NCBI GenBank assembly: GCA_963826075.1
Contig: CAWGVQ010000015.1
Span: 42,211 to 106,210, forward strand
DNA: 64,000 bases
Source: an uncultured Chloroflexia bacterium
GTDB taxonomy: Bacteria > Chloroflexota > Ktedonobacteria > Ktedonobacterales > JADMIN01
Direction: 5' to 3'
The notes beneath the pieces were generated by a model. That model was not told the origin of the DNA, ran no database searches, and was given only the letters and a program-made list of their open reading frames with translations. Each line of letters starts with the position of its first letter. The stretch's first letter is position 1. Made by a program: the position numbers and the translations under genes. This document shows, one piece after another, positions 1 to 64,000 of the stretch.

Positions 1-680
1 CCATGGGAGGGGCGCAGGCCCATGATGTAGGGGATGCCGGCCGTCACCAAGTGGGCTTCCAGCTGACTGCTCTCCCCATAGACGCTGTCGGCCACGACCA
101 GCCGGAAGGGAATACCGGCCGCCTGCGCCTCCTGGATCAGCCTCCAGGCCAGTTCGGGCTTGGTCGCAAAGGCCGGATCCTTTTTGCCCAGCGGCAGCCG
201 GATCGCCGGTCGGTAGGGTTTGACCCCCAGGGGCACCTGGCGGGTGCCGTCGGTCCACTGGCTGGTCACCGAGACCACCCCGCCGGCCACATGGCCTAGC
301 TTGCCCAGATACTGCTGGGCGGCGAGCTCGATGCGGTGGCCCCGCTTGGGATCGCCGGTCTCGTCGACGATGAGGACGCCCCCCGCATGCGGCCCCAGGA
401 ACGGATGCGCCTGCCAGAGCTGGAGCCGGCGCTGGTTGAGCGCTTCGCCGTCCCAGGGGGCGTCGTGCACAAAGTGGTGCAGGGCTTGGCGCCGGGCTCC
501 CGGGACCAGGCTGGCCAGTTCGACCAGCGTTTTGTTGTGTTCCCGCGGCAGCAGCAGACCGATAAGGTATTGGCGCAGGGCCTGGCGTTCTTCGTAGCGT
601 CCGAACAGGTCGTCGAACGGGGCACAAAACTGGTCGATGGCCTCAGTGGTAGGCATCGTCGGTTTGCGGGGAGTGGGCAT
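1..680 (-). CDS. IS701-family DDE transposase, N-terminal part
   Basis: AGGAGG RBS then ATG at 680. Translation MPTPRKPT...FDDLFGRYEERQALRQYLIGLL...LHHFVHDAPWD...VLIVDETGDPKRG...AAQQYLGKLG...VVADSVYG has IS701 motifs; no stop before the window edge. Confidence 0.85.
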   Translation of the reverse strand, partial: MPTPRKPTMPTTEAIDQFCAPFDDLFGRYEERQALRQYLIGLLLPREHNKTLVELASLVPGARRQALHHFVHDAPWDGEALNQRRLQLWQAHPFLGPHAGGVLIVDETGDPKRGHRIELAAQQYLGKLGHVAGGVVSVTSQWTDGTRQVPLGVKPYRPAIRLPLGKKDPAFATKPELAWRLIQEAQAAGIPFRLVVADSVYGESSQLEAHLVTAGIPYIMGLRPSH

Positions 681-774
681 AGTGAGCACCTCCTCTTCAG
701 CACGAAGCCACGGATACACGGTGGCGTCTGCGAGCAGAAATTGCACGTTTCATGCCACACCTGACCAACCAGCG
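1..774 (-). mobile_element. IS701-family element, left part (runs off window start)
   Basis: Contains the transposase start at 680. Putative end CGCTGGTTGGTCAG (- strand) is flanked by TTAG at 775-778, matching the YTAR-type target of IS701 elements. Confidence 0.65.
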
Positions 775-879
775 TTAGGCATAGAAAGGTCATGACGATT
801 ACAACGAGAAGGCTGACGCTCATACCCGTCGTGCCGCCGTCTTGGCGTTGAAGGCTGAAGTAGATAGTCGTTACCACTG

Positions 880-1100
880 CCGACCCGATGGCGGTGGCCC
901 AGATACAGCTGAATGGCCCGAGTGTCCTGCCCATCGTTAGCCAGCTTGTAGCCGGTGGCGTGGCGCAGCATGCGTGGGTGAACCGGGAAGGCGATGCCAG
1001 CCTGTCGTCCGGCACGACTGACTATCTTACGCACAGCATCGGTAGTGAGCGGCGCCTTGCGCTCGCTGACGAACACGTAGGCTGTCTCCGGCTCGTCCCG
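880..1100 (-). pseudogene. Tyrosine recombinase (FimB/XerD-like) C-terminal fragment
   Basis: YVFVSERKAPLT...VHPRMLRHATGYKLANDGQDTRAIQLYLGHR contains the HxLRH/LGH boxes. The N-terminus and the catalytic-Tyr segment are missing. Confidence 0.8.
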
Positions 1101-1130
1101 CTGTAGCGGCGCAGGGCCCGCAGCTCTCCC

Positions 1131-1287
1131 TGATTGCGGAGCTACGTGCTCGTCCACGGGGTCCTACGGTATTTTAAAATAACTAGTTAAAAATCCATTG
1201 ACCGCGGCCTCCGCTCCGGAGTATAATACAAAACAGTTCAAAATCAGCGAGGAGCATACACGAGGAGCATACACGAGGAGCATACAC
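1131..1287 (+). promoter_or_regulatory. Promoter/operator module, homologous to 2311-2443 and 7194-7326
   Basis: TTGACC (1198) - 18 nt - TATAAT (1222), with an AT-rich imperfect palindrome upstream and a GAGGAG RBS. Aligns by eye with the leader of the next SDR gene. Confidence 0.7.
1248..1286 (+). repeat. 3 x 13-bp tandem repeat CGAGGAGCATACA containing the RBS
   Basis: Read directly; followed by C-ATG at 1287-1290. Confidence 0.95.
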
Positions 1288-2262
1288 ATGGAACATTCGA
1301 TCGCACTCGTCACCGGCACCACCTCCGGGATCGGTTATGCGGCAGCCCGCATGCTCGCCATCGAGGGCTACCGCCAGGTCATCGTCACCGGGCGCAGCCT
1401 GGCCCGGGTTCAAGAAACGGCCGCTCAACTCGCGGCTGAGACCAAGACACAGGTTTTCACGCCGCTGGAGCTGGATCTGGACGCGCCGACCAGCGTGCAA
1501 TCCGCCCTCGCCGAGCTGGTCAGACTAGGTCGGCCGATCGATTTCCTCCTGCTCAACGCAGGGATGGTCGGAGGTAAGGAGCGCGTGCTCACTGCGGCGG
1601 GCATCGAGGCGTCTCAGGCCCCGCTGATCGGCCATCATCAATTGACTGTCGGGTTGCTCCGCGCCAACCTGCTGAGCCCCAACGCGCGGATTGTTATCGC
1701 CGGTGCGGAACCTGCCCGAGGGGGCGTACCCCTGTTCAGCTACACCGACGTGCCAGCCTTCGCGGCCAAATACCACCAGGGTGACCGAACCGCCGCTGTG
1801 GAAGCCCTGCTGCGCAACGGGCCGAACGTGAGGTACGTGCCCAACAATGCGTATGCCGACGCGAAGCTCATTATCGCTTGGTGGGTCGCGGCGCTGGCGC
1901 GCCGGCTACCCTCCGGCATGGCCGTGTACGCTGTCTCGCCCGGTTCGGCGACCGACACCAAGGTGGTGCGAAACGCTGGCCCGGCGTTGAAGTATCTGTT
2001 TATCCCAATCGTGAACCTCATTCCCGGCATGAATCAGACGCCGGAGACCGCGGCCCGTCGGTACCTCCAGGCGTCGGAGTTCGGAACCGACGTCTCAGGG
2101 CAATTCTTCGCCTCGGCTCAAGGGAAGTTCACCGGCCCAATTGAGGCGCAGCGCCACCCACACCTCCACGATCGCGCCAGCCAAGAAGCCGCGTGGCAGG
2201 CCGTCGTCAGTGTCTCCGGCGTCGACTTGTCTTACCCAGCATCCTTGAGCGCGCAGTCCTGA
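1288..2262 (+). CDS. SDR family NAD(P)-dependent oxidoreductase
   Basis: ALVTGTTSGIG Rossmann motif, LLNAG and YADAK (YxxxK); RBS-supported ATG at 1288. Confidence 0.9.
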   Translation: MEHSIALVTGTTSGIGYAAARMLAIEGYRQVIVTGRSLARVQETAAQLAAETKTQVFTPLELDLDAPTSVQSALAELVRLGRPIDFLLLNAGMVGGKERVLTAAGIEASQAPLIGHHQLTVGLLRANLLSPNARIVIAGAEPARGGVPLFSYTDVPAFAAKYHQGDRTAAVEALLRNGPNVRYVPNNAYADAKLIIAWWVAALARRLPSGMAVYAVSPGSATDTKVVRNAGPALKYLFIPIVNLIPGMNQTPETAARRYLQASEFGTDVSGQFFASAQGKFTGPIEAQRHPHLHDRASQEAAWQAVVSVSGVDLSYPASLSAQS

Positions 2263-2310
2263 AGGAGCGCCGGTCGCGGCGAAATGGTTGCGGTGACCAG
2301 AATCAGCATG

Positions 2311-2443
2311 TGATTGCGGAGCTACGTGCTCGTCCACGGGGTCCTATGGTATTTTTTGAATTAAGTAGTTCAAAATAACGTGACCGCAGCCTCCGCTCCA
2401 GAGTATCATACAAAAGAGTTCGAAAACAGCGAGGAGAATACAC
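2311..2443 (+). promoter_or_regulatory. Promoter/operator module with inverted repeat TTTTGAA-N8-TTCAAAA (2354-2375)
   Basis: GTGACC...TATCAT promoter-like pair, the palindrome and a GAGGAG RBS; homologous to 1131-1287. Confidence 0.65.
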
Positions 2444-3190
2444 ATGGAACGGTACCACGGTCAAAAGGTAGTGATTATCGGCGGCACCAGCGGCATGGGG
2501 CTCGCGACGGCGAAGATGCTCCTCGATGGGGGCGCGCGGGTGCTGGTGACGGGTCACTCGCAGCCTGGCCTGGATTCGGCACAGAATGAGCTCGGGAAGG
2601 GTGCCCTCGTGGTTTCGAGCGACGCGCGCTCGTTGACGGACATCGACGCCCTCGCCGCTCGGGTGAAGGCCGAGTTCGACACCTTCGACCTGCTCTTCGT
2701 CAACGCGGGGTTCGGCCTCTTCGCGCCACTCGAGAACACGACCGAGACCATCTACGACGAGATGTTCAACCTGAACGCCAAGGGACCGTTCTTTGCGGTG
2801 CAGAAGCTCGCGCCGCTGATGAACCGGGGAGGCGCCGTCGTCCTCACGACCTCGGTCGCGAACGTCAAGGGAATGCCTGGCCTCGCCGCATATGGAGCGG
2901 CCAAGGCTGCGCTGCGGTCATTCGCTCGGGTGCTCGCCGCCGAGCTGCTTCCTCGGGAGATTCGCGTCAACGCGGTGACGCCCGGTCCCATCGACACGCC
3001 GATCCTCAACAAGGCCTTCCCCAACAAAGACGCGGCCGCCCAGGTCACGGAGCAGCAGCGCGGCATGAATCCCATGAAGCGCTTCGGGACGGCGGAGGAA
3101 ATCGCCAAGGCCGTCCTCTTCCTCGCGTTCGACGCGACCTTCACAACCGGCGCTGAACTTCCCGTCGACGGCGGTTGGTCGCAACTCTGA
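2444..3190 (+). CDS. SDR family oxidoreductase (copy 1)
   Basis: IIGGTSGMG, FVNAG, YGAAK, VNAVTPGPIDT, VDGG; 248 aa. Confidence 0.93.
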   Translation: MERYHGQKVVIIGGTSGMGLATAKMLLDGGARVLVTGHSQPGLDSAQNELGKGALVVSSDARSLTDIDALAARVKAEFDTFDLLFVNAGFGLFAPLENTTETIYDEMFNLNAKGPFFAVQKLAPLMNRGGAVVLTTSVANVKGMPGLAAYGAAKAALRSFARVLAAELLPREIRVNAVTPGPIDTPILNKAFPNKDAAAQVTEQQRGMNPMKRFGTAEEIAKAVLFLAFDATFTTGAELPVDGGWSQL

Positions 3191-3502
3191 AAGCAGCACG
3201 CGAAATCCATCGAAATTTAATCTGAGGAGCCAAGTGGGTCTTGGGCACTTCTGATGATGGATCTCAATTCCTTGAATTGAGCGATTAGTCTGTCCGTCTC
3301 AGACGAAGCGCAGCACGGCCAGTCCCGTCCTCACGGGTGTTGCAGCATTGACTGCTGGAGAGGGTATGGTATAGGCATCGGTGAATTCGCCGTCGAGGGG
3401 AAACGTGGCAGCTGCCGCGCTCCCAGCGTCGTCGCTCAATTGGATATTGTTTATGAGGCAATGCTTGTTGCAAGCCAACTACAGCCTGGGGGAGGCGAGT
3501 CG

Positions 3503-3889
3503 ATGTTCAAAGATACGAAAGCATTCTCGGGATTTTCGGTCAACGATCTGGCGGCGGCACGGGCGTTTTACGGCGAGACACTGGGACTTGAGGTTTCCGA
3601 GGACCATGGTCTGATGTTTCTTCACGTTGCCGGTGGAAGCAGGATAGTGGTCTATCCCAAGCCTGACCACGTTCCGGCCGCATTTACCATTCTGAACTTT
3701 CCCGTAACCGACATCTATGCTGCGGTAGACGAGCTGGCCGGGCGTGGGGTGCGCTTTTTACGCTACGAAGGGATCGAGACAGACGAGCGGGGCATCTCTC
3801 GCGGCTTCGGGCCCAACATCGCCTGGTTCAACGATCCGGCCGGCAACATTCTCTCCGTGGAGGAACAGGGTGAAAATACCCCAGACTAG
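3503..3889 (+). CDS. VOC/glyoxalase family protein (copy 1)
   Basis: [22 protein letters not shown]...LNFPVTDI...[12 protein letters not shown]; GGAGG RBS before ATG 3503. Confidence 0.9.
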
Positions 3890-3917
3890 CCCGGAGTCGA
3901 ACGTGTGGCCCAACGGT

Positions 3918-3948
3918 GTGGCCTGGGGCAGTAGCCTGCCCAGGCCAC
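3918..3948 (+). terminator. GC-rich hairpin after the VOC gene (possible terminator; duplicated at 8800-8830)
   Basis: GTGGCCTGGGGCAG-TAGC-CTGCCCAGGCCAC; no clear U-tract. Confidence 0.4.
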
Positions 3949-4109
3949 GACGTGCCGCCCAGTTGCGCACACCAACACGTGTGAAGAAAGGGCATACGCT
4001 GCACCCTCGCCCTCTGCGTTGTAACCCAGCCGCCCAGGATTGGAGTGCGGCGCCTGGATAGAACCAAAAACTGCCGTTTCTGCTTCCAGTCACAACCTGG
4101 AGCCCCGGA

Positions 4110-5497
4110 GGGTTCTAACAAAACGAGGGGGTTGAGAGAAGAAGCAGAGGCCGCTACTGTTGTGAGATCAACAAAACCACCACAGCAGGAGGGCCTCAGA
4201 TGCAGTGTAGCGTATCGATCAGCGTGGAGTTAGATCCAAGTACCGGAGTGGTCGAATGGGAGCCAGTGATCCAAGCCGCAGGCTGGGAGGCAATGCGCCA
4301 GGCACTCGTGCAGGCAGTGCGGCTCTACGAGCAGAGCCAGCCGACCTGCCCCCACTGTGGGAGTGGACAGAATCGGAGTCGGGGGACGGTCAGGCGGCGG
4401 ATCCGGACGGTATTTGGCCGGGTGTCCCTGGTGCTGCGGCGGCAGCGGTGTGCCGCGTGCCAGCGGCGCTTCCATCCTGCCCAGGGATGTCTGGCCGGTG
4501 TGGGAGGCAGGCAGGTCACCCCGGCGCTCGCCGCCGCCTGCGCGCTGGCAGGAGCCAGTTGGCCTTACGCCACCGCCGCTCGGGTGCTGCACCAGCTCAG
4601 TGAGGCCCAGATCAGCGCCGAGACGGTCCGCTCCCAGACCATCGAGCAGGGCAGGGAGGAAGCGGGAACGCAGCAGGCGGAAGCCGATCGGGTGCTGCAA
4701 TCCACCGCGGCCACGACGCCCACCCCGTCTCGCTTGCTCGTGGGGCTGGATGGGGGCTGGGTTCCCAGTCGGGAGCAGCGGGGCGGGATGGAAGGGAAGG
4801 TGAGGGTGGTAGCCGCCGGCAGCCAGCCGGTGGGCAAGCACGGGCGGCAGCGCTTGACCCCCCCGGCGCTACGTGGCGACCTTTGGCTCCAGCGAACAGG
4901 TGGGGACGCTCGCGGCCGCGGCGGCCGTGGCGCTGGGGGGCTCTGCGGCGCCCGAGCAACTGGTGCTGGGGGACGGAGCGGCGTGGATCAAGACGCAGGC
5001 CGCCGAGCAGTTTCCCGACGCGGTGGGCATCCTGGATTGGGCGCATGTGGCCCGGGCGGTGCACCGCGCCATCCGGGCTGTCTGCCCGGGCACGACCCGC
5101 CGCGCGCGGCGACGCGAGCTGCACCAGCAGATCCCGGATCTGCTCTGGCACGGAGAGCTCGACGCCGCCCTGGCCGCCCTCGGGGATCTGCGTCCTCCTG
5201 CTCCCGCCGAGCCCGTCACGCTCCTCGAGCAGACCGTGCGCTATTTGGCGGGTCAGCGGTCCTGGCTGGGCAACTATGCCGCCTGGCAGGAGCAAGGCTA
5301 TCCGATTGGGAGTGGGCTGATCGAGCGGGCGGTCGCCATAGTCATTAATTGGCGGATGAAGAAGCGCGGCACGCGCTGGTGCTGACCCAATGCGTCGGCT
5401 CTCGTCGCACTGCGGGTCCGTGAACTCAATGCGTCCTGGCAGGCGGAGGCGGACGACCCGCTATGTGCCGCCTGACACTTAGTTTTTGGTAGAACCC
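4110..5497 (+). mobile_element. ISLre2/ISKra4-like IS (copy 1)
   Basis: Imperfect terminal IRs GGGTTCTAACAAAAC and TTTTTGGTAGAACCC around a transposase pseudogene; no TSD seen. Confidence 0.75.
4200..5475 (+). pseudogene. ISLre2/ISKra4-like (UPF0236-type) transposase, disrupted (copy 1)
   Basis: CPHCG, IRTVFGRV, LDGGWV, LGDGAAWI, ILDWAH, IGSGLIE. Frameshift in the C-run near 4858-4864 and in-frame TGA at 5383-5385. Confidence 0.85.
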
Positions 5498-5578
5498 GAG
5501 GCCAGGGTCGGCTTGCTAATTACGAACTATTCGGTTATAATTTGGTGCGATGGCTATTGTCCAGGAGTGTTACACTAC

Positions 5579-6220
5579 ATGTCTCAAAATGACGCTAGGC
5601 CGCGTGGACGGCCGCGCCGCTTCGACGAGAGGTACGCGCTGGAAAAGGCGACCCAGGTATTCTGGTCGAAGGGCTACGACGGAGTGACGATCGACGATCT
5701 CGTCGCCGGGATGGGCGTGGGACGGCCGAGCCTGTATTCCGTCTTCGGAGACAAGCGGACGTTGTTCTTGCGCGTCCTTAGGGCGTACGCAGAGACGAAA
5801 GGCGCTCTCGCTGCGAAGGCACTCCTCTCGCCGCGCACTCTTCGCGACTCGCTCGCCGCCTTCCTGAGGCACACCGTAGAAACTGCGACCGCAGAAGGAT
5901 CCGCTCGGGGATGTCTTCTCGAGTGCGTCGCGCCGCTTGTGAACGATGCTGAGGTCCAGCAGTTCCTACAGAACGCGGACGCTGGCGCCGTAGGACTCGT
6001 GGAAGGTCGTTTCCGGGACGCGATCAGCGCGGGCGAAATCCCGTCCGACTTTCCTGTGGACATCCGCGCAAGCCAGCTCATTGATTTTGCTCGTGGCCTT
6101 ACCATGCGTGCGCGGATAGGCACGCCGCGCAAGACGCTTCTCAGGGATGCCGAGGAAGCGGCCGACTTGGTGCTCCTGCCGCGGCGTGCAACTACACCAA
6201 CTCCACGCGCGTCGAGCTGA
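5579..6220 (+). CDS. TetR/AcrR family regulator (copy 1)
   Basis: RGRPRRFD...FWSKGYDGVTIDDLVAGMGVGRPSLYSVFGDK HTH and GCLL motif; AGGAG RBS with TATAAT upstream. Confidence 0.93.
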   Translation: MSQNDARPRGRPRRFDERYALEKATQVFWSKGYDGVTIDDLVAGMGVGRPSLYSVFGDKRTLFLRVLRAYAETKGALAAKALLSPRTLRDSLAAFLRHTVETATAEGSARGCLLECVAPLVNDAEVQQFLQNADAGAVGLVEGRFRDAISAGEIPSDFPVDIRASQLIDFARGLTMRARIGTPRKTLLRDAEEAADLVLLPRRATTPTPRASS

Positions 6221-6348
6221 CCAACCACGGCACCCAGCTGGTCGGCGTGCACGTCGGCTACGTCGACACCGACATGGCTGCCGAGATGAAGGTCGACAAG
6301 GTCGTGCCGGAAGAGGTCGCCACCGTCACCTGTGACGGCCTGGTAGCG
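6190..6348 (+). pseudogene. SDR C-terminal fragment (copy 1)
   Basis: Alternative frame reads TNSTRVELTNHGTQLVGVHVGYVDTDMAA...VDKVVPEEVA, typical of an SDR C-terminus. Confidence 0.65.
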
Positions 6349-6385
6349 TGCCGCGTCGATTACCGAGGCACGGTCGGCGTCCGTG

Positions 6386-6803
6386 TTACGAGCGGAGGCT
6401 CCTTAGGCCGGTGTGAATTTCGCTGATCAGGATCTCGGGTTGCTCGAAGGCTGCGACGTGTCCGCCCTTGTTGGCCTCGCCGTAGTGAATCAAGTTGCTG
6501 TAGGTATCTTCGATCCAGCTTCGTGGCAGGCGTGGGATGTCGCGTGGGAACACGGTCACGGCGACCGGCAATGTGAGCTTTGGACCAGCTAGGCTGGCCG
6601 ATTTGTTCTCCCAGTAGATGCGGCCGGACGACGCGGCACTGTTTGTGTACCAGTAGAGGGAGATTGCGTCCAGCATGTCATCGGTGCTAAGCGCGTCCTC
6701 GGCGAGCCCGTGGTTGTCCGTTTTGGATTGGAACTTTTCGTAGATCCAGGCTGCTTGGCCGGACGGAGAGTCCGCCAGAGCAAATCCGACGGTCTCTGGC
6801 TTC
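6386..6803 (-). pseudogene. Epoxide hydrolase C-terminal fragment, cut by the duplication junction
   Basis: Same sequence as the 3' part of 11268-12048; GGHVAAFEQP. Confidence 0.85.
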
Positions 6804-7145
6804 TGGCCGTGTACGCTGTCTCGCCCGGTTCGGCGACGACACCAAGGTGGTGCGAAACGCTGGCCCGGCGTTGAAGTATCTGTTTATCCAATCGTGAACC
6901 TCATTCCCGGCATGAATCAGACGCCGGAGACCGCGGCCCGTCGGTACCTCCAGGCGTCGGAGTTCGGAACCGACGTCTCAGGGCAATTCTTCGCCTCGGC
7001 TCAAGGGAAGTTCACCGGCCCAATTGAGGCGCAGCGCCACCCACACCTCCACGATCGCGCCAGCCAAGAAGCCGCGTGGCAGGCCGTCGTCAGTGTCTCC
7101 GGCGTCGACTTGTCTTACCCAGCATCCTTGAGCGCGCAGTCCTGA
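6804..7145 (+). pseudogene. 5'-truncated copy of the SDR at 1288-2262
   Basis: Matches 1919-2262 except for two 1-bp deletions. Confidence 0.9.
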
Positions 7146-7326
7146 AGGAGCGCCGGTCGCGGCGAAATGGTTGCGGTGACCAGAATCAGCATGTGATTGC
7201 GGAGCTACGTGCTCGTCCACGGGGTCCTATGGTATTTTTTGAATTAAGTAGTTCAAAATAACGTGACCGCAGCCTCCGCTCCAGAGTATCATACAAAAGA
7301 GTTCGAAAACAGCGAGGAGAATACAC

Positions 7327-8073
7327 ATGGAACGGTACCACGGTCAAAAGGTAGTGATTATCGGCGGCACCAGCGGCATGGGGCTCGCGACGGCGAAGAT
7401 GCTCCTCGATGGGGGCGCGCGGGTGCTGGTGACGGGTCACTCGCAGCCTGGCCTGGATTCGGCACAGAATGAGCTCGGGAAGGGTGCCCTCGTGGTTTCG
7501 AGCGACGCGCGCTCGTTGACGGACATCGACGCCCTCGCCGCTCGGGTGAAGGCCGAGTTCGACACCTTCGACCTGCTCTTCGTCAACGCGGGGTTCGGCC
7601 TCTTCGCGCCACTCGAGAACACGACCGAGACCATCTACGACGAGATGTTCAACCTGAACGCCAAGGGACCGTTCTTTGCGGTGCAGAAGCTCGCGCCGCT
7701 GATGAACCGGGGAGGCGCCGTCGTCCTCACGACCTCGGTCGCGAACGTCAAGGGAATGCCTGGCCTCGCCGCATATGGAGCGGCCAAGGCTGCGCTGCGG
7801 TCATTCGCTCGGGTGCTCGCCGCCGAGCTGCTTCCTCGGGAGATTCGCGTCAACGCGGTGACGCCCGGTCCCATCGACACGCCGATCCTCAACAAGGCCT
7901 TCCCCAACAAAGACGCGGCCGCCCAGGTCACGGAGCAGCAGCGCGGCATGAATCCCATGAAGCGCTTCGGGACGGCGGAGGAAATCGCCAAGGCCGTCCT
8001 CTTCCTCGCGTTCGACGCGACCTTCACAACCGGCGCTGAACTTCCCGTCGACGGCGGTTGGTCGCAACTCTGA
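7327..8073 (+). CDS. SDR family oxidoreductase (copy 2)
   Basis: Protein identical to 2444-3190. Confidence 0.9.
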   Translation: MERYHGQKVVIIGGTSGMGLATAKMLLDGGARVLVTGHSQPGLDSAQNELGKGALVVSSDARSLTDIDALAARVKAEFDTFDLLFVNAGFGLFAPLENTTETIYDEMFNLNAKGPFFAVQKLAPLMNRGGAVVLTTSVANVKGMPGLAAYGAAKAALRSFARVLAAELLPREIRVNAVTPGPIDTPILNKAFPNKDAAAQVTEQQRGMNPMKRFGTAEEIAKAVLFLAFDATFTTGAELPVDGGWSQL

Positions 8074-8384
8074 AAGCAGCACGCGAAATCCATCGAAATT
8101 TAATCTGAGGAGCCAAGTGGGTCTTGGGCACTTCTGATGATGGATCTCAATTCCTTGAATTGAGCGATTAGTCTGTCCGTCTCAGACGAAGCGCAGCACG
8201 GCCAGTCCCGTCCTCACGGGTGTTGCAGCATTGACTGCTGGAGAGGGTATGGTATAGGCATCGGTGAATTCGCCGTCGAGGGGAACGTGGCAGCTGCCGC
8301 GCTCCCAGCGTCGTCGCTCAATTGGATATTGTTTATGAGGCAATGCTTGTTGCAAGCCAACTACAGCCTGGGGGAGGCGAGTCG

Positions 8385-8771
8385 ATGTTCAAAGATACGA
8401 AAGCATTCTCGGGATTTTCGGTCAACGATCTGGCGGCGGCACGGGCGTTTTACGGCGAGACACTGGGACTTGAGGTTTCCGAGGACCATGGTCTGATGTT
8501 TCTTCACGTTGCCGGTGGAAGCAGGATAGTGGTCTATCCCAAGCCTGACCACGTTCCGGCCGCATTTACCATTCTGAACTTTCCCGTAACCGACATCTAT
8601 GCTGCGGTAGACGAGCTGGCCGGGCGTGGGGTGCGCTTTTTACGCTACGAAGGGATCGAGACAGACGAGCGGGGCATCTCTCGCGGCTTCGGGCCCAACA
8701 TCGCCTGGTTCAACGATCCGGCCGGCAACATTCTCTCCGTGGAGGAACAGGGTGAAAATACCCCAGACTAG
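8385..8771 (+). CDS. VOC/glyoxalase family protein (copy 2)
   Basis: Protein identical to 3503-3889. Confidence 0.88.
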
Positions 8772-8991
8772 CCCGGAGTCGAACGTGTGGCCCAACGGTG
8801 TGGCCTGGGGCAGTAGCCTGCCCAGGCCACGACGTGCCGCCCAGTTGCGCACACCAACACGTGTGAAGAAAGGGCATACGCTGCACCCTCGCCCTCTGCG
8901 TTGTCACCCAGCCGCCCAGGATTGGAGTGCGGCGCCTGGATAGAACCAAAAACTGCCGTTTCTGCTTCCAGTCACAACCTGGAGCCCCGGA

Positions 8992-10379
8992 GGGTTCTAA
9001 CAAAACGAGGGGGTTGAGAGAAGAAGCAGAGGCCGCTACTGTTGTGAGATCAACAAAACCACCACAGCAGGAGGGCCTCAGATGCAGTGTAGCGTATCGA
9101 TCAGCGTGGAGTTAGATCCAAGTACCGGAGTGGTCGAATGGGAGCCAGTGATCCAAGCCGCAGGCTGGGAGGCAATGCGCCAGGCACTCGTGCAGGCAGT
9201 GCGGCTCTACGAGCAGAGCCAGCCGACCTGCCCCCACTGTGGGAGTGGACAGAATCGGAGTCGGGGGACGGTCAGGCGGCGGATCCGGACGGTATTTGGC
9301 CGGGTGTCCCTGGTGCTGCGGCGGCAGCGGTGTGCCGCGTGCCAGCGGCGCTTCCATCCTGCCCAGGGATGTCTGGCCGGTGTGGGAGGCAGGCAGGTCA
9401 CCCCGGCGCTCGCCGCCGCCTGCGCGCTGGCAGGAGCCAGTTGGCCTTACGCCACCGCCGCTCGGGTGCTGCACCAGCTCAGTGAGGCCCAGATCAGCGC
9501 CGAGACGGTCCGCTCCCAGACCATCGAGCAGGGCAGGGAGGAAGCGGGAACGCAGCAGGCGGAAGCCGATCGGGTGCTGCAATCCACCGCGGCCACGACG
9601 CCCACCCCGTCTCGCTTGCTCGTGGGGCTGGATGGGGGCTGGGTTCCCAGTCGGGAGCAGCGGGGCGGGATGGAAGGGAAGGTGAGGGTGGTAGCCGCCG
9701 GCAGCCAGCCGGTGGGCAAGCACGGGCGGCAGCGCTTGACCCCCCCGGCGCTACGTGGCGACCTTTGGCTCCAGCGAACAGGTGGGGACGCTCGCGGCCG
9801 CGGCGGCCGTGGCGCTGGGGGGCTCTGCGGCGCCCGAGCAACTGGTGCTGGGGGACGGAGCGGCGTGGATCAAGACGCAGGCCGCCGAGCAGTTTCCCGA
9901 CGCGGTGGGCATCCTGGATTGGGCGCATGTGGCCCGGGCGGTGCACCGCGCCATCCGGGCTGTCTGCCCGGGCACGACCCGCCGCGCGCGGCGACGCGAG
10001 CTGCACCAGCAGATCCCGGATCTGCTCTGGCACGGAGAGCTCGACGCCGCCCTGGCCGCCCTCGGGGATCTGCGTCCTCCTGCTCCCGCCGAGCCCGTCA
10101 CGCTCCTCGAGCAGACCGTGCGCTATTTGGCGCGTCAGCGGTCCTGGCTGGGCAACTATGCCGCCTGGCAGGAGCAAGGCTATCCGATTGGGAGTGGGCT
10201 GATCGAGCGGGCGGTCGCCATAGTCATTAATTGGCGGATGAAGAAGCGCGGCACGCGCTGGTGCTGACCCAATGCGTCGGCTCTCGTCGCACTGCGGGTC
10301 CGTGAACTCAATGCGTCCTGGCAGGCGGAGGCAGACGACCCGCTATGTGCCGCCTGACACTTAGTTTTTGGTAGAACCC
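8992..10379 (+). mobile_element. ISLre2/ISKra4-like IS with disrupted transposase (copy 2; gene 9082-10357)
   Basis: Same IRs, frameshift and stop as copy 1. Confidence 0.75.
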
Positions 10380-10460
10380 GAGGCCAGGGTCGGCTTGCTA
10401 ATTACGAACTATTCGGTTATAATTTGGTGCGATGGCTATTGTCCAGGAGTGTTACACTAC

Positions 10461-11102
10461 ATGTCTCAAAATGACGCTAGGCCGCGTGGACGGCCGCGCC
10501 GCTTCGACGAGAGGTACGCGCTGGAAAAGGCGACCCAGGTATTCTGGTCGAAGGGCTACGACGGAGTGACGATCGACGATCTCGTCGCCGGGATGGGCGT
10601 GGGACGGCCGAGCCTGTATTCCGTCTTCGGAGACAAGCGGACGTTGTTCTTGCGCGTCCTTAGGGCGTACGCAGAGACGAAAGGCGCTCTCGCTGCGAAG
10701 GCACTCCTCTCGCCGCGCACTCTTCGCGACTCGCTCGCCGCCTTCCTGAGGCACACCGTAGAAACTGCGACCGCAGAAGGATCCGCTCGGGGATGTCTTC
10801 TCGAGTGCGTCGCGCCGCTTGTGAACGATGCTGAGGTCCAGCAGTTCCTACAGAACGCGGACGCTGGCGCCGTAGGACTCGTGGAAGGTCGTTTCCGGGA
10901 CGCGATCAGCGCGGGCGAAATCCCGTCCGACTTTCCTGTGGACATCCGCGCAAGCCAGCTCATTGATTTTGCTCGTGGCCTTACCATGCGTGCGCGGATA
11001 GGCACGCCGCGCAAGACGCTTCTCAGGGATGCCGAGGAAGCGGCCGACTTGGTGCTCCTGCCGCGGCGTGCAACTACACCAACTCCACGCGCGTCGAGCT
11101 GA
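10461..11102 (+). CDS. TetR/AcrR family regulator (copy 2)
   Basis: Protein identical to 5579-6220. Confidence 0.9.
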   Translation: MSQNDARPRGRPRRFDERYALEKATQVFWSKGYDGVTIDDLVAGMGVGRPSLYSVFGDKRTLFLRVLRAYAETKGALAAKALLSPRTLRDSLAAFLRHTVETATAEGSARGCLLECVAPLVNDAEVQQFLQNADAGAVGLVEGRFRDAISAGEIPSDFPVDIRASQLIDFARGLTMRARIGTPRKTLLRDAEEAADLVLLPRRATTPTPRASS

Positions 11103-11230
11103 CCAACCACGGCACCCAGCTGGTCGGCGTGCACGTCGGCTACGTCGACACCGACATGGCTGCCGAGATGAAGGTCGACAAGGTCGTGCCGGAAGAGGTC
11201 GCCACCGTCACCTGTGACGGCCTGGTAGCG
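11072..11230 (+). pseudogene. SDR C-terminal fragment (copy 2)
   Basis: Same as 6190-6348. Confidence 0.6.
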
Positions 11231-11267
11231 TGCCGCGTCGATTACCGAGGCACGGTCGGCGTCCGTG

Positions 11268-12048
11268 TTACGAGCGGAGGCTCCTTAGGCCGGTGTGAAT
11301 TTCGCTGATCAGGATCTCGGGTTGCTCGAAGGCTGCGACGTGTCCGCCCTTGTTGGCCTCGCCGTAGTGAATCAAGTTGCTGTAGGTATCTTCGATCCAG
11401 CTTCGTGGCAGGCGTGGGATGTCGCGTGGGAACACGGTCACGGCGACCGGCAATGTGAGCTTTGGACCAGCTAGGCTGGCCGATTTGTTCTCCCAGTAGA
11501 TGCGGCCGGACGACGCGGCACTGTTTGTGTACCAGTAGAGGGAGATTGCGTCCAGCATGTCATCGGTGCTAAGCGCGTCCTCGGCGAGCCCGTGGTTGTC
11601 CGTTTTGGATTGGAACTTTTCGTAGATCCAGGCTGCTTGGCCGGACGGAGAGTCCGCCAGAGCAAATCCGACGGTCTCTGGCTTCGTGCCCTGAAGGTTG
11701 TATGAGCCCCCGAGATCGCCAGTGTAGAGGGCGAGGGTGTCCACGGCATGGCGCTCGTCGGGCGACAGCGTGTCGGGTATCTGTGCGGGAAATGCGTATT
11801 GAGTGTTCAAGTGAATCCCAAGAAGACCCTCAGGCCGCATAGCCCCAAGGGTGGAGGTTACGACGGCACCCCAATCACCGCCTTGAGCGGCCCAATGCTT
11901 GTAGCCAAGACGCTTCATGAGTTCCACCCAGGCGCTTGCGATACGTGGAACGGTCTACCCCGTCTCGGTCGGCTTTTGGGAAAACCCGAATCCGGGCAGC
12001 GACGGGACGACGACGTCAAATGAATCTTCGACGTTTCCTCCGAACGCC
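11268..12048 (-). pseudogene. Microsomal-type epoxide hydrolase, N-terminally truncated, with an internal stop
   Basis: AFGGNVEDSFDVVVPSLPGFGFSQKPTETG*TVPRIA...AQGGDWGA...GGHVAAFEQP. TAG at 11955-11957; homology ends exactly at the 95-bp element. Confidence 0.88.
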
Positions 12049-12143
12049 TGTTCTGGCTACTCTCGCCATCTGACCACAAATTGACGGGTTCATCGTGCCC
12101 AACCTCCTCTTTTTATGAGTAGATTCAGTAAGTAGCCAGCACA
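12049..12143. repeat. 95-bp imperfect palindromic element, copy A
   Basis: TGTTCTGGCTACTCTCGCCATCTGACCACAAATTGACGGGTTCATCGTGCCCAACCTCCTCTTTTTATGAGTAGATTCAGTAAGTAGCCAGCACA. Confidence 0.92.
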
Positions 12144-12367
12144 GGGGTTTGTGTTTGGGGTACCTCTCGTTCTCAGCGCTACTCGGTACCGTCATGGCGC
12201 TCGCGACCTCCAGTGCGCCGGACCCATGATCCATACATAGTAAGCTGCGTGTTGTCGTCGGGCGCCTGCACCTGTTCACAACTGCGACTGTAGTAGTAGT
12301 TTATGTTTGGCACACGTAGATAGAACGCGGGCTACAGTAACGTCAGCGTGTACTCTTTGATCGATGA

Positions 12368-12419
12368 GCCCAAAAGGAAGGACGTCTACTTGCGTAAGTG
12401 GATGTCCTTCCCTTTGGGC
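12368..12419. other. Long hairpin (24-bp stem, 4-nt loop) of unknown role
   Basis: GCCCAAAAGGAAGGACGTCTACTT-GCGT-AAGTGGATGTCCTTCCCTTTGGGC; one mismatch and two G-T pairs. Confidence 0.7.
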
Positions 12420-12730
12420 ACTGTGCCGATAACTCCGCTAGCAAGCGAGCGCTACCCACGATCAACACCATACACCTGGTTTAGCTGCTGTCGCTAGCGA
12501 TGGCCGTCACCCGAAACGTGGTGATGCTCAAAAAGCCGCAGCTCCACACAGCTATTCATCTGTAAGAGCAGACAGCCGATAGTATTTGGGCCAGGTACGA
12601 TGTCTGCCAACCGTGCTGTGCCATACTGTGTGCGATCGAGTAATTTATGAAAAACTCAGCCTGGACAGCACTCGGACGGCCATGTTCTGGGCGCAATTGG
12701 AATACGACATTTCCGTAGAATAGAAGCACT

Positions 12731-13056
12731 ATGGACAGTGGCAAGACACGACTGAAGCAGGCTACCACAACTCTTAGAGACCGAGGAGAAATTCTCCTTC
12801 TTCTTCTTGCATAACTGTCGCTCGCTGGTTTGGAACTGCTGATTCTCGCCGAGATTGGTCCAGCAGGGAAAGGGGCCAATGGGTTCCTTGTCGCAGGAGG
12901 TACGCCATTGGGGGCAAGTCTGGCAGCCTTTTTCACCTATCTTACCTCCCGCTATTCTGTATTGGCAGGCTATCGAAAGGGGGCGAACCTTCAGCGCAAG
13001 GACGACTTGTACGGTCCGCTACTGACAGAACTGAACTATCTGCAACATAGCATTTG
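12731..13056 (+). pseudogene. Possible membrane-protein gene remnant
   Basis: MDSGKTRL...LLLLLA*LSLAGLELLILAEIG...LAAFFTYL...LYGPLLTEL has hydrophobic segments and an in-frame TAA; family not recognised. Confidence 0.35.
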
Positions 13057-13248
13057 CGGAAATCTCACGATGAGCATCCGTACCGCTTTTCGTAACGCTT
13101 GCGAGACGGGCAGCGAAGTATACTCCCTGAAGAAGCCCGCACATGGAGACGACATCGTCCTCAACTGCATGTTGGTTCGCCAGATAGCCTTTCGTCTGGA
13201 GCAGGGGCTCCTTTGAGGCGTCGTCCAGCGGCACCACGGGAGGGGCAG

Positions 13249-14529
13249 ATGAACCCGGACCAATTAGGGACACAAGACTCCCGCAGGCACAGACCCTGGC
13301 TCGTCTTGGCCAGGCTGCTCTGGATCGCCATTTTCCTGCTTACGCTTGTGGTCTTCTGTGCCAATCTCCTGGTCAACCGCTACGACCTCCTGGTGGTCGC
13401 CGACACCAGCGTGTGGTTCGCCGTCGGCCTTGTGCTGTTCTGGCGCAAGTCCACCGACCCGACTGTCCTGCTGTTTTCCCTGCTCCTCATCCTCCTGGGA
13501 GGCTTCTACATTCCCCCAGTTCCCTTCGCCTTGCGGCACGATGGCGTCTGGTGGGTTCCCATTGATGTTCTGGGACTGCTGAGCGGGGTGGCACTCAGCT
13601 TGGTGTATACGTTTCCCGATGGGCGCTTTGTCCCTCGATTCACCCGCTGGTTGGTATTGGGATGGATCGCCATCTCCCTGGTACCTGTGCCCATCCCTGG
13701 TGATGTCTATCCCTGGAACTGGTGGTTATTTCCTCCCTATACTCTGCTGCGCCTCGCGTTTAATGGCAGTCTGGCGCTCGCCCTGCTCTACCGCTATCGG
13801 CGGAGTGCCACGCCAGTCCAGCGTCAGCAGATCAAGTGGGTGGTCTTCGCCGGCTCCCTCCTCCTCGGAATCGCGAGTCTGTATCTGCTGGTCTCGTCCG
13901 TCCTGCCCTACTTCTTTCCCGTGCTCGGCCTCTCCCCGCAGCTGGTACACTTCCTCAGAGCGATTGCACTTGAACTCGTGCCCGTCCTCATCCCCCTTTC
14001 CTTCGGCATCGCCCTGCTGCGGTACCGGCTCTGGGATATCGATACGATCATCAACAGGGCGCTGGTGTATGGCTCGCTGACTGGGCTGCTGGGCGCGCTC
14101 TACGCGGGCCTGATCATTGGGCTGGAACATCTGGTGGGGCTGTTCGGCGGGACAGCAGCCCAAAACCCGGTGGTGCTGGTTATCTCCACGCTGGTGATCG
14201 CGGCACTCGTTCTGCCCGTGCGCCGCCGCATCCAGAACCTGATTGATCGGCGCTTCTATCGCAAGAAGTACGATGTGGAGAAGCTGCTCGCCTCCTTCAA
14301 CGCGACACTGCGCCAGGAGGTGGGTCTGGAGCAGATCCGCGAGCGGCTGCTTGCCGTGGTGCAGGAGACGATGCAGCCCGCTCATGTCTCACTGTGGCTG
14401 CAGCAGCCGGAACGGCATCCCGCAGATCTGGCCCATCGGCTGGAACTGCACACTCAGACGCCCGCGAGCCCAAGCCCGATTGAGCAGGGACGCGAGTCCG
14501 CAGTGCCGGGTTTGGATCCCGGCTGGTGA
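13249..14529 (+). CDS. Multi-pass membrane protein resembling the membrane/sensor part of histidine kinases, with no kinase domain
   Basis: FPDGRFVPR, QRQQIKWVV, ALLRYRLWDIDTIINRALVY, RRRIQNLIDRRFYR, VVQETMQPAHVSLWL; about 9-10 hydrophobic helices; GGAGG RBS. Confidence 0.8.
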   Translation: MNPDQLGTQDSRRHRPWLVLARLLWIAIFLLTLVVFCANLLVNRYDLLVVADTSVWFAVGLVLFWRKSTDPTVLLFSLLLILLGGFYIPPVPFALRHDGVWWVPIDVLGLLSGVALSLVYTFPDGRFVPRFTRWLVLGWIAISLVPVPIPGDVYPWNWWLFPPYTLLRLAFNGSLALALLYRYRRSATPVQRQQIKWVVFAGSLLLGIASLYLLVSSVLPYFFPVLGLSPQLVHFLRAIALELVPVLIPLSFGIALLRYRLWDIDTIINRALVYGSLTGLLGALYAGLIIGLEHLVGLFGGTAAQNPVVLVISTLVIAALVLPVRRRIQNLIDRRFYRKKYDVEKLLASFNATLRQEVGLEQIRERLLAVVQETMQPAHVSLWLQQPERHPADLAHRLELHTQTPASPSPIEQGRESAVPGLDPGW

Positions 14530-14601
14530 CGCCCATGGGACTCTGCCCTCCAGGGCAAACGGGTAACGAAATGCCCTCATAGTGCTCCTGACAAGGGAAG
14601 A

Positions 14602-14947
14602 ATGATGGCATCCTGGTGGCAAACAGCGGTTGTAGCGACGGCAGCCAGTGTGGTGGTCTTGATCGGATTAGTTGGCGGCGTGTATTACCTGCTGATGCGC
14701 CGTCCCCTGCCCAAAATCAAGGGCACGCTACACCTACAGCGACTGCACGAATCCGTTGACGTGATGACCGACCGCTATGGCATTCCGCACATCTATGCCA
14801 GGAACGAGGATGACTTGTTCTTTGCCCAGGGCTATGTGCATGCGCAGGAGCGATTGTGGCAGATGGAATTCAACCGGCGCCTTGGCTCTGGGCAGCTCTC
14901 CGAGCTTTTCGGCGCAGTTGCGCTCGACCTTGATCGCATCTGTCGCC
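14602..14947 (+). pseudogene. Penicillin acylase family N-terminal fragment
   Basis: DRYGIPHIYARNEDDLFFAQGYVHAQERLWQMEFNRR; similarity stops after about 115 aa. Confidence 0.88.
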
Positions 14948-14958
14948 AACGGACCTGC

Positions 14959-14973
14959 GAAGTAGCCAGGACA
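14959..14973. repeat. Solo end motif of the 95-bp element
   Basis: GAAGTAGCCAGGACA shares AAGTAGCCAGGACA with the right end of copy B; it lies about 11 bp after the acylase breakpoint. Confidence 0.75.
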
Positions 14974-14988
14974 CCAATCAACCAGTGA

Positions 14989-16380
14989 CTAAACAGCTGC
15001 GCGCACTGCCGCCTCGTCGGCTTGTACAAAGCGAGCGCCCCAAACACCGATGATACCAGCGGCGAGCAAGGCAGGCACACCAAGGATCAAGAAGGCGTAG
15101 CCGGGAGAATTGGCGTGGGTGATGCCGACCGAGTGGAAGAACGGGTTGCCACTGAGGTAATCGCTGAGTGCACCGGAAATGGTTGGAGCAAAGAGATCGC
15201 CGAGGAAATGCGAAAGTAGTAAAGTAAGCCCCACTGAGGCCGCGCGTTTCAGCGGGACTACCACATCCTGTGTGACTGCACTCAATGGTCCGGTATTGAC
15301 TTGCAACAGTGCCACGGTAACGATAAAGAGAGGAGTGAAGATGCCAAACACACGCACGTTGGGAGAAAGGCCTAGGGGCAGTATGACGGAGAGCACCGAT
15401 GCCACGAAAAGCGGCACTGCTATGAGGAAGCTCCAGCCACTGACCAACACCCGCGCGCCGGGGTAACGGGAGATGATGGCATCGGCAACGGCACCGCCTG
15501 CCAGTAATCCGGCAATGCCGCCGATCACAGCACCAACGCCTACCAGAGTCGTCGGCGATACCGCCAGGTTCGGGAATTCTCGAACAAAGAGTGGGACGAT
15601 AAAGACCAAGGTAGCGCCGAATACGAAGGAACTGAGTGCCTGCATGGCAATAACCACGCGCAGCGTCGGAACCTTCCACAGCTCCACGATATTGCGCCAA
15701 ATGCCACGCAAACCGGCGCGCGCCAATACCGTTTCGACACTAGCGTCATCTTCAGACTGACGCGGCGGCTCCTTGCAAAGAAATATCAACAGCGCCAGAA
15801 GCAACCCAGGAATGGCAAAGACATAGAAAATCGGACGCCACTGGTGACCAAAGACGTCGTAGAGCACTCCCGCACCGACAAATCCAACTGCCAACCCCAC
15901 CAGCAAACCAGTATTCCAGCGGCTCATGACCTTCGCACGGTCTTTGCCGGGATAGCTCGATGCCAGCATGGAGGTACTGGCGGGGAAATAACTGCCTTCG
16001 CCGAGACCGAGAGCTGCGCGGGTGGCAAAGATGAGGCCGTAACTGCTTGCCAGCGCGGTGAAAGCCGTCACAATGCTCCAAAAGGTGATACCCCAGCCCA
16101 CCACCGTCTTGCGCTTGATGCGATCCGCCAGTAATCCCAGGGGCAGAACACTCACGGTATACACAAACAGAAAGGAGGTTGCCAACAAGCCATACTCGGT
16201 GTCGGAGAGGCCGAATTCGATCTGCACATGGTCGCCGATCGCTAAGAATGCGTAGCGATCGGCATAGTTGACGAAGTTGGCCAACCACAGCAACCAGAAT
16301 ATATAGGCCGCATACTGGCGGCTGAGCGGTCTGGACACACCTTCAGTGGGAGCCCGAGACGATTCGACTACCTGGCTCAC
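14989..16380 (-). CDS. MFS transporter (spinster-like)
   Basis: NYADR, GLLADRIKRK (motif A), RAALGLGEG; 12 TM pattern; AAGGAG RBS before GTG 16380. Confidence 0.9.
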   Translation of the reverse strand: MSQVVESSRAPTEGVSRPLSRQYAAYIFWLLWLANFVNYADRYAFLAIGDHVQIEFGLSDTEYGLLATSFLFVYTVSVLPLGLLADRIKRKTVVGWGITFWSIVTAFTALASSYGLIFATRAALGLGEGSYFPASTSMLASSYPGKDRAKVMSRWNTGLLVGLAVGFVGAGVLYDVFGHQWRPIFYVFAIPGLLLALLIFLCKEPPRQSEDDASVETVLARAGLRGIWRNIVELWKVPTLRVVIAMQALSSFVFGATLVFIVPLFVREFPNLAVSPTTLVGVGAVIGGIAGLLAGGAVADAIISRYPGARVLVSGWSFLIAVPLFVASVLSVILPLGLSPNVRVFGIFTPLFIVTVALLQVNTGPLSAVTQDVVVPLKRAASVGLTLLLSHFLGDLFAPTISGALSDYLSGNPFFHSVGITHANSPGYAFLILGVPALLAAGIIGVWGARFVQADEAAVRAAV

Positions 16381-16636
16381 GAGGTTCTCCTTGGCGGGTA
16401 GCCAGTTACTGCCCACTTTCAAAATGACAAGAAATCATGCCAGCTGTGCCGCAAGGTAATCGCCGGCAGTGCTTGACCGTCAGCGCCTGGGCTGTAGTGC
16501 TGATCCAGTGAATAGCCGGTATCCAGAGTCCCGTCGCGCAGGTCCTGATGCAAGCGCGTGTAGGACTCGCCATGTGCCGATAGTCCACCAGTGAGATCGG
16601 CAAAGTAGGAGGTGTTCAGTGAACACAGATGACCTC

Positions 16637-18097
16637 CTACCCCAGCGGCACTTGTGTAGGATTTTCAGAGGCCGTCGAGAAGGTGCTTGATAGCGCACTC
16701 GGGGCTAGAACACGATACTGCCCCATGCTCCCCCCTTCCCAGAGGCAGAGGCTGGCGTGAGAAGGCCCTCCGTTTGCGGCCTGAATGAGCGCAAAGGTGC
16801 ATCGCGGCGGCACATCCCGCAACGGGACATGTGCCCTCGTCGGCTTACGGAGCCACGCCACGACCTCTGGCGTCACTTCTTCTGGCCGTGGCAGTGCCAG
16901 CCGAGACAGCCAGCTCCCCGTATTCAGGTACATCTGCTCTGGCGCCTTCCCGCTGTTGAACGAATCAAGGCGCACCTTATGGGTATGCCCTGCCAGCGCA
17001 TAACGCAGCGAGTGATCGCTTTTCAAGATCGGGTGCATCCCGGCGGCAACACTGTCCCCTGGCGTCGCAGAAGGCGCGCAGATCTTCCGAATCGACCTGG
17101 TTTGGTCCTTGGTGTGGCTTCCCCTGCTCACGGCTTGGTAGAGCAAGGCAACTTCCAGCAGCGTCTGCATCCGCGCCTGCAGTGAGGTTCTTTCTCCTAA
17201 AGGGTTCTTCCACTCTGGTGAACGCGCTGCTGCCTCCCGCTGAAAGGCCAGCAGGAGTTGAATCCCCTGGAGAAATAAGGTGACCGGTTTCTCTTCCTGG
17301 TTTGGACGTAGCTCGAGCAGCCTTCTGGCGGGCTGACTCTGCGCCCCGGTGGCCAGGATTTCCTGCAAATGCTGTATGTACTCCACGACAATCGGCGGAT
17401 CCAACAGGCACATCAGCGCCAACTGTCGTGGAAAACTCAGTGGAGGATCAAAGAGGATCAAGTACATGTAGCGTGCCAGAACGGGGTGGCCCGCGTGCTG
17501 AGCGTAGAGCGTATCCATCGGCAACGTGATTGTCTCTGGATAGCCTGTTCTCACGTGGCCCGACGCATCCCAGAAGTTGCTCCGATCATGATTCCAGAAG
17601 TCATAGGCATTGCCATGCTCAATATAGACATCCGGCAGTGGTCGATAGCTGCGCGAGGGGTAGAAACACACCCGTTCGTCGCCTGGCAACAGGCCCAACG
17701 CCTCCATGATTCCGGCCCGCACCTCCGCGAACCAGAGCTCCACATCATGATTGCCTGTCATGAAGGTAACATGCCGTCCGGGCTGGCTCACAAACGCGTG
17801 TAACGTCTGGAAGAATAGAGGATGCGCCGTCGTTATGTTCCGCAGTTTCTCTACCGCCAGACTGGCGTCCATCACCCCACCACTGCCGTACGGCGCCACC
17901 ATGAGAAAGTCGAAGCCATCTCCGTTGATGATCAACTCCACGTCATTAGCGTCTCCCAGCGGGCTCCCACTGTTCCCGCTCACCGCCGCCAGCAACCCTT
18001 CCAACGCCGCTTGTTGTCGCTCTCCAAACCCGTCAAGCAGTGGATCGCCATCCCCAACGTGAAGGTCACTCACAACCAGCTTGATTGTTTTCATCAT
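16637..18097 (-). CDS. Calcineurin-like metallophosphoesterase
   Basis: SDLH, NGDGFD, GNHD, EHG, GHTH, NTGSW motifs. Confidence 0.88.
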   Translation of the reverse strand: MMKTIKLVVSDLHVGDGDPLLDGFGERQQAALEGLLAAVSGNSGSPLGDANDVELIINGDGFDFLMVAPYGSGGVMDASLAVEKLRNITTAHPLFFQTLHAFVSQPGRHVTFMTGNHDVELWFAEVRAGIMEALGLLPGDERVCFYPSRSYRPLPDVYIEHGNAYDFWNHDRSNFWDASGHVRTGYPETITLPMDTLYAQHAGHPVLARYMYLILFDPPLSFPRQLALMCLLDPPIVVEYIQHLQEILATGAQSQPARRLLELRPNQEEKPVTLFLQGIQLLLAFQREAAARSPEWKNPLGERTSLQARMQTLLEVALLYQAVSRGSHTKDQTRSIRKICAPSATPGDSVAAGMHPILKSDHSLRYALAGHTHKVRLDSFNSGKAPEQMYLNTGSWLSRLALPRPEEVTPEVVAWLRKPTRAHVPLRDVPPRCTFALIQAANGGPSHASLCLWEGGSMGQYRVLAPSALSSTFSTASENPTQVPLG

Positions 18098-18110
18098 GAC
18101 TCTTCTTTTC

Positions 18111-18701
18111 TCAGTCGCCAGCGCGACAGAGCACAAACCAGGCATCGAGGGGGTGTCCCTCACGGATGACACGTCCAACGATCACATGCCGACTCACCCC
18201 TCGCACGGTGTCCCGGGTCCCGTAGTAGACGAAGCGGCTCAGGCGCTCCGAGTTGGGCCGGATCTTCGGCCATGCCGCCAGCTTGGACGGCGGAACGATT
18301 GTATAGTCAAATATCACCTCCTGGAGGCCCGCCGAATGGACGATAAAGTAGCCGGGACCGATGACCGCGCTGAGAGGGTGCTCGTTGTAGCCCCACAGCT
18401 CGTTCGTGGGGGCGTTGGGCCGGCAGAACCGCTTTGCAAAGGTGTGGAGTGCCGACAGGGAGTTGCGCCCGTAGTGCACCACCTCGCGAAGAGGTGGCGT
18501 CCCCTCCGGCACGAAGTGGGTCAGATCGATGGGGCGTGCGCCCGTCGCCTCGAAGAGCTTCGCTTGCTCATGCTTACCCAACGTCCGGACCTCGCGGAGG
18601 CGAGCGGACGCGTCGAGGTGGTCAAGATACTCCGCCAGACCGACCACATCCACCGCTGGGTCCGCCAGGTAGGTGTGGATGCTCGTCGAGTGTGTGATCA
18701 T
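18111..18701 (-). CDS. Hypothetical protein in an operon with the GMC oxidoreductase
   Basis: 196-aa ORF with GGAG RBS, tightly spaced between two co-oriented genes. Confidence 0.75.
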   Translation of the reverse strand: MITHSTSIHTYLADPAVDVVGLAEYLDHLDASARLREVRTLGKHEQAKLFEATGARPIDLTHFVPEGTPPLREVVHYGRNSLSALHTFAKRFCRPNAPTNELWGYNEHPLSAVIGPGYFIVHSAGLQEVIFDYTIVPPSKLAAWPKIRPNSERLSRFVYYGTRDTVRGVSRHVIVGRVIREGHPLDAWFVLCRAGD

Positions 18702-18720
18702 CTGTTCAGCTCCTTGGTTA

Positions 18721-20331
18721 CTAGATGTATCGGCGATCGTCGGCTTTGATGAGGTCAGCGGCTCGCTCCGCGATCATGATGGTAGGAACATTGGTATTCC
18801 CTCTAGGAATAGTTGGCATGATCGAAGCATCCACCACGCGCACGCGGCGCAGGCCATGAACGCAGAGCCGCGCGTCTACTACCGTCATCGTGTCCCGCTC
18901 CGGTCCCATCTTGAGCGAGCCGACGGGATGATCGCCGTTTTCTGCATACGCGCGGGTCCACCCCAGAAGATCCTCTTCGCTCTGGGCCTGTGGACCGGGA
19001 TACCGTTCCGCCTGGCGCAACGTAGCCAGCGGTGGTCTGTCGGTGATCTCTCGCACCAGCCGCACGCCTCGCAGCAGTGCCGCACGGTCATCCGCATGGG
19101 CCAGGTAGTTGGGCTGAATGCGTGGCGCATCCAGTGGATCGTTTGAGCGCAAGCTGATGCTGCCGCGACTCTGTGGGCAGAGGAGGAGAGTGACCAGGAT
19201 GAAGCCGTGCCCCTTGAGGCGGGTCAAACCGTGGTCGAGCGCCCAGACCGGGATGAAAGTGAACTGGAGGTCGGAGGTAGGCAGTTCGGGCAACGATCTC
19301 ACAAAGCCGCCTGCCTCCACGACATTTGAGGTGAGGGGTCCATGATGCCACAGCGCATAGCGCAGGAGGTTGCCCGGCAGGCGCCATGGCGTCAGCGCTC
19401 GGTTGAGACTGACCGGACGTGAACAGGAACAGATCACTCCCATGGCCACATGGTCTTGCAGATTCGCTCCGACACCGGGAAGGTCGCGCACCACCGGAAT
19501 GCCCAGTGCTCGCAGATGTTCCGCCGGACCTATTCCGGAGAGCATGAGCAACTGAGGGGAGTGGATTGCCCCGCAACATAACAGGACGCCGCGCCTGGCA
19601 CGGACCTCCTGGATCTGTCCAGGCTCTCGGTGCTGCTGCAGATACGCCACGCCGACGACTTGATTGCCTTCAATCAGCAATCGTGTGACCCGAGCACCGG
19701 TGATCGTGGTGAGATTGCGGCGGTGCTGGGCAGGCTTCAGGTAGGCATCGGCGGCGCTGTGGCGTTTCCCACCCTTTTGCGTGACTTGAAATATCCCGAC
19801 ACCTTCCTGTGTCACCCCGTTGAAATCGTCGTTGCGCGCGTAGCCCGCGGCAGCGGCGGCGTCGATGAAGGCGCGCGTGAGCGGATTGACGCAGCGCAAA
19901 TCTGCCACGTTGAGCGGTCCGCCGACCCCATGGTACTCGGACTCACCGCGCTCATAGTGCTCCAGCCTCTTGAAATACGGCAACACCTCACTGTAACTCC
20001 AACCTGAGCTGCCGAGTGATGCCCAGTGGTCATAGTCCTGTGGAGCGCCGCGCATGTAGATCATCGAGTTGATGGTGCTCGACCCGCCCAGGCCCTTCCC
20101 GCGCCCAAAATACAGGCGGCGATCGTTCAGATGGGGCTGAGGCTCGGTCTCGAGCGCCCAGTCAAATGCACTCTTATACAGGAGGCTAGCAGTCGCGGGG
20201 ATGCGAATGAAAGGGGAGCGGTCCAGCTGACCGGCTTCGAGCAGGAGCACACTGACGCGTGCATCTTCACTCAGCCGATTGGCCAGGACGCAGCCTGCGG
20301 ATCCAGCGCCGACGATGATGTAGTCGTGCAT
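18721..20331 (-). CDS. GMC family oxidoreductase (choline dehydrogenase-like)
   Basis: DYIIVGAGSAGCVLANRLSE, GKGLGGSSTIN, GANLQDH, VVDASIMP...GNTN. Confidence 0.95.
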   Translation of the reverse strand: MHDYIIVGAGSAGCVLANRLSEDARVSVLLLEAGQLDRSPFIRIPATASLLYKSAFDWALETEPQPHLNDRRLYFGRGKGLGGSSTINSMIYMRGAPQDYDHWASLGSSGWSYSEVLPYFKRLEHYERGESEYHGVGGPLNVADLRCVNPLTRAFIDAAAAAGYARNDDFNGVTQEGVGIFQVTQKGGKRHSAADAYLKPAQHRRNLTTITGARVTRLLIEGNQVVGVAYLQQHREPGQIQEVRARRGVLLCCGAIHSPQLLMLSGIGPAEHLRALGIPVVRDLPGVGANLQDHVAMGVICSCSRPVSLNRALTPWRLPGNLLRYALWHHGPLTSNVVEAGGFVRSLPELPTSDLQFTFIPVWALDHGLTRLKGHGFILVTLLLCPQSRGSISLRSNDPLDAPRIQPNYLAHADDRAALLRGVRLVREITDRPPLATLRQAERYPGPQAQSEEDLLGWTRAYAENGDHPVGSLKMGPERDTMTVVDARLCVHGLRRVRVVDASIMPTIPRGNTNVPTIMIAERAADLIKADDRRYI

Positions 20332-20695
20332 GTACGCGCCTCTCTTTTGCGGCTAACCCGCGTTGCAGCGCTCATCAAGCCCAGACGTACGCGAAACGGA
20401 GAGTAGTCGCTGGTCCCGTAGAAAAGAATCAATATTTTACGATACTTGTCGGCCAATGTGCACAACGTCGAGAGTGCCAAATTTTTGGGCAACCCAGCCA
20501 TCGTACCCTTGCGCATCACCAGCTATCACATGAATGATACTTACCTGGCGTCCTTGCATCGTTACGAGCGGCGTTACGATGTGCCCGATCCAGATGGTCG
20601 GCGGAACACACTTGAGCACCCGATCGCAGTGGTGCCATTTCTGCCCGCAGGTGTGGGGATGGTCGGCCTGGTCTACAGCGACTTCCCGCGTCCGC

Positions 20696-20737
20696 GTCCA
20701 GGGCGGCGTAGACTCGCCCGTCTACGCCGCCCTGGAC
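20696..20737. repeat. Perfect 18-bp inverted repeat with 6-nt spacer
   Basis: GTCCAGGGCGGCGTAGAC-TCGCCC-GTCTACGCCGCCCTGGAC. Confidence 0.9.
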
Positions 20738-20741
20738 AGCG

Positions 20742-21227
20742 AAAGTCTGGCGCAAGAAAGGGGGACCAATGAAGGTGCCGGCGGCCGGGGCTGATCGCAA
20801 GTTCGTCGTCTTTGGCGCTCTCGACCATGCGAGTGGGCAGATTATCTCCTCCCATAGTGAGCACAAAGGCGAGAACGCGTTCATCGCCTTTCTCGAGCAG
20901 GTGGCCCAGGCGTTACCTGCCGGCGAACCCGCGGTTCTGGTGCTCGACAATGCCGGCTACCATAAGAGCGCCGAGCTGCGGGCCTGGTGGCAGCAGCATG
21001 CCGACCGCTTCCAACCCTTCTGGCTGCCCGCCTACACCCCGCAGCTCAACCTGATCGAGTGCCTCTGGCGCTATGTGAAGCAGAAACTCGCCTGCCACCG
21101 CTGGTGGAACGACCTCGACCGCCTTATCCAGGCAACGGAAACCCTCCTGACCGGCCTTGAACTCCATGTTCACGCCACCGATGGACCGGACTTCGGGTCC
21201 GTCCAAAACTTTTGAGAGTCCGCTTAG
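20742..21227 (+). mobile_element. IS630-family remnant (3' half; transposase fragment 20769-21215)
   Basis: KVWRKKG...VFGALD...LVLDNAGYH...WLPAYTPQLNLIECLW (DDE_3 type); ends ...GAGTCCGCTTA, compatible with a TA target. Confidence 0.85.
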
Positions 21228-21457
21228 GACTCTTCAGGAACCTGCATGAATTCCGAGCCCCGTTTCGACCAAATGTACTAAAAATATGTTGTAATTTGGG
21301 ACCATGAAGCATCCCTTGTATACATTTCTGGTGAATCGCACGAAGATGTAGTCGGGCGTAACTGGCTTGAATTCGGCATTGACAACAGTGGTGACTACAA
21401 TTTCGTGTCACAAAATTTTGTACGAAGGCGCATTACCACACGCAAGAAGCACCCGCT

Positions 21458-24058
21458 TCAGCGTTCGGTTGATGGGCATCTTGGTTGTGGAGAGACCGCC
21501 TGCACGTCTTTGTGGGCGCAGGCTTGCACCAGCTCAGTATGCAGCATGCGCGTCTCAAGCGTGTTCGGGTGAGCATTCCCTAACGATCTGGAGCGGATCG
21601 CCAGGGCACGTTCAGCCAGGGAACAGGCCTCACGCACGCCGCCTTCTTTTTGCCGAAAGATAGCCATGTCGTGCAGAATCTGTGCAGTCTCCGGATGCTC
21701 TTTTCCTACAACCTGCTCGCGGATTTGCAGCGCACGATGAAAGAATACCTCAGCCTCCTCGAATCTTCCCTGTTCTCGGCTGAGTATGGCCAGGCCGCTG
21801 AGTGGGTACGATAGTGTGCGATGTTCAGGGCCAAAAGCTTGCTCAAAAAGGCGCAAACTTCGCTGATAGAGCGGCTCCGCGACCTCGTATCTCCCCCACG
21901 CACGGTACAGCGAAGCGAGAGTCTCGAGCACGCTCGCTAGATCATGATGTTCTGCGCCCTTTATCTGTTCGACCAGGCGTACCGCACGCTGGCAGTACGC
22001 TTCTGCCAGCTCGTACTTGCCCTGCTCGGTATAAAGCAGGCCGAACTGGTTCAACAGGTAGGCCACCTGCAGATGCTCCGGACCCAGAGCTTGCTCCCAA
22101 ATGATGAGGGCTCGATGATACACTGCCTCTGCCACATCATACCGGCCCTGGCTCTCGTAGAAGATCCCCAACCAGTACAGCGATTCGGCGAGCTGAGGAT
22201 GGTCAGGGCCGAGCGTCTGCTCAAGAATGGTGAGGGCCCGCTGGTACAGTGGCTCTGCTAGCTCGTACTTGCCCCGATCGGTGTACACGGCGGCAAGGAG
22301 ACTAAGATGAGATGCGACGGTTGGGTGATCAGGGCCTAGTGCCGGCTCAAGCATGCTCACTGCTGCGCGCAGAAGCACTTCTGCCTGCTCAAACTGATCG
22401 AGGTGCCGATAGAGATAGGCCAGACGCTGAACCAGAGTGGCTACCTTGGGATAGCCTGGGCCTGTCACCTGTTCTTGAATCTGGAGAGCCCGCTGGTACA
22501 ATGACTCGGCGAGTTCGAACTGGGACCTCTCAAACGCATAGTCGGCGGCCTTGCCGAGCACATCGGCCAACTCCTGGTCCTGCAGGTGTGTGGGGATAGC
22601 TGCGGTACAGGTCATCGCATGGGGGAGAAGCCGCTCACACCGCCTCCAGAACTCTGGCTCGGTTATCTCGATATGATCAGGAAAGACGGCACTCAGTAGG
22701 TGGACCAAACGCTGCCGCCAGTGCTCCTGGTCGTGCTCAGGCAGTTCCTCCTGGACAATCACCTGGACCAGCCGATGCAACGAGAGGGTGCGGCTGTCGG
22801 GCTGCCGCTGCACCAGCGAGTACCTGCGCAAGGTGGCAAGCACCACATCGAAGTGGGTAGCATCGCCCACGACCGGACCTAGAATGGGTCCGAGATGGTC
22901 GGCACCGGCGAGCAGCAGCTCCTCAGGGATAGCCTCGGGAGACAAAAACGCACAGCAGCGCAAGAGCTCCAGCGCAGCAGGGTGCTGCTCGCTCACCCGC
23001 TGGCAGGCGAGTCGGATGGTAGCAACCACTGAGTCAGGATGGTCACCGGACAGTCCACGCCGATCCAGCAGCATTCGGCGTTTCTGGCGGAAGCGCTGCA
23101 CGTAGGCCGCGAGACCACAGCCAGTCTCCTCGATATAGGCTCCTGCCTGGTCAAGAGCCAGGGGTAATCGCCCCAGCTCGGTCACCAGGTGGTGGGCCGC
23201 GGCAGAGAGGGGAGGGTTCGCTCTGGCCAGGTGCTGCACATCTTCCGGGGAGGCGTCCGGAGCCACGATCTTCGCCCGTCGTAGGAGAAATAAGACGCCT
23301 TCCTCCTCTTCCATGGGTTCCAGATCGATCCCTCGAGCAAGGGTTCCGAGTGCCTGGCAACGGGTGGTGATCAAGATGGCTCCCTGACGAGTAGCTGGCA
23401 GGAAGCGAGCGAGCAAGTCGAAATTTTCGAGATTATCGCAAATCAAGAGCCAGTCGTGGTGGATCGTGAGCCAGTACCCGACAGCAGTGAGCACCTGCTG
23501 AAGGTCCTGCTTGTCTCGCTCCGGCAAGCGGAGTACCTCGGCGATGCTTAGCAGGCTGGAGGTGATGCTGTCCACCGTCTCGGCTCCGATCCAGAAGACG
23601 GCGCCATAGTCCAGGGCATGCCGGTAGGCGTACTCGAGGGCGATCTGCGTCTTGCCGATGCCCCCCAGCCCAGAGAGCGCCGAGGATTGGGTGAGTGCGA
23701 CCGCCTGCGACCTCCCCAGCTGGAGGTGCAAGCTCTCAAGGATCTCATCACGTCCAGTAAAGAAGGGGTTACGCGGCAACGGTACCGACCAGTGGGGGGA
23801 GAGTGAGGTCAAGCTGGCTTCCAGCAACCGACGCGTCTCCTGGCTGTCGAGATGCAACTGCCGGGCTACCTCGAGGACGATGGTCTTGCTGGCTGGCAGG
23901 AAGTCTCCCTGTTCCCATCGGCCCACCGCATTTCGATGCACCCCCACGGCATCGGCCAGGTGCTGTTGCGTCAGGTGCCGGCTTTTGCGAAAGGCTTTGA
24001 GGAGCGCCCCAAAAGATAGAAGATCACTTGGTGTCAGTGTCATAGGCTTTGACTCCAT
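21458..24058 (-). CDS. XRE-HTH + NB-ARC (STAND ATPase) + TPR protein
   Basis: FGALLKAFRK...LTQQHLA...RWEQG HTH; RNPFFTGR; Walker A GLGGIGKT; LLICDN; LPLALDQA; many ALxIxEQxLGPDHP repeats. Start is 24058 or 24043. Confidence 0.92.
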   Translation of the reverse strand: MESKPMTLTPSDLLSFGALLKAFRKSRHLTQQHLADAVGVHRNAVGRWEQGDFLPASKTIVLEVARQLHLDSQETRRLLEASLTSLSPHWSVPLPRNPFFTGRDEILESLHLQLGRSQAVALTQSSALSGLGGIGKTQIALEYAYRHALDYGAVFWIGAETVDSITSSLLSIAEVLRLPERDKQDLQQVLTAVGYWLTIHHDWLLICDNLENFDLLARFLPATRQGAILITTRCQALGTLARGIDLEPMEEEEGVLFLLRRAKIVAPDASPEDVQHLARANPPLSAAAHHLVTELGRLPLALDQAGAYIEETGCGLAAYVQRFRQKRRMLLDRRGLSGDHPDSVVATIRLACQRVSEQHPAALELLRCCAFLSPEAIPEELLLAGADHLGPILGPVVGDATHFDVVLATLRRYSLVQRQPDSRTLSLHRLVQVIVQEELPEHDQEHWRQRLVHLLSAVFPDHIEITEPEFWRRCERLLPHAMTCTAAIPTHLQDQELADVLGKAADYAFERSQFELAESLYQRALQIQEQVTGPGYPKVATLVQRLAYLYRHLDQFEQAEVLLRAAVSMLEPALGPDHPTVASHLSLLAAVYTDRGKYELAEPLYQRALTILEQTLGPDHPQLAESLYWLGIFYESQGRYDVAEAVYHRALIIWEQALGPEHLQVAYLLNQFGLLYTEQGKYELAEAYCQRAVRLVEQIKGAEHHDLASVLETLASLYRAWGRYEVAEPLYQRSLRLFEQAFGPEHRTLSYPLSGLAILSREQGRFEEAEVFFHRALQIREQVVGKEHPETAQILHDMAIFRQKEGGVREACSLAERALAIRSRSLGNAHPNTLETRMLHTELVQACAHKDVQAVSPQPRCPSTER

Positions 24059-24087
24059 AGAACAATCGCGCTGGGCACCCATCCCGT

Positions 24088-25446
24088 TTAGGGGATCGGG
24101 AGGAAAGCGCGCTCTCCTTTCTGATACGTATAGCCGTCAGCCTGCTGCAGTCGCCGACAAGAGCGGTATGGCACATCCGGCACGGCACGCTGCCTGGTGG
24201 TAATGGTAAACATGCCACTGGCTTTGATCGCCACTTTGCCTACATGGGTGCCGCGGGGCTTCCCGCTGGGCACCACGGCTTTCACAATGTCACCAGTTTT
24301 GAAGCCATAGGCTCGACTCGCTCCTTTGGCCCTGGTGCGTGGAAAACCACTTCCATTCATCAAACACATCTGCCGCCGTTGCCAGCGCTGGGCGCTGATC
24401 GCGAGCGGCACGACATCCCGCCAGCCCAGTAGCCGCTCGGGCGTACTCGCGCCCACACACAGCGCATCCAGCCAATGGGTCTTGGGCAGTCCGCGTTGGG
24501 TGCGGTTCCATTTGGTCACGCCGCCACTCGCCGTCTCCACCGGCAGCCCGAGTGCCAGCAGCCGCTGGTGCAACGCTCGCCGAGTGCTGTTGACCGCGGC
24601 AGCATCCCGCAAGGGGGTCTTGGCCTGGGCCTGCACCTCTGGATGGCCAAACTCTTCAGCCGTCCGGTCGCCCTTGGCTTGGTTGCAGGTATGACAGGAG
24701 AGCGCCAGATTGGCTGGGCGATCGCTCCCCCCACGACTTCGGGGACGGATATGGTCGATTTCCCAGCGATTGGTGGAGGTAGCTTCCTGGTGGCAGTACG
24801 CGCAGCGGTAGCTCCATTTGAGCAACAGATACTCTCGGACCTCGGTGCCGGCAAGGGTACCGTGCTGGTACGCCACACCAGCAATATCCGGGTGGTGCAG
24901 TAGCTGGGTATCGAAGCGCACCGTTTCGAAGGAAATCGCATCCACTGGACACCAGCGAGCCAAGCGCTGCACCCAGGTCACGACGTTGTGGACCCGACTC
25001 TCCAGCGAGGGTGGCAACCACCCATCAGGTCGGGTCCGGTTGGCAAAGCGGGCGGGACGATAGCGAGTGTGACGCTGACGGCGGGCGCGGGGGACAGCTC
25101 GCCGGTCCACGAGGGCATTGTGGACATCGTCACCGCGGTGGGCCAGGTCCGCGGCCCACACGACCGCACCGGCACGACTTCGTGGTGGTCTCCCCACTGG
25201 AACTGCTACTGAGGTGGGTGTGGGGCGGTGGCTCACCATCGCCAGACCGGTGGTTCGGCTGCCCGGATCAATCTTGAGTCGCACGGGTGCGACCACTGCT
25301 TCTGGCATGGCGGCGGTGAGGATGATGGTGAAGGGATACCTGCGCAGGACGGCTGCCCGATGCTGGGTGAGCAGGCGGCGCGCTCGCGCTGGCCGGCAGG
25401 GCATCAAGGGACGCCGGGTGGCATCCACCACAAAGACCTGTTGCAT
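24088..25446 (-). CDS. iscB: RNA-guided endonuclease IscB
   Basis: PLMP N-terminus, RARRLL, RuvC-I IDPGSRTTG, Arg-rich bridge helix RARRQRHTRYRPARF, RuvC-II FETVRFD, HNH CAYC...IDHIRPRSRGGSD...NL...C..CN, RuvC-III THWLDA. Confidence 0.96.
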   Translation of the reverse strand: MQQVFVVDATRRPLMPCRPARARRLLTQHRAAVLRRYPFTIILTAAMPEAVVAPVRLKIDPGSRTTGLAMVSHRPTPTSVAVPVGRPPRSRAGAVVWAADLAHRGDDVHNALVDRRAVPRARRQRHTRYRPARFANRTRPDGWLPPSLESRVHNVVTWVQRLARWCPVDAISFETVRFDTQLLHHPDIAGVAYQHGTLAGTEVREYLLLKWSYRCAYCHQEATSTNRWEIDHIRPRSRGGSDRPANLALSCHTCNQAKGDRTAEEFGHPEVQAQAKTPLRDAAAVNSTRRALHQRLLALGLPVETASGGVTKWNRTQRGLPKTHWLDALCVGASTPERLLGWRDVVPLAISAQRWQRRQMCLMNGSGFPRTRAKGASRAYGFKTGDIVKAVVPSGKPRGTHVGKVAIKASGMFTITTRQRAVPDVPYRSCRRLQQADGYTYQKGERAFLPIP

Positions 25447-25449
25447 TCT

Positions 25450-25749
25450 CTTATACTCTCAGTTTCTTCCCCACACGTGAGGACGCCGTACACGGCGACG
25501 CTGGTGGTCTTGCGACGTCCAGGTAAAGTGATCCTCGTCCCGGTTGACGAGCGGTACGGTGTCCGGAGCACTGCGGCACCCAACCGCTGTTTAACTCCAG
25601 ACTTGCAGAGCTGGGGACTGGATCGGTCATCCCCAGGTGCGAGCTTGAACGCTCCTCGTCAACGGCTCCCTTCCTCCGTAGAGGGAGGGGGACTGGTCAG
25701 ATGGCCTGCCGAAGCAAGCCCGCTCCCTTCAGGGAGCCGGGTATCTGAC
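25450..25749 (-). ncRNA. omegaRNA (HEARO-type) scaffold
   Basis: About 300 nt directly upstream of iscB. GTCAGAT/ATCTGAC stem, GCTCCC-TGAA-GGGAGC and GGCTTGC-TTCG-GCAGGCC hairpins, GTTGACGAG/CTCGTCAAC long-range pairing, GTTAAACAG...CAGTG and CGAGG...TTTACC motifs. Confidence 0.88.
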
Positions 25750-26124
25750 TTCGCCCTCGTTTTCACGATGCACCAAAATGCACCGTTGGATGAGGCATAG
25801 CCTATTTTATACTTTGCCCGACTATCAGGGACGCAGTATTGGGAAGGTGTGTGCCCTCCCGCCTGCGTGCCTTGTGTGGCGGCGTTTTCTTGACCAAAGG
25901 AAAGGCAGGCTACTCTCCTCGGCGGAGCTATCTGGATGCTGGCCCACTTCGACCTGATGATACTCGACTCCACAATCTTTCCAGCTACTTTTGAGGCCCG
26001 GAGCGTCTACTCGGGCCACAATACTGGACACGATGGGGGGGCAACAGAAGGTACGATCCTCCCCAGGTGTACTGCCGAAGCGACGAACATGCTCCTACCC
26101 ATTTCCGCCTGTGGAGGTATCGCC

Positions 26125-27453
26125 ATGACGTACTCCGAGCTGCCGTCGACACCCGGAGATTCAAACTCTCCTCTTGCCGTAGCCACTGCCACCGAGGATC
26201 TCAGTCACAAGCAGCGGGAGGGCGGACTACTCAGTCCCTTTCGCGTACGCAACTTCAGGTTGCTCTTCGGCGGCCAGCTGACCTCAAACGTTGGCGATGC
26301 CTTCTACGCCGTGGCGCTGCCCTGGTACCTGCTCTCGCATGGCGGACCCGAGGCGCTGGGTCTCGTGCTACTGGCCTATGGCGTGCCGCGCACGCTCTGT
26401 GTCGTGGCGGGCGGCGCACTCGCCGACCGGCTACGCCCGCGGCGATTGATGCTGCTTGCGGACGTAGCGCGGACCATAATCATGACCGCGTTCGCAATTC
26501 TGGTTGGCTTCTTCGCGCCACCGCTCTGGCAGCTCGCTGCGCTCTCCGCCGGGTACGGGGCGTTCAGTGGCCTGTTTCTCCCTCCCTCAACAAGCATCAT
26601 TCCCGATCTGCTCCCAGACGATGCGCTCCAGGCCGGAAACTCGCTCTCCTCTGTCAGTACGCAATTCGCTGCACTGGTTGGCCCATCGCTAGGCGGGCTG
26701 ATCATCGGCTTCTTCGCTCCATGGATCGCGCTGCTGGCCGACGCGGGGACCTTCCTCATCTCGGCCCTCTCACTGGGAGCAATGCGGCAGTCTCGTCGCC
26801 CCGCGGAGCCGGCGGCAGCGAGCCCGAGCGAACCCGGCGCGGGAGAGGCCGCGGCGTTCCCACAGGAGCCACACACCTTCTGGCAGCTCCTGCGGAGCTC
26901 GCCGCTGCTCCAGTCAGTGCTGGTGTTTAGCATCTTTGGAAATATCTCGCTTGGTGGACTCACCGAGGTGGCGTTTCCTGCTCTTTTGAAGGGTCCCTTT
27001 CACGCGACTGCGACGCAATATGGGCTTGCGCTTGGTGGTTTCGCGCTGGGCGCGCTGGTTGGTGGGCTCAGCGCGGGGCTGCTTGGACGTCTCCCTCGCC
27101 GCGGCATTTTTATTGCTGTCGTCTGGTTCATACAGGCGGCCGTCCTGGCACTCATTCCCTATGTGGGTGGGATAACTGGCGCGACGGCGCTGCTCGCGGT
27201 GCTAGGACTGGCGAATGGCTCAAGCAACGTCTTTATCATCACGGCAATCCAGCAGCGCATGCCAGCTGCCCTGCTTGGCCGCGTGATGGGCGCGATAATC
27301 TTCACGTCACTTGGTCTCTACCCGCTCTCGGTGGCCGGCGCTGGCTACCTCGTCGAATCGTACGGTCCGTCGCTTCTCTTCCCCGTCAGTGGTGTGCTGG
27401 TGGCGCTGGCCGTGATCCTGGCTGTCTCACGGCGCGACATCCGCCAACTGTAG
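26125..27453 (+). CDS. MFS transporter (DHA3/macrolide-efflux-like)
   Basis: RNFRLLFGGQLTSNVGD, GGALADRLRPRRLM, LLGRVMG; 12 TM; GGAGG RBS. Confidence 0.92.
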   Translation: MTYSELPSTPGDSNSPLAVATATEDLSHKQREGGLLSPFRVRNFRLLFGGQLTSNVGDAFYAVALPWYLLSHGGPEALGLVLLAYGVPRTLCVVAGGALADRLRPRRLMLLADVARTIIMTAFAILVGFFAPPLWQLAALSAGYGAFSGLFLPPSTSIIPDLLPDDALQAGNSLSSVSTQFAALVGPSLGGLIIGFFAPWIALLADAGTFLISALSLGAMRQSRRPAEPAAASPSEPGAGEAAAFPQEPHTFWQLLRSSPLLQSVLVFSIFGNISLGGLTEVAFPALLKGPFHATATQYGLALGGFALGALVGGLSAGLLGRLPRRGIFIAVVWFIQAAVLALIPYVGGITGATALLAVLGLANGSSNVFIITAIQQRMPAALLGRVMGAIIFTSLGLYPLSVAGAGYLVESYGPSLLFPVSGVLVALAVILAVSRRDIRQL

Positions 27454-27814
27454 CATCAAACCAATCGCCTGGGTGACCAGCTAGGTTGCGCATCTGCATG
27501 TTGATGTCAACTCTGAATGACAAGCCGGAAGAGAAAATCGACGACCGCACACAAAGCTTGGATGTCTCTGCGGACTCTTTCGCGAGCTATCACCAGTGAG
27601 CGAAAGTCTGTAGCGCTTATATGTGCATAACGGCGATGGGGTCTGGAACCTCCTGCTACTCCGCGGCCTCCTCGCCGATTGGTTGCAGCACCCCTTACGC
27701 ATATCGCGTGAGATTCGAAAGGCTCATTGCCGATAACAAGAGTGTATTGGAACGGGAGATGACTACAACTTCGTGTAAATCACCACACGCTGAGCGGCCA
27801 CTAACGGTACCACT

Positions 27815-28530
27815 GCCTTGCCTGCGGCGCCTGGTTCGGTGGACGCAGGGCACGCCACTCTACCGACTGCGCACGCCGGTCGCGGAGATTGCCCAGGCGC
27901 TGCTTCTTGTGATGCGCCGCAGCAGCTTGCGGGCCGCCGAGGAGGTCACTGGGCACAAGTATGAGACCATTGGCCACTGGCTGCACCTGGCCGCCCAGCA
28001 CGCTGAGGCGCTCACCGAGGTGCTGGTCCACGACCTGCACCTTTCGACCGTTGAGATCGACGAGTTCTGGTCCTTTGTCCGCAGAAGGGTGAACACCTGA
28101 CGGGCGACGACGACCCGGCGACGGTAGGGGAGCGCTGGGGGTGCCTGGTCATCGACCGGGCCAGCCGCTTCATGCTGGCCCACGCCAGCGGTCCGCGCGA
28201 CGAGACGCTCGCGGAGCTCGCGGTGCGCCTGACCCAGGCCGTTTCGGCTGGTCAGGCGCTGGCTTGGTGTAGCGATGGCTGGCGTCCGTACCCGTCGGTC
28301 ATCCGTCAGGTCTACCGGCAACCGGTGCGCACTGGGCGGCGCGGCCGGCCCGCTCTGCGCGTGCCCACTGGCGTCGCGCTCACCCGGCGCTGCGCGAGCC
28401 GGAGGCGGACGGGGGTCGGCGCTACCGCCGCCGCAGCCCGGCGATGGTGCTCGGCCTGGCCGACCGCCTCTGGTCCTGGGAGGAGTTCCTCACCAGGCCC
28501 GTCCCAGTCAGCCCGTGAGGGATCACTGCA
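27815..28530 (+). mobile_element. IS1-like transposase remnant (frameshifted, internally deleted)
   Basis: TQGTPLYRLRT...SLRAAEEVTG...VEIDEFWSFV / ERWGCLVIDRASR...WCSDGWRPY / RSPAMVLGLADRLWSWEEFL*; end ...GGGATCACTGC. Confidence 0.75.
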
Positions 28531-28645
28531 GGAGTGTACGCTTGTGCATATAATGACTCTGCGGGCCGCGGAAGCCTCTCCGCCCGGGCCTATTGGCACC
28601 ATTGGCACGACCGCGCTTTCCGGCGCGAGAGTGAGGAGCGAGAGC

Positions 28646-30052
28646 ATGCTGTTCAACACGGATTATCTGGTTGTAGGGGCGGGTGCGAGCGGCCTTGCCT
28701 TCACCGACGCGCTGGTCGCCGAGGCGGATGTGGAGGTGACGGTGGTGGATCGCCAAGCAGCTCCTGGAGGTCATTGGCTGCATGCCTATCCGTTCGTGCG
28801 CCTACACACGCCCTCGGCGTACTACGGCGTGAACTCACTGCCGCTTGGCGAGGACCGCATCGATCACGTGGGCGAGAATGCAGGGTTCTACGAACGCGCG
28901 ACCGGCGGCGAGGTCCGCGAGCACTTCGCGCAGGCAGCCACGCGGCTAACGCAGACGGGCCGGGTTCGCCTGCTCTTGGGGCACGAGCACCTGGGCCGCG
29001 GCAGTAACGGTCAGCAGGTCCGAGACCTGAGCACCGGGGTGATGCACGATGTGATGGTCCGCCGCAAGGTCGTCGACGCTCGCTACCTGGAGGCGTCGAT
29101 TCCGGCCACTCACGCTCTCCCGTTCGAAGTGGCTGCATCCGCACGGGTCATCCCGATCAACGACCTACCGGCGGCCGCAGATGCGGCCTCGTCCTACGCC
29201 GTCCTCGGGTCTGGCAAAACGGCGGTGGACGCCTGCGTCTGGCTTCTGGACAACGGAGTCGAGCCGGACCGGATTCGCTGGATCCGTCCACGCGACGCGT
29301 GGTTCTATGATCGCCGCTACTTTCAACCGCTGGAGCAGGTTGGCGCGATCATGGAGGGGATCTCCCGCGACGCCGAAGCCGGCGCTCAGGCGGCGAACGT
29401 CGAGGAGGTCTTCGAGCGGCTCGAGGCTTCGGGGCGCCTCGTGCGTATCGACCCCACGTGGCCGGCCACAATGTATCGGGGCACGATGCTCAGCACCCAT
29501 GAGCTCGAGACCGTGCGGCGGATCGAAGACGTGGTCAGGCTCGGCCGGGTGCGGCGGATCGAAGGCGACCGGATCGTGCTGGAGCGCGGGGAGACCCGCA
29601 CCGGCCCCGAGGTCCTGCACGTCGACTGCACGGCGCTCGGTCTAAACAACGCCCCCGCCGCCACGATCTTCCAGCCCGACCAGATCGCGCTCCAGCAAGT
29701 CCGCTATCTCTCGCCGACGTTCAACGCCGCCCTGATCGGCTTCGTCGAGGCCCATTGGGACGACGACACGGCCAAGAACCGGCTGTGCCCCACCCACGCC
29801 TACCCCAGCAGCCCCGAGGATTGGCCGCGCATGATGTGCTGCACGTGGGGCGCGGAGGCCCGCTGGCTGCGCGAGCCTGACCTGTCAGCGTGGATCGCCA
29901 CGAGCCGGCTCAATCTCATGCGTGGGCTCCCCGACCACGCGGCCGAGCCATCGGTGCAAGCCGCTGTCATGCGGTATCTCACCCACGTCAGGCCGGCGAT
30001 CGAGCGGCTGAGGGGCTGGGCGGATCAGTCTCAGCCGGGGAATCGACGCTAG
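28646..30052 (+). CDS. FAD/NAD(P)-binding oxidoreductase
   Basis: DYLVVGAGASG, GGHWLHAYPFVRLH, second motif VLGSGKTA; GAGGAG RBS. The upstream part of the 626-aa ORF is IS-derived. Confidence 0.88.
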   Translation: MLFNTDYLVVGAGASGLAFTDALVAEADVEVTVVDRQAAPGGHWLHAYPFVRLHTPSAYYGVNSLPLGEDRIDHVGENAGFYERATGGEVREHFAQAATRLTQTGRVRLLLGHEHLGRGSNGQQVRDLSTGVMHDVMVRRKVVDARYLEASIPATHALPFEVAASARVIPINDLPAAADAASSYAVLGSGKTAVDACVWLLDNGVEPDRIRWIRPRDAWFYDRRYFQPLEQVGAIMEGISRDAEAGAQAANVEEVFERLEASGRLVRIDPTWPATMYRGTMLSTHELETVRRIEDVVRLGRVRRIEGDRIVLERGETRTGPEVLHVDCTALGLNNAPAATIFQPDQIALQQVRYLSPTFNAALIGFVEAHWDDDTAKNRLCPTHAYPSSPEDWPRMMCCTWGAEARWLREPDLSAWIATSRLNLMRGLPDHAAEPSVQAAVMRYLTHVRPAIERLRGWADQSQPGNRR

Positions 30053-30478
30053 CGATCGAGGATCTAGCAGGCCCTCGCCAGCTATCAGCCACCAACGATG
30101 GGTTAGCACCTGCAAGACACACAAGGTTCGAAACCATCAGTGCGTGAAGATTGCGGCTGGTGACAGCTTCCGTAACACCGGGCCCTCCCGCAGTTCAGAT
30201 GCCTATGGAGTCACTACCACTAAGTGTACCGTGACAATAAAGTCCGTCACTGACGATATGTTGCGAAGGCGACGGATATGTTCCACGAGCAACAATGTAG
30301 TTGCCGCGGATACTAAGTCGACGACATCTTGTCACAGCTAGCCATACATCGCAAGCGAGGGGCACCAGACGAACCATGTCTGGTGCCCCTCGCCATCCCT
30401 CCCAATTTAGACAAGGAGGCGTGCTCCTGATCAAGAACGTGAGGATCGACTCATACCTCTGCTCGTCAGCGAGCCGAA

Positions 30479-32092
30479 TCAGGGCGTATGGGTGACGAGG
30501 CCAGCCAGGCTACTCGGTGGACTGGACGGGGGCTGCGCGATGCTCCACAGGGCCAGTGGATGGCCCTCCTCATCCCAGGAGACGGCGAGCGGGCCGCCTG
30601 ACGTGAGGGGCAGAGCACCGACCAGCACCCAGGTGGACGTGCCGGGTGCGAGTCGATACACCCCCGGCACGGCGGTAGCTTCTCCATTGGGACTGGTCAT
30701 TTCCGCATAGTAGGTGCCCCTCGGCGTGGAGACCAGCCCCGTGACGAGGAAGCCACCCGCGATGACCAGGTCACCTGGCGGCGCCGCTATCGGCGTCCAC
30801 GTGGCTCCCCCATCGGTGGAGGTGACATAGCGGCCCGTGTTGGGATTCTGACCCGACACGACCTCGCCCATCAGGGTGTGACCGTCGACGAAGCTGACCC
30901 CTTGGTCGACCAGCTGGACCTTCTTGCCCTGGTACTGTGGCTGAAAGACCGACCAGGTGGCGCCCTGGTCGGTGCTCACCTTGGTCAGGATCGTGCTGGG
31001 ACTCGAGGTTCCGGAAAAGTCCACAAAGACGCCCACCGTATTGGCAGAGAGGTCGTTGATCTGCTGGCCGCCCGCCGGTAGTCCCGCGAGCAACGCCGTC
31101 TGGTTCACCCATACGAAGGGGCCTTCGGCTACACTGACCGCCACGAGCGTTTGCGGCTCTGTTCCGGCAGGGCTCGGGCTCACGAATAACGTCGACCCCT
31201 GCCAGGCCCATTGAAACTCCTCCACATCGGGACCAGAAAAGGAGCCAGCGGGTGCTGCTGGCAACGCCACGAGGCGCCAGCTGTGACCGCCGTCACCGGA
31301 GCGAAAGAGCTGATCCGGGCAGGACGCGCCCCCAGGGATGAGACAGGGTGCCACCTCCAGGAGCAGGTCGTGCGCGTTGGTGGGGTCGACATCTATCACG
31401 CACGCGCCGGCGCGCACCGAGGTCGTCCACGAGTGCCAGGTGCGTCCAGAGTCCTGCGAGAGGGCGAGCGCCACCGGTGCCTGGCGATTCGGATCGGTGT
31501 TGCCGGGTGTGCCACACAGGTACGCTGTGCCCGGAGCGCTGGGCGCGAACACAATCCAATCGGCCCATGGCGGTCCAGCGTGGGTCCATCCCTGACCCGG
31601 CGGGATGGTCGGGTGCGTTGCGACCGGGTGCGAAGGCGAGCCGTGCAGCGCGAAGATCAGGGCGGCGAGAATGGCGACGAGCAGCACGGCGGCGATCGCA
31701 CCGAGGGCGGCGATCCCGGGCATGCGGGCGGTTTGAGGCCTGGTAGGAGCGCGTAACTGCTGGACTGTCGTGGTGCGGGTCTGTTGCTGGTCAGCCTTCA
31801 TGATATCCTCCAAAGTGAGGTTACGACGCGTCCCTGAGCGGTAGCTGGTATCCACGAGGGCGGCTTCCGACCTCTCATTGAAAGCCGGCCCGTAGTGCCG
31901 GAGCAGGGCGGCGTCCATGATGTCAAAGGTGGTGAGCTGATTCTGGCACCAAGCGCAGTCCGCCAGATGCGCCTCGACCTGCGCCTGCTCCGGCACGGTA
32001 AGCTCACCGGAGTGCAGCAGCGGCAGCAGTGGCGCAAAGACGGCGCAGAGCGGCTGTGGCGCGGGTCGGGGGGTAACGTGATTGTCGCTCAT
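30479..32092 (-). CDS. zf-HC2 anti-sigma factor with one TM helix and an extracellular Asp-box (BNR) repeat domain
   Basis: HLADCAWC (HxxxCxxC), a TM segment, and SQDSGRTW / SGDGGHSW / STDQGATW / STDGGATW repeats; ATGA overlap with the sigma gene. Confidence 0.87.
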   Translation of the reverse strand: MSDNHVTPRPAPQPLCAVFAPLLPLLHSGELTVPEQAQVEAHLADCAWCQNQLTTFDIMDAALLRHYGPAFNERSEAALVDTSYRSGTRRNLTLEDIMKADQQQTRTTTVQQLRAPTRPQTARMPGIAALGAIAAVLLVAILAALIFALHGSPSHPVATHPTIPPGQGWTHAGPPWADWIVFAPSAPGTAYLCGTPGNTDPNRQAPVALALSQDSGRTWHSWTTSVRAGACVIDVDPTNAHDLLLEVAPCLIPGGASCPDQLFRSGDGGHSWRLVALPAAPAGSFSGPDVEEFQWAWQGSTLFVSPSPAGTEPQTLVAVSVAEGPFVWVNQTALLAGLPAGGQQINDLSANTVGVFVDFSGTSSPSTILTKVSTDQGATWSVFQPQYQGKKVQLVDQGVSFVDGHTLMGEVVSGQNPNTGRYVTSTDGGATWTPIAAPPGDLVIAGGFLVTGLVSTPRGTYYAEMTSPNGEATAVPGVYRLAPGTSTWVLVGALPLTSGGPLAVSWDEEGHPLALWSIAQPPSSPPSSLAGLVTHTP

Positions 32093-32679
32093 AGCCGCAC
32101 CTCCGTTTCTCGGGCTTTGCTCTCCGATTTGCTCGCCGACAAGTAAGCGTCTCGCAGCCTGTGTTTCGCGCGCGCGAGCCGTTTTTTGGCGGCGAGCGGA
32201 GTGATGTCGAGAATTGCCGCAATCTCCATTGCCGTGAAGCCCTGAACCACATTGAGCAAAAGGCAAGCAGCATCCTGCGGCCCCAGCTCGGCGAGCGCGC
32301 GGCTTAGCAGCTCGCCTTCGGCGATGCGGTCTTCAAAGGGCACCGGCTCAGAGCATCGGTCGAGCTCAAGTGCTGGCGTAACCTCGAGCGAATCGAAATG
32401 CAGAACGTGGTTGTGGCGCCACACTGCCGCCGCCCGACGGTAGGCCACATGAAAGAGCCAGCGGCGAATGGCCAGTTCGTCGCCGTTTCCATCGAAGGGG
32501 GCCTTGGCAATCTGTGCCGTGCGCCAGGCATCGACGAAGACATCTTGCACGATGTCTGATGCCTGTTCGGTGCTATCCACCAATCCGCGTACAAAGCTGC
32601 GTAGCGGTCTCTGCGTCCGTTCGAGGATGGAGGCAAACACCGCCGTGATAGCTGGCGAGGCGGTGGAAGGCTCGCGCAT
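32089..32679 (-). CDS. ECF RNA polymerase sigma factor
   Basis: DIVQDVFVDAW, RRWLFHVAYR, EIAAILDI...KKRLARAK; paired with the anti-sigma. Confidence 0.9.
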   Translation of the reverse strand: MREPSTASPAITAVFASILERTQRPLRSFVRGLVDSTEQASDIVQDVFVDAWRTAQIAKAPFDGNGDELAIRRWLFHVAYRRAAAVWRHNHVLHFDSLEVTPALELDRCSEPVPFEDRIAEGELLSRALAELGPQDAACLLLNVVQGFTAMEIAAILDITPLAAKKRLARAKHRLRDAYLSASKSESKARETEVRL

Positions 32680-32920
32680 GTGCTCCCCTTTCGGCCCAGC
32701 AATGACGTCCTCACCGGGTCCTACTTTAGCTATTGCGCGAGACCGTCGGAAGGAGACACATTTGGAGGAGACTAGTCGTCCAAGGCCAGGCTCAGAAGCG
32801 GCGAGAGTTGACAGGGTGACACTGGATCTGGACGCAGTAGGTCGACTCATGTAGAGTGAAAGCAATCGGACGATCAAGCTAAACTCGGCCGAGCTTATTC
32901 TACACTGCTCACACAACCGG

Positions 32921-33015
32921 TGTGCTGGCTAGTTTCGCCATCTGATCACAAATTGACGGGTTCATCGTGCCCAACCTCCTCTTTTTATGAGTAGATTGAG
33001 TAAGTAGCCAGGACA
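32921..33015. repeat. 95-bp imperfect palindromic element, copy B
   Basis: TGTGCTGGCTAGTTTCGCCATCTGATCACAAATTGACGGG...GAGTAGATTGAGTAAGTAGCCAGGACA. Confidence 0.92.
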
Positions 33016-33061
33016 GCCCTGAAGAACGGGTATCGCCAATCCTACATGCTGAGCTTATAGT

Positions 33062-33077
33062 GAAAGTAGCCAGCACA
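33062..33077. repeat. Extra solo end motif 46 bp after copy B
   Basis: GAAAGTAGCCAGCACA, identical to the right end of copy D. Confidence 0.85.
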
Positions 33078-33277
33078 GGGAGGCGTGGGGTATACTTCGC
33101 CGGGAAAGATGAGCAGGGGCACGGCATATCTGCGGAGATACCACGACTCGTTGGACACGACCATGATTTATATCCAAGCAACGAGGAGCGATCTGCAAAA
33201 GGAAGTCGAGAAGATCGCCTGGGTGTGATTTGAAAGGGGAAGGACATAAGCAGAGAGGATAGAGACACACCACGTAC

Positions 33278-36200
33278 ATGAAAAGGGAGCCCCATTCATT
33301 GGCAACAGCATTCAATAAATCAGCCGTTTGCCCAACCTTCATCGGACGCACAACCGATCTGGCCATCCTCCATCAGCTCATTGAGCAGGCGAAAGGCGGG
33401 AGAGGACATGTAGCCCTGATCAGCGGAGAGGCAGGCATTGGCAAGTCGCGGCTGGTGGCCGAGGCGAAAACTTACGCCGCAACCCATCACTTCCTGCTTT
33501 TGCAGGGCAATTGCTTCCCGGCTGATCTCTCTTGCCCGTACGCTCCACTCCTCGATCTCTTACGCACATATGCAGCCAGCATACTCACGGCACCAATCAC
33601 CTCCGATGGAGCGCCTTTTCCTCGTGAACTGTCTCCACTACTCCCTGATCTTGTGCCTCTGCCACCTGATCAGCCTCTCGCGTCCTCGCCCGACCCCGAA
33701 CAGGAGAAACGCCGCCTCTTCGCTGCCCTGGCGCAGTTCTTCATCGGTCAGGCCGGGAAGCAGGCTGTGTTGCTCATCATTGAAGATGTTCATTGGAGCG
33801 ATGAGACCAGCCTGGAATTCCTTCATTATCTGGCTCGACATAGTACGACACAGCCGCTCCTTCTGCTGTTGACCTACCGCAGCGATGAAGTACGTCCGCG
33901 CCTGCGGCAGTTCCTGGCGCAACTGGATAGGGAACGACTGGCCCAGGAACTGATGCTCGCGTACCTTACACGCGACGATGTCGACGCGATGCTCCGTGCC
34001 ATTCTCTCCCTACCCCGCTCGGCGCCCTTGGAGTGGCCTGATCCCATCTATGAACTGACCGAGGGGAATCCTTTTTTCGTGGAAGAAGTGCTCAAATCGC
34101 TCCTGGCCGCAGGTGACATCTTTTACCTGAATGGTCGCTGGGATCGCAAACCACTCGCCGAGGTGCGCATTCCCCGCAGTGTGCAGGATGCTATCGAGCT
34201 GCGCACCGAGATTCTGAGTGAACAGGCTAGACTCGTTCTAACGCTCGCAGCGGTGGCCGGACGGCACTTCGATTTTGCCCTCCTGCAAGCTCTCACCCAA
34301 CAAGACGAACCGCAGCTCCTGCTGCTCATCAAGGAGTTGATCGCGGCCCAACTCCTCGTCGAGGAGTCGGCCGAGCAGTTTGCGTTCCGGCATGCCCTAA
34401 CGCAGCAAGCTGTCTATATACAACTGCTGGTCCGCGAACGCAAGGCGTTGCATCGCACGATTGCCGAGACCTTCGAGCGTCTCTATGCCTCGACGATCGA
34501 AGCACACCTGGCCGATCTCGCAGCCCATTTTTTTGAAGCAGGAGTGTGGGAGAAAGCGCTAGAGTATGGCCAACGCGCTGGCGAACAGGCGCAGGCACTC
34601 TATGCTCCCCAGGCTACCATCGAACACTTCACGCGGGCACTGGAGGCGGCCCGTCGGTTGTCGCTTACACCTCCCAATGGCCTGTATCGTGCGCGCGGGC
34701 TGGCCTACGAAACACTGGGAGACTTTGAGCGGGCGCGTGCTGATCATGAGGCCGCGCTGCAGGCGGCGCACCAGGCCGGGAATCGCCATGAGCAATGGCA
34801 ATCGCTCATCGACTTAGGCTTTCTGTGGACCGGGCGCGATTACGCCCAGAGCGGAGACTATTACCAGCAGGCCCTGGTCCTGGCACGCACCCTAGAGGAT
34901 CCGGCTACCATTGCCCGCAGCCTCAATCGCCTGGGCAACTGGCACCTGAATGCCGAACAGGTGCAGGAAGCGCTGCGCTGCCACCAGGAGGCACTGGCAA
35001 TGTTTGAAGTATTGCACGATCGCAGTGGCAAGGCTTCGACGCTAGATCTGCTGGGGATGGCGAGTTTACAAAGCGGCGACGCGCTGCAAGGCACAGCGTA
35101 TTATGAGCAAGCCATCGCGCTCTTCCGTGAGCTGGACGAGCGCGAACGCCTGCCAAGCAGTCTGACTAACCTGATGTGCTGTATGTGTAGCAGTGGCCAT
35201 TATCTGGCCGAGACAGTCGTCCCGACAGTGGTGAATTTTGCCGACTCGCTCAAGCACGGCGAGCTCGCGTTGAAGATTGCAGGCGAGATTGGCCAGCGCT
35301 CTGATGAAGCCTACGCCCTGATTCAGATGTCCTTCTGCCTGGGCTCACAGGGTCAGTACGCCCGTGCCCTGGTGGCGGCGCAGCGAGGCCTGGCCATCGC
35401 CGAAGAGATCGAGCATCGCCAGTGGACGACGGCCGGACACTGTGCGCTGGGAGCACTCGCACTGGATGTGCTCGCCCTGTCACAGGCACGCCTCCATCTA
35501 GCACAGGCGATGGCACTGGCGCAGCAAATCCGCTCCCAGTTCTGGGTTGGGGTTTCCGTTAGCCTGCTTGCCCGGGTGTATCTCCTCCAGCAAGATCCGG
35601 CTGGGGCCGAGTCGCTTCTTAGCTCGTGGCTGTCGCCTGATACCCCTTTCCACACGGATGGACAGCGCGCCATGTGGCAGAGCCGAGCAGAACTCCTCCT
35701 GGTGCAGGGAGATGCCACACAGGCATTGCCGATCATCGAGGGATTGATCTCCACAGCGGCGAATCTGACCCCTGAGCAATGCATCCCTCTCCTGTGGAAG
35801 CTCCGTGCTGAAGCGCTGATCCACCTGCAGCGCTATGATGCTGTGGAAGCGCTGCTTCAGCAGGCTGAGACGTCGGCGCAGAGACAAGGGTTACGTCCGC
35901 TGCTCTGGCGAGTCTGGCTGGTTCAGGCCAGACTCGCGCAGCGCTTGCGCAGGCATGAAGAGGCGGAGCAGGCCTTTGCTAGGGCCTCCCAACTGATCGA
36001 AGAGCTTGCCGCAGCTCTCCCGGAACGGCCCTGGCGGGCAACGTTCCTCCAGCAAGCTCACTCCCTGATTCCGCGGACCGGCCCCCTTTCGGCGCGCCGC
36101 CTCAACAAGGAAGCGTTTAGCGGCCTGACCGTGCGCGAACGCGAAGTGGCGGCACTCATCGCACAGGGGAAATCGAACCGCGAGATCGCCGATACCCTGG

Positions 36201-36325
36201 TTGTCGGAGTGCGCACGGTGGAGGCACATATCAGCAATATCTTCTCAAAGCTCGGATGTAGCTCACGCGCGCAAATCGCGTCCTGGGCCACCGAAAAGGG
36301 CCTGACCTCTCATCGCCATCCCTAA
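33278..36325 (+). CDS. Large ATP-binding LuxR-family (LAL-type) regulator: AAA ATPase + TPR + LuxR HTH
   Basis: GEAGIGKS, LLIIEDVHWSD, TEGNPFFVEE, FRHAL, LTVREREVAALIAQGKSNREIA...TVEAHISNI. Confidence 0.94.
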   Translation: MKREPHSLATAFNKSAVCPTFIGRTTDLAILHQLIEQAKGGRGHVALISGEAGIGKSRLVAEAKTYAATHHFLLLQGNCFPADLSCPYAPLLDLLRTYAASILTAPITSDGAPFPRELSPLLPDLVPLPPDQPLASSPDPEQEKRRLFAALAQFFIGQAGKQAVLLIIEDVHWSDETSLEFLHYLARHSTTQPLLLLLTYRSDEVRPRLRQFLAQLDRERLAQELMLAYLTRDDVDAMLRAILSLPRSAPLEWPDPIYELTEGNPFFVEEVLKSLLAAGDIFYLNGRWDRKPLAEVRIPRSVQDAIELRTEILSEQARLVLTLAAVAGRHFDFALLQALTQQDEPQLLLLIKELIAAQLLVEESAEQFAFRHALTQQAVYIQLLVRERKALHRTIAETFERLYASTIEAHLADLAAHFFEAGVWEKALEYGQRAGEQAQALYAPQATIEHFTRALEAARRLSLTPPNGLYRARGLAYETLGDFERARADHEAALQAAHQAGNRHEQWQSLIDLGFLWTGRDYAQSGDYYQQALVLARTLEDPATIARSLNRLGNWHLNAEQVQEALRCHQEALAMFEVLHDRSGKASTLDLLGMASLQSGDALQGTAYYEQAIALFRELDERERLPSSLTNLMCCMCSSGHYLAETVVPTVVNFADSLKHGELALKIAGEIGQRSDEAYALIQMSFCLGSQGQYARALVAAQRGLAIAEEIEHRQWTTAGHCALGALALDVLALSQARLHLAQAMALAQQIRSQFWVGVSVSLLARVYLLQQDPAGAESLLSSWLSPDTPFHTDGQRAMWQSRAELLLVQGDATQALPIIEGLISTAANLTPEQCIPLLWKLRAEALIHLQRYDAVEALLQQAETSAQRQGLRPLLWRVWLVQARLAQRLRRHEEAEQAFARASQLIEELAAALPERPWRATFLQQAHSLIPRTGPLSARRLNKEAFSGLTVREREVAALIAQGKSNREIADTLVVGVRTVEAHISNIFSKLGCSSRAQIASWATEKGLTSHRHP

Positions 36326-36389
36326 AGACACCATCCCAACATTCGGCATGGCGTCCTCATAAACAGCTCTCCTCGATGTTGTAGCTTTC

Positions 36390-36596
36390 CATCTCCGTAC
36401 CATTCCTCCTCCTCTTTCGGTTGATAATCGCCGCAAAATCTCCGTGGTTTCCGCGATGGAAAAATGTCTCTTTTCGGGCATTCTAGTCCCGTGAGAAGAA
36501 GCACAGCGATGTCGCACCCTGAGACTTCTCAACTTCCCACAGGGCACTTCATAGGCGTTTTCGAGTTTTCCTCTAGAGCAGGGAGACTCCGTAAAG
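36390..36596 (+). promoter_or_regulatory. Intergenic region with three CTCCGT direct motifs (possible LuxR-type sites)
   Basis: ATCTCCGTAC, ATCTCCGTGG and GACTCCGTAA between the regulator and the methyltransferase; function inferred. Confidence 0.35.
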
Positions 36597-36617
36597 GCAA
36601 CACAGGGAGAAGAAGAC

Positions 36618-37685
36618 ATGACAACGCAACTGAGTATCGACGAGGAGAAGCTCCAGGCCTTCCTGGGCAAGGTGGTGACAGACCTCGGCGGGGCGTCCAG
36701 TGTGCCCCTCATCTTGATGGGAGACCGGCTGGGGCTCTACCAGGCGATGGCGTCTGGCGGCCCGGTGACGTCACAGGAGCTGGCCGCCAGCACCGGCTTG
36801 CACGAGCGCTACGTGCGCGAGTGGCTGCTCAACCAGACGGCGAGCGGCTACATCGAGTACGACCCGACACGAGAGCGCTATACGCTGCCGCCAGAGCATG
36901 CGATAGCGCTGCTAGACACCAGCAGCATGGCCTATGTCGGTGGCCTCTTTTACAGTGTCGAGGCCGCCCTCAAAGCACAGGAACGCATCGCACAGGCTTT
37001 CCGCACCGGAGAGGGGCTGGCGTGGGGAGACCAGGCACCTGAGTTATTTCCCGCGACCGAGTGCATGTTCCGGCCCGGGTACGAAGCCAATCTCGTGCAG
37101 AGCTGGATTCCCGCTCTCGATGGGATGCACGAGCGCTTGCAGGCGGGAGCGACCGTGGCCGATGTGGGGTGTGGATATGGGGCCTCGACCATCGTCATGG
37201 CCCAGGCCTTCCCCAATTCCCGCTTCTTCGGCTTCGATCCCCATGCTCCATCCATCGAGGCGGCGAGGCGTTCTGCCGAGAAGGCAGGCGTCAGCGATCG
37301 TGTCACCTTCAAGGTGGCAAGTGCCCAGGATTTTCCCGGCACGGACTACACACTCGTCGCGTTCTTCGATTGCCTGCACGACATGGGTGATCCCCTCGGG
37401 GCGATCGCGCACACGGCCCAGGCGCTCTCCCCCGAGGGCAGCGTACTCCTGGTTGAGCCGATGGCGGGAGAAGCGATCGAAGACTGCGTGAACCCAGTGG
37501 CACGTCTCTTCACCGCGGGTTCGATCTTCCTCTGCACCCCCAACGCCATTGCGACCGGAGACATCGCGCTAGGCAACCAGGTGCCCGAACAGAAACTCCG
37601 CGAGATCGTGCGAGCTGGCGGTCTTTCACAGTTTCGCCGCGTGGCTGAGACCCCGTTCAATCGCATCTTTGAAGCACGCAAGTAA
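36618..37685 (+). CDS. Class I SAM-dependent methyltransferase with N-terminal wHTH (Rv2258c-like)
   Basis: GDRLGLY, ERYVREWL, VADVGCGYG, FDCLHDM, ETPFN. Confidence 0.92.
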   Translation: MTTQLSIDEEKLQAFLGKVVTDLGGASSVPLILMGDRLGLYQAMASGGPVTSQELAASTGLHERYVREWLLNQTASGYIEYDPTRERYTLPPEHAIALLDTSSMAYVGGLFYSVEAALKAQERIAQAFRTGEGLAWGDQAPELFPATECMFRPGYEANLVQSWIPALDGMHERLQAGATVADVGCGYGASTIVMAQAFPNSRFFGFDPHAPSIEAARRSAEKAGVSDRVTFKVASAQDFPGTDYTLVAFFDCLHDMGDPLGAIAHTAQALSPEGSVLLVEPMAGEAIEDCVNPVARLFTAGSIFLCTPNAIATGDIALGNQVPEQKLREIVRAGGLSQFRRVAETPFNRIFEARK

Positions 37686-37700
37686 CGCCTGTGCTGACAA

Positions 37701-37735
37701 GCCATGCAGGCGCGCTGGCAGCGCGCCTGCATGGC
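37701..37735 (+). terminator. Strong hairpin after the methyltransferase
   Basis: GCCATGCAGGCGCGCTG-G-CAGCGCGCCTGCATGGC, a 17-bp perfect IR; no U-tract. Confidence 0.55.
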
Positions 37736-37744
37736 AAGGAGAAC

Positions 37745-38611
37745 ATGCGATGCTTACTACCAAGAGCTAGCTCACCAATCGGGAACGAGAAGTCCTGCGA
37801 GTTTGCGGTGACCCGGACCGTGCGCGATGCCGCCGCCTTGTTGGATGCGGTCACCGGCCCGGGGATCGGCGACAAGTACGAGATCGCCTCTCCTGCCCGG
37901 CCCTACGCCGAGGAAGTCGGCACCCCACCCGGCCAATTGCGCATGGCTGTGACGAGCAGGGCATGGTCTGGCGTTCCAGTCAAGCAAGAGCATGTGCAGG
38001 CAGTCGAGCGCGTTGGCCGGGAGCTGCTTTCCCTCAGGCACCGGGTGGAAGAAGCCAGTCCACCGCTCAATTGGGAGGCATTCGTCACATCTCAGCTTCT
38101 CATCTGGACGGCTTCCCTCGCAGACATTGCCGGCCTCCTCAGCAAGAGGCTTGGTGCTGAGTTGGGGCCAGATGTGCTTGAGGCGGTCACGCTCAGCTGT
38201 GTCGAGCAGGGTCGCCGCACCACGGCGCTCGACCTCTTGGCAGCGCAACGCACCAGCAACTTCATCAACCGAGCAGTGGGAGCGTTCTTTCGCGACTATG
38301 ATGTGCTGGTCACCCCCACCGTGGCCACGCTGCCTCCGCCGCTTGGATACCTCAACCAGAACGACCCCACCCTTGATCCCCGTGGCTGGTTCGACAGGGT
38401 CTTTGCGGTGGTCCCGTTCACCCCCCTCTTCAACGCCACCGGGCAGCCTGCTATGAGCCTTCCGCTGGCACAATCCCGTGATGGTCTTCCCATCGGGATA
38501 CAGTGTGTCGCGCGCTACGGCGATGAGGCCACCTTGTTCCGTCTGGCCGCTCAGTTGGAGCAGGCGCTCCCCTGGGCAAGCCGCCGACCACAAGTGGTGG
38601 CTGCACGCTAA
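37745..38611 (+). pseudogene. Amidase C-terminal half fused to an unrelated start
   Basis: TRTVRDAAALLD, DVLVTPT, FTPLFNATGQPAMSLPL, GLPIGIQ, LAAQLEQALPW. Lacks the GGSSGG/catalytic Ser-Lys region. Confidence 0.8.
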
Positions 38612-38820
38612 CTCCCAGATGTGCACCTCTATAGGGCTGCTCGCTCCCGTCAATGGCGAGCAGTCCGACGGCATCTGCCTGCGTAAGACTGCCTGACCAT
38701 ACCCCACACCACTCGTCTCAGCAAACGTGCATCTGACCCATCATATCTTCGCCATTTTGACGCATCTCTCCGCGTAAAGAGGCGTTGAACAAAGACGTTG
38801 GGAGAGAAACTGGTGCGTCC

Positions 38821-38881
38821 AGTCGAGGCGCGCGTCCCCGCGCGGGAATCCGATATTGGGACCGGAGTAGTGGTGTGACAT
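38821..38881 (-). pseudogene. DUF4331-like protein, N-terminal stub
   Basis: AGAGGA RBS then MSHHYSGPNIGFPRGDARLD, followed by unrelated sequence. Confidence 0.55.
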
Positions 38882-38964
38882 CGTCAATCCTCTCTTATTG
38901 TTTTCCTTCAAGCCACAGTGTTGGCCGTGCGCGTTTAATCCTGACTCCGATCCCAGCCGGGCGT

Positions 38965-40107
38965 TTAACCGTATTTGAGCTCGGTGCTCTGCCCGACCTC
39001 GATAATGTAACCGTCTGGATCGCGGATGTAGCAGCGCGTCTCGCCGTACTTGGGGATCGGCGGCGTGATGAACTCGGCTCCTCGACTTTTCCATAGTTCA
39101 TAGCACCCTTGAATATCGGCAACGCGGATATTCATAAAGCCGTTGATCTTATCCGGGTCGGGGACAGTGAGCGTTACCGACGGCTTGTCGGGGGTTGGCC
39201 CGCCCCCGACGTTGACCAGGAGCCATGTATTCGCGATCTGAATGTACCCAGGCGCGCCCTTGCTGTCGCCTCTGCTCAGAGCGCGGCCGCCGAAGACCGT
39301 TTCATAGAAGCGAAGCGATCGGTCAATGTCGGTGACGGTGAGAAAATGTGCGACGCTGATTCCCTCCCGCGGGGGCATCTCATAGCTCTCGTGTCCGATT
39401 TGGACGCTGTCTATTGACGGCTCCGATTCGGATCCAGTCATGAGTTTCAGAAGCGCCTGAGCCGCTGAGGTCGACGACGCAGGATTCTGGCCAGTGATGA
39501 GACGGCCGTCAGTGATAGAAAAAGGCTGCCAGTTCGCCTTCTTCTCGAATATGGCGCCGAGCCGTAGCAGTTCGTCTTCGACCAGGAACGGCACAACCTT
39601 GGTGAGCTGCATCGCCTCTTCCTCGCCGTTCGTGAAACCGGCGACGTGTTTTCCTTTTACCAGCGGAGCGCCCTGGTAGGTAACATGGCGAAGCACCCCA
39701 GGCGAATGGCACACCAGTGCGATTGGCTTGCCGGAATTGTAGAAGGCCTCCAGAAGAGCGATCGACGTAGGGCTCTCCGCAAGATCCCACATCGGGCCGT
39801 GCCCACCGGGATAGAAAACGGTGTCGAAGTCTTCCGCCTTCACGTCCGCAAGTTTGACCGTGTTGGCGAGAGCTTTTTGTGCCGCTGCGTCCTTTTTGAA
39901 CCGCGCCATCGCCGGCGTTTGATTTTCAGGCAGATCGCTTTTCGGATCGAGTGGAGGCTGCCCGCCTTTCGGAGAGGCGAGCGTCAGCTCAACTCCAGCA
40001 TCCCTGAATACGAAATAGGGGGCCGCGAATTCCTCAAGCCAGAAACCAGTCGGGCGCCCCGTGTTTCCCAGTTGGTCGTGCGATGTCAGGACCATCAGTA
40101 TTTTCAC
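38965..40107 (-). CDS. DJ-1/PfpI (type 1 GATase-like) domain fused to a VOC domain
   Basis: TGFWLEEFAAPY, FYPGGHGP, VCHSP, ITGQNPAS, then HFLTVTDIDRSLRFY...RCYIRDPDGYIIEV in one frame. Confidence 0.9.
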   Translation of the reverse strand: MKILMVLTSHDQLGNTGRPTGFWLEEFAAPYFVFRDAGVELTLASPKGGQPPLDPKSDLPENQTPAMARFKKDAAAQKALANTVKLADVKAEDFDTVFYPGGHGPMWDLAESPTSIALLEAFYNSGKPIALVCHSPGVLRHVTYQGAPLVKGKHVAGFTNGEEEAMQLTKVVPFLVEDELLRLGAIFEKKANWQPFSITDGRLITGQNPASSTSAAQALLKLMTGSESEPSIDSVQIGHESYEMPPREGISVAHFLTVTDIDRSLRFYETVFGGRALSRGDSKGAPGYIQIANTWLLVNVGGGPTPDKPSVTLTVPDPDKINGFMNIRVADIQGCYELWKSRGAEFITPPIPKYGETRCYIRDPDGYIIEVGQSTELKYG

Positions 40108-40686
40108 GTTCCTTCTCCTTTGTAATACGGTCGACCGCGGGCACTCTCAGCGATTGCCCGTACCCGTAGCTGTTTATGCATGTCGCGTACCGCAGCGAAA
40201 GCAAAGAAACGAAAGACTGAAGTAGAGACCCGTAATATGCGAAAATAGCATCCGAAGCCTTGAATACTGGCCTCATAGATCACTGGTCTATAGCTTATCT
40301 GCCCAGAATCGACAAACGAGCAACTGGGAAATGGTCCGGTGCAGCGGAGGGATATCCTGGGAGGCCTCCTCCATACCTACTATCGCAACGCAGCGTAATG
40401 GCTTGTAGAGCCTGGTACGCTACTTTCGCACCTTACGCCCTAACCCCTAATTCTACTGGCGACCACAACCTCCTGTCATCGCCTGCCAACTTCGACATCT
40501 TACGAGCACGCGTCCTCTACGCCGGTCGCTAACCCATTGCCGGGTCGGCCGGGGGTACGTTGCTTTCACCGGCTCCTCGCAAGACCCAAGAAACCGGGGA
40601 TTACTCCAGTCAGGACATCGCCCTCGGTACCGGCACAGTGTCCTCTGGGGACGCGCCGCTTCCGATGTCGACGGTATCCTACTGGC

Positions 40687-41313
40687 TCACTTCGGCAGTT
40701 CTGTCCCGGCCTGCTCCGCCACCATGTACGCGGCGTACCAATCGGGCCAGTTCGGATCGGCCGCTCCTAGGCGCTTCTCGTGCTCGCCGTGCGCGGCGGA
40801 GGCACGCCGCATTGCGCTCGCCAGGTCGCTGGCGGAGCCGAACGTAGTCGCGCCAGGATCGACCCGCCCGGCAAGCCTGGTCGTGACTTCCTGCAATACC
40901 CAGACATTGCCGTCTGGATCCCGAAACGTGGCCCGCGAGCGGTAGCTACCGTGCTCGGGATCCGGACCGCTGGCCCGGCCGGTTGGCGTGAGGTGATAGA
41001 CCTCGCTCACCTTGATGCCGGCAGCGGCCAGTTTGTCCAGGGCGGCCTGGATGTCGGAGACAATCAGGTACCCCTTCGCAGAACCGGGCACCGCCGACGT
41101 CAGGTCCAGGCCGAATTGGACCGAGCAGCTAGAGCCATGCGGCGTGAGCTGGACCACGCTGGATGGCGTGACGTCCAGCCTCCACCCGAGGCGCCTGTAG
41201 AACTCCTTTGCGCGGTCGACATCCGAGACAGGAATAACGAGAACCTCGAGTTTCATGTCGAGGTTCTCGACCTTCGCGCTCACGTCGTTACTGCCGGCAT
41301 TTATCGTGCTCAT
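40687..41313 (-). CDS. VOC/glyoxalase family protein
   Basis: KLEVLVIPVSDVDRAKEFY, ATFRDPDGNVWVLQE; GGAGG RBS. Confidence 0.9.
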   Translation of the reverse strand: MSTINAGSNDVSAKVENLDMKLEVLVIPVSDVDRAKEFYRRLGWRLDVTPSSVVQLTPHGSSCSVQFGLDLTSAVPGSAKGYLIVSDIQAALDKLAAAGIKVSEVYHLTPTGRASGPDPEHGSYRSRATFRDPDGNVWVLQEVTTRLAGRVDPGATTFGSASDLASAMRRASAAHGEHEKRLGAADPNWPDWYAAYMVAEQAGTELPK

Positions 41314-41397
41314 AGCGAACCTCCCCGAGATGTGTCAAAGTTGGTGATGTCTCGGCCATCAGCGTCGATTTGCGTTGATTGGTTGAACGGCGAGCAG

Positions 41398-41706
41398 TCA
41401 CAGCGTGCCCTTGTGCATGTTTCCAGCCGGGTGCGGTAGGAGCACCTGAACATCGAGAGGGACGCTGAGCCTGCCCTTCAAAGCGGAGAGCAGATCAGCG
41501 AGAGCCGCTCCCTTGGCGTGCTCCGATCGCGCACCCTCCGACTCGTACTTCTCGATCATCACCAGTCGGTCGCGTCCCTCATGCAGCGCGTAGAGTTCAA
41601 CGCCCGGTTCGCCGTGAACTCGGTGGATCGCCGCCTCGAAAGCTGCGACCACCTCCGCGCGGTGCTCGGGGATAGGAATGGCCGTGGCCACGACGACAAC
41701 GCTCAT
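41398..41706 (-). CDS. Antibiotic biosynthesis monooxygenase (ABM) family protein
   Basis: VHGEPGVELYALHE...VMIEKYES; 102 aa. Confidence 0.85.
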   Translation of the reverse strand: MSVVVVATAIPIPEHRAEVVAAFEAAIHRVHGEPGVELYALHEGRDRLVMIEKYESEGARSEHAKGAALADLLSALKGRLSVPLDVQVLLPHPAGNMHKGTL

Positions 41707-41729
41707 GTCAAATGCTCTCCTTCCCATTG

Positions 41730-42030
41730 CTACTTATTCAAACTTTCGTTGGCCCCAGGCATCAGATGCAGCACGATTCCTGGCGACCCAGCGCCGGAGT
41801 TGTTCACCAACATCGGGACGTCCTGACACGACTTAGCCGCGGCGGCGATATCGCTCGCCTTGGTGATGTTGAGGTGAAGCGGCTGCAATCGAGAATCGCC
41901 ACTCCCGAAGGGGGAGCGAGTTCTTACATAGACCTTCCGCGCTCCCGCATTCAGCAGAGTGCTGACGAATGCCTTGCTAATCCCAGGATTCCCACCCGTC
42001 ACCAGCGCAACAGATCCATTCGATGTTCAC
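41730..42030 (-). pseudogene. SDR N-terminal fragment, degenerate
   Basis: GSVALVTGGNPGISKAFV...GARKVY...LVNNSG; frameshift near the start and truncated. Confidence 0.7.
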
Positions 42031-42273
42031 ACGTTGCAACCGTTCTCAGCTGTTGGAGGTCCATGCAGATCCTGTGGTGTGCCTACGAACCTACCGCGGC
42101 GCACCTCGTTTTGCCTGCCGACGACGTCTGGATGATCCGCCAGGACTGCATAACTCATACCGCTGACAGGGACTGCAGAGATTGACAGAAGGGCATAGGC
42201 TTGTATGAGAGGCCGGCCCAAGGTCAGCTGCTCGATGATTTTGAGCTTCTCACGGGAGTTTCCGTTACGTTTC

Positions 42274-42681
42274 TCATGACTTCGCGCAGTTGAGGATCCA
42301 CGAGATGCCGAACGAGTCGTCGCACATGCCGAACCGTCCCGAGGGCATGTCGCTTGGCGGGGTAATGACCTTGCCGTCTTGCGAGAGCGCCGTGAACAAC
42401 TTCTCCAGCTCGCCGTTTGAGCTGCAATCGATGAACACGGAAAAGTTGTTGTCCTGCATTGACTGGTCCGAAGCCGATGGAGAGTCCGACGCCATGAGCA
42501 ACGCCTGGCCGCCTTGGGCAATCTGGCTGTGCATCAGGCGCGCATTTGGATCCGTGTTCGGTTGGCCGGATGCATCGGGATACGCCATGACTTCGAGCTC
42601 GCCGCCGAAACAGTCGCGGTAGAAGGACATGGCGGTGCGGCAGTTGCCATTGAAGTGCAGGTACGTGGTTGTGCTTTTCAT
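42274..42681 (-). CDS. VOC family protein (PhnB-like)
   Basis: YLHFNGNCRTAMSFY, LMASD, FGMCDDSFGISW; AGGAG RBS. Confidence 0.9.
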   Translation of the reverse strand: MKSTTTYLHFNGNCRTAMSFYRDCFGGELEVMAYPDASGQPNTDPNARLMHSQIAQGGQALLMASDSPSASDQSMQDNNFSVFIDCSSNGELEKLFTALSQDGKVITPPSDMPSGRFGMCDDSFGISWILNCAKS

Positions 42682-42733
42682 GGTGTGCTCCTGGGTGTTG
42701 GTTGATGCTTGGTCATTTGATTGATCGGTGGGG

Positions 42734-43219
42734 TCAAGCGGGCGCGCTCTGTTCAGCAAGCAGTTCGTCGAGTTGGGGCATCGCTGCGCGCAGCCCTTCT
42801 TCCATGCCCGGTATCGTTTGCTCCATGGCTTCAACACTTTCAAACCACGTGACGATGGTAATGCGCGAGCCCGTCGGTGTGGCCTCAAAGGCGAACTTCA
42901 TCGACGCCGGCATGTTCTCGTCCTCGGCGTTGTCTTCGCCATCGCGCGCTTCGAATGAACTGATTGGATTCACTGCAGTGAACTTCCAGGAGCCGCTCCA
43001 CTTTCCGCCACCCGGCAGGCTCAGGAAGTACTCGGAGCGACCGCCAACTTTGAAATCATGGCGCGTGAAGGTGGAGGGCGCGAAGGGCGGCCCCCAAAAG
43101 CGTTCGAGCTGGCGTGGGTCGGCAAAGGCGTCCCAGAGGCGTTGTTGCGCAACGGGATAGTCCCCCACAACGGTGAGGGTGAGCATTGCGGCGTCTTTGG
43201 TGACAGAGGTCAGTGGCAT
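42734..43219 (-). CDS. SRPBCC (AHSA1-like) domain protein
   Basis: RLWDAFADPRQLERFWGPP, DFKVGG, GMEEG. Confidence 0.88.
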   Translation of the reverse strand: MPLTSVTKDAAMLTLTVVGDYPVAQQRLWDAFADPRQLERFWGPPFAPSTFTRHDFKVGGRSEYFLSLPGGGKWSGSWKFTAVNPISSFEARDGEDNAEDENMPASMKFAFEATPTGSRITIVTWFESVEAMEQTIPGMEEGLRAAMPQLDELLAEQSAPA

Positions 43220-43230
43220 CGTCAGTTTCC

Positions 43231-43572
43231 TTAGTGTCCTTCCGGTAGAAGAACATCGTCGAGTTGCGCCAAGCGCTGGCGCCAAATGGATTCAAAGTAA
43301 TCAAGGAGCTCGCTAGCGCGCTGCAGCCGCGCGTGGTTGGTGGAGACCAGTTGCTCGCGACCGTTTGCACGCTTTTGAATGAGGCCCGCGCGCTCGAGCA
43401 CGGCGACGTGCTTTTGCACAGCGGCGAAGCTCATCTCGTACCGCGCAGCAAGATCGGACACCGACGGCGTTTCCGTCAGCGACCGCGCCAGGATGTCACG
43501 GCGCGTGCCATCCGCCAAAGCACGGAAAAGTTGGTTGAGCGACTCGTCGCTCTCGTTTTCAAATACAACCAT
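43231..43572 (-). CDS. ArsR/SmtB family regulator
   Basis: LFRALADGTRRDIL, SFAAVQKHVAVLERAGL; the usual ArsR-SRPBCC pairing. Confidence 0.92.
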   Translation of the reverse strand: MVVFENESDESLNQLFRALADGTRRDILARSLTETPSVSDLAARYEMSFAAVQKHVAVLERAGLIQKRANGREQLVSTNHARLQRASELLDYFESIWRQRLAQLDDVLLPEGH

Positions 43573-43610
43573 ATGGTTGTATATTAGTCCCGCCCGATCA
43601 ATTTGTCAAC
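43563..43610 (-). promoter_or_regulatory. ArsR operon promoter with a perfect 20-bp operator palindrome
   Basis: TTGACA-17-TAATAT on the - strand; ATACAACCATATGGTTGTAT (43563-43582) overlaps the start codon. Confidence 0.8.
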
Positions 43611-43612
43611 TC

Positions 43613-43639
43613 GTTTTCGACTGGAGTTTTCGACTGGAG
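43613..43639. repeat. 13-bp tandem duplication GTTTTCGACTGGA x2
   Basis: Read directly. Confidence 0.85.
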
Positions 43640-43755
43640 CGTACTTTGCCCAACAAAAAACTACACTCTAATCCTACATTTGTTGGGTGCAGCGGGTGAT
43701 CGGTGTTCATGAGTGCACAGAGATCCGCCAGGCCCCCGGTGAGGTGGAGCAGGGG

Positions 43756-44058
43756 TTAGAGACGGAGCCAGGGCAGCAGGAGGCAGGCGCAGACAAACGG
43801 TTGCAAGAGCAGCCGGAGGTTATTGAGGCGGTGTGTCCAGCTGGCATCGTCGGTCCAGGCGGGATGCTGAGGGGACGCGACCGGCGAGGACATCGGCACA
43901 TCCGGTGCAGGCATGGCCAAGGCCGGTGCTTGCAAGCTCACGAGCAGATAGGCGCACATGACCAGTTCCCACCAGCGCTCGATACTGGCGGCATCCGTGA
44001 CCCGATAATCGGCCCAGCCCATTTCATCTTTGGTTTGTTTGAAACCATATTCGATGGT
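43756..44058 (-). pseudogene. IS701-family transposase C-terminal fragment
   Basis: IEYGFKQTKDEMGWADYRVTD...IERWWELVMCAY. Confidence 0.8.
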
Positions 44059-44060
44059 CT

Positions 44061-44089
44061 GGTTACAAATGACAAATTATGCTTGAGCC
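44061..44089 (-). mobile_element. Possible isolated IS end (ISL3-like)
   Basis: AT-rich GGCTCAAGCATAATTTGTCATTTGTAACC abuts the IS701 truncation; family assignment is tentative. Confidence 0.3.
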
Positions 44090-44157
44090 GCCGCGCTCAG
44101 CTGCATCACGGGCGAGTTTGGCCATGGCAGTGGAGACAACGGCTGTAGCAGGCAGCC

Positions 44158-45198
44158 TCATCGTGGTTGCGGCCACACCTGCGCGACCGATGTTGCCAGC
44201 CATTTCACCAGCGCCGCATTCACCTCAGCTGGCTTCTCTTGCGCCATCCAATGACCGGCGAGAATCGTCTCCTCGGTAAGCTGGCGACAATAGGTCCGCA
44301 TCGGCTCAGCCAACCGCGAATGCGTGGTCTCGCACACGTAGTCATAGCGCGCGCCCAGAAACAACACAGGCATCTCGAGGTACCCGCCATTCTGGGCCGT
44401 CAGGGCATACTCCGCGTTGGCCGCATCGTTCAGATACCAGCAGGCTGGCGCATAAAATCCGTTGCGGTCCAGGGCGGAGACATAGCGGCTTACGTCTTCC
44501 TCGGTCAGAACGTCAGTGTCCAGGGGCACGTCGGGCACCGGATTCGTCGGCCAGCCAAAGAGGCTGCGATTTCGCCGGGCGACCCCTGCCGGCGACGGCT
44601 TGCCCTCTCCGGCCGGATTTCCTTTGCGCATCAGCAGCTTCAGCGATTGGGCGACGTAGGCGTCGAACGGCGCGATCGCCTCCGCCACGTTCTCCTGGTA
44701 GTACAGCATGTAGTCCCATTGACCGGCAGGGTACTCACCTTCGGGGTACACCGCGCGATCGACGAGGGCCAGCAGCTGATCCAGTCCACGCTCAAGGTTG
44801 TAGTACGGCACACACAGACTGGCCACGGCCTGACAGCGGTCGGGATGATGACTGGCCAGGTTCCACACCACTGGGCTCCCCCAGTCATGACCAACCCAGA
44901 CGGCCCGCTCGCCCCCCAGAGCGTCCAGCAGCTCGAGCATGTCCCGCACGACGAGCTGCTGGGCATAATCAGAGGGCTGAAAGTAAACGGAGGACCGCCC
45001 ATAGCCACGCATGTCGGGCGCAATGGTCCGAAACCCCAGCGCCGCGAGGGCTGGCAGTTGATGCCGCCAGCTGATGGCTAACTCCGGCCAGCCATGGACA
45101 AAGATGACGAGCGGGCCGTCTTCCGGACCTGCGGCCAGATAGAAGGTCGTATGTCTCTCGGTCTTGACGGTGTGTTCAGTAACAGGTATATCAGACAT
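44158..45198 (-). CDS. Alpha/beta hydrolase (soluble epoxide hydrolase-like)
   Basis: FVHGWPE, APDMRGYG, VGHDWGS, AGHWMAQEKP; AAGGAG RBS. Confidence 0.92.
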   Translation of the reverse strand: MSDIPVTEHTVKTERHTTFYLAAGPEDGPLVIFVHGWPELAISWRHQLPALAALGFRTIAPDMRGYGRSSVYFQPSDYAQQLVVRDMLELLDALGGERAVWVGHDWGSPVVWNLASHHPDRCQAVASLCVPYYNLERGLDQLLALVDRAVYPEGEYPAGQWDYMLYYQENVAEAIAPFDAYVAQSLKLLMRKGNPAGEGKPSPAGVARRNRSLFGWPTNPVPDVPLDTDVLTEEDVSRYVSALDRNGFYAPACWYLNDAANAEYALTAQNGGYLEMPVLFLGARYDYVCETTHSRLAEPMRTYCRQLTEETILAGHWMAQEKPAEVNAALVKWLATSVAQVWPQPR

Positions 45199-45384
45199 GT
45201 CCAATCTCCTTTCGCCGCTCAAGCAGGGGCCTTGTCTCTCCGTTCTTAATATACTCGTATCAAAGATATGCTCGTGTCAAAGGCGTCGCACCGACGTGCT
45301 CTGCCACCGTCCTTTTTGTTTGGTACTCTGGATCAGGGCGGCCAGCACGAAGCGCTTGCTCTACGTGGGCGTCACCCGGACTCG

Positions 45385-45495
45385 CTATCCGCCCAAGGCG
45401 CTACGCTCGAACATCCACCCCGGATACTCCTGTGGCAACGCGCTCACCCGCTCAAGCCGCTCCAACTCTTCGGCGGACAGCGATCGTAGAGACTG
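45385..45495 (-). pseudogene. Aldo/keto reductase-like C-terminal stub
   Basis: LSAEELERLERVSALPQEYPGWMFER resembles AKR C-termini. Confidence 0.5.
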
Positions 45496-45517
45496 GCGAG
45501 ATGTCCTGCCCCGGGCC

Positions 45518-46357
45518 TTACGACCATACCGCTCGGACTCGGCCTGCCACCTCGGCCGCCTGCGCGTGGCCTGCCTGGGCCGCGGGTGCGCGGCGCGCGG
45601 GATTAAGGACGTTGGGGCCAATAGCCGCACGGGACGCCGCATCGGGGCTCACGATGACAGAGCGCACATCCTTGCCTAGAGCGGCCACCTGAGCGGCAGG
45701 TCGGCTTGCGCGTCGAAATGCGGTCGTCGTGGGAGCGAGAACCACGACCCGGCCGTACCCCTTCACCAGGTCAATGTTGGCGACTGAGCGCATGCCACCA
45801 TCGATATGGCGCTGGCCATTGATGGTCACCGGCGGCCACACCAACGGCACCGCGCAACTCGCCGCGACGGCGTCAATCAGTGACACACCGCTGGTGTGGT
45901 CGAACACGACGGCGGCTCCCGTCTCCGCGTTCACTGACGTAATGAGCAGCCGCTGCTGCGGCCAGTCGTTTGTGGGCAATCTGCGCGCTATCACGGCGCG
46001 TCGCTCGGCCTCGGGAACCGTCTTGGCCCGCAGCGCAGCGTGTCCGAGCCGTGCGCGCGCTCGCTGCGGATCACCAGGCCACGCCATAGCGACCATGAAT
46101 CGGACCAGCACGGCGCCGCTCATGCGCGCGGCGATCTCGCCGGACTCCGCAGCCAACTGGGCGGCGTAGAGTTGTTCGAGCGGGACGCCGCTCGTCAATT
46201 GTGCGGCAACGACGGACCCGGCGGATGTTCCGACAAAGACATCAGCCATTGAAAGGTCGAGGCCAGCCTCAGCGAGACCCAGCAGCAACCCTGTCTCCCA
46301 AGCGACACCCGTGACCCCGCCACCGCCGAGCACCAAAGCCCTTTCACCACCTGACAT
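45518..46357 (-). CDS. Patatin-like phospholipase
   Basis: LVLGGGG, GTSAG, AASCAVP, IDGG. Confidence 0.92.
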   Translation of the reverse strand: MSGGERALVLGGGGVTGVAWETGLLLGLAEAGLDLSMADVFVGTSAGSVVAAQLTSGVPLEQLYAAQLAAESGEIAARMSGAVLVRFMVAMAWPGDPQRARARLGHAALRAKTVPEAERRAVIARRLPTNDWPQQRLLITSVNAETGAAVVFDHTSGVSLIDAVAASCAVPLVWPPVTINGQRHIDGGMRSVANIDLVKGYGRVVVLAPTTTAFRRASRPAAQVAALGKDVRSVIVSPDAASRAAIGPNVLNPARRAPAAQAGHAQAAEVAGRVRAVWS

Positions 46358-46661
46358 TGCTGGTGTCACGCTGCACCTTCTTCCGCCGCTTGCTCGTGCT
46401 GCCTTGATGCAGACAATCAGCACGAAAATACTGTTGGAGTCGCGCAGTCCATTGCGTTCACCAACGCGCAGCACCATCGCCTGTGCTTGACAGGGATGAT
46501 AGCATATTTGGTCGTCTGGAGCTAGCCCACTGCGGCAACTTCGTGGGGTCTGTAACGCGCTCTTTGAGGCCCTCGAACGCGAGAAAGATGCCCGAGCGAC
46601 GCCGAAAGAGCTTGAGGGCAGCGTCGTGGCGCCTATTGGTGCACCCTCGGGATGGCTCACG

Positions 46662-47129
46662 CTACATCCCATCCTCACCTAGGCGCCCTAACACAGCTTC
46701 CGCGATGGCGCCCAGGGCATCGAGTTGATCGGGGGTCAGGGCGTCCATGAGCGAACGGTGCACCGTTTGTTCGCAGACGCGGCGCGCTTCTTCCGCCAGC
46801 GCGCGCCCTTTCTCGGTGATCCGCACCACCGCTCCACGACTATCCTCCGCGCACTCCTCACGCGTGATGAGGCCGCGCGCCGCCATGCGACTGAGTTGAT
46901 GCGAGAGGCGACTCTTCTCCCACTCCAGCCCACAGCGCAACGCCATCGCCCGCACCGTCTCATTTGGCCAGGCCATAAGCGCCATCAAAATATCATAATC
47001 GGCTTCCGAGAGGCCCGCCGTTCGGGCCAACTCGCGCTGGATGCGTCCCGTTAGTCGCACACGCATCCGCTGGTAGCTGGCCCAGACCTCGGCCTCGCGC
47101 ACCGTCAGTTCTTCTGCTCTCATGCCCAT
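46662..47129 (-). CDS. MarR family regulator
   Basis: GLSEADYDIL, WEKSRLSHQLSRM, DSRG...ITEKG; divergent from the LLM operon. Confidence 0.9.
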   Translation of the reverse strand: MGMRAEELTVREAEVWASYQRMRVRLTGRIQRELARTAGLSEADYDILMALMAWPNETVRAMALRCGLEWEKSRLSHQLSRMAARGLITREECAEDSRGAVVRITEKGRALAEEARRVCEQTVHRSLMDALTPDQLDALGAIAEAVLGRLGEDGM

Positions 47130-47145
47130 ATCATACGCACAAAAG

Positions 47146-47191
47146 GTTGACACGTCAACAAATCGCACGCTATAGTAGTTGATGTATCAAC
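47146..47191 (+). promoter_or_regulatory. Promoter with two palindromic operators (probably MarR sites)
   Basis: GTTGACACGTCAAC (47146-47159) and GTTGATGTATCAAC (47178-47191) overlap or flank TTGACA...TATAGT. Confidence 0.8.
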
Positions 47192-47208
47192 CAAAGGAGT
47201 CAGCAACC

Positions 47209-49533
47209 ATGAACTATGGTCATTCACTGATATTCGGCTCATTCATCACCGCGCCCGCTGACAATCCCGAAACCGCTGTCGCCCTGGCGCAGCGCAGCGA
47301 GGCAGTCGGCCTGGATCTCGTTACTCTCCGCGACCATCCCGAACAGCCAGACCAGCTCGACGCTTGGACGGTACTAGCCTGGATCGCCGGGCAGACCGTA
47401 CACGTCCAACTCGCCGCCAACGTCCTGAACCTGCCGCTGCGTGACCCCGCCGTGCTGGCGCGCGCCGCCGTAAGCCTTGATCTGCTCAGCGGCGGACGGC
47501 TGGCGTTGGGACTAGGTGCAGGTCAGGCCCAACTCTGGGACGACTGGGCTGCGCTGGGCGTGAAGAAACTGACGCCTGGCCAATCCATCGCGGCCCTCAG
47601 CGAGGGGATCGACATTATTCGCGGCCTGTGGGATACCACCGAACGCCAGCCGTTTCGCTACGATGGCGTCTACTATCATCCGAGCGGCGCGCAACGCGGC
47701 CCGACTCCGGTGCACGACATTCCCATCTGGCTGGGCGCGGGCAAGCCTCGCGCGCTGCGGCTACTCGGCGCCAAAGCCGATGGCTGGTTCTCCTCACCGC
47801 AGTTGATGGGCGTTGACGCCTACCTCGCGAGCCTGGCGACGATTGACGAGGCAGCACGCGAGGCGGGCCGCGACCCGCGCGAGATTCGCCGCCTCATCAA
47901 CATTTTGGGCCGCTTCAGCGACGAGCGCGACGGCTTCCTGACCGGTTCGAGCGCGCAGTGGGTCGAAGATTTGCTGCCATACGTCATTGCGCATGGTGTC
48001 AGCGGCTTCATCCTCGTCTCCAGCGATGCCAACCAGATCGCGCGCTTCGGAGAGGAGGTCGCCCCGGCGCTGCGCGAGCACATGCTGCGCGAGGCGCCAG
48101 AGGCCATCGCAGGCGCCAGAATCCGCCGCGCTTCGGCCCTGGCCAAGCGGCGGAACGGCATCGCCTACGACGACCTTCCCGGTTCGCTGGCCGAGTGCGC
48201 CATCGAGCCGGGCGACCCCGCCTACGCGAACGTCCGCTCCACCTACATGCGCGGCGGCGCGCCAGGTCTCGTGCTGATGGTCCGCAACGCCCAGGAAGTC
48301 GCTGAGGCGCTGAAGTTCGCGCGGCGTCACCCCCTCCTGCCCTTCGGCGTGCGCAGCGGTGGGCATGGCCTCAGTGGCCGCTCGACCAACGATGGCGGCA
48401 TCATCATCAACCTTTCGCAAATGAACAGCATCGAGGTCATTGACAAGGCGACGCGACGTATCCGTGTCGGGCCAGGCGCGCGCTGGATGACCGTCGCCGA
48501 GAAGCTGGCGCCCTATGGCTGGGCGCTGAGTTCCGGCGATTACGGTGGCGTCGGCGTCGGCGGGTTGGCCACAGCGGGCGGCGTCGGCTTCCTCGCCCGC
48601 GAGCAAGGACTGACCATTGACCATTTGCGCGCCGTCGAGATGGTTCTCGCCGATGGCTCGATTGTCCGAGCCAGCGAGACCGAAAATCCCGGTCTCTTCT
48701 GGGCCGTGCGCGGCGCTGGGGCCAACTTCGGCATCGTAACCTCGTTCGAGTTCGAGGTCGGCGAAGTCGGCAATGTCGGCTGGGCTCAACTGGTTCTGGA
48801 CGCCAGCGATCCGGCGGATGTGCTGGAGCAGTGGGGCCGCGTCGTCGAGAACTCGCCGCGCGACCTGACGACCTTCATCATCATCTCTCCGCCGCGTCGG
48901 GGATTGCCGCTGCTGGCGCAGGTCTACGGCATCGTTGATTCCGACCAGGAGGAAACGATCATCGCGCGATTGCAGCCCATCGCTGACATCGCGCCGCTGT
49001 ATGACCAGCGCATCATCATCACGACCTACGCTACCGTCATGGCCAACGCCTCAGAAGAAGCGGTCTACGATACCCAGGGCGAACCCGCTGCGCGCTCCGC
49101 TTTGGTCAAACATATCACGCCGGAGTTCGCCGCCGACGCCGCGCGCCTCGTTCTCAACGGGACCTCGTATTTCTTCCAGATTCGTGCAGTTGGCGGTGCC
49201 GTTTCCGATGTCGCGCCCGACGCCACGGCTTACGCCGGGCGCTCGGCCAACTTCTCGGTGGTCGCGTTCGGCTCCAGCCGCGAGCGGCTCTTTAGCGCCT
49301 GGGATAAGATGGCGCCGCACTTCAACGGGCTGTATCTTAGCTTCGATTCCGACACGCGCCCCGAACGCATCAACGACGCCTTCCCACCTGCAACGCTGGC
49401 GCGTCTGCGCGAACTCAAGGCGCGCTATGATCCCGACAACGTCTTCCGCGACAACTTCAACATCACGCCGCTCAGGGCCAACGAGGTCGCGGCCATGAAT
49501 GGCCAGCGAGCCGACAAAGGAGACCATGAATGA
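47209..49533 (+). CDS. LLM-class monooxygenase domain fused to an FAD-linked oxidase (BBE-like) domain
   Basis: DHP..., LDLLSGGRLALGLGAG; then VRSGGHG, VGVGGLATAGG, LFWAVRGAGANFGIVT, LKARYDPDNVF. Confidence 0.9.
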   Translation: MNYGHSLIFGSFITAPADNPETAVALAQRSEAVGLDLVTLRDHPEQPDQLDAWTVLAWIAGQTVHVQLAANVLNLPLRDPAVLARAAVSLDLLSGGRLALGLGAGQAQLWDDWAALGVKKLTPGQSIAALSEGIDIIRGLWDTTERQPFRYDGVYYHPSGAQRGPTPVHDIPIWLGAGKPRALRLLGAKADGWFSSPQLMGVDAYLASLATIDEAAREAGRDPREIRRLINILGRFSDERDGFLTGSSAQWVEDLLPYVIAHGVSGFILVSSDANQIARFGEEVAPALREHMLREAPEAIAGARIRRASALAKRRNGIAYDDLPGSLAECAIEPGDPAYANVRSTYMRGGAPGLVLMVRNAQEVAEALKFARRHPLLPFGVRSGGHGLSGRSTNDGGIIINLSQMNSIEVIDKATRRIRVGPGARWMTVAEKLAPYGWALSSGDYGGVGVGGLATAGGVGFLAREQGLTIDHLRAVEMVLADGSIVRASETENPGLFWAVRGAGANFGIVTSFEFEVGEVGNVGWAQLVLDASDPADVLEQWGRVVENSPRDLTTFIIISPPRRGLPLLAQVYGIVDSDQEETIIARLQPIADIAPLYDQRIIITTYATVMANASEEAVYDTQGEPAARSALVKHITPEFAADAARLVLNGTSYFFQIRAVGGAVSDVAPDATAYAGRSANFSVVAFGSSRERLFSAWDKMAPHFNGLYLSFDSDTRPERINDAFPPATLARLRELKARYDPDNVFRDNFNITPLRANEVAAMNGQRADKGDHE

Positions 49534-50429
49534 CCGATTACGGACACGATCTGCAATTCGGCGTCTTTGTCACGCCGACGGCGACCCCGGCGCAGCAGGC
49601 GGTGGACATGGCGGTGGTGGCGGAGAACGCAGGCTTCGACCTGGCGAGCTTCCAGGATCATCCCTACCAGCCACGCTTCCTCGATACCTGGACACTGATC
49701 GCCTACGCCGCCGCGCGCACCAAGCGCATTCACCTCGGCGGCAACGTCATCAACCTGCCGCTTCGCCAGCCTGCCGTGCTGGCCAAGTCTGCCGCCAGCC
49801 TCGACCGGCTCAGCGGTGGCCGCGTGGAGATGGGCCTCGGCGCGGGCGGCTTTTGGGACGCGATTGAGTCTATGGGCGGGCGCCGACTGACCGCTGGCGA
49901 ATCCATTGATGCGCTGGAGGAGGCGATGACGATCATGCGCCAACTCTGGGATACGAGCGAGCGCGGCGGTGTCTTCGTCAACGGCCGGTATTATCAGGTC
50001 AATGGTGCCAAACGCGGCCCAGCCCCGGCGCACGACATCCCCATCTGGGTGGGCGCTTACAAGCCCAAAATCCTGCGGCTCGTCGGGCGCGCGGCAGACG
50101 GCGTGGTCCCCTCGCTGCCCTACCTGCAAGGTGGCCTCTCTGACCTGAACGACATCAACAAGTATATTGATGAAGGCGCCGAGCAGGTCGGGCGTCCAGT
50201 TACGGCTATTCGCCGCATGCTCAACATCGGCGGCCAGTTCACCCGCAACGGGACCTCGCTGCTCAACGGCCCGCCTGCGCAATGGGCCGAGGACCTGGCG
50301 GGCATCGCCCTGGAATACGGCGTCTCGACCTTCATCTGCATGGGTGACGACGCCGCGACCATCGAGTTATTCGCCAACGAGGTCATCCCCGCTACGAAGG
50401 CGCTGGTCGCCGAGGAAAGGACGAAGTAA
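49530..50429 (+). CDS. LLM-class flavin-dependent oxidoreductase
   Basis: FQDHPYQP, SLDRLSGGRVEMGLGAG, IPIWVGA; ATGA overlap with the upstream gene. Confidence 0.92.
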   Translation: MTDYGHDLQFGVFVTPTATPAQQAVDMAVVAENAGFDLASFQDHPYQPRFLDTWTLIAYAAARTKRIHLGGNVINLPLRQPAVLAKSAASLDRLSGGRVEMGLGAGGFWDAIESMGGRRLTAGESIDALEEAMTIMRQLWDTSERGGVFVNGRYYQVNGAKRGPAPAHDIPIWVGAYKPKILRLVGRAADGVVPSLPYLQGGLSDLNDINKYIDEGAEQVGRPVTAIRRMLNIGGQFTRNGTSLLNGPPAQWAEDLAGIALEYGVSTFICMGDDAATIELFANEVIPATKALVAEERTK

Positions 50430-50436
50430 GTGATAG

Positions 50437-50487
50437 TCGTGCCCAACCTCCTCTTTTTATGAGTAGGTTGCGAAAGTAGTCAGCACA
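50437..50487. repeat. Right half of the 95-bp element (copy C)
   Basis: TCGTGCCCAACCTCCTCTTTTTATGAGTAGGTTGCGAAAGTAGTCAGCACA, 7 bp after the LLM stop. Confidence 0.9.
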
Positions 50488-50659
50488 ACCATGTTCAAGT
50501 CATCAGTCATCTGGTGATCCTCCTCTCAGGCTCCGAAGCAACTAACCGATGAGAATCACCTGGTGGCCGATCTTGTCAACTGGCCACTTACTCCTACATA
50601 CATACGTGCGTGGACACTATCCTCGGCTACAACATCCCATCTTCATGGCCATAGCCTCT

Positions 50660-51577
50660 TCAATGCCCTGCTATTTGCTGCACCTGTTGCAAGAGCGCCA
50701 GTTTGTCATCCAGTGAAGCACCTTCAACGGCACGGAAGGCGAAGAAGGCCTGCTCGACGTTGATGGCGCGTAACGGTTCGAGATCGTGCGCGATCTGGTC
50801 TGCCGAGCCGCCGAGGAAGGGCCGCCCCTCGCCCATCGGCTGTGTGGTGACTGGCACGTTGGCGCGAACATAGATCGGCAATGCGGCGGGGTCGCGCTTG
50901 GCGCGAGTTGCTGCTTCACGGAAGAGTGCTATCTGCGCGACAAGGTCTTCTTGCGTCCCGGCAACGGGATTGAAACCGTCAGCGATGCGACCGGCCCGCT
51001 CGATGGCGGTCGGTGCTGCCACGCCCATGATGATGGGAATGCCACGGGGCTGGACTGGCTTAGGATTAATTTTCGAGGACGGGATATGATAGTGGCGCCC
51101 AGAGAAGGAGACGGGGTCTGGCCCCCAAACCGCTCGCATCGCCGCGATCATTTCCTCAACACCCTGACCGCGCAGTTTCGGTGAGCGATCCATCACGTCG
51201 AATTCTTGCTGCATCCAGCCCTGGCCCAACCCAGCGATCACGCGACCATCGCTGAATTGATCGAGCGTCGCCAGGCGTTTGCCCAGCATCACTGGCGCGT
51301 GGAACGGCGCATCCAAAACGCTGATACCCAGTGCAATGGTAGTGGTCTTCGCGGCGATATAGGCTAGCGTCTCGATGGGATCATACGAGACGGCATATAC
51401 TGGGGGCAGCGGGGCTGTTCCGCCTGCCACGTTGCTGCCGCCATCGATCGGGTACAAAAGCCGCTCGAAGGTCCAGACAGAAGCATACCCCATGCGTTCC
51501 GCTTCCATAGCGACGCGCGTGATGTCTTGGGGTGGCGTGAATGGTGCGCTAGTCGGAAGGCTGATACCAAATTTCAT
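50660..51577 (-). CDS. LLM-class (probably F420-dependent) oxidoreductase
   Basis: MKFGISLP, DPIETLAYIAAKT, LATLDQFSDGRVIAGLGQGW, NPKPVQ; GAGGAG RBS. Confidence 0.9.
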   Translation of the reverse strand: MKFGISLPTSAPFTPPQDITRVAMEAERMGYASVWTFERLLYPIDGGSNVAGGTAPLPPVYAVSYDPIETLAYIAAKTTTIALGISVLDAPFHAPVMLGKRLATLDQFSDGRVIAGLGQGWMQQEFDVMDRSPKLRGQGVEEMIAAMRAVWGPDPVSFSGRHYHIPSSKINPKPVQPRGIPIIMGVAAPTAIERAGRIADGFNPVAGTQEDLVAQIALFREAATRAKRDPAALPIYVRANVPVTTQPMGEGRPFLGGSADQIAHDLEPLRAINVEQAFFAFRAVEGASLDDKLALLQQVQQIAGH

Positions 51578-51911
51578 TGTGTAGGCAGCTCCTCTCATCA
51601 TGAGCTGTGTCCAGATGCCGATGGCGGCTCCCTTCGCCTCTGCACGAGCGCTCAGCACGTCAATCACGTGGCACGCCATCTCGGGGCAGCAGGAATAAGG
51701 AATGCAACCGGCACATATCTCGTTTATCATGTACTACGCCGTCGCAGCATACCGTTTGAGTACGGCTCTCTGCTCCGGTGGCGAACACACAATGTGCTAG
51801 CTCTATACTACAACAGCCGTTACAGACACGGCATTAGTGACAAACTTAATTTACGCGCCACAAGTGTGCGCGGACAATAAAGTCGGACACCGACCATGTG
51901 TTGTGATGACG

Positions 51912-52006
51912 TGTGCTGGCTACTTTCGCCATCTGACCACAAATTAACGGGTTCATTATGCCCAATCTCCTATTTTTATGAGTAGATTTAGAAAGTAGCC
52001 AGCACA
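51912..52006. repeat. 95-bp imperfect palindromic element, copy D
   Basis: TGTGCTGGCTACTTTCGCCATCTGACCACAAATTAACGGG...GAGTAGATTTAGAAAGTAGCCAGCACA; perfect 16-bp terminal IR. Confidence 0.92.
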
Positions 52007-52374
52007 TCGGCCTCGTTCTTTGGCTGATTGAAGATTGGGACGAGTGGAGAGAACCCCGCCGGCGCCACACGAATGTTATCCTTGATGAAGTGACGTTCGA
52101 GCAGACCAACCTGGCGGTAGTAGACTGGAGTCTGGTGGATACACTGGGCGACGAATGGACCGCCCATACTCGCAAAAGCGGAGATGGAGCGCCCAAAAGC
52201 CGAACTACACGATCGGACGAGTATAAATCAGCCGCACGCACTAATCGCGTGCTTGCCGTTGCCCTCCAAGCCTGCTCGGTTTTCGGGCACTGCACACGGC
52301 ATGGCGATCTGAACTATTGGTCCTGGCGTCACACGTTTCGCACTACAATTTCGCTCTACAATGAGGAGGTGCTC

Positions 52375-54078
52375 ATGGACACGCCGTTGTCTCCGTTGGA
52401 ATTCATGCGCCGCGCCCGCAAGATCTATCCCGAGCGCGAGGCGGTTGTGGACGAAGGTGTACGCCTGACCTACGCAGAGTTCGGTGCGCGGTGCGACCGC
52501 ATGTCCGCCGCCCTGCAGAGCATGGGCGTAGGCCCGGGCGATCGGGTGGCCTACATTGCGCCCAATACCCACACGCATCTGGAAGCGTATTATGCGGTGC
52601 CCCAAATCGGCGCCGTGCTGGTCCCCATCAATTACCGGCTCACGACCGACGATTTCACCTACATCATCAATCATAGCAGCGCAAAAGTCGTGTGCGTGGA
52701 TGGTGACTACGTCAAAGACGTCGAAGGGATCCGTCACGGTCTGCCAAGCGTGGAACATGTTATCGCCCTCAACGGGCTGACTGATGATCTGCGGAGTCGA
52801 GGCTGGCTTGACTATGAAGCGCTGCTCGGGCAGGCCCCGCAAAGCTTTGTGAGGCCGGAGATCAGCGAAGACGACCTGATCACCATCAACTACACCAGTG
52901 GCACGACATCCAGGCCCAAGGGTGTCATGATCACCCATCGCAATGCGTACATGAACGCCGTCGGCACGCTAGTTCAGGTGCACATGACTCCTGCTGACCG
53001 TTACTTGTGGACGCTGCCCATGTTCCATGCCAATGGCTGGACGTTTGTCTGGATCGTCACTGCTGTTGGCGGCACGCATCTGTGTCTGCGCAAAGTGGAG
53101 CCTCGCGCCATTTTCACCACCATACAGGACGAAGGCGCCACCATGCTGTGTGCCTCCCCCACGGTGCTCATCAGTATCGCCAACGCGCCTTCAGATGTGC
53201 GAGCCCTGCTCACGCCAACTGAAGCACCAGCACTCGAAGCGGTATCGAGCGTACCTCCTTCGCAGCCGGTTTTCTGGCGCAAAGAGAGGTCGGAAATACC
53301 TACTACAACAGCTGTGGTACCCCGCGAGTCTCACCGCCTGCGCGTACTCACCGCTGGTGCGGCCCCCGCTGCCGCGACCATCGAGCGAGTGGAAGGCGAA
53401 CTCGGGTGGGAAATCACCCAGGTCTACGGCCTGACAGAAACCGCACCGTTCATCACGATCTGCGAACCTCTCCCAGAACATGCCGCGTTGTCGGGAGACG
53501 CATTAGCTACCCAAAAAGCACGTCAGGGTGTGGAACTCATCACCTCGGGCGAGGTCTTGGTGGTGGATGAAGACAACAACGAAGTGCCCCACGACGGCGA
53601 GACCCTGGGCGAGATTGTGGCACGCGGCAATGTGGTGATGCTGGGCTATTACAATGATCCGGATGCCACGTCCCGAGCATTCGCGGGAGGGTGGTTCCAC
53701 ACCGGTGACGCTGCGGTAGTGCACCCAGACGGCTACATCGAGATTCGCGATCGTTTGAAGGATGTGATTATCTCCGGCGGGGAGAACATCTCATCCATCG
53801 AAGTGGAGGGCGTGTTACTGCGTCATCCTGCTGTGCAAGAAATAGCCATCGTGGGCTTGCCGGATGAGCGATGGGGTGAATCGCCCCATGCCTTTGTTGT
53901 GTTGAAGGCTGGGCATGCCGCCACCGAAGACGAGCTCCGCACGTTTGCCCGAGCCAACATGGCGCACTTTAAGGTGCCCCAGTCATTCACCTTTGTCGGG
54001 GAACTCCCCAAAACGGCAACCGGGAAGATTCAGAAATACGTGCTGCGTGGCAATAAACCGGCAGTCGCGCGACAGTAA
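52375..54078 (+). CDS. Acyl-CoA synthetase / fatty-acid-CoA ligase (ANL superfamily)
   Basis: YTSGTTSRPKG, YGLTET, WFHTGD, DRLKDVIISGGEN, PKTATGKIQK; GAGGAGG RBS. Confidence 0.95.
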   Translation: MDTPLSPLEFMRRARKIYPEREAVVDEGVRLTYAEFGARCDRMSAALQSMGVGPGDRVAYIAPNTHTHLEAYYAVPQIGAVLVPINYRLTTDDFTYIINHSSAKVVCVDGDYVKDVEGIRHGLPSVEHVIALNGLTDDLRSRGWLDYEALLGQAPQSFVRPEISEDDLITINYTSGTTSRPKGVMITHRNAYMNAVGTLVQVHMTPADRYLWTLPMFHANGWTFVWIVTAVGGTHLCLRKVEPRAIFTTIQDEGATMLCASPTVLISIANAPSDVRALLTPTEAPALEAVSSVPPSQPVFWRKERSEIPTTTAVVPRESHRLRVLTAGAAPAAATIERVEGELGWEITQVYGLTETAPFITICEPLPEHAALSGDALATQKARQGVELITSGEVLVVDEDNNEVPHDGETLGEIVARGNVVMLGYYNDPDATSRAFAGGWFHTGDAAVVHPDGYIEIRDRLKDVIISGGENISSIEVEGVLLRHPAVQEIAIVGLPDERWGESPHAFVVLKAGHAATEDELRTFARANMAHFKVPQSFTFVGELPKTATGKIQKYVLRGNKPAVARQ

Positions 54079-54084
54079 CGAATA

Positions 54085-54151
54085 CCTGCTCGACCAATGC
54101 AGTGTGAATACTGCTGTTTTTGATGCCAGCTGAGGTAAGAAGATACTTCAT
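54085..54151 (-). pseudogene. Peptidase E (S51)-like N-terminal stub
   Basis: GAGG RBS then MKYLLTSAGIKNSSIHTALVE, running into the convergent ligase gene. Confidence 0.55.
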
Positions 54152-54351
54152 GGTGCCTCTCCTCGTTCTCCTAGTCACTGTAATCAAGGTCACTACCATC
54201 ACGGCCAACGATCTCCACTGACCGCTTGAGGAGAGGGGAGACGCTGGCTGCATCGACGCGCTCACGCAACAGGCTGCACGGTCGCAGCGGCCCGCAGTCC
54301 ACTCTTGACTCGCGGTCACAACGGTGTAGACCGGGCAAGCAAGACACCCGT

Positions 54352-54927
54352 CTACCTGCCCTGCCGCCACCCTTCTTCAATCTCGGTCATGTGCTCGCTC
54401 GCATGCCCCGCTCTCCCGGCAAACAAGTCGCCGGCGGTCGCCTCACCACCGACCGAGGGCACCCGTGCTTCCAGCTGCTCATCGGTGAACTGGTGCAGGA
54501 GGTCCAAGGTGTCCTGCCGCGCCGCCAGATAATCCGCTACCAGCAGCTCCAAACTGTCGTTATGGTGTGCGTTCAGGTAGGTTTGATTGATGCTGGCGAT
54601 GGCCAGTTCCAGCCGCTCCTCCTCCTCCGGGGTCAGCGCGTCCAAATCGCCTAGCGTCCCCGGCAGCGGCATGCCCTCCGGATATTGCCCGCGTAAAATA
54701 ACGTCTGGAGGCTCGCCGGCGAGGACATGGCGCAGTAAGTGCTGGATGTTGCGCTCGCTTTGCACCAGGTGCGCCAAATGATCCTTGGCGCGCCACGGAG
54801 CTGCTCCGGGAACTCCATTCGCCGTTGCCGGGCGCTCGAGGTCTTCTAGGCTCAGCCCCTGAAAAAACGCCAGGACCTCGGTCTGTGACGCCGCCAAGGT
54901 CTCCACAATCTCGGCACGCGTGGGCAT
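54352..54927 (-). CDS. DinB-like family protein
   Basis: WRAKDHLAHL and C-terminal HASEH metal-ligand pattern; GAGG RBS. Confidence 0.8.
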   Translation of the reverse strand: MPTRAEIVETLAASQTEVLAFFQGLSLEDLERPATANGVPGAAPWRAKDHLAHLVQSERNIQHLLRHVLAGEPPDVILRGQYPEGMPLPGTLGDLDALTPEEEERLELAIASINQTYLNAHHNDSLELLVADYLAARQDTLDLLHQFTDEQLEARVPSVGGEATAGDLFAGRAGHASEHMTEIEEGWRQGR

Positions 54928-55351
54928 GATTCCTCTCCTATTCCACTCCTAGCAACCAGTGGGAAGCACTGGGAAGCACCCGGCGGGTCCAGACGACTCC
55001 GCTAGGCCGAGAGACGCGAGGCACCAGGTACGGCCCCCGTCTGCTAGAACAATATATCTAGAATAATACACCGAGAACACAACCTGGGCATGGTGATACA
55101 CCAGAGGGCTAGGACATTGGAACATTGATTTCGATACGGATTGTGGGACGCGCGATTTCTGGATATTTTCTTCCCACTGGCGACACCATGCCACAAACCA
55201 CACAATTGGAAGGTGGCGGTGACGTGGTACTGTTGGACCTAGCCAGGATAGTACTCTCTGTAGCCGACCTCCTGTATAGTAAGAGGTACAGATTCCGAAA
55301 GTGGAGTCAGATTGAGCCGCCACGCTCAGCCGCAGTCGCTGGCAAAGGAAG

Positions 55352-56062
55352 TCAGCTTTCGTTATCGAGCCGCGATGTTTGCGTGAGTCCTACTGATGAT
55401 CGCGCTACTTGGATGATCGCACGAGTCTCGACGTGAAGAGCTGTGAGGATCCCAGTGCGCCACGCGCCGGTGTCCAATCCGATCTTCGTGCGGGTGATGA
55501 GCGGTTCGTCGAGTTGATAATGACCAAAAATAACGGGCTTACCCCAGTCGTAAGTGGACCTCAGAAAACCCGGAATGCCCCATACATAGACCTCTGGCGG
55601 CGATTCCGAAAACGGAATCCCAGGCTCGGCGCCGGCATGAGAGTACCAGGCATAGCCATCCTCATAGAAGAGGCGAGTGCTCGTCAGGAACTCGCCGAGG
55701 CGTGGTGGCACCAGGCCCTGATAGCGGTCCCAAATTAAGCGTGCTCCGGGGATAGACGGACAGCGGGTGAACTCCAAGCCATTCCAGGTTTCTAGCCAAG
55801 CCTCATCATGGTTGCCGCGCAAGAAGATGCAGTGGTGGGACGTTGCCAGCGCCACCAACATGTCGATGGTGCCCAGCGAGTCCTCTCCCCGATCGAGGTA
55901 GTCACCAAGAAAAATCAGGGTATCTTCCGGGCGGGGAGCGAGCTGCTCCAGCAGGCTTTTGAGTAACGTGACCTCGCCGTGCACATCACCTACGGCGTAG
56001 GTAGCCGAGGCGTGCTGCTCGCCGGGCAGGTTTGATTCCTCATCTGCGTGTGTTGCCTGCAT
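55352..56062 (-). CDS. Metallophosphoesterase (PPP Ser/Thr phosphatase-like)
   Basis: GDVHG, GDYLDRG, RGNHD, HAG, FGH, LDTGA. Confidence 0.92.
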   Translation of the reverse strand: MQATHADEESNLPGEQHASATYAVGDVHGEVTLLKSLLEQLAPRPEDTLIFLGDYLDRGEDSLGTIDMLVALATSHHCIFLRGNHDEAWLETWNGLEFTRCPSIPGARLIWDRYQGLVPPRLGEFLTSTRLFYEDGYAWYSHAGAEPGIPFSESPPEVYVWGIPGFLRSTYDWGKPVIFGHYQLDEPLITRTKIGLDTGAWRTGILTALHVETRAIIQVARSSVGLTQTSRLDNES

Positions 56063-56191
56063 TATCGCTGCTACCTTGCTCTTATCTTCGTCGTCACATC
56101 CCCCTCTGACTCAATTATCTCACTCCGACTGACCTGCTCGCCAGAAGATTGCGATTGCTGAATAGCAAAGCAGCCCGGAAACAGATAGATT

Positions 56192-56322
56192 GTACACTGA
56201 TAGATGATCCCCGATGCGAATACAACGTGGAGCACAACCTGAAAGAGATTCTGATCATGGCCATCTGTGGAGTGATTGCTTGCGCAGAGAGTTGGGAAGA
56301 CATTGCGCAATATGCCAAGACC
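56192..56322 (+). pseudogene. ISAs1-family transposase N-terminal fragment
   Basis: IDDPRCEYNVEHNLKEILIMAICGVIACAESWEDIAQY matches the ISAs1 N-terminal pattern. Confidence 0.7.
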
Positions 56323-56380
56323 CCATAGTCATGCGATACTGCATTCAAGCACCTGATTGCTGGTTGTGGGAGGCTCTTTC

Positions 56381-56974
56381 ATGTCTCAAACCGTTCCCTT
56401 CGCCATCGTCGGTTGTATCCTTCTCGTTATTGGGGTAGTAAGCGTTATTGGCGTGCAGTTCAATGCGCCTGAGCTGAACCCTTGGCGAGATGCAATCAGC
56501 CAGTACGTCCATACACGCAATGGCATTCTGTACCGCATCCAATCCTACGCAACAGGTCTCGGCGTGCTTAGCCTCCTCTTTGCTTTGCTTGTCCAAGGAG
56601 CAAAACTCCCAGGTCTTGGTCTTGTTTCGCTTGGCTTCGTAGGTCTCACACGCATTGGGTCGGGATTCTTCATTGCTGACGCTCACCCTCCCGTTTCACG
56701 GAATGGACAGATTCATGTACTGCTTGGATTTGGACTCTTTACCTTCGCGGCCTTGACCGCTGGCATTCTCACTGGCTCGCTGATTGCAGTACCGCAATGG
56801 CATGCGATCAGTGGATATCTCGCAATCATGGCGATGGTGACGGTTGGTTTTGCTCTCGCCACCATCGTCGCGGTCATCCTTCCTCAGGCACAGCCGTACA
56901 TTGGACTTGTCCAGCGAGGGTTTTACCTCACCATGTTCCTTTGGACGATAGGAGCGCTCATTCCCTTGTTGTAA
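56381..56974 (+). CDS. DUF998-like membrane protein
   Basis: LNPWRDAISQY, GQIH, GLVQR; about 6 TM segments; GGAGG RBS. Confidence 0.75.
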   Translation: MSQTVPFAIVGCILLVIGVVSVIGVQFNAPELNPWRDAISQYVHTRNGILYRIQSYATGLGVLSLLFALLVQGAKLPGLGLVSLGFVGLTRIGSGFFIADAHPPVSRNGQIHVLLGFGLFTFAALTAGILTGSLIAVPQWHAISGYLAIMAMVTVGFALATIVAVILPQAQPYIGLVQRGFYLTMFLWTIGALIPLL

Positions 56975-57116
56975 AACCCTCACCCCATACGCCGGGAGCT
57001 TTGCCTCAAACCCTACGCCATTTGGTGTGAATCCGCTGCAAGCGCGCTCGCTTCCCTCGCGTCTTTCCACTCCGAGATGGCCGCCCCGTTCTCGGCTCTC
57101 TTGCACTCTGCCACCC

Positions 57117-57441
57117 CAGGGCAAACGCATGAGGCTCAAGTAAGCAACTGGGCCATAAAGGCATCATTCCAAGCGGCCTGTTTTCGCCTGCCTCGGACAC
57201 TGCCAGTGGTTGGACTGTGGTGGAGCAGATTGAGAGCGATTTTTCGCAGCAGAGCGAGATTGTGCCGAGCATGCTGTTCCCGGACTCGGGACGTATCGTC
57301 CTGAAATGTGACATCCAACGCCCAATGGAGACTGCTTTCTATCGACCAGTGCTGGCGTATGGCGGTGATCTCGTCAGATTTGCTGTCCACCGCTACCTGC
57401 ACCAACACGAGTCGTAGTTCACTGGCCCATGCACTCACCAA
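57117..57441 (-). mobile_element. ISAs1-family remnant (internally deleted transposase plus one end)
   Basis: VSAWASELRLVL...KSDEITAI joined to RQHWSIESSLHWALDVTFQDD...AAWN; end CAGGGCAAACGCAT at 57117. Confidence 0.85.
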
Positions 57442-57665
57442 GTGGAGTGGGGATTGCCTCCGGTTCCGATCACATGTAAGGCAAAAATAGAACCTAACTT
57501 GACGGACGGAAAGCGAAATTCTGGCAGGTAGTTGACGTCAGGATGGGTGTACTCCAGCCGGACGGCGGTATCCAAATCCAGATGTTCAGCGATCCGCCGC
57601 CTACCGAGTGATTGAACTATCTCCTTGAGAAGGCTCGTTCCGTTGGGAATGCACACGAGGCTGCG

Positions 57666-58292
57666 CTAGATGCCAATCGGATTGCGGACCAGGATCACCG
57701 TCATCCGACCATCCACCCACTCTCGTTCGATGATCAGGATCTTGCCAACAAACGATCCGGTGTTCATGACCTTGCGAACCTGGCTATCCTCCCACGGCAG
57801 AACGTAGTCGCGGATGCGCCGCAGAGCCGTCTCCAGGTCACGCACGATCTTTTGACTGCCAACCACCAGAATTACCTTGCCAGCCGTGCTGGCATACGGG
57901 CCGAGCTGACTCGACGAGGCAGAGGCCGCTACCAGGATGCCATCCTCAGTGACCGCATTGACGCTGCCCAGCATAAAGTCGGGACCAGAGCTGAGCTTGC
58001 GAATCTCGCGCGCCTGGGTCTTCCGATCCATCTTGAATATGCGGGGCCGCAGGGCGTCATAGCGACTTGTATCGTGAATGGCGTCAAAAATCCCGGCATC
58101 CTGGAGGGTCTTTGACTTGCCAGAGTGGACCTCTGCTCCCTCCGGCAGCTGCTCCAGCACGACCTGGCGTGCCTGGTCACCGTCGTCGACGACCACCACT
58201 TCGATATTGCGCTCCCGCATCCGCGTAGCGACTCGCTGAATAGTCTGTGCCGGAGCGGGGCTGGCGAACATGTCTTCGGGCGACTGCGTCAT
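57666..58292 (-). CDS. LUD-domain protein
   Basis: GKSKTL, DFMLGSVNAVTEDG, VILVVGSQKIV; AAGGAG RBS. Confidence 0.82.
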   Translation of the reverse strand: MTQSPEDMFASPAPAQTIQRVATRMRERNIEVVVVDDGDQARQVVLEQLPEGAEVHSGKSKTLQDAGIFDAIHDTSRYDALRPRIFKMDRKTQAREIRKLSSGPDFMLGSVNAVTEDGILVAASASSSQLGPYASTAGKVILVVGSQKIVRDLETALRRIRDYVLPWEDSQVRKVMNTGSFVGKILIIEREWVDGRMTVILVRNPIGI

Positions 58293-58348
58293 ATCTTGTG
58301 TCTCCTTCTGGCTTTTTCGACACCTGGAAGTCTCTTTGATAGGACAAT

Positions 58349-61300
58349 CTACGCGAGTGTGGACTTCGCCTGCGTCTGCTCGGCCTCACCCTGCACGGGA
58401 GTATCCGTCGGCATGGTCATCGTCGTTCGCCTCCGATCGAAGCGTCCCCGTAGATCATCAACAGCCACATAGAGTGTGGGCACCAGGAGCAACGTCAGGA
58501 TGGTCGAGGTCGTCAGTCCACCGATGACGACGATAGCAAGTGGCCCAGCGATGAAGACGCCCGCTTGACTCAGACCAAGGGCCATAGGCAATAAGGCGAG
58601 AATCGTGGCGCTTGCTGTCATAAGGATGGGTCGCAATCGGCGCCGACCTCCCTCGACCACAGCGGCTCTGGCATCCAGTCCCTTGGCCCGGTATTGATTC
58701 ACCAGGTCGAGCAGCACGATAGCGTTCGTGACTACAATGCCCACCAGCATCAGTAAGCCGATCAAAGCCGGCACGCCGAGCGTCGTATGGGTGATCAGCA
58801 GCAAGAGGATTGAGCCGGTGGCCGCGAACGGTATTGACACCAGTAGGATGAGCGGTTGGATGATGCTACGGAAGGTGGCCACCATCACCAGGTAGACCAG
58901 CAGAATGGCGATGAGCAGCGCAAGGAGTAGGCCCGAGAAGGCCTGCGACTGGCTGGCGGTCACCCCTCCCAGCGACACGGTGGCTCCAGCTGGCAGGTTG
59001 AGTTTATTCAGCCGTTGCTGGATATCTGCACTCACAGCACCGATATTGGAGCTCGTGATGGTCGCGTTTACGGTCGCGGTACGCACCCCGCCCAGATGCG
59101 TGATCTGCGGCGGCCCGTAGGTCTGTGTGACCGTGGCAACGTCGCCTAGCCTGACGGTACCGGTAGGACCTGGAAGGAGGAGGTCTTGCATCGCCGCAAC
59201 AGTGGTGACAGGAGTGCCAAGCTGGATATTCACAGCCTCCTGTGTCCCACCAAGCGTGACTTGGGTTACCGTCGTCCCGCTGTAGACCATACGCAGGTCC
59301 TGACCAACCTGTTCAGCCGTTAAGCCGTGCAGCAGTGCCAGAGTGGGATCGACCTGCACGTTGATCAGCGGTGCTGCATCAGCAAGGTTACTGGTAACAT
59401 CGGTGGTGTCAGGGGCATCTTTCACGGCATTCAGTACCAACTGTGTTGCAGTTCGTAGGGTTTGATCGTCGGATGCCTGCACGTTCACGGCCAGGCCGGA
59501 ACTGTTAAACCCCTGATTGGAGGCGCTGACTATGATGGTCCCAACGCCGGAAAGTCGACTCAAGCGGTTCTGTACCGTCTGCTGTAGGGCGACCTGGTTG
59601 GCATTCGGATCGGTCGTCACAGCATACGTGGCGCTGTTCGACCCGCTCCCTCCGCTGAAAGAACTAGCGACCGACCCACTTGAGCCAATGGTGACCTGGT
59701 ACGTTTGTATGCCAGCCACAGTGGCAAGCACCGCCTCGACCGGCCGGGTCGCCTGGCCAGTCTGCTGCAAGCTGGTACTTACTGGCAAGGTTTGGGTGAT
59801 CGAGAACGTGTTCTGGCTGGAATTGCTAAAGAAGTTGGTCCCCACGCTTGGCACCAGGGCAATCGAACCGAAAAAGATGAGCAGCGCCCCCACAATACTG
59901 ACCAGGCGATGGGTCGTCACCCAGCGCACGAGAGGCACATACCCTCGCTCCAGCCAGATCCTGCTGTCTTGCGCTAGCCGCCCCTGCTGCGCCGATGCAG
60001 TTGGCACTTTCAAAAACCAATAGGCCAAGACCGGAATAATCGTGAGCGCCACAAAGAGTGAGGCGAGCAGGGCAATGGTTACGGTGACGGCGAAGGAGCT
60101 GAAGAGTTCTCCCACAAGACCGCTGGTGAATGCAATGGGGAGAAAGACAGCTACGGTCGTAATAGTAGAGGCAGTGACAGCCCCAGCAACCTCTCGTACT
60201 GCGCCAATGATGGTCGAGAGTTTATCCGCATCCACGTCTTGCCGCAGGTGCCGCTGGATGTTTTCCAGCACCACGATGGAATCGTCAACCACACGCCCGA
60301 TCGCGATGGTCAACCCTCCCAGAGTCAAAATATTGAGCGAGAACCCACCCACCCCTATCCCGATAAGGGCGATCACAACGGAGAGCGGTATCGAGACTGC
60401 TGTCACCAGGGTCGACCGCAGCGAGAAGAGGAAGACCAGGATCACCAAGATGGCGAACGCCGCGCCGATCAACCCCTCTGAGATGAGCCCATTCACCGAG
60501 CTTGTCACAAAAGGCGCCTGGTCAAAGACCACGAAAATCCTGGCGTGATCTCCCAGACTACGCTGCAGTGCCGGTAGCTCACCCCTGATGGCTTGCGAGA
60601 TAGAGACCGTGTTGCCATCGTTGGTTTCGGTAATAGCGATGCCGATACTGGGCTGGCCATTGGTACGCGTGATGGATGTCGATGGGGCGAGCGTCTGCTC
60701 GACCGTCGCGACGTCACCAAGTGTGATTGGCGTGGGCCTGGCTGTCGGAAGCGGCGAGGCGCCTCCAGTTCCCGTTCCGGTCGAGGCGGGTGGCACCGAT
60801 ACGCCGACGATAAGGTTCTTGAGAGCATCCAGTGACGTGAAGGTGTTGCCGACTTGAATGGGCAGGGTCTGGCCGTTAGAGGTGATCTGGCCGGCTGGCA
60901 CGGTGAGATTGTTGGCCTGCAGCACGCCTTCGATCTGGCTCACCGAGAGACCATCGCCCTGGACTTTCGCGAGGTCCAAAGTCACCGTCACGATCTGCTG
61001 CTCCGCGCCAGTTACACTGGCGCTGGCGACTCCGTTGATGCTTTGCAGAGCTGGCACCACCGTCTGTTTAACCTGCGCGGCAAGCGTGACAGGGTCCGCC
61101 GACGAGGTAACGGCGAGTTGAATTACCGGCAGAGAATTGACGCTGAAGGTTTGAACCTCAGGCGTGACGCCGGCGGGCAGGCTTGCCTGCGCCTGGTTGA
61201 GATCCTGTGCCAACGTCTGGCTTGCCTGGTTGATGTCGGTGCCAAAGTTGTACTCAACGACAATGATCGAGACTCCCTGGTTCGAGTAAGAGGTCTCTTG

Positions 61301-61540
61301 TTGAATATCAGCGATGCCTTGGATGCTTTGCTCCAAAGGATCAGTGATATCATGCTCGACGATGGTGGGCGATGCTCCGGGATCTACGGTTACGACGGAA
61401 ACGGCGGGGAAATCCAGCGAAGGGAACAGTTCCTCTTTGAGCGTCGGGATCACGAAAGCGCCAATGAGTAAGATGGCGATCGTGGCGAGGCCGATGAGGC
61501 TGCGATTCCTGAGGCTGAGCCTCGCGAGAAATGACATCAC
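58349..61540 (-). CDS. RND efflux permease (AcrB/SwrC-like)
   Basis: ELFPSLDFP, AIGRVVDDSIVVLENI, GIVVTNAIVLLD, RRLRPILMT; 1063 aa. Confidence 0.96.
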   Translation of the reverse strand: MMSFLARLSLRNRSLIGLATIAILLIGAFVIPTLKEELFPSLDFPAVSVVTVDPGASPTIVEHDITDPLEQSIQGIADIQQETSYSNQGVSIIVVEYNFGTDINQASQTLAQDLNQAQASLPAGVTPEVQTFSVNSLPVIQLAVTSSADPVTLAAQVKQTVVPALQSINGVASASVTGAEQQIVTVTLDLAKVQGDGLSVSQIEGVLQANNLTVPAGQITSNGQTLPIQVGNTFTSLDALKNLIVGVSVPPASTGTGTGGASPLPTARPTPITLGDVATVEQTLAPSTSITRTNGQPSIGIAITETNDGNTVSISQAIRGELPALQRSLGDHARIFVVFDQAPFVTSSVNGLISEGLIGAAFAILVILVFLFSLRSTLVTAVSIPLSVVIALIGIGVGGFSLNILTLGGLTIAIGRVVDDSIVVLENIQRHLRQDVDADKLSTIIGAVREVAGAVTASTITTVAVFLPIAFTSGLVGELFSSFAVTVTIALLASLFVALTIIPVLAYWFLKVPTASAQQGRLAQDSRIWLERGYVPLVRWVTTHRLVSIVGALLIFFGSIALVPSVGTNFFSNSSQNTFSITQTLPVSTSLQQTGQATRPVEAVLATVAGIQTYQVTIGSSGSVASSFSGGSGSNSATYAVTTDPNANQVALQQTVQNRLSRLSGVGTIIVSASNQGFNSSGLAVNVQASDDQTLRTATQLVLNAVKDAPDTTDVTSNLADAAPLINVQVDPTLALLHGLTAEQVGQDLRMVYSGTTVTQVTLGGTQEAVNIQLGTPVTTVAAMQDLLLPGPTGTVRLGDVATVTQTYGPPQITHLGGVRTATVNATITSSNIGAVSADIQQRLNKLNLPAGATVSLGGVTASQSQAFSGLLLALLIAILLVYLVMVATFRSIIQPLILLVSIPFAATGSILLLLITHTTLGVPALIGLLMLVGIVVTNAIVLLDLVNQYRAKGLDARAAVVEGGRRRLRPILMTASATILALLPMALGLSQAGVFIAGPLAIVVIGGLTTSTILTLLLVPTLYVAVDDLRGRFDRRRTTMTMPTDTPVQGEAEQTQAKSTLA

Positions 61541-61591
61541 GAACTCCTCTATCTGATGATTGAGTCTGTTGCCCGAGCTGGGCTTGGAGGC

Positions 61592-61609
61592 TTATTCATC
61601 GTTTAGTAA
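61592..61609. promoter_or_regulatory. Putative TetR operator upstream of the RND gene
   Basis: TTATTCATCGTTTAGTAA, similar to TTACTTAACCATTAGTAA upstream of tetR. Confidence 0.5.
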
Positions 61610-61667
61610 GTAAGCTGGCTGTAGCTTCGTTACGCGACTGATCGACCTGTTGCTGGCACCATGATGT

Positions 61668-62307
61668 CTACGGTGCGCTGTGGTCAGCAATGCCCTCAAG
61701 GAGAGCCGACACCACATAGCTGGCTAACTGACGGGCGTCGTACCTCTCAGTTCCACCAAGTGCCAGATGCTGAGTCTGCAGCAACGATATGCTCATGCCC
61801 GTATACATGGTTGCCAGTACAGCGGCCGGTATCTCCCGTTTGATATCCCCAGCATCGATCGCCTGCTGGAACAGGTCAGTTACATGCTGGACAAACACGT
61901 TTTGCTGCTGTTCCAGCGCCACACGTTGAGCTTCACGATCAAGTACATTTTCGTGAATATCACGCGCAAGTACCATAAAGCGGTCGATGGGCAGCGTGAG
62001 CAAGTATTGCGTTAACGTGATCAATCCGTCCCGCAGCCCGCGCGCCTGCCCAGTGGCACGGAGCGCTCCTTGTGTCCATTCCTCAAGCATCATCTGGATG
62101 AAGCTGACAAAGAGATCCTGCTTGCCACCAGGAAAATGATAGTACAACGCCGCTGAGGTGACCTGTACTACCTCGGCGACCTCTTTCATGGAAACGCCCT
62201 TATATCCCCTGGCGAGGAAAAGTTCCCGTGCCGCTTCGAGAATCTGTTGCCGGGTCTCGCGATCTGCGGCAGGTGAAGGACTCTCCTCGGTCACGGTTTT
62301 CTTCATT
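61668..62307 (-). CDS. TetR/AcrR family regulator (start uncertain; ORF open to 62330)
   Basis: TRQQILEAARELFLARGYKGVSMKEVA...ALYYHF. Confidence 0.92.
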
Positions 62308-62345
62308 GGGTTCACGTTTAGGCTTCCCACTATTCGGCAGTCATC

Positions 62346-62403
62346 TTACTTAACCATTAGTAAATTACGTAGTAACTATGGGCCTGCTCCTTCAACGTGT
62401 CAA
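62346..62403 (-). promoter_or_regulatory. tetR-RND promoter and operator
   Basis: TTGACA-17-CATAGT on the - strand; palindrome TTACT-N8-AGTAA at 62346-62363. Confidence 0.65.
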
Positions 62404-62522
62404 GGTTCAGTAGCGAAAACCGAAAACAAGGCTCCCAAAAGCTACAGCACCAGGCGGTCACCTGGCAGAGAATTCAAGCGCTGCCGCGGTACGCACAAGT
62501 AGATGCCGGCCGGCGCTCGAGG

Positions 62523-63104
62523 TTAGGCGGGCGACGTGGCCGGCACCAGCTCGATGTGGAGCCTGATCGTCACATTGTCCGCAATCTTCTGCATGGGGCG
62601 GCTCCATAGCAGGCCAAAGTCGCGGCGGTCTAACTCGGTGGTGAGGTCGACCGTGCGTCTCTGCTCCGCTCCTGGTTGAGGCATATACTGCGCATCCAGA
62701 CGGACTTCATGGGCCACATCTCGAATGGTCAATAACCCAGTGACGCGGTACTGACCGTGCACTGGATCAAGCTCCTCGATGCGCCGACTGGTAAAGGTCA
62801 ATTGCGGGAAGTGTTCGACGTCAAAGAAGTCGGTAGATCGGAGATGCTTGTCACGTGCCTGCTGCTTGGTGTCCACACTGGCGGCTCCGATCATCACGCT
62901 CACCTGTGCGTTACTGAGGTCGCTGTCCGCGCCTGTGCCAGTAAGGGTGCCATGGACCTCTGTGAAGCGCCCTGGGACCGTGACATTGGTGAGAAACATG
63001 AGCCGCATGCGGCTGCTGAACTCCAACCGCGAGGCGGTGGGATCAATCTCCCAGGTCGTACTGGTCGCCGGTGCAGCTAGGTTCTTATCTGCTGGTATCG
63101 TCAT
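62523..63104 (-). CDS. YceI family protein
   Basis: WEIDPTAS, RDKHLRSTDFFDVEHFP, LDRRDFGL; AAGGAG RBS. Confidence 0.9.
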   Translation of the reverse strand: MTIPADKNLAAPATSTTWEIDPTASRLEFSSRMRLMFLTNVTVPGRFTEVHGTLTGTGADSDLSNAQVSVMIGAASVDTKQQARDKHLRSTDFFDVEHFPQLTFTSRRIEELDPVHGQYRVTGLLTIRDVAHEVRLDAQYMPQPGAEQRRTVDLTTELDRRDFGLLWSRPMQKIADNVTIRLHIELVPATSPA

Positions 63105-63239
63105 TGGACTCGTCTCCTTCGCTTCTGTGAATTTCATGTCTCATGCGTGCATGGTGATTGCGAGTGAGCGGGAGGAGTGCTCCCACTCGGTCTGCGCCTT
63201 CGGCTCACGTACTGTGGTGTCGGAACCTGGCTTTTGCTC

Positions 63240-63803
63240 TTACGCTTGCGGTTGCTCCACGAGTTCGCCTTCGACTTGGATCTGGACCTCGTCGCTGACG
63301 ATCCATTTGCCGTCGAGCATCATGTTGAAGGTCATGCCGAAGTCTTTGCGGTTGATCTTGGCTTCGGCGCCGTAGCTGAGGCGGTGGCCCATGTTTGGGT
63401 CATTGAACTCGCCGTAGCGAACGACGTCGAGGGTAATGGGGCGAGTGGTGCCCTTGATGGTCAGGTCGCCGCTCAAGCGGTAGTGATCACCGCCCACGTG
63501 CTCGACTTCGGTGCTCTTGAACGTAATAGTAGGGTACGTGTCGACTTCAAGGAAGTTGGACGAGCGCAGGTCATTGTCGCGCTGCTCGTTGTGGGTGCGC
63601 ATGCTGGCGGTCTGGATACTGACCTCGATCGAGGTGGCCTCATGGTGGACTGGGTCAATGGTGCCCGTAACCTTGACGTCGGTGAACAGGCCGCGCACGG
63701 TCATCATGCCGAGATGCTTGGCGGCGAATTCTACTTGCGTATGATAGGGATCGGCCACCCAAACCATATTCGGGGTGACCTCGGCTTCATGCGGTGTGCT
63801 CAT
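63240..63803 (-). CDS. YceI family protein
   Basis: DPYHTQVEFAAKHLG, RDNDLRSSNFL, INRKDFG; GGAGG RBS. Confidence 0.92.
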   Translation of the reverse strand: MSTPHEAEVTPNMVWVADPYHTQVEFAAKHLGMMTVRGLFTDVKVTGTIDPVHHEATSIEVSIQTASMRTHNEQRDNDLRSSNFLEVDTYPTITFKSTEVEHVGGDHYRLSGDLTIKGTTRPITLDVVRYGEFNDPNMGHRLSYGAEAKINRKDFGMTFNMMLDGKWIVSDEVQIQVEGELVEQPQA

Positions 63804-64000
63804 GATCGTTCCTCCAGTGAAATGGCTGTCTTTATGTCTCGTATTCCGCACTACGATGATAGGACCCCCCAAACGACCAGCTGGGAGGCGCGGGCATATA
63901 CAGAGTAGGCCCTCCGAACCGCGTTCTCTTTGAACGTAATGGTGAAATGCTGTAGGCCACTTGCATCGGCCGGCGCGGGTGGTACCCCTCATCCGGACCA

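Follow-up and report, generated by a model that had tools for sequence, protein, structure and literature searches.

Bacterial MITEs derived from insertion sequences (ISs), such as MITEAba12, are small and gene-free, and their termini are those of a resident IS. A target site duplication (TSD) is usually listed among MITE features. Members of the IS481 family are 0.95–1.3 kb long with TSDs of 4–15 bp, and the TSDs of the IS3 family are 3–5 bp. In the translocatable units of IS26 and the IS6 family, accessory modules are flanked by copies in direct orientation that have no TSDs of their own, and truncated genes occur at the ends. For the IS1202 family, the available part of a preprint gives a length of 1.3–2 kb, TGT ends, and a second conserved box near position 20; a transposase of 400–500 aa, distantly related to IS481 and IS3; and repeats of 5–6, 16–17 or 27–28 bp (bioRxiv 10.1101/2022.12.17.520857).

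In this study, a repeated 95-bp unit was analysed in a window of 64,000 nucleotides (the whole stretch of DNA under analysis) on contig C15 of genome G000. The unit is very probably a MITE, that is, a non-autonomous miniature derivative of an IS family of 1.5–1.58 kb, and it is called the MITE below. Such miniatures are a common sort of mobile DNA. No description of this IS or MITE was found in the literature searched, an absence that is not proof of being unpublished. The positions of the features are given in Table 1.

Table 1. Elements and broken genes on contig C15. Positions marked C15 refer to the contig; all others refer to the window.
Feature	Position	Strand	Remarks
IS_a	C15:346-1913		full-length IS, apparently intact transposase gene
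IS_b	C15:8568-10144		full-length IS, apparently intact transposase gene
Epoxide hydrolase pseudogene	11274..12047	-	without first ~139 codons; broken at copy A left end
MITE copy A	12049..12143	+	95 bp; left end adjoins broken epoxide hydrolase pseudogene
Penicillin amidase N-terminal fragment	14602..14949	+	Pfam PF01804 8.8e-30, profile positions 2-66 of 675
Solo terminal inverted repeat	14944..14973	-	transposase-distal IS end, body deleted; from end comparison
MITE copy B	32921..33015	+	95 bp; 94% identity to copy A
Right-end piece of IS_b-type IS	33016..33077	+	62 bp; 96.8% identity to IS_b positions 1516-1577
Right half of MITE copy	50437..50487	+	51 bp; 90% identity to MITE positions 45-95
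End of second, unrelated repeated element	51864..51911	+	TGT then repeated ~20-bp subterminal motifs
MITE copy C	51912..52006	+	95 bp; 90% identity to copy A; best-paired arms

The three 95-bp copies and the right half listed by the first-pass annotation were all found in place. A scan for the 13-nt end motif with up to two mismatches gave 15 matches against 3.24 expected (shuffles: standard deviation 1.63, largest 7). The ends of the unit were TGTGCTGG...CCAGCACA, i.e., TGT...ACA, in the three full copies. The unit was short, gene-free and non-coding, and consisted of two terminal inverted repeats (TIRs) of about 32 nt and a 31-nt centre. The sole frame starting within it gave peptides of 5–53 aa, different from copy to copy. 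The conserved centre contained a Shine-Dalgarno-like GAGGAGG and an ATG reading outward through one end. A promoter scan found no sigma-70-like site in or around copies A and C, and no Rfam family matched the MITE. The dyad symmetry of the unit is simply its two TIRs. The arms were 78% complementary over 32 nt. Single-stranded DNA folding of copies A, B and C gave −9.8, −14 and −18 kcal/mol (z −1.2, −3.0 and −4.6), so the long imperfect hairpin described earlier is weak in copy A. The half copy started 8 bases past the stop codon of a luciferase-like monooxygenase gene.

The first-pass annotation had offered a MITE as one reading, had placed the enzyme outside the window, and had suggested looking for a long element with the same ends. 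Such elements were found. IS_a and IS_b (~1.57 kb, 74% mutual identity) lay on the contig of the window copies, 40–54 kb upstream of them, and carried DDE transposase genes, and same-ended transposase-encoding ISs of 1.5–1.58 kb were also present across the order, which supported the MITE reading. Each IS had a single ORF of 422 or 426 codons, stop to stop. The transposase ORF matched Pfam rve_3 at 7.5e-10 and was 94% identical to a 367-aa database protein. Its relatives were ~371 aa long; among 8000 scored candidates, 7532 had E ≤ 0.001. The D, D and E motifs were readable in the transposase sequences as WACDF, RDNDAKF and CERF. PGAP-annotated plasmid relatives, all below 60% identity, were named only "integrase core domain-containing protein". 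The best NCBIfam match was IS481 NF033577 with 81.3 bits against a cut-off of 224, and IS3 NF033516 gave 76.1 bits against a cut-off of 160. Judged by its sequence, the predicted transposase is related to IS481 and IS3, its nearest families, yet it does not reach the curated cut-off of either. A search of G000 for the Mu-transposase_C family gave no match, and the control genomes likewise gave none.

The termini connected the MITE with these ISs. The first 14 terminal bases were identical between the MITE and the ends of IS_a and IS_b, and 20–23 of 28 terminal positions agreed between the MITE and the ends of IS_a, IS_b and their relatives. TGTGCTGGCTACTT, followed by an ATC(T/C)G box near positions 20–25, was common to the MITE arms and the IS ends, so that the MITE has its termini in common with an autonomous transposase-encoding element. 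The MITE centre matched no part of IS_a or IS_b, and both arms resembled the transposase-proximal IS end slightly more; the direct parent IS was therefore not found. Most likely, the MITE would be moved in trans by the single-ORF DDE (rve_3) transposase of the family.

The same termini bear on the proposal that the units are attC-like or dif-like sites, between which, in their common orientation, a recombinase encoded elsewhere shuffles modules. This is extremely improbable. MITE copies on one contig were co-oriented in 8 of 8 comparisons, TSDs were absent and the modules on either side were unrelated, which is consistent with such sites; however, only three of the eight agreements lay outside the discovery contig (P 0.125), and the unit ends equal those of a DDE-transposase IS. 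The copies have both ends complete, unlike half-site exchanges. The ends read TGT...ACA in all three copies, and the attC motifs RYYYAAC/GTTRRRY were absent, as observed at the outset. No integrase co-occurred; the only integrase-family ORF in the window was a 135-aa Phage_integrase fragment (753–1157), 11 kb away. An undescribed attC-like capture system is therefore not supported: the termini belong to an IS that carries a transposase, and no recombinase travels with the copies. Full-length IS copies showed no clear orientation bias. A pooled orientation statistic for MITE and IS was dropped because MITE arms cannot be typed against IS ends. GC skew showed no trend along C15 and thus offered no means of relating orientation to replication.

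A common orientation had first been claimed for all pieces. It held for the MITE copies and failed for the solo repeat at 14944–14973, which was inverted relative to IS_a and IS_b. This repeat was identical at 26–27 of 30 positions to the distal ends of IS_a and two G037 ISs, and at only 13–17 of 30 to the proximal ends of the closest ISs. The 13-mer end motif occurred in it without mismatch. The solo end reported at 14959–14973 was thus present, and was longer than described (at least 30 bp). The other reported solo end, 33062–33077, was not a bare end but the tip of the 62-bp IS_b-like piece, which directly adjoins copy B.

The distribution of the elements was investigated in 169 genomes of the order. 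IS DNA with a conserved TIR of ~25 bp was present in 22 of them, and the MITE in 6, with flanks always different. G000 had five full MITE copies, one half copy and one without its right end, and at least nine further copies occurred in five other genomes; the contexts of the copies were unrelated. The G000 copies were not genome-wide: all were on C15 except one on C19, and this clustering on a single 190-kb contig had a P of 2.7e-9 under uniform spread. Mutual identity was 86–94% within G000, so none of these copies is recent, and 82–97% when other genomes were included. Among the matches listed, same-ended derivatives of 62, 135, 331 and 532 bp occurred in other Chloroflexota classes. A 14-mer contig scan yielded mostly chance matches and at least six useful family members. 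In four soil or rhizosphere metagenome runs, compared as contigs with 5–11% of query words, soil contigs carried the MITE with other left flanks, and also joined at 52066 rather than 52007.

From this distribution it could be argued that the units are immobile relics, i.e., that an old deletion derivative was spread only by segmental duplication and by riding larger mobile DNA. The copies are alike without being identical, they cluster on one contig, and at least six copies in three genomes have a neighbour of about 40 to 230 bp in common on their right side. However, every copy has a different left flank, similarity ends within 0–3 nt of TGT and ACA, the common neighbour is missing to the right of copies A, B and C, and the metagenome contigs show further flanks. 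Relics are therefore very unlikely. Copy C sits inside or beside the second repeated element, which also flanks the MITE at C15:15158 and C15:127100 of G000, in G037 and in G038. This element is a possible carrier DNA if the units are relics.

As the first-pass annotation had said, no TSD was present at any window copy. Adjacent direct repeats of at least 3 bp were found at 0 of 36 validly set insertion sites, against 3.7% in shuffled pairings, and no direct repeats up to 44 bp were found at element copies. The MITE had no fixed-length TSD, and copies of the parent IS were also without one. Left-end/right-end pairs in four clusters had no TSD split across them, the sole match being a 4-bp GGGG. 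The flanks were biased towards CC|..|GG: in rows counted by eye, CC preceded the element in 15 of 37 and GG followed it in 12 of 37, against ~3.3 expected. On balance, the two ends are probably joined by the transposase to a single position within a target that is weakly palindromic and CC|GG-like, in which case no duplication would arise.

Alternatively, ordinary TSDs were made and then lost at every examined copy through recombination between copies, adjacent deletion or drift. Breakpoints are common (the epoxide hydrolase and amidase truncations, the half copy and the solo ends), an IS in G143 joins loci that are apart in congeners, and the available part of the IS1202 preprint explains occasional copies without direct repeats in this way (bioRxiv 10.1101/2022.12.17.520857). 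Such a loss is rather unlikely, since the sites without TSD include ISs found alone or nearly alone in their genome, the end pairs showed no split TSD, and random rearrangement would erase the consistent CC|GG bias. The first suggestion, that recombination between copies accounts for the absence of TSDs, is doubtful: single IS copies in many other genomes have none either, and no split TSDs were found.

Element copies often lay at breakpoints, with truncated genes or with flanks drawn from unrelated loci, consistent with the reshuffled flanks described at first. Both gene truncations reported earlier were confirmed. The epoxide hydrolase homology on the minus strand reached 12047, two bases from copy A. 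The pseudogene had an in-frame stop at about 11955–11957 and matched epoxide hydrolase residues 150–385 in a PDB phmmer search (2.9e-44). In tblastn with a C8 paralogue (410 aa) as query, residues 140–410 aligned to window 12047–11274. The rest of C15 did not contain the lost N-terminal part. The penicillin amidase match stopped near 14949, at the inner side of the solo repeat.

The right flank of the G143 IS was uninterrupted in G142 and G141, beginning exactly after ACA. Its left flank mapped to a different contig, and G143 lacked the neighbour expected on that side. The IS thus joins two loci lying apart in congeners, and no clean filled/empty pair was obtained from the comparison with G142 and G141. 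In G037 C70, two MITEs 3.4 kb apart surrounded a segment 89% identical to G000 C8, a weak candidate for a composite transposon, as the homology ended ~211 bp short of each MITE. A flank search in three genomes of the genus gave no syntenic counterpart as an empty site for copies A, B and C; the matches were the MITE itself and scattered paralogous pieces only. Neither a transposition event nor an empty site or circle junction was observed for the 95-bp unit. Deletions or exchanges starting at element ends could quite plausibly have produced the gene truncations, the half copy and the solo ends.

It is also conceivable, albeit unlikely, that this branch of the IS3/IS481 superfamily and its MITEs never duplicate the target, either by CC|GG one-position joining or by an IS26-like exchange of flanks. 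If true, the element would serve in Ktedonobacteria as a portable junction at which accessory modules are put together and broken up, which would account for the clustering, the common orientation of the MITEs and the gene truncations at element ends. The elements also mark where an accessory region is broken, in a bacterial class that is rich in transposons and little studied. The candidate "new recombination system" is replaced by a testable pair, a 95-bp MITE and a 1.5-kb DDE-transposase IS. The IS family is a large one, with thousands of relatives, and has no IS-family name in the annotation examined. If the TSD absence is intrinsic, the transposase would be instructive on how the strand-transfer stagger is set by rve-type enzymes, and TSD-based MITE and IS finders would miss the family.

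Compared with known systems, the 95-bp unit differs from integron attC sites in that its ends lack the core sites, and the only integrase-family ORF in the window is the 135-aa fragment rather than an IntI gene near the copies. Like the IS481 family, this IS has a single-ORF rve-type DDE transposase and ends starting 5'-TGT; unlike it, the IS is 1.5–1.58 kb long and has no TSD. With the IS3 family it shares TGT ends, a related DDE core, and a leucine-zipper-like stretch before the catalytic domain. It differs from the two-ORF frameshift arrangement of IS3, as one uninterrupted ORF spans the full length of the 371-aa relatives, and it has no 3–5 bp TSD. As far as the available part of the preprint describes IS1202, this IS resembles it in length, TGT ends, the box near position 20, and distant IS481/IS3 kinship, whereas the shorter relatives (~371 aa) and the absence of any repeat up to 44 bp set it apart. 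The transposase family is unrelated to that of IS26 and IS6, and no TSD is split across copy pairs; the directly oriented copies bounding accessory modules, the absence of own TSDs and the truncated genes at element ends are similar. Unlike other IS-derived MITEs, the 95-bp unit lacks a TSD at every copy, is low in copy number, is confined to one accessory contig, and has a centre with GAGGAGG and an outward ATG. Like them, it is small and gene-free, has the termini of a resident IS, and occurs as several copies in different contexts, some beside or within genes.

Sequence comparison confirmed that the window carries three full copies and a right half of the 95-bp palindromic unit, placed as in the first-pass annotation. 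Allowing up to 2 mismatches, the 13-nt end motif occurred at 15 sites in the window; the expectation was 3.24 (sd 1.63), and 0 of 100 shuffles reached 15. The arms were 32 nt long and 78% complementary. Single-stranded DNA folding of copies A, B, and C gave −9.8, −14, and −18 kcal/mol (z = −1.2, −3.0, and −4.6). Pairing was concentrated in the terminal 12–16 bp, and the dyad symmetry was therefore attributed to two terminal inverted repeats (TIRs). In copy A and all close copies, the minus strand of the conserved centre has GAGGAGG, a 9-nt spacer, and ATG. From this ATG, present in 13 of the 14 copies compared, the frame runs past the left end without meeting a stop within the unit; the peptides were 5–53 aa, and no fusion with a flanking gene was seen. 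A minus-strand gene was present at the left-end side of each of copies A, B, and C.

Coordinates of the 95-bp unit, the partner insertion sequences (IS), and other mobile-element features; C15 and C19 are contigs of the source assembly, L080–L082 element loci; the window spans C15:42211–106210
Feature	Location	Strand	Description
Copy A	window 12049–12143	+	95 bp
Copy B	window 32921–33015	+	94% identity to copy A
Copy C	window 51912–52006	+	90% identity to copy A
Right half	window 50437–50487	+	half copy
IS_a	C15:346–1913		1568 bp, paired end motifs
IS_b	C15:8568–10144		1577 bp, paired end motifs
Second repeated element	window 51864–51911
Second repeated element	window 30224–30271
Second repeated element	C15:15158–15386
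Second repeated element	C15:127100–127138
Second repeated element	C19:158305–158522
Second repeated element	L080, L081, L082
IscB-type gene	window 24091–25446	−	Pfam RRXRR (3.3e-65) and HNH
HEARO RNA	window 25523–25749	−	Rfam RF02033, 128 bits (gathering score 83); just upstream of IscB-type gene
DDE_5 transposase fragment	window 3–746	−
Phage_integrase piece	window 753–1157	−
DDE_3 transposase piece	window 20769–21212	+

A scan of the genome for the end motif gave two end pairs spaced 1.57 kb near the start of C15. These elements, IS_a and IS_b (74% identity), are of the kind that the first-pass annotation had proposed to look for, long and with the same ends as the unit plus a transposase gene. 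Each contained a single long ORF (422 or 426 codons between stops) that matched Pfam rve_3 (7.5e-10). The top NCBIfam models were IS481, at 81.3 bits against a cut-off of 224, and IS3, at 76.1 bits against 160. A 367-aa database protein was 94% identical to the ORF, and 7532 of 8000 scored candidates were relatives at E ≤ 0.001, the best ones mostly 371–372 aa. The relatives were named only "integrase core domain-containing protein" (Ktedonobacteraceae, Chloroflexi) or "putative transposase"; plasmid-borne ones were all below 60% identity and likewise had no IS-family name. D, D, and E motifs were legible in the transposase sequences.

The arms of the unit and the IS ends had TGTGCTGGCTACTT in common, and beyond it an ATC(T/C)G box close to position 20. 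The arm matched assorted IS ends at 16–23 of 28 terminal positions and, for the closest ISs, their transposase-proximal ends at 20–23. The centre of the unit had no matching part in IS_a or IS_b, so a direct parent IS was not found. The first-pass annotation had offered two readings, a MITE with reshuffled flanks or attC-like sites of an undescribed capture system. The second was rejected, the ends being those of a transposase-bearing IS. The attC end motifs were absent from the copies, and no IntI-like gene was found nearby in the window.

IS DNA was found in 22 of the 169 genomes of the order (E ≤ 1e-20), as elements of 1.5–1.58 kb bounded by a conserved, roughly 25-bp TIR. The unit was found in 6 of 169 genomes and 4 of 62 genera (E ≤ 1e-4), with different flanks every time; both counts include the source assembly. 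Among the matches listed in a 14-mer scan were a 1407-bp IS with the same ends in an Anaerolineales MAG and same-ended derivatives of 62, 135, 331, and 532 bp in other Chloroflexota; the scan was otherwise noisy, and the members found are a minimum. Four other left flanks preceded the unit in soil metagenome contigs. In two contigs from two soil runs, the unit (33016 side) continued, after a single additional T, with the window from 52066 onward, not 52007; therefore, the joint in a related strain lies 59 bp right of that of copy C. The spread and flanks fit a putative mobile element that is not autonomous and derives from a transposase-bearing IS, and the MITE reading was supported by these together with the shared ends and the partner IS.

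The first-pass annotation had reported no target site duplication (TSD) at the full copies. Bases directly left and right of elements were compared for repeats of 2–44 bp at 39 boundaries (9 configurations in the source assembly, 18 full IS copies, and 12 short derivatives); L029 was excluded because its flank was too short. An adjacent repeat of at least 3 bp was found at 0 of 39 boundaries, against 3.7% in shuffled left/right pairings, and a 2-bp match at 5 of 39, against 15% in controls. Three rows were invalid: L022 and L024 (5 nt off) and the C19 copy (right end undefinable). Neither L022 nor L024 had a flanking repeat when re-read by eye. The 36 valid rows, for 35 elements (copy B was entered with two alternative right ends), were all free of adjacent repeats of at least 3 bp, in agreement with the first-pass annotation. 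A TSD split over two copies, as in an unresolved cointegrate, was sought among all left/right-end pairs of four clusters, and only one 4-bp GGGG was found. A possible resemblance to IS26 arrays was addressed by this search. Some few DDE groups are listed in ISfinder with repeat length 0. In a family IS split by an 836-bp insertion (G142:C5:142165–144565), query positions 577–584 were present on both sides, and the other element had thus made an 8-bp duplication.

The flanks were biased. Base −1 was C in 20, T in 12, G in 7, and A in 0 rows, and base +1 was G in 24, C in 7, A in 6, and T in 2 (39 rows, 3 unreliable). By hand count, the dinucleotide directly before the element was CC in 15 of 37 rows (P 2.8e-7) and the one directly after it was GG in 12 of 37 (P 6e-5), each compared with an expectation of about 3.3; some rows have a common flank and are not independent. 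We infer that the target is weakly palindromic and is joined with no stagger, or that the TIR extends by two further, poorly conserved positions.

Breakpoints were found at element ends. Copy A adjoins a minus-strand epoxide hydrolase pseudogene, whose homology to a 410-aa paralogue (residues 140–410) stopped at 12047, as the reported truncation implied; the absent N-terminal part was not found on C15. Another truncated epoxide hydrolase piece lies at window 6392–6802. The reported penicillin acylase truncation at the 14959 end was also borne out: an amidase fragment (Pfam positions 2–66 of 675) continues into the solo repeat 14944–14973 from its inner side. Among the closest ISs, this repeat matched transposase-distal ends at 26–27 of 30 positions and proximal ends at 13–17, and it was inverted relative to IS_a and IS_b; the statement that all copies and ends are co-oriented fails for the 14959–14973 end. 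Immediately right of copy B, with no gap, lay the final 62 bp of an IS_b-type element. In genome G143, which has a single full IS copy, the right flank of that copy ran unbroken in two congeners, beginning with the first base beyond ACA; the left flank mapped to another contig in the congeners, and the expected left neighbour was missing from G143. These breakpoints indicate that family elements are often located where unrelated stretches of DNA meet. The junctions may have been made by the transposase (adjacent deletion or end-targeted exchange) or by later recombination. Several IS copies in other genomes had a further terminal repeat of this kind, 94–527 bp outside or inside one end: this was seen in L035 (1170/1264) and L058 (2653/2757), both on G066:C19, and in L037 (1030/1279) and L042 (1607/2134); window 33015/33077 is comparable. 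This suggests that elements land in or beside each other's ends.

In the whole 7.0-Mb assembly, all copies but one lay on C15, where five were complete and one was the half copy, each on the + strand; the remaining copy, on C19, was on the − strand with its right end missing. Thus, 6 of 7 copies lay on 2.7% of the assembly (P 2.7e-9 under uniform spread). Because the arms of the unit cannot be typed as distal or proximal, its orientations were counted separately from those of the ISs. Same-contig orientation of the unit agreed in 8 of 8 cases (C15 five; G037 C70, G037 C118, where an additional copy was found, and G038 C7 one each), or 1 in 256, with only 3 of 8 outside the discovery contig (P 0.125). 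IS-derived pieces agreed in 7 of 10 (C15 4/5, G038 C7 1/2, G066 C19 0/1, G140 C11 2/2), which is not remarkable. GC skew along C15 gave no replication direction.

A second repeated element begins with TGT and has several subterminal repeats of about 20 bp (GACAATAAAGTC..CAC-like), an architecture that recalls Tn7-type or IS21-type ends. A 40–230-bp piece of it adjoined the right end of the unit in at least six copies from three genomes, and it adjoined copy C at its left end. A 4.88-kb segment with SDR, glyoxalase-family, unknown 382-aa, and TetR genes was tandemly duplicated at window 2005–11770, with 100% identity in the stretches reported. The IscB-type gene and HEARO RNA constitute an ISC-type RNA-guided nuclease element. 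With its fragments of other mobile-element genes, the region forms an accessory patchwork.

The unit resembled bacterial MITEs in every MITE feature tested but the TSD, which it lacked. IS481 and IS3 were nearest to the IS described here, yet it scored below the curated cut-off of each. Its single ORF sets it apart from IS3, and it is longer than IS481 elements and without their TSD. For the IS1202 family, TGT ends and a second box near position 20 are described, as found here, whereas the transposases are larger and the repeats are 5–28 bp (10.1101/2022.12.17.520857). By NCBIfam scores and annotation, the IS belongs to an uncatalogued-looking branch of the IS3/IS481 superfamily, and the unit is a MITE of this branch. 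Its remaining interest lies in three features: target duplication is consistently absent, the flanks are biased to CC|GG, and the copies are associated with breakpoints.
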